The notes: generated by a model from the sequence alone, not told the origin. A stretch of DNA of 43,396 nt from Hormiphora californensis (GCA_020137815.1 WFME01000015.1:1-43396), one strand, 5' to 3'; shown: positions 1-43,396, counted from the stretch's first letter. Made by a program: numbers and translations.

Positions 1-302
1 GAAAGTTCAGACAATTTGCCGGTAACGATTTTTCGTCAAATCAGATATCGGAACACGTCTTCAGGGTGCTAGAGGCGTTTGAAAAAAGTTAGTCGGTCTC
101 GCGCAATGACGTCACTCATGACGTCTTTGCGCGCGTCATAGGTAAGATGGAGAGTCGCCACTCAGATGGGTACATGCACGAGACAATTATCTGTCGAATG
201 CCGCTTGGTTTAAGGTCGTACGATGTCTGGTTCGTCTCAAACTGGGACCAAACGGAAGGTAATAAAGCGTCTATACATCTATATATGTATATATGTATAT
301 TA

Positions 303-500
303 AGCCAAAAACTAATTGAATTAGTTGGCGGGAAAGGTGGCCCACTTACACCTTTTGCTGCTGCCGGGTATCACCACGAACTCTAATTCTCTCCGTCGGT
401 ATCTCAATCTCATATTTTTCGAGGGTAACTTATTCATGTTCGTTCTATCCCTCTCTCCTCCCTGTCTCTCTCGCTCTCTGGCTCTATCTGTCTGTCTCTA

Positions 501-531
<31 letters not shown>

Positions 532-543
532 GTCTCTGTCTCC

Positions 544-587
<44 letters not shown>

Positions 588-714
588 ATCAAACTCTCTT
601 TCACTGCCTTATTCCATTATATTCAACTCAGCTCATTATATCCCTTATCCCGGCAGCAGGCAAAGGTGTAAGTGGGCCACCTTTCCCGCCAACTAATTCA
701 ATTAGTTTTTGGCT
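303..714. mobile_element. MITE-like element with ~65-bp terminal inverted repeats and a central (CT)n tract
   Basis: agccaaaaactaattgaattagttggcgggaaaggtggcccacttacacc (from 303) is the reverse complement of ggtgtaagtgggccacctttcccgccaactaattcaattagtttttggct (ending 714). Confidence 0.75.
449..600. repeat. (CT)n/(CTGT)n microsatellite
   Basis: Directly visible; it produces the spurious SLSLSL ORF 325..696. Confidence 0.95.
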
Positions 715-1376
715 GAATTTAGGTCCCTTTTTGGTTTCCAATCGCAGCGTGACATTATTTCATGATGTAATGTTGTCGAAATGATGCGTTATATATGAGA
801 AACGAGACGAATTTCTGTGAAAATCGTATTTTAGACGTCATTATGACGTCATTTGACGTAATTAGTGACGTCGTAACGACGTAATTGTATCACGATATAT
901 TTTGAATCAATTCCTCAAAGGAGCTTGTAAAGTTTTATTGACCAAAGTGGTCAGGAAAGGGAGTTTTTGCTCGAAATACATTCAATTTACTGAATTTTTC
1001 GTCAAATTTTTGACTTCCGAGGCCATTGAAGGGCTCAAAATGATGAGCTTTGAAAATTCGCGATATAGTATCTGAAAGTTCAGACAATTTGCCGGTAACG
1101 ATTTTTCGTCAAATCAGAAATCGGAACACGTCTTCAGGGTGCTAGAGGCGTTTGAAAAAAGTTAGTCGGTCTCGCGCAATGACGTCACTCATGACGTCAT
1201 TGCGCGCATCATAGGTAAGATGGAGAGTCGCCACCCAAATGGGTACATGCACGAGACAATTATCTGTCGAATGCCGCTTGGTTTAAGGTCGTACGATGTC
1301 TGGTTCATCTCAAACTGGGACCAAACGGAAGGTAACAAAGCGTCTATACATCTATGTATGTATGTATGCATGTATA

Positions 1377-1979
1377 TATCAACCTAGTTATCCCCACACT
1401 GAATTTTCTGTTTTGGGGTGGTGTTCGACTTTTGAACAAAAAGAGCTAGCCACTTGAAATGTTTACCATCGATAGATTTCAACAAGAAGCTTCTAAGTAC
1501 AAAATTTCAGCTTCCTAGCTCTTCCGGTTCCGGAGTTATGGCGTGTCAAAAAGTGCCAAAATGGGCTAAAAGTATGAAATAAGTATATTATATACGCTGT
1601 GAGCAAGCGGGCCGTTTTTGGGGGGATTTTTTTCGGGGGATGGATGGGGCCACCTTTGCGCTTGCCAGCGCAGTGATATGTATCAACCTAGTTATCCCCA
1701 CACTGAATTTTCTGTTTTGGGGGTGGTGTTATAACTTTTGAACAAAAGGAGCTAGCCACTTGAAATTTTTACCATCGATAGAGGTCTACAAGAAGCTTCT
1801 AAGTACAAAATTTCAGCTTCCTATCTCTTCCGGTTCGGGAGTTATGGCATGTCAAAAAGTGCCAAAATGGGCTAAAAGTATGAAATAACTATATATACGC
1901 TGTGAGCAAGCGGGCCGTTTTTGGGGGAAATTTTTTCGGGGGATGGATGGGGTCACCTTTGCGCTTGCCAGCGCAGTGA
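1377..1979. repeat. Tandem duplication of a ~304-bp unit, possibly the 3' part of a non-autonomous Helitron/Helentron-like element
   Basis: tatcaacctagttatccccacactg...gcgcttgccagcgcagtga at 1377-1676 and 1681-1979. Each unit ends in a GC hairpin gcgct-tgcc-agcgc. The duplication is seen directly; the family assignment is inference. Confidence 0.7.
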
Positions 1980-3180
1980 CTAAACTCGCTATAATGCAAT
2001 GGTCCCTCAATTTATTTGTGGTTGAGCTCTCTTGTGGATCTGAGGACACGTACGACGTCTGGTTTTAAGGAACAATGATCAAAATGGAATACAGATTACA
2101 CAGTCCAAGAAAGGGAATGGTTGAAGTACTTTAAAACTGGGGAATATAGATGTCCAAGAGACGAAGATGTGACGAAATGGTGCAACTAAATCTAACTAGG
2201 AACGATTGACTGACTGATTTTATGAAGGAGTCATACTTTATTCCAATTAATTCTCATTTTGATCTTTGTCTACTGATGATTGGTGCCTCCTCGTGGGGCA
2301 TCATGAAACATGTGTATAGACCTTAAAAACTTCTGTTGTTTTTAATTTGTACATATAATTAATGAACTATGGCAGTTTCGAAGTTCTTACACAGCTATTA
2401 CCGAGCGCAATAATAAGGAACGACTGTTCCAAACCGCAAGTCTATTTGTGGTTTAGGAGAACACTCATAGATAAAAAAGCGTCCTCCCCTCCCCTCCCCT
2501 CCTTACATTTTTGCATTTTGGGACCCCTGGAAAATTTTTACCTTACATCATATCGTTCTGAAAATTTGCATGCATCTTCTCCTATATGAGGGCCCTTAGA
2601 GTACACAATTTCAGCTCTCTACTTCATCTGGAACATGTTTTTTTAAAGCATCAAAAATCTCGAAATCTGCAATGGTATATACATAGTAGCACTGACAAGT
2701 TTTGACGCTCTTGTGCGTAGAAGTGTTGCGTGTGCTATCTCTTTTGTTTTTTGAGTTAGAGGGTATTTCTAAGGTGGGGGCTCTGCCCCCACACCCCCGT
2801 TTATGATGGGGGCGGTGCCCCCACACCCCCCTTTTGGGCCCGGGGCACTTGCCAGTGCTATGACCTTGTAAACTATGTTTCATAGTGAGAAGTTACTTTA
2901 AATTAAAATGACCGCCTACCTGAGTCAATATCAATAAGTTCAGCTTCATCATCCAAGGCATCGAAATCCAGAACTTCTTCACTGTCATCTTTATCATGGT
3001 ACGTCATGAAGAATTTTTCCCAGCCGTGTTCCCTACCTTCGGGATTCCTCTGTTTTAAGTCGAGCTCACATTTTGCGCCGAACCTTTCTCTTCGCCCTTC
3101 TTTATACTTGTCACTCATTTCCTATTGCAGTTATTGATCAATCAGAGAGGCCCATCCAAAGTCAATGAATAAGAAACTAA

Positions 3181-3775
3181 AAGGTTACAAGTTTACAAGT
3201 TTACAATTAATTATTAAAGTTTTAGTGTACACAACAGGCCTTTCCTTAGTGGGTCCACCTAAATAAATTAAACACGTATCACCTCTCAGCCACTCTCAGA
3301 CATGAACAGCACATTGAGGGGAAATATCATTGGGAAGTGATGGATAGCCTCTGACAGGGGGACGGTCATAAAAGCCTGTCAAGTAATTGCCCAGGGATGA
3401 TTTGAACTGACCTAAGCTTCCGCAAGAGTTAACGGCCGCTGGCAACCTGTTCCACAGGTGAGCAGCTCTCGGTCTGAAGGAAGAATGGTACTGATTCGCT
3501 CTCCAGGTCTCAGCCCGATGTGGAAACATTGGCGGGACTAACCTCATACCCAGCCTTGCACTGTGTTGGAACACAAGGTTTCTAGAATTCGGAACAAACC
3601 CATGGATCGTCTTCCACACATGTATCAACATGTAACGTTGTCTCCTACGTTGAAGAGACATCAGGTTGAGAACTTTTAATCTCTCCCAATAGTCGAGATT
3701 CTGCATTCCATCAAGTCTTCTGGTAAAACACCTTTGGACGTTCTCAATTGACTTGATGTCCCCAGACTTTGACGG
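3181..3775 (-). mobile_element. 5'-truncated CR1-like LINE (RT C-terminal remnant plus tandem-repeat tail)
   Basis: ORF 3296..3706 reads LDYWERLKVLNLMSLQRRRQRY..LWNRLP..DRPPVRGY, homologous to the end of ORF2 at 6265-9186. Tail of (aaacttgt)n near 3185-3205. Confidence 0.85.
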
Positions 3776-4185
3776 ATCATTGAATAGCTGACTGCGAGTT
3801 GGTCTGTTGTATTTTGTAATTAACTAATTTGGAAGCCTAGCATTTTGAGCTTGTTGTGTTGTTTCTCAAAACATGAGATTTGAGGCCATGAAGGGGATGT
3901 TAAATGACAAGGAAGAAGGCTGTGCCAACCTTGAGGGGCTGGTTTCACCGTCCACGGCATCATGATGATTGGAGTGGGGGCCACTGGGTGACCTCCAAAC
4001 TGGTCTCGCGTGTGTTCATATATAAAAAAAATTTTGAAAATTTACTTCATAATTTTTAAACACTTTCTTAGCATTTTCTAGGCATTTTTTTGAGTTATAG
4101 AATGAAAATGATATCTGTTTTTACAAAAAATTTAAATTTTTTACATCAAATTGTGCCATGGATTTCATAGGAATCATTGTAAATA

Positions 4186-4357
4186 CAGTCGGACCCCGAT
4201 TTACCAGGATCCTCGGGGGAAAGGGTTTTGCCTGGTAAATCGGGGTGCCCGGTATATCGGGGTCAAATACCGTTATTTTCCCGTATCGGGGGAAGTTTAT
4301 CCTCTCGGTAAATCGGGGTTCCGGTAAATCGGGGCCCGGTAAATCGGGGTCCGACTG
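4186..4357. mobile_element. Tc1/mariner (pogo/Tigger-like) MITE, 172 bp
   Basis: TA|cagtcggaccccgatttacc ... ggtaaatcggggtccgactg|TA: perfect TIRs starting CAGT, TA target duplication, internal ggtaaatcgggg repeats. Mirrored at ~42604-42775. Confidence 0.85.
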
Positions 4358-4561
4358 TATACTAGTTTGTGGTAGAAAAAGGGCAGACAAGGACGAATAA
4401 CTTTGCCACAATATGTATTAAGGATGAAACTAACCTAAACAAGTGAAATAATAGTCACTGATAGCATATAAAAGTAGTGTAGAGTTTTTGAAGTTTTTGA
4501 AGTCAACTTCAAAAACTCAAAAAGTAGGGTGGAAAACTTCAAACTTCAAAAACTTCAGCCG

Positions 4562-4580
4562 CCCCCCCCCCCCCCCCCCC
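4562..4580. repeat. C19 homopolymer
   Basis: Directly visible; mirrored as a G run near 42385-42402. Confidence 0.9.
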
Positions 4581-4582
4581 GT

Positions 4583-4690
4583 CCGGTTCCTGATAAGATT
4601 GAAACTTGAAATTTGGAGGTTACGAAGATCTTGCTAAGTTCTTCCGAACCCACAAATTTCAAGTCTCTATCTTATCAGGAATCGGAGATA
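4583..4690. repeat. Dispersed self-complementary repeat module shared with the satellite spacer
   Basis: ccggttcctgataagattgaaacttgaaatttggaggttacgaagatcttgctaag...aaatttcaagtctctatcttatcagg matches the spacers at 21983-22356 and 23072-23441. Confidence 0.75.
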
Positions 4691-5029
4691 TGACACATTT
4701 TGTTGTTTCAGGGGTGCGACAGTTTAAAAAAAATCCGACTTTACCTGCTACTTCGCCGATGAAGTTGGCCTATATGAAGCCGTGGAAAACGCACGCACTT
4801 GGGGTCTGCACATATCGCTTATCTATTTTGTATCTCGAGACTCGCGCAGCTCTCTGCAAACTTTGTACAGCTGCTAGTGTTCCTGACCCAGTACATCTGT
4901 ACTGCCCATATCAGTTCCAGATGGCTGATCGAGCGTTCTCAACATGGCGTTATTCAGTTCCTGGCGATAATGCAGGTACAGCGGACTTCATTCGGCTGGA
5001 GACCTCAATCCTAGCTACTTTGAGAAAAA

Positions 5030-5598
5030 GTTGGTGGCTACGATCGTACACCCGTAAGATCGTTGGTCTCAAGGGGCTGAACTACTGGCAACGACTTCAA
5101 ACCCTGGGACTTTTGTCGCTTCAGCGCCGACGTGAGAGGTACACTATGATTATTGTGTGGAAAGTGTACAACAATGAGATACCCAACAGTACTGACATGT
5201 GTTTCGTCGACAGGCACCGCTCTGGCCCTAGTGCTGTCGTCCCTCGATACTCGTACGAGGCTCAACGATCTAACCTGTCGCTATATGAACAATCATTTGC
5301 GGTACTGGGGGCAAGGTTGTGGAACACTTTGCTTCGATCTGTAAAGGAGGCCCCAACTCTTTATCAGTTCAAATCTCAGCTAGGTAGTTTCCTCTCTACC
5401 ATTCCGGATACACCCCCCCATCAGCGGTTATCCTGCTCAAGCAAACAGTAACTCAATACTAGAGTGGTGTCCATGATGCGTGTTAGTGTGTTATGAGTCG
5501 CTGTGCTGTGAGTGTACTGAGTATTGACTCTTTTTAGGAGGTTTATTTTTTTAAATATCCTGTGTGTTACGCAAATTTATGAATTTGAATTTGAATTC
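5030..5598 (+). mobile_element. 5'-truncated CR1-like LINE 3' fragment
   Basis: RSYTRKIVGLKGLNYWQRLQTLGLLSLQRRRERY..LWNTL..IPDTPP; tail of (tttgaa)n at ~5578-5598. Confidence 0.85.
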
Positions 5599-5639
5599 TA
5601 CCCTGACTCCAACACGGAGGTCGGAGGGTGGTGAGTTTG

Positions 5640-6070
5640 ACCCTAATACTATTATAACAACCGGCGTCATCTCGAGTCTTGACACTAATCAGACGGTTAA
5701 ATTGATTGCAGACATGGCTGGTCTTCTCTGGTTCCGAGCTCGACCCTTGTCAAAGGTAGCCAGGAGACAGTTCGAGTTAGAAGAGGCGAGACCTGCTGCA
5801 GTTGACGAGTCTAGAGAGAAAGTACAGAAACTAGTGGAACAGTTCAAGATCACCAGAAACCGTCTCGACACCGTCAAGGACGAGCTTCTGGAACGTGACA
5901 GGCAAATGATCACCCTTCAGGAAGAGATTAGTGCACTAAAAGACTCGATCATCTCGATGAAGGATTCCCAGCTAGAGAGTAGCATTAGTGCTGTCCAGAC
6001 TGTTGTTAAAGAGGAAATGAGCAGCTATTCGTCCGTTCTTGATACCGCTGCTGCCTGCTACCACCACTAG
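5640..6070 (+). mobile_element. Probable LINE ORF1 fragment (coiled coil), truncated
   Basis: Heptad-rich VQKLVEQFKITRNRLDTVKDELLERDRQMITLQEEISALKD..VQTVVKEEMSSYSSVL lying between LINE remnants. The family call is pattern recognition only. Confidence 0.45.
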
Positions 6071-6264
6071 CTGCCCTGGCCAGCGCCACAGTTGACCGAT
6101 CTGCCAATCTGATGACTAGTTGAGAATGGCAATGGTAGTGACACCAGTAAGTTGAAAGACTTGTTCCAGAATCTGGACAAGTTGGCATACGTTGCAGGCT
6201 TGATAAAACTTGATAAACTTGATAAATAAACTTTATTACAGAATCGTAACCGGTGTCAGTCTTT

Positions 6265-9200
6265 TCAGCATCCCCCTTTAGCTCGAACCTCCAAAACCCA
6301 GTCCATGATAGAATTGTTGTTCCGGGTAGAATAACCCTTCACAGGTGGATTGTCAGGGAAGTGGTCCAGCCAACGGCCCAGCAGGATCTTGAACGTATCT
6401 AAGGTCACTGCTGTATTAACCTCTTTCGGCAATGTGTTCCATAGCCGAGCGGCCCTTACAGTAAAAGAGTGGAAGTATTTTGTTGAGAATGACTTCTGTG
6501 CTCCACTGTAAAGAGTAGGTACTTCGGCTCGGATGCCGAGCCGTTGATGATGGTAAAACCGGGTATTCGTGCTGTTAGGGGCTGCACCGTTATGGATTTT
6601 CCACATTTGTATTATCGAGTATCGCTCCCTCCGTCGTTGTAATGACATCAGTCTAAGCTTTTTCAGCCGTTCCCAATAGTCAAGTTGTGCCATGTCTTCG
6701 ATCCTTCGGGTAAACTGTCTCTGGATACTCTCCAGCGCCTGGATGTCACCAATCTTGTAGGGCGACCATAAAGGTGAGCAGTATTCTACTTTACACCTTA
6801 TTAGTGACTTGTAGAGTGTCAGCATAGTGGTTACTGACCTATCTTTAAAAGCTCTCAGTGCCCAGGCGGCCATCCTTCGTGCTTCTGATGAGATCCTCAT
6901 GACATGGTCTGTCCAAGAGCCATTGTTTGATAGAGTGATGCCAAGGTCTTTCACTGTATCCGTTGGCTGTATTTCATTTCCACCTGGAGTCACATATGAG
7001 CTAAGGTCATGGGTGAAAGGCAGTTCTCTGAGAAGGGATGTTCTGTTCAGAGTATAGTGAATAACCTCAAACTTGTCCTCATGAAGTGTCATACAGTTGG
7101 CTGCAGACCACTCCACCACACGCTGGAGATCCTCTTGCATTTCTGCTCCTGATTCTTCCGAGTCGACACTCTTTTGGAGCTTGGTATCATCCGCAAAGGT
7201 TCTGATTTTGCTGTGGATTACTTGGCTTTGGAGATCAGCTACGTAGATGATAAAGAGGATTGGTCCGAGTACGGTCCCTTGAGGGACTCCACTTTTGACC
7301 AGCTCGAAGTTCGATTTTTCACCGTCAACAGTAACTGTTTGGTACCGACCAGAAAGGAAGTCTTTTATCCAATTAAGTACTTTCCCTTTGATGCCTAGCT
7401 TTTCCAGCTTGGCAAGAAGAATAGCATGGTTGACACGGTCAAAGGCTTTGGAATAGTCCAAATAGATTACATCGACTTCGTTCCCGCTGTTTAGCTCTCG
7501 AAAGATTCCGTCCATGTGATCAAGTAACTGTGTGAGGCAGCTTCGTTGCTTCCTAAACCCGTGTTGGCTATCTGGTAGAAGATTGTTACTTTCAAGGTGA
7601 TCCACCAACTTGTTTCGTACAACTCGTTCAAATGTTTTTAGCAAGTTAGAAGTCAGTGAAACAGGGCGGTAGTTAACAGCAAGAGTTTTGTCACCACGCT
7701 TGAAGATTGGTGTGATGTACTGCTTTTTCAGGTTTGGGGGTGTTATTCCTTCTTCGAAGGACCGCTCCCAAAGAAGAAAGAGTGGTACAGCAAGAGTGGC
7801 TTTACAAGCACTGAGAATTTTAGCAGGGATGTCACCATCTGGTCCGGCAGAAGCAGGATCAAGTTCTGAGAGGGCTCCTTTAATGTCATCAGACGTAAAT
7901 GTGAAATCCTCCAAAATCGCACTGCTATCCTCAACCCAAGAAAGACTTTTCAGCAAGTCTCCACCGTCTGGATCACTGAAAGCACGGCAGTACTGTTTTT
8001 GCAGGAGTTCCGCTTTTTCAGTGTTGTCTGTGGTGAGTGTTCCATCATCACGTTTGAGAGGGGCAATGTTCGATTTAACTTTTGATAGTCGTTTTGCGTA
8101 GGAAAAGAAATATCGTGGGTTGACCTTGATCGTCTTAATGGCGCTGTGTTCCTTCTTCTCGATTGATTCATCTACAGCGTTCTGTATCTTGTCCTCAAGT
8201 GCTGTGAGTTCGTCTTGGAGTTCTTCAGCTTTTGAGATGTTAACGTTGACAGAAGACATTGCTCCAAGTCTTGCTTTTAACTTCCGCCTTCTCCTTCTCA
8301 GTGGTTCCAGGGGGCTGAATTTTCTCCGCTGAATCTTCTGAGGGGTGTGCTTGATGGTGATTTGCAGAACAGTTAGAATGAAAAGTTCTTTGAATTTGTC
8401 ACCAACAGGGTCTCCAGACTCTTCACATAATGTCTGCAGTTTGTCCCAATCAACAGAAGCAATGTCCACATTCATTTCTTCAAAATTGGCTTTTGGAATG
8501 TCCAACCCTCGAAAACTCATGTGGTCCCACTTTTTGATGGTGTCTACTGTCTTCATAAGGGGGTTTATCACCAGGGTACAGTCAACTATTCTGTGGTCAG
8601 AGATCTTTGTCTCTTCAGTTGTCACAGTTGATACGTATTGGGGTGAGTTGGTCATTATAACATCCAGAGTATTACTTCTTCTGGTTGGTTTGTCTACGAC
8701 CTGAGTTAGAAAATTTTCCTCAATGAAGGTCACAGTGCGTTGATAAGCCGCTATGTTAGCAGCAGCTGACGGCAGGGATTCTTCTTTCCAGTTGAACAAC
8801 GGCAAGTTTAGATCGCCCATGATAAACATTTCAGGGCTCCTTTCATTGGACAGGAGATCGATTTTATCTTGGAGATCATTCATAACTGTGATGAAGGACT
8901 GGTCAGATGAATCGGGGGGACGGTAGACACATGAAAACAACATGTTTTTAGCTTTACTAAAAGCCAATACCAGACTGCATTCCCGGTCACTGAATGAGTA
9001 TGCGTAGCTGATTGGGATGTCCTCACGAATGTACAAAACACAACCTCCTCCTTTCCGGTCAGGACGGTCAGAACGGAAGGTGCTGTATCCTTGCATTTTG
9101 ATTTGGGCATCTGCAATGTAGTTTTTCAACCATGACTCCGTTATTGCAAGGGCAACTGTCGGCGGGGAGTTTGGGTTGTTTAACAAAACAGCCTCGATGA

Positions 9201-9507
9201 AAGGGAGTTTCCACCGAGTGTTGCCCCCTGCAGCCGGTGAAATACTTCTCCCATTTAGTAGGATAATCTTTGAGAGGGCAGTATTTGGGTCGGGAGTTGA
9301 CGATGTACTCCTTGAGTGAGGGTACCTGTAGGTAGGGTGTACTGCACCGGCGGGTGTGCTTGTAAGTGGTGGGCCAGCTGGTTGTGCAGCATTGATTCGC
9401 TGTGGGTGGGGCCAAGCTGGGAGAGAATTTCTTCCATTCTGTCCGCTTGCCTCAGTGACTCTTCTCTTGCATTCCTGACCTCCTTCAAGACAATGCTCAG
9501 AAAACCC
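6265..9507 (-). CDS. LINE ORF2: APE endonuclease + reverse transcriptase; no ATG before the endonuclease, frame open from 9573
   Basis: EN motifs KIILLNGRSI, AITESWL, YRPP, MGDLNLP, TLDVIMT, SDH. RT motifs NYRPVSLTS, QHGFR, YLDYSKAFD, GVPQGTVLGP, FADD, KDLGI. Manual translation shows the frame extends upstream of the track's TTG (9186) to a TGA at 9576-9574. Start is placed at the putative frameshift heptamer. Confidence 0.9.
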   Translation of the reverse strand, partial: GFSEHCLEGGQECKRRVTEASGQNGRNSLPAWPHPQRINAAQPAGPPLTSTPAGAVHPTYRYPHSRSTSSTPDPNTALSKIILLNGRSISPAAGGNTRWKLPFIEAVLLNNPNSPPTVALAITESWLKNYIADAQIKMQGYSTFRSDRPDRKGGGCVLYIREDIPISYAYSFSDRECSLVLAFSKAKNMLFSCVYRPPDSSDQSFITVMNDLQDKIDLLSNERSPEMFIMGDLNLPLFNWKEESLPSAAANIAAYQRTVTFIEENFLTQVVDKPTRRSNTLDVIMTNSPQYVSTVTTEETKISDHRIVDCTLVINPLMKTVDTIKKWDHMSFRGLDIPKANFEEMNVDIASVDWDKLQTLCEESGDPVGDKFKELFILTVLQITIKHTPQKIQRRKFSPLEPLRRRRRKLKARLGAMSSVNVNISKAEELQDELTALEDKIQNAVDESIEKKEHSAIKTIKVNPRYFFSYAKRLSKVKSNIAPLKRDDGTLTTDNTEKAELLQKQYCRAFSDPDGGDLLKSLSWVEDSSAILEDFTFTSDDIKGALSELDPASAGPDGDIPAKILSACKATLAVPLFLLWERSFEEGITPPNLKKQYITPIFKRGDKTLAVNYRPVSLTSNLLKTFERVVRNKLVDHLESNNLLPDSQHGFRKQRSCLTQLLDHMDGIFRELNSGNEVDVIYLDYSKAFDRVNHAILLAKLEKLGIKGKVLNWIKDFLSGRYQTVTVDGEKSNFELVKSGVPQGTVLGPILFIIYVADLQSQVIHSKIRTFADDTKLQKSVDSEESGAEMQEDLQRVVEWSAANCMTLHEDKFEVIHYTLNRTSLLRELPFTHDLSSYVTPGGNEIQPTDTVKDLGITLSNNGSWTDHVMRISSEARRMAAWALRAFKDRSVTTMLTLYKSLIRCKVEYCSPLWSPYKIGDIQALESIQRQFTRRIEDMAQLDYWERLKKLRLMSLQRRRERYSIIQMWKIHNGAAPNSTNTRFYHHQRLGIRAEVPTLYSGAQKSFSTKYFHSFTVRAARLWNTLPKEVNTAVTLDTFKILLGRWLDHFPDNPPVKGYSTRNNNSIMDWVLEVRAKGGC

Positions 9508-10195
9508 GATTGTAGATGTCCAGGGTTTTGCTGCGAAACTGGTCGCAATGGTGAGCCGCTAAGAGGGAGTTGTTCATCCTGCACTCTCTCTCTCTCTGGT
9601 CAGTGGTGTGGGTGTTAGGTTGCCGTGTTGTCCTAACAACTTCCTGACGTTCTTTCCTCTCCGGGTTTTCCTCTTTCCTCCGTGTACCCTTTAGGTGGAG
9701 ATGCGGGCAATCAGGGTTTAAGCACTGTCGTTCCTTCATTCTCCGCTGTGAGCCCTCACATAGTTTTGGGTGGAGTTTAGAGCACTTTGAACCCGACTTA
9801 CAGCCATGGCGGGAATGAGATCCGTACAGTCTAAATTTCCTGCAAACTTTACGGTGGAGAAAACGGCAGGTTTCCCCATTCACTTCCTTTTTACCGGATA
9901 TCCCGTGTCTGCAGTAGCCTTCTGCCAGGAATGCACAAGGGACCTTAGATGATTCCCTGCTTGAGCCCTCGCCAGATACAGCTTCTTCAGTAACGTCTGG
10001 GGTGATAATTTCAACTGGCACTACCACGGGATCATCTTTCCCCGGAATAACAGGTATCCTCGACATTAGATCAAGACTACCCTTCTCGGTACAGGAGTGG
10101 CAGGTCCAGTTAAATCCCGTCAGTGGCTGAGTGATGGTGTACAGGGTGGAGAAGATTTTGGCCACTCCTTCACAGTCGTGGCCTCCCTGAAAACA
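9255..10195 (-). pseudogene. LINE family 1 ORF1 (PHD remnant + CCCH zinc fingers + helical/Gln-Pro tail), frameshifted at an (AG)7 tract
   Basis: CFQGGHDC..WTCHSC; CAFLAEGYCRHG..CRFLH; CRKF..GCKSGSKCSKLH; C..CLNPDCPHLH (ORF 9497..10165). The C-terminus GFLSIVLKEV..RLSY* lies in another frame (ORF 9255..9584); removing one AG unit at 9584-9597 joins the two. Confidence 0.8.
9501..9507 (-). promoter_or_regulatory. Putative -1 ribosomal frameshift heptamer G GGU UUU
   Basis: In the ORF1 frame (tcG GGT TTT ctg) a -1 slip gives ggg ttt tct gag, the ORF2 frame. A bulged stem gcatt..cttga/tcagg.aatgc follows. Confidence 0.55.
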
Positions 10196-10401
10196 GGCCC
10201 CTTATATTGCGGGGGTGCGTGCATGAGGGGGCTGCGCATGAGGGGGCTGCAGCGCATTCCAACTGGACAAGGCACCTGTTTTGTCGGAGCCCAAATTTAA
10301 TTTACCTTACTGCAAATCAGCGAACCTAAAATTAAGAATATGGCCAAAAAATATTCTTAATTTTGTTATTCTTAATTATAGAGTTCCTTATATTTCTACA
10401 A

Positions 10402-11048
10402 GGTAGCAGGTAAAGTCACCCACTTTTTGGCACAAGACGGTACGTGCGCTAAAGTACACCCCAAACTACTATGTCCCTCAGTCTCTATGAGACTTATGAG
10501 TGCCCCTTTAGCAGGTGTTGATGGGTGGATAGATCTTGGCAACAGTGGCAGCTTATTAGAGCGTGTCTGTGTGGATGTATGCTGGCGTGGTTGACCGAGC
10601 TGTTACTTAAACTTACCTAGTTTAGTAGTTCACTGTTATTGACATTAGAGGGCCAAATGGGTAATCAATTGATACCAATTACAGTATCAACATTTATTTA
10701 TTTGGTTATGGTTTAATCAATTTTCACACTTAAATCAATGTAGGCCGTCGGGTTATATCTGAAACGAAGATTTGTTACCTTACGCATAGTTTCATAACAA
10801 CTTTTTTAATTGTAATAAGTATTAAGTTTGACTACTTGACATCTGTCAAACGCAAAACCGAAAACGGAAAACCGAACACAAGACGAAAAATTTTTGGTGG
10901 AGTTGAAATTCTGAAATTTTCAAATTTGAAACTTTTACTTGCCGGGATTTTGAAATTCACTGCGCGTCATCGCGCGCAAGTTGCTCCGATTTGCGCGCTA
11001 CTGCACGTACCGTCATGTGCCAAAAAGTGGGTGACTTTACCTGCTACC
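10402..11048. mobile_element. Non-autonomous TIR DNA transposon with 9-bp TSD (Mutator- or Merlin-like)
   Basis: TIR ggtagcaggtaaagtcacccactttttggcacaagacggtacgtgc vs gcacgtaccgtcatgtgccaaaaagtgggtgactttacctgctacc; TSD tttctacaa at 10393-10401 and 11049-11057. Mirrored at 36002-36642. Confidence 0.85.
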
Positions 11049-11056
11049 TTTCTACA

Positions 11057-11215
11057 ATCTTAAGCAAAGCTTACAACTTCTTCCACTCTGATAAGGGAAA
11101 GCGTATCAAGGAGAGTGGCTGGAGAGCAGCTGGCATCATTGATGCGTTGAAGAGTGTACGTAGTGACAGTGTTGTAAATGATTTGGTTGACCCCTTTGCT
11201 TCAATGGCAATTTGA
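11057..11215 (+). pseudogene. Possible C-terminal remnant of a pogo/Tigger-like (DDE_1) transposase
   Basis: AYNFFHSDKGKRIKESGWRAAGIIDAL..DPF resembles C-termini of invertebrate pogo-like transposases. Recognised from memory, not searched. Confidence 0.45.
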
Positions 11216-11694
11216 AACAAGTATAGATTGTATTTTAGCCTTTTTATCCAAATTTTGGTCATATTCTCCGCTAGAAAATTTATTCTTAATTATGTAATAA
11301 AAGTGTTTACGTTTTTAGAATTTTTTTTCAAAACAAAATTTTTTTTTCAATTTTTGTTTTGAAAATTCCCTGAAAAGCACTGTCTTATCCCGCTATCGGG
11401 GGCCAGCAACGTTTGCCAAGAACATTCCTTGTCCTGAATGTTTGTTGAAAAGTGCTGCCTTATCCCGCGCTGTCGGGGGCCAGCAGCGTTTGCCAATAAT
11501 GTTTGATACAGCTCCGGAAAACGTCAGGAACACCGCAGCTATCAGCTGCAAACCACCTTCATCCACCACGGACGGTGCCCCCAGCCCATTTGGACTGGCT
11601 CAACAACTTTTACGTGTGCCTTAAAAATCCTTTCCAAATGGCAAGACGAGGTTTTGAAAGAGCAAACGTATCCCTCTTTTTTGATTAGACGCTT

Positions 11695-11722
11695 TCTAAC
11701 TCACTTTCTCTCCCCCTTGTAG
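11695..11722 (+). promoter_or_regulatory. 3' splice acceptor (cis or trans) 10 nt upstream of the gene A ATG
   Basis: tctaac (branch-like) + tcactttctctcccccttgtAG|gacgtcgttcATG. Equivalent signals end at 14462 and 17361 and precede the right-arm copies. Confidence 0.6.
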
Positions 11723-11732
11723 GACGTCGTTC

Positions 11733-14078
11733 ATGACTGAACCACCTGCCAAACGCCGTGCTCGAGGCATCGAAAGCTATTGCGAGGATCTTCGTAGTCT
11801 ACTGACCAAGAGTCCAAACCTCTGGGACTTCAAATCAATTCAGAAAGTTCTTAACGACATTTTTCGACTAAACTGCAAGTCTTCGGAGATGATTCAGAAC
11901 CTAAAAGACTCCACTTTCCCTTACTCAATTCCCATCCTGATTTCCCGCAAGAACCTTCCTCCCCCTGTTATTAACAGTCTTCTTAAAATTTTGGTCGAAA
12001 TGAGTGTTGTGATGCGTGATGAAATTTACTGGAATGAATGCTACCGGTCTTTCGTCATCAACAATTTCCTGCCGCTTCCAGCCTGCTACCTACAATCCTT
12101 GAGGTTTCTTAACAGCACGAAATGTTCGAAGTTTCTTTACAACACTTACAGAAATTCTGTTCCGCTCTCAGCTGTTCAAGAAGTGTTTCACTATATTGAA
12201 TCAAAGATGTCATCTAAGAAAACTCTGCCTAAAAACGATAGACTAATCTATATTGAGTTGGCGAAAATGATAGGTAACTTTGGATATGATATTCTGAAAC
12301 GGGAAGAATTTGTGGCCTTGCTTAACTCTGTTGCTGAGTTAAACTCTAATCTCCATTGCCTTGATGGTGACATCTTGTTAAGTATTTCCAGACAGGTGCT
12401 CAGCTATATTGACAGGAGACATAATTTTGTGGGGAAGTTGAAGAAAACTCTTGGTGATTTGGTGGAGGAAATATGTACTTTATCCCCAGGTAACCTAGCC
12501 AAACTCTACACGTTCTCAAGCAATACAGCATTATGTACAATTGCTGAAGCGAAGAGAGACAAGGTCTTCGTCAGCGTCCTAAAAAAGAGTAGTGCTGAAA
12601 ACGGATCATATGATGTTATCAAGGCAGTTAAGAACATTCACCGGAAGGGATTTCCCATAGCCGAAAACATTTACCGGGCCCTGTCTTCTTTCATATCGAA
12701 ACCCGGTGAATTGGCGCATTCCTGGGCGAATGCTTCACGTGACGCCCTCTTTATCTTCCTTGAGAGAGGGAAAAAAAGTGTGTCTAAGGAATCCCAGAAG
12801 AAACGACTCAATGAGGTGATCATCAAATTCCTAAGAGCCCTTCGCGACTTAGATTGTGACACTGATCAATCAGTCAAGGAAGTGGTAGCCAAAGTTACGC
12901 AAAATGTCATTGGCTTGGCTGAGGACACAGTATTCCGTGTTGTTCCGATTGAAGATCATATCACTCTTGTTATGGACTTGTTTGCGAAGTATGGAACCTG
13001 GTTCACCAAAAAATATTCGGGTCTTAGCTCCAAAACATGTTTACTTTGGCAGATTTCAACGCACTCGTTATTGAAAAGTATTGGTATTCATGAGATATAC
13101 AAGTTACGACGGAAGCTTGATGTCAATAGGTATTGGGATTTTGGCGCTTTTCGTACGGAGGACTTTCTCTCAATGTTGCCCAATCTTCGTGAAACATCCC
13201 CGAACGATTATCTGGTTAAACTCTCCGAATTATTTCTGCAAAAAGCAATTCGTGATCGTAATCATCTCTGGGAAAATTCATTGGTTCATTCTGTCTGTGA
13301 AATCATTGATCTGCATGAGACTTATCCTCCAGAACTACTTCTCCGACTATTCCTCTGTCTTGTACGGTATTTCCAGAGTGTGTATAGCGAGTTTGGGTTT
13401 CCAAGTTGGAAACAGATTAGCTTCTTACATCCTTCTAAGAGATTACAAGTGGAAGGGATGGTGAGAATCCTTGGAGAGGAAGGGGCACCAGGGGTGGAGG
13501 TTACCGAACAAGATCTGTCATCTCCCATTCTGAAAAGCATGCTTGCTTCAAGTTTTGAGGAAGGTCGAACCCGAACCATGACCGTTCCCTCAGCCCCTCA
13601 GCGCATCTTGGAGGCCCTCAAGCTGATTCTGGGTGAGGATGGGAAGGGTGTTGAAGAACATGCAACACTGAAAGAGGTCTGGGAGTGGATGTTGCCGTGG
13701 GCAACCATGTACCAGGTTGACGGAGTGTTCAAATACCTTGTGGAGGCGATGAGTAGGGACAATCAGTCTAAAGAGTCTAAGCTGTCCGATGATTGGTTGG
13801 TTGAGTTTGCGATTCGGAGTAAGCATCCAGCGTGGTTGATGTTGGTATCTGACAGATTTGTCCTTGTTGAAACCCTAAATCTGCCACCTCGGGACCTAAT
13901 CTTCGCAATAACTGAACTGATCAACGCATTAAAGGACACTGACAACTATCTGGTCACAATTATCAGTTATTATTGCCGACAGCAACAGAGGACCCTCTCT
14001 GTTCCAAATATTTTCACAAATTATTATGAAAGTAAATATTTTGATGGTAACAATTATGATTATGGGGAGAGTGATTAA
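11733..14078 (+). CDS. Gene A: intronless 781-aa NLS + helical (ARM/HEAT-like) + BTB/POZ protein; chimera of right-arm genes C and D
   Basis: Long clean ORF; PPAKRRAR NLS; Leu-rich amphipathic helices. SSPILKSMLASSFEEGRTRTMTVPSAPQRILEALKLIL...WATMYQVDGVFKYL fits the BTB pattern (S.vF..Mf...F.E....I.l...f..ll / A..Y.v..L). Confidence 0.8.
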   Translation: MTEPPAKRRARGIESYCEDLRSLLTKSPNLWDFKSIQKVLNDIFRLNCKSSEMIQNLKDSTFPYSIPILISRKNLPPPVINSLLKILVEMSVVMRDEIYWNECYRSFVINNFLPLPACYLQSLRFLNSTKCSKFLYNTYRNSVPLSAVQEVFHYIESKMSSKKTLPKNDRLIYIELAKMIGNFGYDILKREEFVALLNSVAELNSNLHCLDGDILLSISRQVLSYIDRRHNFVGKLKKTLGDLVEEICTLSPGNLAKLYTFSSNTALCTIAEAKRDKVFVSVLKKSSAENGSYDVIKAVKNIHRKGFPIAENIYRALSSFISKPGELAHSWANASRDALFIFLERGKKSVSKESQKKRLNEVIIKFLRALRDLDCDTDQSVKEVVAKVTQNVIGLAEDTVFRVVPIEDHITLVMDLFAKYGTWFTKKYSGLSSKTCLLWQISTHSLLKSIGIHEIYKLRRKLDVNRYWDFGAFRTEDFLSMLPNLRETSPNDYLVKLSELFLQKAIRDRNHLWENSLVHSVCEIIDLHETYPPELLLRLFLCLVRYFQSVYSEFGFPSWKQISFLHPSKRLQVEGMVRILGEEGAPGVEVTEQDLSSPILKSMLASSFEEGRTRTMTVPSAPQRILEALKLILGEDGKGVEEHATLKEVWEWMLPWATMYQVDGVFKYLVEAMSRDNQSKESKLSDDWLVEFAIRSKHPAWLMLVSDRFVLVETLNLPPRDLIFAITELINALKDTDNYLVTIISYYCRQQQRTLSVPNIFTNYYESKYFDGNNYDYGESD

Positions 14079-14473
14079 AGTAAAGATAGTTACTCTGATG
14101 AAGATAATTATTAGGCATTTTTATTAAGTTAACTTTTTTCAAACTTCAAAGGCCGTCTTGTCGACATTTATTATTATTATCTTACAGCAAACTGTGTTGT
14201 TAGTCAATTGATCACATACCTGTACATGGAAAAAATTCCCAACTCGAACCTAATTCGAACCACCTATCACGAAGTCCATGGAAACGTAACTAAATCAGCC
14301 CGCATTCCTGGTATACCAGGGTTTTTAACTTTATTTGTCCTCAGATGAGAACAACATCCTGGTAAAATCCTTGTAAATCGAGGTCCGGCTGCATTCCCTT
14401 AGATCTCTAAACTCCTTAAAATCCCTAAACTCTTTCTGCTTCACTCTCTCTCTCCCCTTTAGGACGTCAATTC

Positions 14474-16870
14474 ATGACAGAGCCACCCGCCAAGCGTCAA
14501 GCTCGATGCATCGAAGACGATTGTGAGGATCTACGTGCTCTGCTGGTGAAGAGTCCAGACTTCTGGGATTACCAAGCGATAGAGAAAGTCCTCAATGAAA
14601 TTTCTCGACTTTACTGCAGAGCTTGGAAGAAGGTTGAGGTGCTCAAAAGTTCCACCTTCAGATACTCAATTCCCATCCTGATTTCTCGCAAGAACCTTCC
14701 CCCGCCTGTTATTAACAGCCTTCTTAAAATTTTGAATGTGCTGGCACACACCGAGTGGAAGGACTATTATCGGTCTTACGTCGTCGACAATTTCATACTC
14801 ATACCACAGTGCTACCTCCAATCCCTAAAGTTTCTGAACAACACGAATAGTCGGGAGGATCAAGTCAAGGTTCCACTATTTGCCGTTCAGAAAGTGTTTA
14901 ATTATCTGGAATCACGAGCCTTGGCTAAGAAGACTCTGACTAAAAATGATAAACTGATCTTTACGGAGGTGGCTAAGATGATGAAAGGTTTTTCGCTTGT
15001 AGGGGAGGATACATTTGAAGCATTTTTGACCCTGGTTAACTCCGTTGCCGAGTTTAACGCTAGACACCACTGTTTGGAAGGTAGCATAGTCTTCAAAATT
15101 GCTGAAACAGTTCGTACGTCTTTGAGCTTACATCTATGTACACCCTTGACGAGTGGTCTTGTTGAAAAGTTAAAGAAAACTCTCGGCGATTTGCTGGAGG
15201 AAATTTGTGTTTTGTGTCCGAATGACCTAGCTAAACTGTTCAAAGATGTCGATGGTGATGCCAAAATGGTGTTATACAAAACCGCTGAAGAAAGTAGAAA
15301 CAAAGCCTTCGTCACCGTTCTCAAATCTAAATGGGTTGATGATAGCTGTGTGGATGTTATTGAGGCAGTTCGAAAAATAAACCGGAAGGGACTGCCCATC
15401 GCTGAAGAGATTTACCTGGCACTGTCTGCTTTGATATCTACACCCCGTGATTGTCGGACAACCTGGGCGAAAACTTCACGTGATGCCCTCTATATCTTCC
15501 TGGAGAGGGGGAAACTAAGGGTGTCTGAGGAATCCCAAAAGAAACAACTTCACGAAGTCATCATCACATTTCTAGGAGTCCTTCGCGACTTGGATTGTAC
15601 CGGTTCTGTATATAATTCCTCTGAAAAAGTGAAGGAAGTTGCAGCGACAGTAACAAACGATGTAATAGGCTTGGCTGAGGACACAGTGTTCCGTGATTCT
15701 CTAAATAAAGATCACATCACTCTTGTCATGGACCTGTTTGTCAAATACGGTACCTGGTTCACCATGTCGTTTAGGGAATCATTTAACCCAAAACCATTCA
15801 TATCTTTCCAATGGTACATCAACACACATTCCCTGCTAAACAGTATTGGTCTTCGCAATATCCGCCAGCTACAGAAATCCTGTACTGACCATTTTTGGAA
15901 CTTTTTCGTTGCGATGGATGTTGCCAATGAAGACGAACTTCGGAAGTTGACTAACCTGCGTGAAAATTCTCCAGAAGCATATCTGGTGGAACTCTCAAAT
16001 ATTTTGATAGTAACAGGATTGAAAAGTGTGGCATTGGTCCCTTCCGTCTGTGAACAGTTAGAGTTCAGAGAGTCTGATCCTCCGGAATTACTTCTTCGAT
16101 TGTTCCTCTGTCTCGTCCGTTATCTCCAGGGCGTACAGACTAAATTTGAGGAACCGAGAGAGGTTAAGAATGAACCGCGAGAGGTTAAGAATGAACAAGG
16201 GAATGGGATGGTGAGAATCCTTGGAGAGGAAGGGGCACCAGGGGTGGAGGTTACCGAACAAGATCTGTCATCTCCCATTCTGAAAAGCATGCTTGCTTCA
16301 AGTTTTGAGGAAGGTCGAACCCGAACTATAACCGTTCCCTCAGCCCCTCAGCGTATCTTGGAGGCCCTCAAGCTGGTTCTTGGTGAGGGTGGAAAGGGTG
16401 CTAACGACCATGCAACACTGAAAGAGGTCTGGGAGTGGATGTTGCCGTGGGCTACAATGTACCAGGTAGACGGAGTGTTCAAATACCTTGTAACGGTGAT
16501 GTGTGAGAAGAAAGATTCTACGATGTCCGATGAATGGATGGTTGAGTTTGCGATTAGGAGCAAACACCCTGCGTGGCTAATGTTGATCTCTGATAGGTTT
16601 CTTCTTGTTGAAACCATAAACCTAACGCCTCAGGACCTCATCTCCGCAATAACTGATCTGGTCAACGCTTTAAATGACAAGGAGAACTACCTTGTTAACA
16701 TTATTAGTTATTTTTGCAGTCAGCAGTGTTCTGATTTGGGTGAACGTGAGCTTTTTCCTAATATTCGCCCAACTCCCACTGACAGACATTTCAAGGGTAA
16801 ATACTTTGATCAGCCTAATTGCTATTTTGGGGAAAGTGATGAAAGTGAAGATAATGACTCTGAAGAGTAG
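14474..16870 (+). CDS. Gene B: intronless 798-aa paralogue (NLS + helical region + BTB + acidic tail)
   Basis: Clean ORF colinear with gene A, with a near-identical BTB block and an acceptor ending at 14462. Confidence 0.8.
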   Translation: MTEPPAKRQARCIEDDCEDLRALLVKSPDFWDYQAIEKVLNEISRLYCRAWKKVEVLKSSTFRYSIPILISRKNLPPPVINSLLKILNVLAHTEWKDYYRSYVVDNFILIPQCYLQSLKFLNNTNSREDQVKVPLFAVQKVFNYLESRALAKKTLTKNDKLIFTEVAKMMKGFSLVGEDTFEAFLTLVNSVAEFNARHHCLEGSIVFKIAETVRTSLSLHLCTPLTSGLVEKLKKTLGDLLEEICVLCPNDLAKLFKDVDGDAKMVLYKTAEESRNKAFVTVLKSKWVDDSCVDVIEAVRKINRKGLPIAEEIYLALSALISTPRDCRTTWAKTSRDALYIFLERGKLRVSEESQKKQLHEVIITFLGVLRDLDCTGSVYNSSEKVKEVAATVTNDVIGLAEDTVFRDSLNKDHITLVMDLFVKYGTWFTMSFRESFNPKPFISFQWYINTHSLLNSIGLRNIRQLQKSCTDHFWNFFVAMDVANEDELRKLTNLRENSPEAYLVELSNILIVTGLKSVALVPSVCEQLEFRESDPPELLLRLFLCLVRYLQGVQTKFEEPREVKNEPREVKNEQGNGMVRILGEEGAPGVEVTEQDLSSPILKSMLASSFEEGRTRTITVPSAPQRILEALKLVLGEGGKGANDHATLKEVWEWMLPWATMYQVDGVFKYLVTVMCEKKDSTMSDEWMVEFAIRSKHPAWLMLISDRFLLVETINLTPQDLISAITDLVNALNDKENYLVNIISYFCSQQCSDLGERELFPNIRPTPTDRHFKGKYFDQPNCYFGESDESEDNDSEE

Positions 16871-17153
16871 AGGGGCTACTGGTATTAATAATATTATCAC
16901 TGATACCACAATAGAGAACAATCTTGTTTTTAAAACTAATTTTATTTTATAAATTTTATATTTCTTAGCCTGTATTGTCGTGTATGGACATTTTATTAAT
17001 TAATTTTACAGCAGTAAATTGAGTTTTTAATCAACTAACTGCTTAGAAGCACTAGCCAGCAAGCCTCCTGACCCCTCGCCAGTCGCCTACAACCCTGCAA
17101 ACCCCAAAACACAGCCCAACCCGTCCCGATGGCCGATATGACCCCAGATGAAA

Positions 17154-17212
17154 AGTAACAAGCCTATCAACTCGTGTAAATAGTATTTACACGAGTTGAT
17201 AGGCTTGTTACT
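17154..17212. repeat. 59-bp perfect palindrome (29-bp arms, 1-nt spacer)
   Basis: agtaacaagcctatcaactcgtgtaaata-g-tatttacacgagttgataggcttgttact. Confidence 0.9.
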
Positions 17213-17372
17213 AAATACATACATCAAACCCAGAACTCACTAGAACTAATTCCGAAGTCAGTATCCTCCAGCCCATTATAGTCCTTTATCGCTATCCCGA
17301 ACACCTTTTTATTACTCCTGAAACTCGTTTTACAACTTCACTCTCTCTCTCTCCCCTTTAGGACGTAAATTC

Positions 17373-17602
17373 ATGACAGAGCCACCTGCCAAGCGCCAAG
17401 CTCGATGCATCGAAGACGATTGTGAGGATCTACGTGCTCTGCTGGTGAAGAGTCCAGACTTCTGGGATTACCAAGCGATAGAGAAAGTCCTCAATGAAAT
17501 TTCTCGACTTTACTGCAGAGCTTGGAAGAAGGTTGAGGTGCTAAAAAGTTCCACCTTCAGATACTCAATTCCCATCCTGATTTCTCGCAAGAACCTTCCC
17601 CC
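17373..17602 (+). pseudogene. Truncated B-type paralogue (first ~77 codons)
   Basis: Protein identical to the gene B N-terminus up to SRKNLP, then joins directly to an antisense LINE fragment. Confidence 0.85.
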
Positions 17603-19490
17603 TTCTCGGTAATCCCTAAAAATGCCACTGGTGTGGCGTCCTCGTCCACCATATCACGCACTACCTCTAACTTCCAGGTACTCTCAGCTGATGGACAGAA
17701 ACTCCTAGCATTTAATAGGCGAAAGTTTGATACAGGGGCTGGGTTCCTGCTAGTCCCCAAGGATTGTGGGGTTTCTCCCCTGCTCCGTACTGCCGCTGCA
17801 GAAACGACTTTAAGTCCAAAAACTGGGTCATCACCGACTGTTGTATCTCGGCTTTCAGAACTTCCAGTTTCATCTCCAAAAAATCATGGGTCACCCTCTC
17901 GTCTGGCTGAGAGAACTTTTCAGCCGGGTTCTTGTTCCTGTTTCCTGGAGCTTGCTTTGGGCGTTTTGAGTTAAAATCTTCCGCCCGGTCTCCAGCTGCC
18001 TGGGAGTGTGCTTTCCTGGTCCTGTCCTGGACCGGTCGATCTTCTCCTCGCCCTTCTATACGATCCCGTTTTGTATGTAGAAGGTGATTCAGTGTGCACA
18101 TTTTATCATAGCACTCCCGTCTCACCTCAGATCCCTTGCATAGGGGAGGGTGGTAGAACTTACACGAACCACCTTTCACGCATCCAAAGCGTTTCGATGC
18201 CCCATTATAGTTACAAAACCTCTTGCAGAGTCTCGGGTGGAGTTTCGGACATGACCTCCCCTCTACTTCCTTGGTTCCATTTCGTCCATAGCGGCACTTC
18301 CGGTTGAGAAAGTGCTTACACGTTCTCTGGGGTCAGTTCCAGAGTTTTTCCATCATCCTCTGGTTCGTCCTTTTTCTCATCATCGGGCTTTATCTCTGGC
18401 GTTTCAACAACAGTGATGTCGGTCTTAGGCTCATTTTTCTCCCAGCAATACGAGCAAACCCACACTGAGCCTTTACGGTTCCCCTTAATTGACTGCTTGC
18501 ATGAGTGGGCCCTTGTCCGCAAAGAAAACAAGATAAAGGGGGTGTGGTACCAAGTTTAACCCTGTAATTTTCACCACAATCTTGACAGCCGATAGGAAAC
18601 AACCCCTCAATACGTAGGACGATCTTATCCGCCAACTCCGTCATTTCTCGGCTTTTCCCATCCCGCCCGACAAGTAACACGTTTAGAGCCTTACAGACCG
18701 GACCCAGTTCCTCCACCTTCTTACTTGCAATGGAGTCCACATTAACGGTATGATCGGCATGGTAGTCGTAGGCCTCAATCACTACCTTCCCCTTCGCTCC
18801 GACAGCATTTTTCAGCTCCGCCAGTACATCTTTGACGGTCTGGTCATTGGTCATTTGGCTGCGTCTACAAGGGTTGAGGAGGGGGTTGCCGCTCCTCAAA
18901 TTAATTTGTTTAAAGTAGTGTTGAAAAGTTTGAAGTTGTAGTTGCTTTTTCCATTTTCGTTTCATGTACAAATCTATCAACTCTCTATTCACAGGATATC
19001 ACATCACAATGTTGCCAAAAGGGATTTGAAGTCTTATCGTTCACTATCATACTCTGCAAGACACAAATACACCATTTTTCAAGACCAAGCTCAACATTAC
19101 CTGATTAAGACCTCATCTTTTCCATGACGGGCACACCTTTTGACCTTTCAAGTTCCTTATTGAGACTGGTGTAGTAATTTTTTACGTTGAGATCTATGGC
19201 CTCTGTTGCGCTATATTTTTGTAGACTTTTGTAAGATTGCATCTTGTGGATATTCAGTGTTCGGTTTATGGTTTTGATTAACTTATTAACTATTTATTAA
19301 TTATATTTGGCAGTTTATGCTGTTTTTTAATTAACTTATTAACTATGTATTTAATTATATGACAACGAGGACTTTCGGAAGGACATTGATACGAAGATGC
19401 GCTTTAGAAAGCGAGTTTTGATCGAAAGGACGCTTTAGTATTTAAGTCGATCGAGATAAACACTTTTCGCTCAAAAGCGATTTATAAATG
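17603..19490 (-). mobile_element. CR1-like LINE family 2, 3'-truncated: 5'UTR, degraded ORF1 (ATG ~18854; PHD + CCCH) and start of the ORF2 endonuclease
   Basis: CQDC..CFLCGQG.H..WVCSYC (PHD); CKFYHPPLC..C..C..H; ORF1 ends QTFAY* at 17712; ORF2 begins NFRLLNARSFCPSAESTWKL..FLGITE. The 5' boundary is approximate. Confidence 0.8.
17877..17883 (-). promoter_or_regulatory. Putative -1 ribosomal frameshift heptamer U UUU UUG
   Basis: ORF1 frame gaT TTT TTG. The -1 frame opens immediately after a TGA (17886-17884) and runs without stop or ATG into the endonuclease. A stem aaactgg/ccagttt begins 6 nt downstream. Confidence 0.55.
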
Positions 19491-19535
19491 TTAAATGTTA
19501 TTGTTATTGTTATTATTGTTCCTGATAAGATAAAG

Positions 19536-22500
19536 GGTAAGTCGGAAGAACCTGTCCGTTCCTCTCATGAGCGCTCATGAGTGTATCATGAGTGTGTCAT
19601 GAGTGTATCATTGAGTGTAATCACTAGCGCTCAGAGACGTTGTTTTTTTTAGGTGTTTCAACGTCTCCTGAGCGCTCATGAGTGTATCATGATGTATCAT
19701 GAGTGTCTCATGAAAGCGCTCATGAGTGGCTCATGAGACCTGCTCAGAGCGCTCATGAGACATAATGTCTCATCCCCTCTCTGTTCAATGTCTCATGACG
19801 CTCATGAGACATTTTGAACCTACATGTGCTCATTAGTGTATCAGGAGACATGTCCATGAGACATATTCTCCTGAGACGTTAGGGTTTGGTTGGGGTTTAG
19901 GTTGGGCTGGGTTGGGCTTTCCTTTGTCTAGTACCGTAGAGGTAGGGCTGGTCCCAGCCTATAATGGGTCAACCCTAACCCTATCCCTATGGTCCCTAAG
20001 AAACCCCCCTAAAGGATACCCTAACCCTAACCCAACTCTAACCCTAACGTCTCATGAGACATATGTCTCATGGACATGTCTCATGATACACTATGAGTCA
20101 CATGTCGGTCAACACGTCTCATGAGCCTCATGAGACGTTTGAAACACCTAAACGTCCTCATGAGCTGTCCATGTTACACTCATGATACACTCATGACACA
20201 CTCATGAATACACTCATGAGCGCTCATGAGAGAACGGACAGGTTTCTTCCGACTTACCAGATAAAGTAACATACAAACCCCAAACTCCTATGTCCCTCAC
20301 TCGGGTTTTTGGGGGGGGTAAAGGGGTGACCTTTAGCGCTTGAAAATTTGGAGGTTCGAGAACTTAAAGGTCCCCAAACTACTATGTCCCCTTGCTGCCC
20401 GCGACCGGATTTTAGACGGCCATAGCTCCACCCCCTGATAAGATGAGACTTGAATTTTTTGTATGGAGATCAATCGAGTTGCTTTGTACAAAACAAATTT
20501 CAAGTCTCATCTCATCAATGGAGTGAGTAGGATCGTGGGAAATTGCCAAAACCCTAGTGAGGGACATAGTATTTTGGGTGTACTTAGCAAGATCTTCGTA
20601 CCTCCAATTTCAAGTCTCTAATCTCTTCGGAACCGATTTGGTTAAGTCGGAAGAACCTTCCGTTCCTCTCATGAGCGCTCATGAGTGTATCATGGATTGT
20701 TGTCATGAGTGTATCATGATTGTTCATGAGCGCTCATGAGACGTTTTTTAGTTTTCACAACGTCTCATGAGCGCTCAGAGTGTATCCATGAGTGTAATCA
20801 TGATTTCTCATTGCCGCTCATGAGTGCTCATGACCTTGCTCATGGAAACACGCTCCTGAGACCTTGTCTCATTCCCATCTCTGTTTCAATGTCTCATGAG
20901 CGCTCATGAGACATTTTACCTACATTGTGCTCATGAGTGTATCATGAGACATGTCCATGAGACATATGTCTCATGAGACTTTAGGGTTTGGGGGGGGTTT
21001 TTTTTTTTTTGGTTTATGGTTGTGGCTAGGGTTCGGGCTTGCCTTTATGTCTAGGACCCGTATAGGGTAGGGCAGGTCCAAGCCTATAATGGGTCACCCT
21101 AACCCTATCCCTCTGGGTTCACTAGACCTAAGGATAACCCTAAACCCTAACCACTCTAACCTAACGTCTCATGAGACATATGTCTCATGATACTGTCTCA
21201 TGATACCTCATGAGCACATGTAGGTCAAAACGTCTCATGAGCGCTCCATGAGACTTGACACACCTAAAACGAAAAACGGCTCATGAGCGGTCATGATACA
21301 CTCATGATACACTCATGACACACTCATGATACACTCATGAGCGCTCATGAGAGGAACGGACAGTTCTTCCGACTTACCAGATAAAGTACACCCCAAACTA
21401 CTATGTCCTCCCTCGGGTTTTTGTCCATGGGGACCTTTAGAGACTTGAAATTTGGAGGTTCGGCAGAACTTAAAGGTCCCCCCCAACTACTATGTCCCTG
21501 CTGCACGCGACCGGATTTAGACGGCCATCCTCCACCCCCTGATAAAATGAACTTGAATTTTGTTTGTAGGGAGATCATATCGAGTTCTTTGTACCAAACA
21601 AATTTCTAGTCTCTATCGCTCAGAGTTGAGTATGATCGTGGGAATTTCACAAAACCGATGAGGGACCATAGTAGTTTGGGGTGAACTTTAGCAAATCTTC
21701 GTACCCTCCAATTTCAAGTCTCTACTTCTCTTCAGGAACCGGATTTGGTAAGTCGAAGACCTGTCCGTTCCTCTCATAGCGCTTCATATTGTATCATGAG
21801 CTGTCATGAGCGCCATGATACACTCATGACACCTCATGATACACTCATGAGCGCTCATGAGACGTTGAAACACCTAAAACGTCTCATGAGCGCTCATGAA
21901 CACTCATGATACACTCATGACACACTCATGATACACTCATGAGCGCTCATGAGAGGAACGGACAGGTTCCTTCCGACTTACCAAATCCGTTTCCTGAAGA
22001 GATAGAGACTTGAAATTTGGAGTTACGAAGATCTTGCTAAAGTCACACCCAAACTACTATGTCCCTCACTCGGTTTTTGTGAAATTTCCACGCCATAACT
22101 CAACTCCCTGATGAGATAGAGACTTGAAATTTGTTTTGTACAAAGAACTCGATATGATCTCCCTACAAAACAATTTCAAGTCTCTATCTTATCAGGGGGT
22201 GGAGCTATGGCCGTCTAAAATCCGGTCGCGTGCAGCAGGGACATAGTAGTTTTGGGGGACCTTTAAGTTCTTCCGAACCTCCAAATTTCAAGTCTCTAAA
22301 GGTCCCCCTTTACAAACCCGAGTGAGGGACATAGTAGTTTGGGTGTACTTTTACTGGTAAGTCGGAAGAACCTGTCCGTTCCTCTCATGAGCGCTCATGA
22401 GTGTATCATGAGTGTGTCATGAGTGTATCATGATGGTATCATGACCGCTCAGGACGTTTTTAGTGTTTCAACGTCTCATGAGCGCTCATGAGAGACGTTT

Positions 22501-24160
22501 TGACCTACATGTGCTCATGAGTGTATCATGAGACATGTCTCATGAGACATATGTCTCATGAGACGTTAGGGTTAGAGTTGGGTTAGGGTTAGGGTTATCC
22601 TTTAGGTCTAGGGCCCATAGGATAGGGTTAGGGTTGACCCATTATAGGCTTGGACCTAGCCCTACCCTCTACGGGTCCCTAGACCTAAAGGAAGCCCTAA
22701 CCCTAGCCCACCCTAAACCCAACCATAACCCTAACGTCTCATGAGACATATGTCTCATGAGACATGTCTCATGATACACTCATGAGCACATGTAGGTCAA
22801 AATGTCTCATGAGCGCTCATGAGACATTGAAACAGAGATGGGATGAGACATATGTCTCATGAGCGCTCATGAGCAAGGTCTCATGAGCACTCATGAGCGC
22901 TCATGAGACACTCATGATACACTCATGATACACTCATGAGCGCTCATGAGACGTTGAAACACCTAAAAACGTCTCATGAGCGCTCATGATACACTCATGA
23001 TACACTCATGACACACTCATGATACACTCATGAGCGCTCATGAGAGGAACGGACAGGTTTTTCCGACTTACCAAATCCGGTTCCTGAAGAGATAGAGACT
23101 GAAATTTGGAGGTTACGAAGATCTTGCTAAAGTACACCCCCAACTACTATGTCCCTCACTCGGGTTTTGTGAAATTTCCCACGATCATAACTCAACTCCC
23201 TGATGAGATAAAGACTTGAAATTTGTTTTGTACAGAACTCGTATGATCTCCTACAAACAAATTTCAAGTCTCTATCTATCAGGGGGTGGAGCTATGCCGT
23301 CTAAAATCCGGTCGCGTGCAGCAAGGGACATAGTAGTTTGGGGGACCTTTAAGTTCTTCCGAACCTCCAAATTTCAAGTCTCTAAAGGTCCCCCTTTACA
23401 AAACCCGAGTGAGGGACTAGTAGTTTGGGTGTACTTTATCTGGTAAGTCGGAAGAACCTGTCCGTTCCTCTCATGAGCGCTCATGAGTGTATCATGAGTG
23501 TGTCATGAGTGTATCATGAGTGTATCATGACCGCTCATGAGACGTTTTTTTTAGGTGTTTCACACGTCTCATGAGCGCTCATAGACGTTTTGACCTACAT
23601 GTGCTCATGAGTGTATCATGAGACATGTCTCATGAGACATATGTCTCATGACGTTAGGTTAGAGTTGGGTTAGGGTTAGGGTTATCCTTTAGGTCTAGGG
23701 ACCCATAGGGATAGGGTTAGGGTTGACCCATTATAGGCTTGGACCTAGCCCTACCCTCTACGGGTCCCTAGACCTAAAGGAAAGCCCTAACCCTACCCCA
23801 ACCCTAAACCCAACAATAACCCTAACGTCTCAGTGAGACATATGTCTCATGGACATGTCTCATGATACACTCATGAGCACATGTAGGTCAAATGTCTCAT
23901 GAGCGCTCATGAGACATTGAAACAGAGATGGGATGAGACATATGTCTCATGAGCGCTCATGACAAGGTCCATGAGCACTCATGAGCGCTCATGAGACACT
24001 CATGATACACCTCATGATACACCATGAGCGCTCATGAGCCGTTGAAACACCTAAAAACGTCTCATGAGCGCTCATGATACACTCATGATACACTCATGAC
24101 ACACTCATGATACACTCATGAGCGCTCATGAGAGGAACGGACAGGTTCTTCCGACTTACC
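19536..24160. repeat. Satellite of 1089-bp units (~719-bp TIR element + ~370-bp spacer), folded at ~21.8 kb
   Basis: Element ends (cgacttacc) recur at 21982, 23071 and 24160. Dense TCATGA palindromes and TTAGGG/CCCTAA-like tracts. The left half (19536-21800) is a noisy reverse complement of the right half. Confidence 0.9.
23442..24160. mobile_element. Foldback-type TIR element with 8-bp TSD (Merlin-like termini)
   Basis: ctttatct|ggtaagtcggaagaacctgtccgttcctctcatgag ... ctcatgagaggaacggacaggttcttccgacttacc|ctttatct. Confidence 0.75.
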
Positions 24161-24189
24161 CTTTATCTTATCAGGAACAATAATAACAA

Positions 24190-26059
24190 TAACAATAACA
24201 TTTAACATTTATAAATCGCTTTTGAGCGAAAAGTGTTTATCTCGATCGACTTAAATACTAAAGCGTCTTTCGATCAAAACTCGCTTTCTAAAGCGCATCT
24301 TCGTATCAATGTCCTTCCGAAAGTCTCGTTGTCATATAATTAAATACATATTAATAAGTATAAATAAAAACAGCATAAACTGCCAAATATAATTAATAAA
24401 TAGTTATAATGTTAATCAAAACCATAAACCGAACACTGAATATCCACAAATGCAATCTTACAAAAGTCTACAAAATATAGCGCAACAAGGCCATAGATCT
24501 CAACTGTAAAAATTACTACACCAGTCTCAATAAGGAACTTGAAAGGTCAAAAGGTGTGCCCGTCATGGAAAAGATGAGGTCTAATCAGGTAATGTTGAGC
24601 TTGGTCTTGAAAATGGTGTATTTGTGTCTTGCAGAGTATGATAGTGAACGATAAGACTTCAAATCCCTTTGGCAACATTGTGATGTGATATCCTGTGAAA
24701 GAGAGTTGATAGATTTGTACATGAAACGAAAATGGAAAAAGCAACTACAACTTCAAACTTTTCAACACTACTTTAAACAAATTAATTTGAGGAGCGGCAA
24801 CCCCCTCCTCAACCCTTAGACGCAGCCAAATGACCAATGACCAGACCGTCAAAGATGTACTGGCGGAGCTGAAAAATGCTGTCGGAGCGAAGGGGAGGTA
24901 GTGATTGAGGCCTACGACTACCATGCCGATCATACCGTTAATGTGGACTCCATTGCAAGTAAGAAGGTGGAGGAACTGGGTCCGGTCTGTAAGGCTCTAA
25001 ACGTGTTCTTGTCGGGCGGGATGGGAAAAGCCGAGAAATGACGGAGTTGCGGATAAGATCGCTACGTATTGGGGGTTGTTTCCTATCGGCTGTCAAATTG
25101 TGGTGAAATTACAGGGTTAAACTTGGTACCACACCCCCTTTATCTTGTTTTCTTTGCGGACAAGGGCCCACTCATGCAAGCAGTCAATTAAGGGGAACCG
25201 TAAAGGCTCAGTGTGGGTTTGCTCGTATTGCTGGGAGAAAAATGAGCCTAAGACCGACATCACTGTTGTTGAAACGCCAGAGATAAAGCCCGATGATGAG
25301 AAAAAGGACGAACCAGAGGATGATGGAAAAACTCTGGAAGGACCCCAAGAACGTGTAAGCACTTTCTCAACCGGAAGTGCCGCTATGGACGAAATGGAAC
25401 CAAGGAAGTAGAGGGGAGGTCATGTCCGAAACTCCACCCGAAACTCTGCAAGAGGTTTTGTAACTATAATGGGGCATCGAAACGCTTGGGATGCGTGAAA
25501 GGTGGTTCGTGTAAGTTCTACCCACCCTCCCCTATGCAAGGGATCTGAGGTGAGACGGGAGTGCTATGATAAAATGTGCACACTGAATCACCTTCTACAT
25601 ACAAACGGATCGTATAGAAGGGCGAGGAGAAGATCGACCGGTCCAGGACAGGACCAAGCACACTCCCAGGCAGCTGGAGACCGGGCGGAAGATTTTAACT
25701 CAAAACGCCCAAAGCAAGCTCCAGGAAACAGGAACAAGAACCCGGCTGAAAAGTTCTCTCAGCCAGACGAGAGGGTGACCCATGATTTTTTGGAGATGAA
25801 ACTGGAAGTTCTGAAAGCCGAGATACCAGTCGGTGAGACCCAGTTTTTGGACTTAAAGTCGTTTCTGCAGCGGCAGTACGGAGCAGGGGAGAAACCCACA
25901 ATCCTTGGGGACTAGCAGGAACCCAGCCCCGTATCAAACTTTCGCCTATTAAATGCTAGGAGTTTCTGTCCATCAGCTGAGAGTACCTGGAAGTTAGAGG
26001 TAGTGCGTGATATGGTGGACGAGGACGCACACCAGTGGCATTTTTAGGGATTACCGAGA
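24190..26059 (+). mobile_element. Mirror copy of the LINE family 2 fragment
   Basis: Reverse complement of 17603-19490 with indels (ORFs 25145..25411 and 25502..25915). Confidence 0.8.
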
Positions 26060-26287
26060 AGGGGGAGGTTCTTGCGAGAAATCAGGATGGGAATTGAGTA
26101 TCTGAAGGTGGAACTTTTTAGCACCTCAACCTTCTTCCAAGCTCTGCAGTAAAGTCGAGAAATTCATTGAGGACTTTCTCTATCGCTTGGTAATCCCAGA
26201 AGTCTGGACTCTTCACCAGCAGAGCACGTAGATCCTCACAATCGTCTTCGATGCATCGACTTGGCGCTTGGCAGGGGGCTCTGTCAT
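26060..26287 (-). pseudogene. Mirror copy of the truncated B-type paralogue
   Basis: Reverse complement of 17373-17602. Confidence 0.8.
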
Positions 26288-26783
26288 GAATTTACGTCCT
26301 AAGGGGAGAGAGAGAGTGAAGTTGTAAAACGAGTTTCAGGATTAATAAAGGTGTTCGGGATAGCGATAAAGGACTATAATAATGGGCTGGAGGATACTGA
26401 CTTCGGAATTAGTTCTAGTGAGTTCTGGGTTTGATGTATTTATTTAGTAACAAGCATATATAATCAACTCGTGTAATTATTTACACGAGTTGATAGGCTT
26501 GTTACTTTTCATCTGGGGTCATATCGGCCATCGGGACGGGTTGGGCTGTGTTTTGGGGTTTGCAGGGTTGTAGGCGACTGGCGAGGGTCAGGAGGCTTGC
26601 TGGCTAGTGCTTCTAAGCAGTTAGTTGATTAAAAACTCAATTTACTGCTGTAAAATTAATTAATAAAATGTCCATACACGACATACGGCTAAATTAAAAT
26701 ATATTTATAAATAAAATTAGTTTTAAAAACAAGATTGTCTCTATTGTGGTATCAGTGATATATTATTAATACCAGTAGCCCCT

Positions 26784-29170
26784 CTACTCTTCAAGTCATT
26801 ATCTTCACTTTCATCACTTTCCCCAAAATAGCAATTAGGCTGATCAAAGTATTTACCCTTGAAATGTCTGTCAGTGGGAGTTGGGCGAATATTAGGAAAA
26901 AGCTCACGTTCACCCAAATCAGAACACTGCTGACTGCAAAATAACTAATAAGTTAACAAGTTAGTTCTCCTTGTCATTTAAAGCGTTGACCAGATCAGTT
27001 ATTGCGGAGATGAGGTCCTGAGGCGTTAGTTTTATGGTTTCACAAGAAGAAACCTATCAGAGATCAACATTAGCCACGCAGGGTGTTTGCTCCTAATCGC
27101 AAACTCAACCATCCATTCATCGGACATCGTAGAACTTTTCTTCTCACACATCACCGTTACAAGGTATTTGAACACTCCGTCTACCTGGTACATTGTAGCC
27201 CACGGCAACATCCACTCCCAGACCTCTTTCAGTGTTGCATGTTCGTTAGCACCCTTTCCACCCTCACCAAGAACCAGCTGAGGGGCCTCCAAGATACGCT
27301 GAGGGGCTGAGGGAACGGTTATAGTTCGGGTTCGACCTTCCTCAAAACTTGAAGCAAGCATGCTTTTCAGAATGGGAGATGAACAGATCTGTTCGGTAAC
27401 CTCCACCCCCTGGTGCCCCTTCCTCTCCAAGGATTCTCACCATCCCATTCCCTTGTTCATTCTTAACCTCTCGCGGTTCATTCTTAACCTCTCTCGGTTC
27501 CTCAAATTTAGTCTGTACGCCCTGGAGGTAACGGACGAGACAGAGGAACAATCGAAGAAGTAATTCCGGAGGATCAGACTCTCTGAGCTCTAACTGCTTA
27601 CAGACGGAAGGAAGCATTGCCTCAGTATTCCATCCCGCAACTATTAACATATCCGAGAGTTCCGCCAGATATTCTTCTGGAGAATTTTTACGGAGCTTAG
27701 TCATGCTCCGAAGTACGTTTACATTGTCAACATCCATTGCAACGAAAAAGTTCAAAAGACTCATGTGGTCAGTTCGGGATTTCCGTAGTTTGTGGATATT
27801 GCAAAGACTAATACCGCTAATCAGGGGATGTGTGTTGATGTACCAATGGTAAGATTGGCCAGAGTTATATAAATCTCCAAACGACATGGTGAACCAGGTA
27901 CCGTATTTGACAAACAGGTCCATGACAAGAGTGATGTGATCTTTATTTAGAGAATCACGGAACACTGTGTCCTCAGCCAAGCCTATTACATCGTTTGTTA
28001 CTGTCGCTGCAACTTCCTTCACTTTTTCAGAGGAATTATATACAGAACCGGTACAATCCAAGTCGCGAAGGACTTCTAGAATGTGATGATGACTTCTTGA
28101 AGTTGTTTCTTTTGGGATTCATCAGACACCTTAGTTTCCCCTCTCCAGAGATTATAGAGGGCATCACGTGAGTTTTCGCCCAGGTTGTCCGACAATCACG
28201 GGGTGTAGATATCAAAGCAGACAGTGCGAGGTAAATCTCTTCAGCGATGGGCAGTCCCTTCCGGTTTATTTTTCGAAGTGCCTCAATAACATACACACAT
28301 CTATCATCAACCCATTTAGATTTGAGAACGGTGATGAAGGCTTTGTTTCTACTTTCTTCAGCGGTTTTGTATAACACCATTTTGGCATCACCTGCATCGG
28401 CATCTACGAACAGTTTAGCTAGATTATTTGGACACAAAACACATATCTCCTCCACCAAATCACCGAAAGTTTTCTTTAACTTTTCAACGAGACCACTCGT
28501 CAAGGACATATTTTTATGCATGCTTAAAGAACTATGAACTGTTTTAGTAATTTTTAAGACTATGCTACCTTCCAAACAGTGGTGTCTAGCGTTAAACTCG
28601 GCAACAGAGTTAACCAGGGTCAAAAATGCTTCAAATGTATCCTCCCCTACAAGCGAAAAACCTCTCATCATCTTAGCCACCTCCGTAAAGATCAGTTTAT
28701 CATTTTTAGTCAGAGTGTTCTTAGCCAACGCTCGTGAGTCCAGATAATTTAACACTTTCTGAACGGCAAATAGTGGAACCTTGACTTGATGACTATATGA
28801 CGTTTTGTTCAGAAACTTTAGGGATTGGAGGTAGCACTGTGGTATGTGTATGAAATTGTCGACGACGTAAGATCGATAATAGTCGTTCCACTCAGTGTGT
28901 GCCAGCACATTCAAAATTTTAAGAAGGCTGTTAATAACAGGCGGGGGAAGGTTCTCGCGAGAAATCAGGATGGGAATTGATTATCTAAGGTGGAACTTTT
29001 GAGCACCTCAACCTTCTTCCAAGCTCTGCAGTAAAGTCGAGAAATTTCATTGAGGCTTTCTCTATCGCTTGGTAATCCCAGAAGTCTGGACTCTTCACCA
29101 GCAGAGCACGTAGATCCTCACAATCGTCTTCGATGCATCGAGCTTGACGCTTGGCGGGTGGCTCTGTCAT
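26784..29170 (-). CDS. Gene E: divergent allele or paralogue at the gene B position; frameshifts are probably sequencing errors
   Basis: ORF pieces 28985..29170, 28036..28914, 27342..28061 and 27032..27430 tile gene B. Same ends and flanks as B, but many in-frame substitutions internally. Confidence 0.75.
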
Positions 29171-29564
29171 GAATTGACGTCCTAAGGGGAGAGAGGAGAG
29201 GAGTGAAGCAGAAAGAGTTTAGGGATTTTAAGGAGTTTAGAGATCTAAGGGAATGCAGCCGGACCTCGTTTACAAGGATTTTACCAGGATGTTGTTCTCA
29301 TCTGAGGACAAATAAGTTAAAAACCCTGGTATACCAGGAATGCGGGCTGATTAGTTACGTTTTCCATGGACTTCGTGATAGGTGGTTCGAATTAGGTTCG
29401 AGTTGGGAATTTTTTCCATGTACAGGTATGTGATCAATTGACTAACAACACAGTTTGCTGTAAGATAATAATAATAAATGTCGACAAGACGGCCTTTGAA
29501 GTTTGAAAAAGTTAACTTAATAAAATGCCTAATAATTATCTTCATCAGAGTAACTATCTTTACT

Positions 29565-31882
29565 TTAATCACTCTCCCCATAATCATAATTGTTACCATC
29601 AAAATATTAACTTTCATAATATTTGTGAAAATATTTGGAACAAGAGGGTCCTCTGTTGCTGTCGGCAATAATAACTGATAATTGTGACCAGATAGTTGTC
29701 AGTGTCCTTTAATGCGTTGATCAGTTCAGTTATTGCGAAATTAGGTCCCGAGGTGGCAGATTTAGGGTTTCAACAAGGACAAATCTGTCAATACCAACAT
29801 CAACCACGCTGGATGCTTACTCCGAATCGCAAACTCAACCAACCAATCATCGGCAGCTTAGACTCTTTAGACTGATTGTCCCTACTCATCGCCTCCACAA
29901 GGTATTTGAACACTCCGTCAACCTGGTACATGGTTGCCCACGGCAACATCCACTCCAGACCTCTTTCAGTTTTGCATTTTCTTCAACCCCCTTCCCATCC
30001 TCACCCAGAATCAGCTTGAGGGCCTCCAAGATGCGCTGAGGGGCGAGGGAACGGTCATGGTTCGGGTTCGACCTTCCTCAAAACTTGAAGCAAGCATGCT
30101 TTCTCAGATGGGAGATACAGATCTTGTTCGGTAACCTCCACCCCTGGTGCCCCTTCCTCTCCAAGGATTCTCACCATCCCTTCCCTTGTAATCTCTTAGA
30201 AGGATGTAAGAAGCTAATCTGTTTCCAACTTGGAAACCCAAACTCGCTATACAACTCTGGAAATACCGTACAAGACGAGGAAGTCGGAGAAGTATTTTCT
30301 GGAGGATAAGTCTCATGCAGATCAATGATTTCACAGACAGAATGAACCAATGAATTTCCCAGAGATGATTACGATCACGAATTGCTTTTTGCAGAAATAA
30401 TTCGGAGAGTTTAACCAGATATCGTTCGGGGATGTTTCACGAAGATTGGGCAACATTGAGAGAAAGTCCTCCGTACGAAAAGCGCCAAAATCCCAATACC
30501 TATTGACATCAAGCTTCCGTCGTAACTTGTATATCTCATGAATACCAATACTTTTCAATAACGAGTGCGTTGAAATCTGCCAAAGTAAACATGTTTTGGA
30601 GCTAAGACCCGAATATTTTTGGTGACCAGGTTCCATACTTCGCAAACAAGTCCATAACAAGAGTGATATGATCTTCAATCGGAACAACACGGAATACTGT
30701 GTCCTCAGCCAAGCCAATGACATTTTGCGTAACTTTGGCTACCACTTCCTTGACTGATTGATCAGTGTCACAAGCCAAGTCGCGAAGAGCTCTTAGAAAT
30801 TTGATGATCACTTCACTTAGTAGTTTCTTCTGGGATTCCTTAGACACCCTTAGTTTCCCTCTCTCAAGGAAGATGTAGAGGGCATCACGTGAAGCTATCA
30901 CCCAGTTCTCCATAGGTTCACGGGGTTCCGATATAAAAGAAGACAGAGCCTGGTAAATCTCTTCGGCTATGGGCAGTCCCTTCCGGTTGATGTTCCGAAC
31001 CGCTTCAATAACCTTGTCAGATATCTTATCAGCACTTCTCTCATTAAGAACGCTGGCGAAGGCTTTGTTTCTTCTCGCTTCCGCAGTTTTGTACAAGGTC
31101 ATTTTGGCATCCCCGCCAAGGTATACTAGTATGTAGAGTTCGGCTAGCTTATCTGGAGATAAGATACATATTTCCTCAACCAAAACACCAAGATTTTCCT
31201 TCAATTTCCCCACATGAATACCTCTTATGTTAATACAGCTGAGCACCTCTGTGGTAATCTGAAACACGATGTTACGATCCAAGCAATGTAGTTTAGAGTT
31301 TAACTCGGAGACAGAAATTAGCAGGGCCACAAATTCGTCCCTTCCGTTAAAACCTCCATCGTAGTTTGCAATAAATTTCGCCAACTCAATAAAGATCAGT
31401 CTATCGTTTTTAGGCAGAGTTTTCTTAGACATCTTTAATTCAAGATAGTGCAAAACTTTTTGAACGGGTGAGAGCTGAACAGAAAATCCACTAGTACCGT
31501 TAACGGCGTTAAGAAACCTCAAGGATTGAAGGTAACAGGCTGGAAGTGGCAAAATGTTGTGAACAACGAACGATTGATAGCATTCACTCCAAAATATTTT
31601 ATCATAAGGCTTCATCTCAACCAAAATCTTAAGAAGGTTGTTAATAACAGGGGGAGGAAGGTTCTTGCAGCGCATCATGATGGGAAATGAGTAAGGGAAA
31701 GAGGATTCTTTTAGATCCTTAATCATCTCCAAAGATTTGCAGTATAGTCGAAAAATGTCGTGAAGAACTTTTTGAATTGATTTGTAGTCCCAGAGGTTTG
31801 GACTCTTGGCCAGTTGGCTACGAAGATCTTCGCAATAGCTTTCGATGTCTCGAGCACGGCGTTTGGCAGGTGGTTCAGTCAT
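29565..31882 (-). CDS. Gene D: paralogue with a unique N-terminal half and a C-terminal half equal to gene A
   Basis: Clean ORF 30602..31882 (MTEPPAKRRARDIESYCEDLRSQL...); downstream pieces (KYSGLSSKTCLLWQISTH...) match gene A with indel errors. Confidence 0.8.
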
Positions 31883-32394
31883 GAACGACGTCCTACAAGG
31901 GGGAGAGAAAGTGACTTTAGAATGTGTCGACTGTCGATTCTAGGGCGTAGATCTACATCTACGTTCGAGGGGATAGAAGGTGGGGTGTTATACCCTCATG
32001 GGTAGTGGGTTGGAAAATGAAAGGATGCAGATGTCATGGGGGTTTTGAGGTCCTGCAATCTACTTACTAGATTATCACGACTAGTGAAATAGAAAACCCA
32101 GTACAGGTTTGATTGATTAAAAACACGCCTTATTGTAACAAAAACTGAAACAAGATTATTTGCACTATGTAATCATAGTGCTGTATTTCCCTACTCATGT
32201 TCATGTTCCCAGTCAGACTGATCACACTGACAGGTAATCTGACCGCTTCAATTGGACATTGAAACGTGAGATGGGCTAATTTAGCCGCTGTTTGTGCTCT
32301 AGGTATACTAAGTAGTTACTACATAATATATAGTAGTTACTACATATCTATGATATTGTGATCTAATATCATATATGCGGACAAACGGTGGCAC

Positions 32395-32571
32395 ACCCTA
32401 GTAAAAATTGCGAGACCTTAACGGCGTTTTATGAGAACGTTGAGCCCGTCCTCGAGCGTGCGGCTCGTGGACGGGCTCGTTAAGGGCTGCACTGCATCAC
32501 GTAATGAACTCATCCTGTAGGATAAACGAGATCGTTGCACGGCTCAACGTTCTCGCAATTTTTAGTAGGGT
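32395..32571. mobile_element. Small MITE-like element in the C-D intergenic region
   Basis: accctagtaaaaattgcgaga ... tctcgcaatttttagtagggt (21-bp inverted repeat, one mismatch). Confidence 0.6.
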
Positions 32572-32864
32572 AGTTATAGGATGCGGAATAATGAACAATT
32601 AGCTGCAACAAACACCACTCGAGGTAATGCTCGAGTTACTATTTCAAATCTGAGGTATTTAAACACGTGCTAAAATCTGGGTGGGTGCTTCGCATCCACA
32701 CGGGCAGGGGGATATAAAAAGTGAGTATACATAATTGATAAAAATATCCCATGCTAGTAAAAAATAATCAGTATCAGAGCTCCTTACGTGTCTAAATTCC
32801 ACCAGACTCGCAATTTATAAGTACTACCAATAATCATCAGAAGGACTTTGGAACCCTCGCACTG

Positions 32865-35337
32865 TCACCAGAAGGACTCGTCGTCAGAGTCACTATCATG
32901 TTCACTGTCATCACTGGCTCGATATTCATAATTGTCACGATTAAAATATTTGGATCCGCTAAAATGACAGTCTTCTGGGAGAATATCTGGTACCAACGTA
33001 TGGACACGCACACCCTCATAGTACTGTTGTTGGCAAAAATAACTGATAATGTTCGGCAGATAGTCATAACCAGTGTCCTTTAATGCATTGATCAGTTCAG
33101 TTATCGCGAGTATTAGGTCCCGAGGTGGCAGATTTAGGGTTTCAACAAGAAGAAATCTGTCAGATACCAACATCAACCACGCTGGATGCTTACTCCGAAT
33201 CGCAAACTCAATTAACCAATCATCGGACAGCTTAGAATCTTTAGACTGATTGTCCCTACTCATCGCCTGCACAAGATATTTGAACACTCCGTCAACCTGG
33301 TACATGGTTGCCCACGGCAACAACCACTCCCAGACCTCTTTCAGAGTCGCATACTCGTCAGCACCCTTTCCACCCTCACCCAGAATCAGCTTGAGGGCCT
33401 CCAAGATGCGCTGAGGGGCTGATGGAACGGTTATAGTTCGGGTTCGACCTTCCTCAAAACTTGAAGCCAACATGCTTTTCAGAATGGGAGATGACAGATC
33501 TTGTTCGGTAACCTCCACCCCTGGTGCCCCTTCCTCTCCAAGGATTCTCACCATCCCCTCCACTTGTAATCGCTTGGAAGGATGTAAGTGGTTAATCTGT
33601 TTCTCCACTATTGATTGCCCAAATTCTGTCTGTGCACTCTGGAAATACCGTACAAGACAGAGGAATAGTCGGAGAAGTAGCTCTGGAGGATCTGTCTCAT
33701 GCAGATCAATGATTTCACAGACAGAATGAACGAATGACTTAGAACCTTCTTCTTTAATTGGATAGTATGAAATACCAGCACCACAATAATAAGATACTGA
33801 TTTTGCCAGAAAGAATTCGGAAAGTTTCACCAGATAATCGTTCGGGGATGTTTCACGAAGATTGGACAGCATTGAGAGAATTGCCTCTTTACGACGTGTT
33901 CTCACAACGCCAAATTCCCCAAATTTCCTGAGATCAAGATTCTCTTCTATATTGCAAATCTCGCGAGTACCAACACCTTTTAGCACTGGGTGGGTGTAAA
34001 TATGCCAAAGTAACGATTGGCATGAAATAAATGACCCAAGACTCGATGTTGTTTGATAATGTGGTTTAAAATATTTGGTGACCCAGGTTCCATACTTTGC
34101 GAACAAATCCATGACAAGAGTGATTTGATCGTCAGTCAGAAAAACACGGAATACTGTGTCCTCAGCCAAGCCAATGACATCTCGCGTAACTTTGGCTACC
34201 ACTTCCTTGACTGATTGATCAGTGTCACAATCTAAGTCGCGAAGGGCTCTTAGGAATTTGATGATCACCTCATTGAGTCGTTTCTTCTGGGATTCCTTAG
34301 ACACACTTTTTTTTCCCTCTCTCAAGGAAGATAAAGAGGGCGTCACGTGAAGCATTCGCCCAGGAATGCGCCAATTCACCGGGTTTCGATATGAAAGAAG
34401 ACAGGGCCCGGTAAATGTTTTCGGCTATGGGAAATCCCTTCCGGTGAATGTTCTTAACTGCCTTGATAACATCATATGATCCGTTTTCAGCACTACTCTT
34501 TTTTAGGACGCTGACGAAGACCTTGTCTCTCTTCGCTTCAGCATTGTACTAATGCTGTATTGCTTGAGAACGTGTAGAGTTTGGCTAGTTACCTGGGGAT
34601 AAAGTACATATTTCCTCCACCAAATCACCAAGAGTTTTCTTCAACTTCCCCACAAATATATTGTCTCCTGTCAATAGCTGAGCACCTGTCTGGAAATACT
34701 TAACAAGATGTCACCATCAAGGCAATGGAGATTAGAGTTTAACTCAGCAACAGAGTTAAGCAAGGCCACAAATTCTTCCCGTTTCAGAATATCATATCCA
34801 AGTTACCTATCATTTTCCGCCCTCAATATAGATTAGTCTATCGTTTTTAGCAGAGTTTTCTTAGATGACATCTTTGATTCAATATAGTGAAACACTTCTT
34901 GAACAGCTGAGAGCGGAACAGAATTTCTGTAAGTGTTTTAAAGAAACTTCGAACATTTCGTGCTGTTAAGAAACCTCAAGGATTGTAGGTGCAGGCTGGA
35001 AGCGGCAGGAAATTGTTGATGACGAAAGACCGGTAGCATTCATTCCAGTAAATTTCATCACGCATCACAACCACTCATTTCGACCAAAATTTTAAGAAGA
35101 CTGTTAATACAGGGGGAGGAAGGTTCTTGCGGGAAATCAGGATGGGAATTGGTAAGGGAAAGTGGAGTCTTTTAGGTTCTGAATCATCTCCGAAACTTGC
35201 ATTTAGTCGAAAATGTCGTTAAGAACTTTCTGAATTGATTTGAGTCCCAGAGGTTTGGACTCTTGGTCGTAACTACGAAGATCCTCGCAATAGCTTTCGA
35301 TGCCTCGAGCACGGCGTTTGGCAGGTGGTTCAGTCAT
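32865..35337 (-). CDS. Gene C: paralogue with an N-terminal half equal to gene A and a unique C-terminal half including the BTB
   Basis: 35337-34230 matches gene A codons 1-~390 with indels. ORF 32865..34379 continues RDVIGLAEDTVFRVFLTDDQ...BTB...DSDDESFW cleanly. Confidence 0.8.
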
Positions 35338-36001
35338 GAACGACGTCCTACAAGGGGGAGAGAAAGTGAGTTAGAAAGCGTCTACAAAAAAGAGGGATAC
35401 TTTGCTCTTTCAAACTCGTCTTGCCATTTGGAAAGGATTTTTAAGGCACACGTAAAAGTTGTTGAGCCAGTCCAATGGGCTGGGGGCCACCGTCCGTGGT
35501 GGATGAAGGTGGTTTGCAGCTGATAGCTGCGGTGTTCTGCTCGTTTTCCGGAGCTGTATCAAACATTATTGGCAAACGCTGCTGGCCCCGACAGCGCGGG
35601 ATAAGGCAGCACTTTTCAACAACATTCAGGACAAGGAATGTTCTTGGCAAACGTTGCTGCCCCCGATAGCGGGATAGACAGTGCTTTTCAGGGAATTTTC
35701 AAAACAAAAATTGAAAAAAAAATTTTGTTTTGAAAAAAAATTCTAAAACGTAAACACTTTATTACATAATTAAGAATAAATTTTCTAGCGGAGAATATGA
35801 CCAAAATTGGATAAAAGGCTAAATACAATCTATACTTGTTTCAATTGCCATTGAAGCAAAGGGTCACCAAATCATTTACAACCTGTCACTACGTACACTC
35901 TTCAACGCATCAATGATCCAGCTGCTCTCAGCCACTCTCCTTGATACGCTTTCCCTTATCAGAGTGGAAGAAGTTGTAAGCTTTGCTTAAGATTGTAGAA
36001 A

Positions 36002-36642
36002 GGTAGCAGGTAAAGTCACCCACTTTTTGGCACATGACGGTACGTGCAGTAGCGCGCAATCGGAGCAACTTGCGCGCGATGACGCGCAGTGAATTTCAAA
36101 ATCCCGGCAAGTAAAAGTTTCAAATTTGAAATTTCAGAATTTCAACTCCACCAAAATTTTTCGTCTTGTGTTCGGTTTTCCGTTTTCGGTTTTGCGTTTG
36201 AACAGATGTCAAGTAGTCAAACTTAATACTTATTACAATTAAAAAAGTTGTTATGAAACTATGCGTAAGGTAACAAATCTTCGTTTCAGATATAACCCGA
36301 CGGCCTACATTGATTTAAGTGTGAAAATTGATTAAACCATAACCAAATAAATAAATGTTGATACTGTAATTGGTATCAATTGATTACCCTTTGGCCCTCT
36401 AATGTCAATAACATGGAACTACTAAACTAGTAAGTTTAAGTAACAGCTCGGTCAACCACGCCAGCATACATCCACACAGACACGCTCTAAAGCTGCCACT
36501 GTTGCCAAGATCTATCCACCCATCAACACCTGCTAAAGGGGCACTCATAAGTCTCATAGAGACTGAGGGACATAGTAGTTTGGGGTGTACTTTAGCGCAC
36601 GTACCGTCTTGTGCCAAAAAGTGGGTGACTTTACCTGCTACC
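36002..36642. mobile_element. Mirror copy of the 9-bp-TSD TIR element
   Basis: Reverse complement of 10402-11048. Confidence 0.8.
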
Positions 36643-36847
36643 TTGTAGAAATATAAGGAACTCTATAATTAAGAATAACAAAATTAGAATTATTTTTTGG
36701 CCATATTCTTAATTTTAGGTTCGCTGATTTGCAGTAGGGTAAATTAATTTTGGGCTCCGACAAAACAGGTGCCTTGTCCAGTTGGAATGCGCTGCAGCCC
36801 CCTCATGCGCAGCCCCCTCATGCACGCACCCCCGCAATATAAGGGGG

Positions 36848-39800
36848 CCTGTTTTCAGGGAGGCCACGACTGTGAAGGAGTGGCCAAAATCTTCTCCACC
36901 CTGTACACCATCACTCAGCCACTGACGGGATTTAACTGGACCTGCCACTCCTGTACCGAGAAGGGTAGTCTTGATCTAATGTCGAGGATACCTGTTATTC
37001 GGGGAAAGATGATCCCGTGGTAGTGCCATTGAAATTATCACCCCAGACGTTACTGAGAAGCTGTATCTGGCGAGGGCTCAAGCAGGGAATCATCTAAGGT
37101 CCCTTGTGCATTCCTGGCAGAAGGCTACTGCAGACACGGGATATCCGGTAAAAAGGAAGTGAATGGGGAACCTGCCGTTTTCTCCACCGTAAAGTTTGCA
37201 GGAAATTTACTGTACGGATCTCATTCCCGCCATGGCTGTAAGTCGGGTTCAAGTGCTCTAAACTCCACCCAAAACTATGTGAGGGCTACAGCGGAGAAAG
37301 AAGGAACGACAGTGCTTAAACCCTGATTGCCCGCATCTCCACCTAAAGGTACACGGAGGAAAGAGGAAAACCCGGAGAGGAAAGAACGTCAGGAATTGTT
37401 AGGACAACACGGCAACCTAACACCCACACCACTGACCAGAGAGAGAGAGAGTGCAGGATGACAACTCCCTCTTAGCGGCTCACCATTGCGACCAGTTTCG
37501 CAGCAAACCCTGGACATCTACAATCGGGTTTTCTGAGCATTGTCTTGAAGGAGGTCAGGAATGCAAGAGAAGTCACTGAGGCAAGCGGACAGAATGGAGA
37601 AATTCTCTCCCAGCTTGGCCCCACCCACAGCGAATCAATGCTGCACAACCAGCTGGCCCACCACTTACAAGCACACCCGCCGGTGCAGTACACCCTACCT
37701 ACAGGTACCCTCACTCAGGAGTACATCGTCAACTCCCGACCCAAAATACTGCCCTCTCAAGATTATCCTACTAAATGGGAGAAGTATTTCACCGGCTGCA
37801 GGGGGCAACACTCGGTGGAAACTCCCTTTCATCGGGCTGTTTTGTTAAACAACCCAAACTCCCCGCCGACAGTTGCCCTTGCAATAACGGAGTCATGGTT
37901 GAAAAACTACATTGCAGATGCCCAACAAAAATGCAAGGATACAGCACCTTCCGTTCTGACCGTCCTACCGGAAAGGAGGAGGTTGTGTTTTGTACATTCG
38001 TAGGACATCCCAATCAGCTACGCATACTCATTCAGTGACCGGGAATGCATCTGGTATGGCTTTTAGTAAAGCTAAAAACATGTTGTTTTTCATGTGTCTA
38101 CCGTCCCCCCGATTCATCTGACCAGTCCTTCATCACAGTTATGAATGATCTCCGATAAAATCGATCTCCTGTCCAATGAAAGGAGCCCTGAAATGTTTAT
38201 CATGGGCGATCTAAACTTGCCGTTGTTCAACTGGAAAGAAGAATCCTCTGCCGTCAGCTGCTGCTAACATAGCGGCTTATCAACGCACTGTGACCTTCAT
38301 TGAGGAAAATTTTCTAACTCAGGTCGTAGACAAACCAACCAGAAGAAGTAATACTCTGGATGTTATAATGACCAACTCACCCCAATACGTATCACTGTGA
38401 CAACTGAAGAGACAAAGATCTCTGACCACAGAATAGTTGACTGTACCCTGGTGATAAACCCCCTTATGAAGACAGTAGACACCATCAAAAAGTGGGCACC
38501 ACATGAGTTTTCGAGGGTTGGACATTCCAAAAGCAATTTTGAAGAAATGAATGTGGACATTGCTTCTGTTGATTGGGACAAACTGCAGACATTATGTGAA
38601 GAGTCTGGAGACCCTGTTGGTGACAATTCAAAGAACTTTTCATTCTAACTGTTCTGCAAATCACCATCAAGCACACCCCTCAGAAGATTCAGCGGAGAAA
38701 TTCAGCCCCCTGGAACCACTGAGAAGGAGAAGCGGAAGTTAAAGCAAGACTTGGAGCAATGTCTTCTGTCAACGTTACATCTCAAAAGCTGAGAACTCCA
38801 AGACGAACTCACAGCACTTGAGGACAGATACAACGCTGTAGATGAATCAATCAGAAGAAGGAACACAGCGCCATTAAGACGATCAAGGTCAACCCACGAT
38901 ATTTCTTTTCCTACGCAAAACGACTATCAAAAGTTAATCGAACATTGCCCCTCTCAAACGTGATGATGGAACACTCACCACAGACAACCACTGAAAAAGC
39001 GGAACTCCTGCAAAAACAGTACTGCCGTGCTTTCAGTGATCCAGACGGTGGAGACTTGTGAAAAGTCTTTCTTGGGTTGAGGATAGCAGTGCGATTTTGG
39101 AGGATTTCACATTTACGTCTGATGAATTAAGGAGCCCTCTCAGAACTTGATCCTGCTTCTGCCGGACCAGATGGTGACATCCCTGCTAAAATTCTCAGTG
39201 CTTGTAAAGCCACTCTTGCTGTACCACTCTTTCTTCTTGGGAGCGGTCCTTCGAGAAGGAATAACCCCCCAAACCTGAAAAGCAGTACACACACCAATCT
39301 TCAAGCGTGGTGACAAAACTCTTGCTGTTAACTACCGCCCTGTTTCACTGACTTCTAACTGTGCTAAAAACATTTGAACGAGTTGTACGAAACAAGTTGG
39401 TGATCACCTTGAAAGTAACAATCTTCTACCAGATAGCCACACGGGTTTAGGAAGCAACGAAGCTGCCTCACACAGTTACTTGATCACATGGACGGAATCT
39501 TTCGAGAGCTAAACAGCGGAACGAAGTCGATGTATCTATTTGGACTATTCCAAAGCCTTTGACCGTGTCAACCATGCTATTCTTCTTGCCAACTGGAAAG
39601 CAGGCATCAAGGGAAAGTACTTAATTGGATAAAAGACTTCCTTTCTGGTCGGTACCAAACAGTTACTGTTGACGGTGAAAATCGAACTTCGAGCTGGTCA
39701 AAGTGAGTCCCTCAAGGGACCGTACTCGGCCACTCCTCTTTATCATCTACGTAGCTGATCTCCAAGCCAAGTAATCCACAGCAAAATCAGAACCTTTGCG

Positions 39801-40782
39801 GATGATACCAAGCTCCAAAAGATGTCGACTCGGAAGAATCAGGGCAGAAATGCAAGAGATCTCCAGCGTGTGGTGGAGTGGTCTGCAGCCAACTGTATGA
39901 CACTTCATGAGGACAAGTTTGAGGTTATTCACTATACCTGAACAGAACATCCCTTCTCAGAGAACTGCCTTTCACCCATGACCTTAGCTCAATATGTGAC
40001 TCCAGGTGGAAATGAAATACAGCCAACGGATACAGTGAAAGACCTTGGCATCACTCTATCAACAATGGCTCTTGGACAGACCATGTCATGAGATCTCATC
40101 AGAAGCACGAAGGATGGCCGCCTGGGCACTGAGAGCTTTTAAGATAGGTCAGTAACCACTATGCTGACACTCTACAAGTCACTAATAGGTGTTAAAGTAG
40201 AATACTGCTCACCTTTATGGTCGCCCTACAAGATTGGTGACATCCAGCGCTGGAGAGTATCCAGAGACAGTTTACCCGAAGGATCGAAGACATGGCACAA
40301 CTGACTATTGGGAACGGCTGAAAAAGCTTAGACTGATGTCATTACAACGACGGAGGGAGCGATACTCGATAATACAAATGTGGAAAATCCATAACGGTGC
40401 AGCCCCTAACAGCACGAATACCCGGTTTTACCATCATCAACGGCTCGGCATCCGAGCCAAGTACCTACTCTTTACAGTGGAGCACAGAAGTCATTCTCAA
40501 CAAAATACTTCCACTCTTTTACTGTAAGGGCCGCTCGGCTATGGAACACATTGCCGAAAGAGGTTAATACAGCAGTGACCTAGATACGTTCAAGATCCTG
40601 CTGGGCCGTTGGCTGGACCACTTCCCTGACAATCCACCTGTGAAGGGTTATTCTACCCGGAACAACAATTCTATCATGGACTGGGTTTTGAGGTTTGAGC
40701 TAAGGGGGATGCTGAAAAGACTGACACCGGTTACGATTCTGTAATAAAGTTTATTTATCAAGTTATCAAGTTTTATCAAGCC
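36848..40782 (+). mobile_element. Mirror copy of LINE family 1 (indel-ridden)
   Basis: Reverse complement of 6198-10195; ORF2 is broken into many short ORFs. Confidence 0.85.
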
Positions 40783-41377
40783 TGCAACGTATGCACACTT
40801 GTCCAGATTCTGGAACAAGTCTTTCAACTTACTGGTGTCACTACCATTGCCATTCTCAACTAGTCATCAGATTGGCAGATCGGTCAACTGTGGCGCTGGC
40901 CAGGGCAGCTAGTGGTGGTAGCAGGCAGCAGCGGTATCAAGAACGGACGAATAGCTGCTCATTTCCTCTTTAACAACAGTCCTGGACAGCACTATCTACT
41001 CTCTAGCTGGGAATCCTTCATCGAGATGATCGAGTCTTTTAGTGCACTAATCTCTTCCTGAAGGGTGATCATTTGCCTGTCAACGTTCCAGAAGCTCGTC
41101 CTTGACGGTGTCGAGACGTGTTTCTGGTGATCTTGAACTGTTCCACTAGTTTCTGTCTTTCTCTCTAGACTCGTCAACTGCAGCAGTCCGCCTCTTCTAA
41201 CTCGAACTGTCTCCTGGCTACCTTTGACAAGGGCGAGCTCGGAACCAAAGAAGACCAGCCATGTCTGCAATCAATTAACCGTCTGATTAGTGTCAAGACT
41301 CGAGATGACGCCGGTTGTTATAATAGTATTAGGGTCAAACTCACCACCCTCCGACCTCCGTGTTGAGTCAGGGTAGA

Positions 41378-41945
41378 ATCAAATTCAAATTCATAAATTT
41401 GCTTAACAACCGGATATTTAAAAAAATAAACCTCCTAAAAAGAGTCATTACTCAGTACACTCAGCACAGCGGACTCATAACACACTAACACGCATCATGG
41501 ACCACCACTCTAGTATTGAGTTACTGTTTGCTTGAGCAGGATAACCGCTGATGGGTGGGTGTATCCGGAATGGTAGAGAGGAAACTACCTAGCTGAGATT
41601 TGAACTGATAAAGAGTTGGGGGCCTCCTTTACGATCGAAGCAAAGTGTTCCACAACCTTGCCCCCAGTACCCGCAAATGATTGTTCATATAGCGACAGTT
41701 AGATCGTTGAGCCTCGTACGAGTATCGAGGGACGACAGCACTAGGGCCAGAGCGGTGCCTGTCGACGAAACCATGTCAGTACTGTTGGGTATCTCATTGT
41801 TGTACACTTTCCACCAATAATCATAGTGACCTCTCACGTCGCGCGCTGAAGCGACAAAAGTCCCAGGGTTTGAAGTCGTTGCCAGTAGTTCAGCCCCTTG
41901 AGACCAACGATCTTACGGGTGTACGATCGTAGCCACCAACTTTTT
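41378..41945 (-). mobile_element. Mirror copy of LINE 3' fragment 5030-5598
   Basis: RSYTRKIVGLKGLNYWQRLQTLGLLSLQR in ORF 41834..42025. Confidence 0.8.
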
Positions 41946-43174
41946 CTCAAGTAGCTAGGATTGAGGTAGGCTCCAGCCGAATGAAGTCCGCTGTACTGCA
42001 TTATCGCCAGAACTGAATACGCCATGTTGAGAACGCTCGATCAGCCATCTGGAACTGATATGGGCAGTACAGATGTACTGGGTCAGGAACACTAGCAGCT
42101 GTACAAAGTTTGCAGAGAGCTGCGAGTCTCGAGATACAAAATAGATAAGCGATATGTGCAGACCCCAAGTGCGTGCGTTTCCACGGCTTCATATAGGCCA
42201 ACTTCATCGGCGAAGTAGCAGGTAAAGTCGGATTTTTTTTTAAACTGTCGCACCCCTGAAACAACAAAATGTGTCATATCTCCGATTCCTGATAAGATAG
42301 AGATTGAAATTTGTGGGTTCGGAAGAACTTAGCAGATCTTCGTAACCTCCAAATTTCAAGTTTCAATCTTATCAGGAACCGGACGGGGGGGGGGGGGGGG
42401 GCGGCTGAAGTTTTTGAAGTTTGAAGTTTTCCACCCTACTTTTTGAGTTTTTGAAGTTGACTTCAAAAACTTCAAAAACTCTACACTACTTTTTATAGCT
42501 ATCAGTGACTATTATTTCACTTGTTTAGGTTAGTTTCATCCTTAATACATATTGTGGCAAAGTTATTCGTCCTTGTCTGCCCTTTCTCCCACAAACTAGT
42601 ATACGTCGGACCCCGATTTACCGGGCCCCGATTTAACCGGAACCCCGATTTACCGAGAGGATAACTTCCCCCGATACGGAAAATAACGTTATTTGACCCC
42701 GATATACCGGGCACCCCGATTTACCAGCAAAACCCTTTCCCCCGAGGATCATCCTGGTAAATCGGGGTCCGACTGTATTTACAATGATTCCTATGAAATC
42801 CATGGCACAATTTGATGTAAAAATTTAAATTTTTTGTAAAAAACAGATATCATTTTCATTCTATAACTCAAAAAATGCCTAGAAAATGCTAAGAAAGTGT
42901 TTAAAAAATTGAAAGTAAATTTTCAAATTTTTTTTATATGAACACACGCGAGACCAGTTTGGAGGTCACCCAGTGCCCCCCACTCCAATCACATGATGCC
43001 GTGGACGGTGAAACCAGCCCTCAGGTTGGCACAGCCTTCTTCTTGTCTTAACATCCCCTTCATGGCCTCAAATCTCAGTTTTTGAGAAACACACAACAAG
43101 CTCAAAATGCTAGGCTCCAATTAGTTTAATTACAAAATACAAACAGACCAACTCGCAGTCAGCTATTCAATGAT

Positions 43175-43396
43175 CCGTCAAAGTCTGGGGACATCAAGTC
43201 AAGTTGAGAACGTCCAAAGTGTTTTTACCAGAAGACTTGATGGAATGCAGAATCTCGACTATTGGGAGAGATTAAAGTTCTCAACCTGATGTCTCTTCAC
43301 CGTAGGAGACAACGTACATGTTGATACATGTGTGGAAGACGATCCATGGGTTTGTTCCGAATTCTAGAAACCTTGTGTTCCAACAGTGCAAGGCTT
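43175..43396 (+). mobile_element. Mirror copy (partial) of LINE fragment 3552-3775
   Basis: atgcagaatctcgactattgggagagatta... is the reverse complement of ~3680-3706. Confidence 0.8.

What the first reader, a model, noticed from the sequence alone, without database searches (positions are those of the whole stretch)
11733..35337. Tandem family of intronless NLS-helical repeat-BTB genes with a hypervariable N-terminal region and constant BTB: candidate diversifying CUL3-adaptor (immune-like) system
Seen: five distinct ~780-820 aa coding sequences (A, B, C, D, E) plus a truncated copy. All start MTEPPAKR(R/Q)AR and have a long helical region where conserved blocks (KNLPPPVIN, CYLQSL.FLN, VIGLAEDTVFR, ITLVMDLF.KYGTW, PPELLLRLFLCLVRY) alternate with poorly alignable patches and indels. 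An almost invariant block follows (SSPILKSMLASSFEEGRTRT..VPSAPQRILEALKL..WATMYQVDGVFKYL), then an acidic tail. Established: BTB domains recruit Cullin-3; ARM+BTB is the architecture of the CUL3 adaptor ARMC5 and plant ARIA/ABAP1; a conserved cullin-binding module with a fast-evolving substrate module is the signature of nematode and plant MATH-BTB and F-box expansions proposed to target foreign proteins. Inference: a lineage-specific nuclear ubiquitin-ligase adaptor repertoire diversified by recombination, possibly against viral or transposon proteins or for self/non-self recognition.
Basis: partly seen in the sequence, partly recalled or inferred. Interest (0 to 1): 0.85.

Follow-up and report, generated by a model that had tools for sequence, protein, structure and literature searches.

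The report
Comb-jelly armadillo-BTB adaptor gene array
A comb jelly carries a tandem cluster of genes for a predicted armadillo-repeat protein with a likely cullin-3-binding BTB end, whose copies differ in patches yet share near-identical DNA over the likely cullin-binding stretch; the window likely shows two versions of one locus mis-joined back to back, and an immune role remains untested.

Summary
The genes are real, but there are not five loci. The window is one ~40-kb inverted repeat around a self-complementary satellite. The right arm repeats the left arm with single-base errors that short-read contigs contradict. It most likely shows two versions of one locus: A-B-truncated and E-D-C-truncated. 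A is E's 5' half joined to D's 3' half; B and C look like alleles that differ in two patches. Named homologues come only from the ctenophore Pleurobrachia bachei (at least 10 copies, including orthologues of E and of B/C). Residues 1-431 fold as armadillo repeats. A BTB domain at 576-680 is likely (language-model neighbours, a weak in-register profile match, phi-x-E motif) but has no Pfam hit or confident fold. Its front half is identical even at synonymous sites (0/24 and 1/25 four-fold sites differ, against about 45% elsewhere), which points to gene conversion. Regional dN/dS is below 1, and a site-model signal of positive selection vanishes on masking. Best reading: an ARMC5-like CUL3-adaptor family evolving by birth-death and recombination; immune role unproven. 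The scan noted a similar BTB-SPRY array in another genome, but not this family.

The parts
11733..14078 (+). Gene A, 781 aa; mosaic of the E 5' half and the D 3' half
   Evidence: ORF; follows E at 221/228 and D at 183/200 informative sites
12854..12900 (+). 47-nt block identical in E and D where A switches from E to D (E 34184-34230, D 30727-30773)
   Evidence: last E-type site 12853, first D-type site 12901
14474..16870 (+). Gene B, 798 aa: basic N-terminal motif (likely NLS), armadillo repeats, variable middle, likely BTB, 3-box-like helices, acidic tail
   Evidence: ORF; models; fold searches
14474..15766 (+). Armadillo-repeat region of B (residues 1-431)
   Evidence: pLDDT mostly 82-92 over residues 11-340; Foldseek best E 1.6e-5 to designed armadillo proteins; VIA Z 17.1 (7n6g_1D, rmsd 5.7, 357 aligned) and 16.1 (Armc8, rmsd 4.4, 313 aligned)
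15773..16064 (+). Second divergent tract between B and C (variable middle region); the first dense tract is about 15094-15254
   Evidence: 34 and 53 substitutions per 400 columns against 0-8 in the other windows from 12865 to 19600; difference list
16199..16513 (+). Likely BTB domain of B (residues 576-680), with F611-E612-E613 at 16304-16312 in the phi-x-E position
   Evidence: profile of 22 independently fetched BTB domains matches best at B599-679, 6.1 bits, above all 500 shuffles (max 5.1); Atlas neighbours; no Pfam hit
16205..16326 (+). 122-nt run identical in A (13455-13576) and B; likely gene-conversion tract over the front half of the BTB
   Evidence: four-fold sites 0/24 (B vs E) and 1/25 (B vs D) in codons 576-620
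17373..17612 (+). 5'-only copy (77 residues identical to B, stop after codon 79), broken at about 17604 by a repeated element
   Evidence: contigs from all four runs run off at 17604 (table 7)
19535..24161 (.). TCATGA-based self-complementary satellite at the centre of symmetry
   Evidence: 27 TCATGA per kb against 0.4-0.6 elsewhere
26061..26287 (-). Mirror of the 5'-only copy
26784..29170 (-). Gene C, positional twin (likely allele) of B; frameshifted in this assembly
   Evidence: C-specific tract 27564-27908 matched with 0 differences by contigs of runs X2 and X5
29565..31882 (-). Gene D; its own 5' half is in frame, its 3' half equals A 3' apart from indel errors
   Evidence: contigs with 0-1 differences over 30932-31399 and 31474-31878
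31883..32864 (-). 982-nt E-D spacer, absent from the left arm
   Evidence: contigs with 0 differences in X2, X3 and X5 (records 5, 6, 12, 21)
32865..35337 (-). Gene E; its own 3' half is in frame, its 5' half equals A 5' apart from indel errors; whole-length orthologue in P. bachei
   Evidence: P0003 residues 224-936 are 81/78/80% identical across both halves
11705..11722 (+). Pyrimidine tract and TAG, a 3' splice-site-like sequence 10 nt before the ATG; present before every copy
3552..43395 (.). Whole inverted repeat; likely two versions of one locus joined at the satellite

Best explanation
These genes encode a ctenophore family of predicted armadillo-repeat proteins with a likely BTB domain that would act, like ARMC5, as nuclear substrate adaptors for a cullin-3 ubiquitin ligase, and the family likely evolves by tandem duplication, unequal crossover and gene conversion that keeps the likely cullin-binding half of the BTB uniform while the target-binding parts diverge. 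Shown: the ORFs, the mirror structure, A as an E/D mosaic, the synonymous-site identity in codons 576-620, P. bachei orthologues of E and of B/C. Predicted: armadillo fold for 1-431 (confident), BTB at 576-680 (weak). Inferred: nuclear import by the PAKR(R/Q)AR motif; CUL3 docking through F611-x-E613 and the following helix pair; substrate capture by the armadillo groove and the 426-575 region; different targets for the E, D and B/C classes; and that the window is one E-D-C-type locus seen as two haplotypes joined at the satellite, with C, D and E intact in the animal. What drives the divergence is open: conflict with foreign proteins about 35%, relaxed constraint plus recombination the rest.
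For: Armadillo fold. Atlas neighbours of full-length B: the best three are BTB clusters at 0.91, then ARMC5 clusters at 0.87-0.88, and 10 of the ten best named hits share a family or clan; residues 1-560 alone lose these hits. A BTB profile aligns in the expected register at 599-679 and beats 500 of 500 shuffles; hhalign's single alignment is in the same register, P 0.027. Both models give strand-strand-helix then helices at 580-678. phi-x-E is the main CUL3 contact in KLHL3 (PMC3616122, passages). ARMC5 binds CUL3 through its C-terminal BTB and substrate through its ARM and N-terminal parts (PMC9226510, passages). Conversion: four-fold sites differ at 8/47 in the BTB core vs 73/168 elsewhere (B vs E, p 0.001) and 7/46 vs 78/162 (B vs D, p 4e-5). 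Purifying selection in every region, dN/dS 0.17-0.82. At least 10 BTB-bearing copies in P. bachei models. Assembly reading: the outer flanks differ at only 10 isolated substitutions in 8168 columns (8 transversions) but at 124 single-base gaps; contigs match the left arm with 0 gaps and the mirrored right arm with 4-14 gaps.
Against: No Pfam BTB, ARM_6 or ARM_ARMC5 hit in any family member scanned and no sequence relative in the PDB. pLDDT over the BTB is only 28-44 in the alignment model. The profile score is low, and one homologue (P0013) scores 7.4 bits in its armadillo region, so such scores can be spurious. Atlas shared features were 158-163 of 256, below the 170 usual for the same family. 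The canonical His-Lys-x-Val-Leu stretch of the fetched BTBs has no counterpart here. Whether A exists in the animal cannot be settled: the 47-nt shared block is longer than the contigs can bridge.
Confidence: 0.6

Rival explanations
1. Conflict-driven receptor repertoire: the armadillo and middle regions are under diversifying or balancing selection to catch viral, transposon or non-self nuclear proteins.
For: Unmasked site model: M2a vs M1a LRT 13.7, p 0.001, 7% of sites at omega 4.2. B and C are 70% identical over 426-575, no closer than either is to the P. bachei orthologue (68%, 74%), although their flanks are almost identical. A third B-like version with 15 differences in 306 nt occurs in run X3. 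Of 30 variant codons listed from short-read contigs, 21 are non-synonymous, including all 4 in helix 203-222 (from 36 of the 40 rows shown, 44 rows not shown).
Against: The signal vanishes when 3 codons around gaps are masked (p 0.99), with site-rate variation (p 0.14), and in the masked 3-sequence test (p 0.93). All regional dN/dS values are below 1. 21 of 30 is not above the neutral share (about 3.4 non-synonymous sites per synonymous site). Variability is higher in loops than in helices in every region and falls with hydrophobicity. Only four sequences were available.
Confidence: 0.3
2. Redundant copies of a housekeeping ARMC5-like adaptor drifting under relaxed constraint; the patches come from conversion among old paralogues and all copies share a target such as RNA polymerase II.
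For: About 40-48% of sites in 1-575 fit omega=1; indels fall mostly outside the BTB (8.5 and 18.7 gap spans per 100 aa vs 1.9); truncated copies are present; the architecture resembles ARMC5.
Against: The E and B/C classes are kept as orthologues across two species and in the same order in P0003; the real differences between classes are all in frame; there is no sequence link to ARMC5.
Confidence: 0.3
3. The C-terminal block is not a working CUL3-binding BTB but a degenerate or unrelated alpha/beta domain, and the proteins are nuclear scaffolds.
For: No Pfam or PDB sequence hit; low pLDDT; its DNA uniformity could come from conversion alone.
Against: In-register profile match with phi-x-E; Atlas BTB neighbours depend on this region; the block is also nearly invariant in P. 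bachei proteins.
Confidence: 0.15
4. The inverted repeat is a true genomic palindrome whose arms are kept alike by arm-to-arm conversion, so A, B, C, D and E all coexist on one chromosome.
For: The flanks are nearly identical between arms; B and C differ by real, in-frame changes, so the arms are not one molecule read twice.
Against: Errors are confined to right-arm parts that have a twin on the left; the centre is a self-complementary satellite. Weak depth hint only: the E/A 5' contigs are no deeper than the E-D spacer in X2 (187 vs 225), X3 (43 vs 45) or X5 (152 vs 148), whereas a fixed palindrome would double them.
Confidence: 0.15
5. The genes are cargo of a transposon or an endogenous virus.
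For: Intron-free coding regions; LINE-like elements on both sides.
Against: No relative among viral contigs (0 of 15 pattern matches confirmed) or metagenome contigs (0 of 13 and 0 of 185); splice-acceptor-like sites before each ATG; orthologous classes in P. bachei gene models.
Confidence: 0.05

Closest known systems
ARMC5 (animal ARM-BTB adaptor of CUL3-RBX1 for RNA polymerase II; PMC9226510 and PMC11758996, passages read)
   Same: N-terminal armadillo repeats, a long linker region, a C-terminal BTB followed by about 120 residues; Atlas score 0.87-0.88.
   Different: No detectable sequence similarity; shorter; multicopy and tandem, whereas ARMC5 is recalled as single-copy; substrate unknown.
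Plant ARM-BTB proteins (At1g04390-type ARM_6+BTB; ARIA/ABAP1)
   Same: Best Atlas neighbours, 0.91 and 0.82-0.85; same domain order.
   Different: Shared features below the same-family level; no Pfam ARM_6 or Arm hit; different kingdom.
Nematode and plant MATH-BTB and F-box expansions (Thomas 2006, not read; as summarised in passages of PMC4334554 and PMC1866355)
   Same: Birth-death tandem family with a conserved cullin-binding module and a variable substrate module.
   Different: Substrate module is an armadillo solenoid, not MATH; about ten copies seen, not hundreds; positive selection not robustly shown; the conserved module is homogenised at the DNA level; their immune role is itself called indirect in PMC1866355.

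Membership tests
BTB/POZ domain (PF00651) | Match to the Pfam BTB model at its cut-off | tested here: not met
   no hit on A, B, E or isolated BTB stretches at E up to 1-10; the fetched reference BTBs do hit
BTB/POZ domain (PF00651) | Remote profile similarity in the right register | tested here: inconclusive
   6.1 bits at B599-679, above 500/500 shuffles, but a 7.4-bit off-target match in P0013; hhalign P 0.027, probability 1.8%
BTB/POZ domain (PF00651) | BTB fold | tested here: inconclusive
   secondary-structure order fits in both models but pLDDT is low; fold searches were filled by the armadillo part
CUL3-binding BTB adaptors | phi-x-E motif between the helix and the next strand | tested here: met
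   F611-E612-E613 aligns with the F-x-E column of the BTB profile and is kept in the copies aligned; motif definition from PMC3616122
CUL3-binding BTB adaptors | 3-box helical hairpin after the BTB | tested here: inconclusive
   helices 666-678 and 686-696 at pLDDT 40-53
CUL3-binding BTB adaptors | Physical binding to CUL3 | not testable with these tools
   no CUL3 sequence was available to the complex predictor
Armadillo-repeat proteins | Armadillo superhelix | tested here: met
   Foldseek 89 matches at E<=0.001, the listed ones nearly all armadillo proteins; VIA Z 14-17 to armadillo proteins
ARMC5 | Sequence match to ARM_ARMC5 (PF24768) | tested here: not met
   no hit
ARMC5 | Orthology by phylogeny, and RPB1 binding | not testable with these tools
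   no alignable ARMC5 sequence was retrieved
MATH-BTB/F-box-type diversifying adaptors | Lineage-specific birth-death expansion | tested here: met
   at least 10 BTB-bearing copies in P. bachei models; truncated copies; only P. bachei among named hits
MATH-BTB/F-box-type diversifying adaptors | Positive selection on the substrate domain but not the cullin domain | tested here: inconclusive
   p 0.001 unmasked, p 0.14-0.99 under controls, four sequences
MATH-BTB/F-box-type diversifying adaptors | MATH or F-box domain | tested here: not met
   no Pfam hit; the N-terminal region is all helical
MATH-BTB/F-box-type diversifying adaptors | Targets foreign proteins | not testable with these tools
   no expression or interaction data

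The most novel reading that the evidence does not exclude
Pleurobrachia has turned an ARMC5-like adaptor into a nuclear immune repertoire: gene conversion keeps one CUL3-docking cassette interchangeable across paralogues, while crossover and balancing selection keep deeply divergent armadillo and middle-region alleles (B, C and a third form) segregating at one locus to degrade viral or transposon proteins. This would be an intracellular variable-receptor system in the sister group of other animals.
Probability: 0.22. Interest if true: 0.82.

Novelty: new variant of a known kind. Interest (0 to 1): 0.5.

Why it matters
Fast-evolving cullin adaptors are described for nematodes and plants, with MATH or F-box-linked target domains. 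An armadillo-based version in a ctenophore would widen that strategy to the earliest-branching animals, and gives a small, testable family: about three genes per locus, one shared docking cassette, segregating patch alleles. Four paper searches naming ctenophores or ARMC5 evolution listed no paper on this family, judged from listings only; subscription journals are mostly outside that library. The finding also warns that this contig is probably mis-joined and its frameshifts are errors.

Tried and rejected
No whole genome was held, so no genome-wide copy count. Pfam on family members: nothing at cut-off for the ARM-BTB part. PDB sequence searches: nothing significant. The single-sequence model was poor (pLDDT 41) and its fold searches were uninformative; no BTB protein was listed in any fold search, which does not exclude one, since the armadillo part filled the lists. 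A homodimer prediction for residues 533-752 gave no answer. No RNA holder listed, and no contig of the one RNA-guess run was laid; this says nothing on expression. Metagenome and viral contig scans found no relative. A search with the most distant homologue P0011 found nothing longer. Rfam found nothing. An RNA structure or overlapping frame as cause of the constant BTB DNA: the 122-nt run folds no better than shuffles (z +0.6) and other frames carry stops; another DNA-level constraint is not excluded. 'C, D, E are pseudogenes': rejected, since the indels are confined to mirrored parts and contradicted by contigs. 'One molecule read twice': rejected, since B/C and E/D carry real in-frame differences found in short-read contigs. 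Earlier findings by sequence and by place: none.


Full report
Observation. Two unbroken ORFs of the family lie on the plus strand, A (11733-14078) and B (14474-16870), followed by a 5'-only copy at 17373. Three further copies lie on the minus strand, E (ATG 35337), D (31882) and C (29170), followed by another 5'-only copy at 26287. C, D and E are broken into several frames in this sequence.

The window is a mirror. Self-comparison shows one inverted repeat filling nearly the whole window, centred on a satellite built on the palindromic hexamer TCATGA (27 per kb against 0.4-0.6 elsewhere). In the outer flanks the arms differ at 10 isolated substitutions in 8168 columns, 8 of them transversions, but at 124 single-base gaps, 103 of them on the right arm. 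A 943-aa reverse transcriptase ORF on the left has no open frame over 108 codons in its mirror. Within the genes, 1-2 nt indels occur only where the right arm has a twin on the left: 18 in E 5' and 15 small indels in D 3'. E 3' against A and D 5' against A differ only by net in-frame indels. Short-read contigs of three samples match the left arm without gaps and the mirrored right arm with 4-14 gaps, and they match the right-arm-only parts (E-D spacer, D 5', E 3', the C tract) with 0-1 differences (only 24 and 32 pieces of about 3000 and 3900 were shown). So the frameshifts are assembly errors, and E, D and C are real genes. I infer that two versions of one locus were joined through the self-complementary satellite (about 75%); a true palindrome is the rival (15%). 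Contig depth is a weak hint only: E/A 5' pieces are no deeper than the E-D spacer in X2, X3 or X5.

What the five sequences are. A follows E at 221 of 228 informative sites before 12870 and D at 183 of 200 after; the switch lies in a 47-nt block shared by E and D. P. bachei has a protein matching E in both halves (81, 78 and 80%), so E is the older form and A is derived, either by unequal crossover in this animal or by collapse in assembly; I cannot tell which. B and C occupy mirrored positions and are nearly identical apart from two tracts (34 and 53 substitutions per 400 columns). The C tract is matched exactly in runs X2 and X5. A B-type tract is present in X1 (same sample as X2; one difference among the rows shown), and a third form with 15 differences in X3. 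They behave like alleles, though paralogues elsewhere are not excluded. The locus is thus about three genes and a truncated copy.

Relatives. The word search gave 2 hits among 7993 scored candidates, the full HMMER search 9 hits among 1.84 billion proteins, and the C-terminal profile 6 among 7996. Of the 10 looked up, 7 are Pleurobrachia bachei gene models and 3 are unnamed fragments. Splitting the fused models gives at least 10 copies with the BTB core, including an E orthologue followed by a B/C orthologue in one model. The most distant fragment is 29-35% identical over the N-terminus. The organism is therefore a ctenophore close to P. bachei (inference). No relative was confirmed in viral or metagenome contigs.

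Protein anatomy. With a 13-row alignment, residues 11-340 fold at pLDDT mostly 82-92, and the region 1-431 matches armadillo proteins: Foldseek best E 1.6e-5, VIA Z 17.1 (rmsd 5.7, 357 aligned), Armc8 16.1, importin alpha 16.1, plakophilin 15.0. Residues 426-575 are low-confidence and variable. For 576-680 there is no Pfam or PDB sequence hit and no confident fold. Three weaker lines agree on a BTB. Language-model neighbours of the full protein are BTB and ARMC5-type clusters (0.91-0.87), and they vanish when only residues 1-560 of A are used. A profile of 22 BTB domains fetched independently (18 chlamydial, 4 giant-virus) aligns best at B599-679, 6.1 bits, above all 500 local shuffles; but it also gives 7.4 bits off target in one homologue. 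Both models give the expected order of strands and helices. F611-E612-E613 falls in the phi-x-E position, which in KLHL3 supplies the most buried CUL3 contact (PMC3616122, passages). I put the BTB at about 85%. The PAKR(R/Q)AR start resembles a classical nuclear localisation signal (recalled, untested). Each ATG is preceded by a pyrimidine tract and TAG; ctenophores use spliced-leader trans-splicing, with operons not reported (PMC7986045, passages), so this is either a trans-splice site or the end of a 5' UTR intron.

Evolution. Variation peaks at 124-250, 426-575 and the tail, and is higher in loops than helices. All regional dN/dS values that could be computed are below 1: 0.36 for B vs A over 1-575, 0.79 for B vs C, 0.51 and 0.71 for E vs D, 0.17-0.60 for the C-terminal domains. 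My own site model on four sequences (B, C, D, E; A left out as a mosaic) favoured a class at omega 4.2 (p 0.001), but this fell to p 0.99 with gap edges masked and p 0.14 with site-rate variation. Positive selection is therefore not shown, and power is low. The constant BTB is constant in DNA: A and B share a 122-nt identical run; four-fold sites in codons 576-620 differ at 0 of 24 (B vs E) and 1 of 25 (B vs D), against 73 of 168 and 78 of 162 outside the core. E vs D shows no such contrast (5/46 vs 32/201, p 0.5), and C vs E is borderline (p 0.07). Gene conversion over the likely CUL3-contact half is the simplest cause; a DNA-level constraint is not excluded.

How it most likely works. Each protein would enter the nucleus, bind a target through the armadillo groove and middle region, dock on CUL3-RBX1 through the BTB and following helices, and have the target ubiquitinated, as ARMC5 does for RNA polymerase II (PMC9226510 and PMC11758996, passages). 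Conversion would be tolerated where all copies bind the same cullin and removed where copies bind different targets, giving the pattern seen. The persistence of E and B/C classes across two species suggests distinct roles. [quoted passage not shown]

Novelty and verdict. It works like ARMC5 by architecture but fails the sequence test for membership; it resembles MATH-BTB expansions in pattern but has a different target domain and no robust selection signal. Searches for papers on ctenophore BTB or armadillo-BTB expansions listed nothing on this family (listings only; supplements not consulted). The scan noted an analogous BTB-SPRY array in another genome, which I did not test. Verdict: new variant of a known kind, interest 0.5; the immune-repertoire reading has probability about 0.22.

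Noticed in passing
window 6265-9096 (-) and 9497-10066 (-): Intact 943-aa endonuclease plus reverse transcriptase ORF of a LINE-like element, with an upstream ORF giving weak CCCH zinc-finger hits; its mirror at about 37900-40700 is shredded by indels.
   Followed up: partly
window 19535-24161: Satellite of about 11-nt units around TCATGA, with higher-order blocks of about 1.3 kb in both orientations and a short GTTAGG run at 22565-22597.
   Followed up: partly
window 17604-19500: High-depth repeated element that breaks the 5'-only copy; minus-strand ORFs 17712-18101 and 18390-18965, the second with a Cys/His pattern like a zinc finger; no Pfam hit at cut-off.
   Followed up: partly
window 10181-10461 and 11305-11585: Short repeats with very high contig depth just upstream of gene A/E; perhaps small non-autonomous elements.
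   Followed up: no
window 16151-16196: 21-nt tandem duplication (EPREVKN twice) shared by B and C just before the BTB.
   Followed up: no
window 1-298 / 1074-1371 and 1373-1979: A 298-nt direct repeat at 96.6% and a tandem pair of about 305 nt at 93.5% outside the inverted repeat.
   Followed up: no
P0001, P0003, P0004, P0013: P. bachei gene models fuse two or three tandem copies, or fuse a copy to a short-chain dehydrogenase; likely annotation artefacts that hide the family.
   Followed up: partly
window 15080-15140 (B residues 203-222): The most variable armadillo helix (0.65); contigs of X1, X3 and X5 show a form with four non-synonymous differences from B here.
   Followed up: partly
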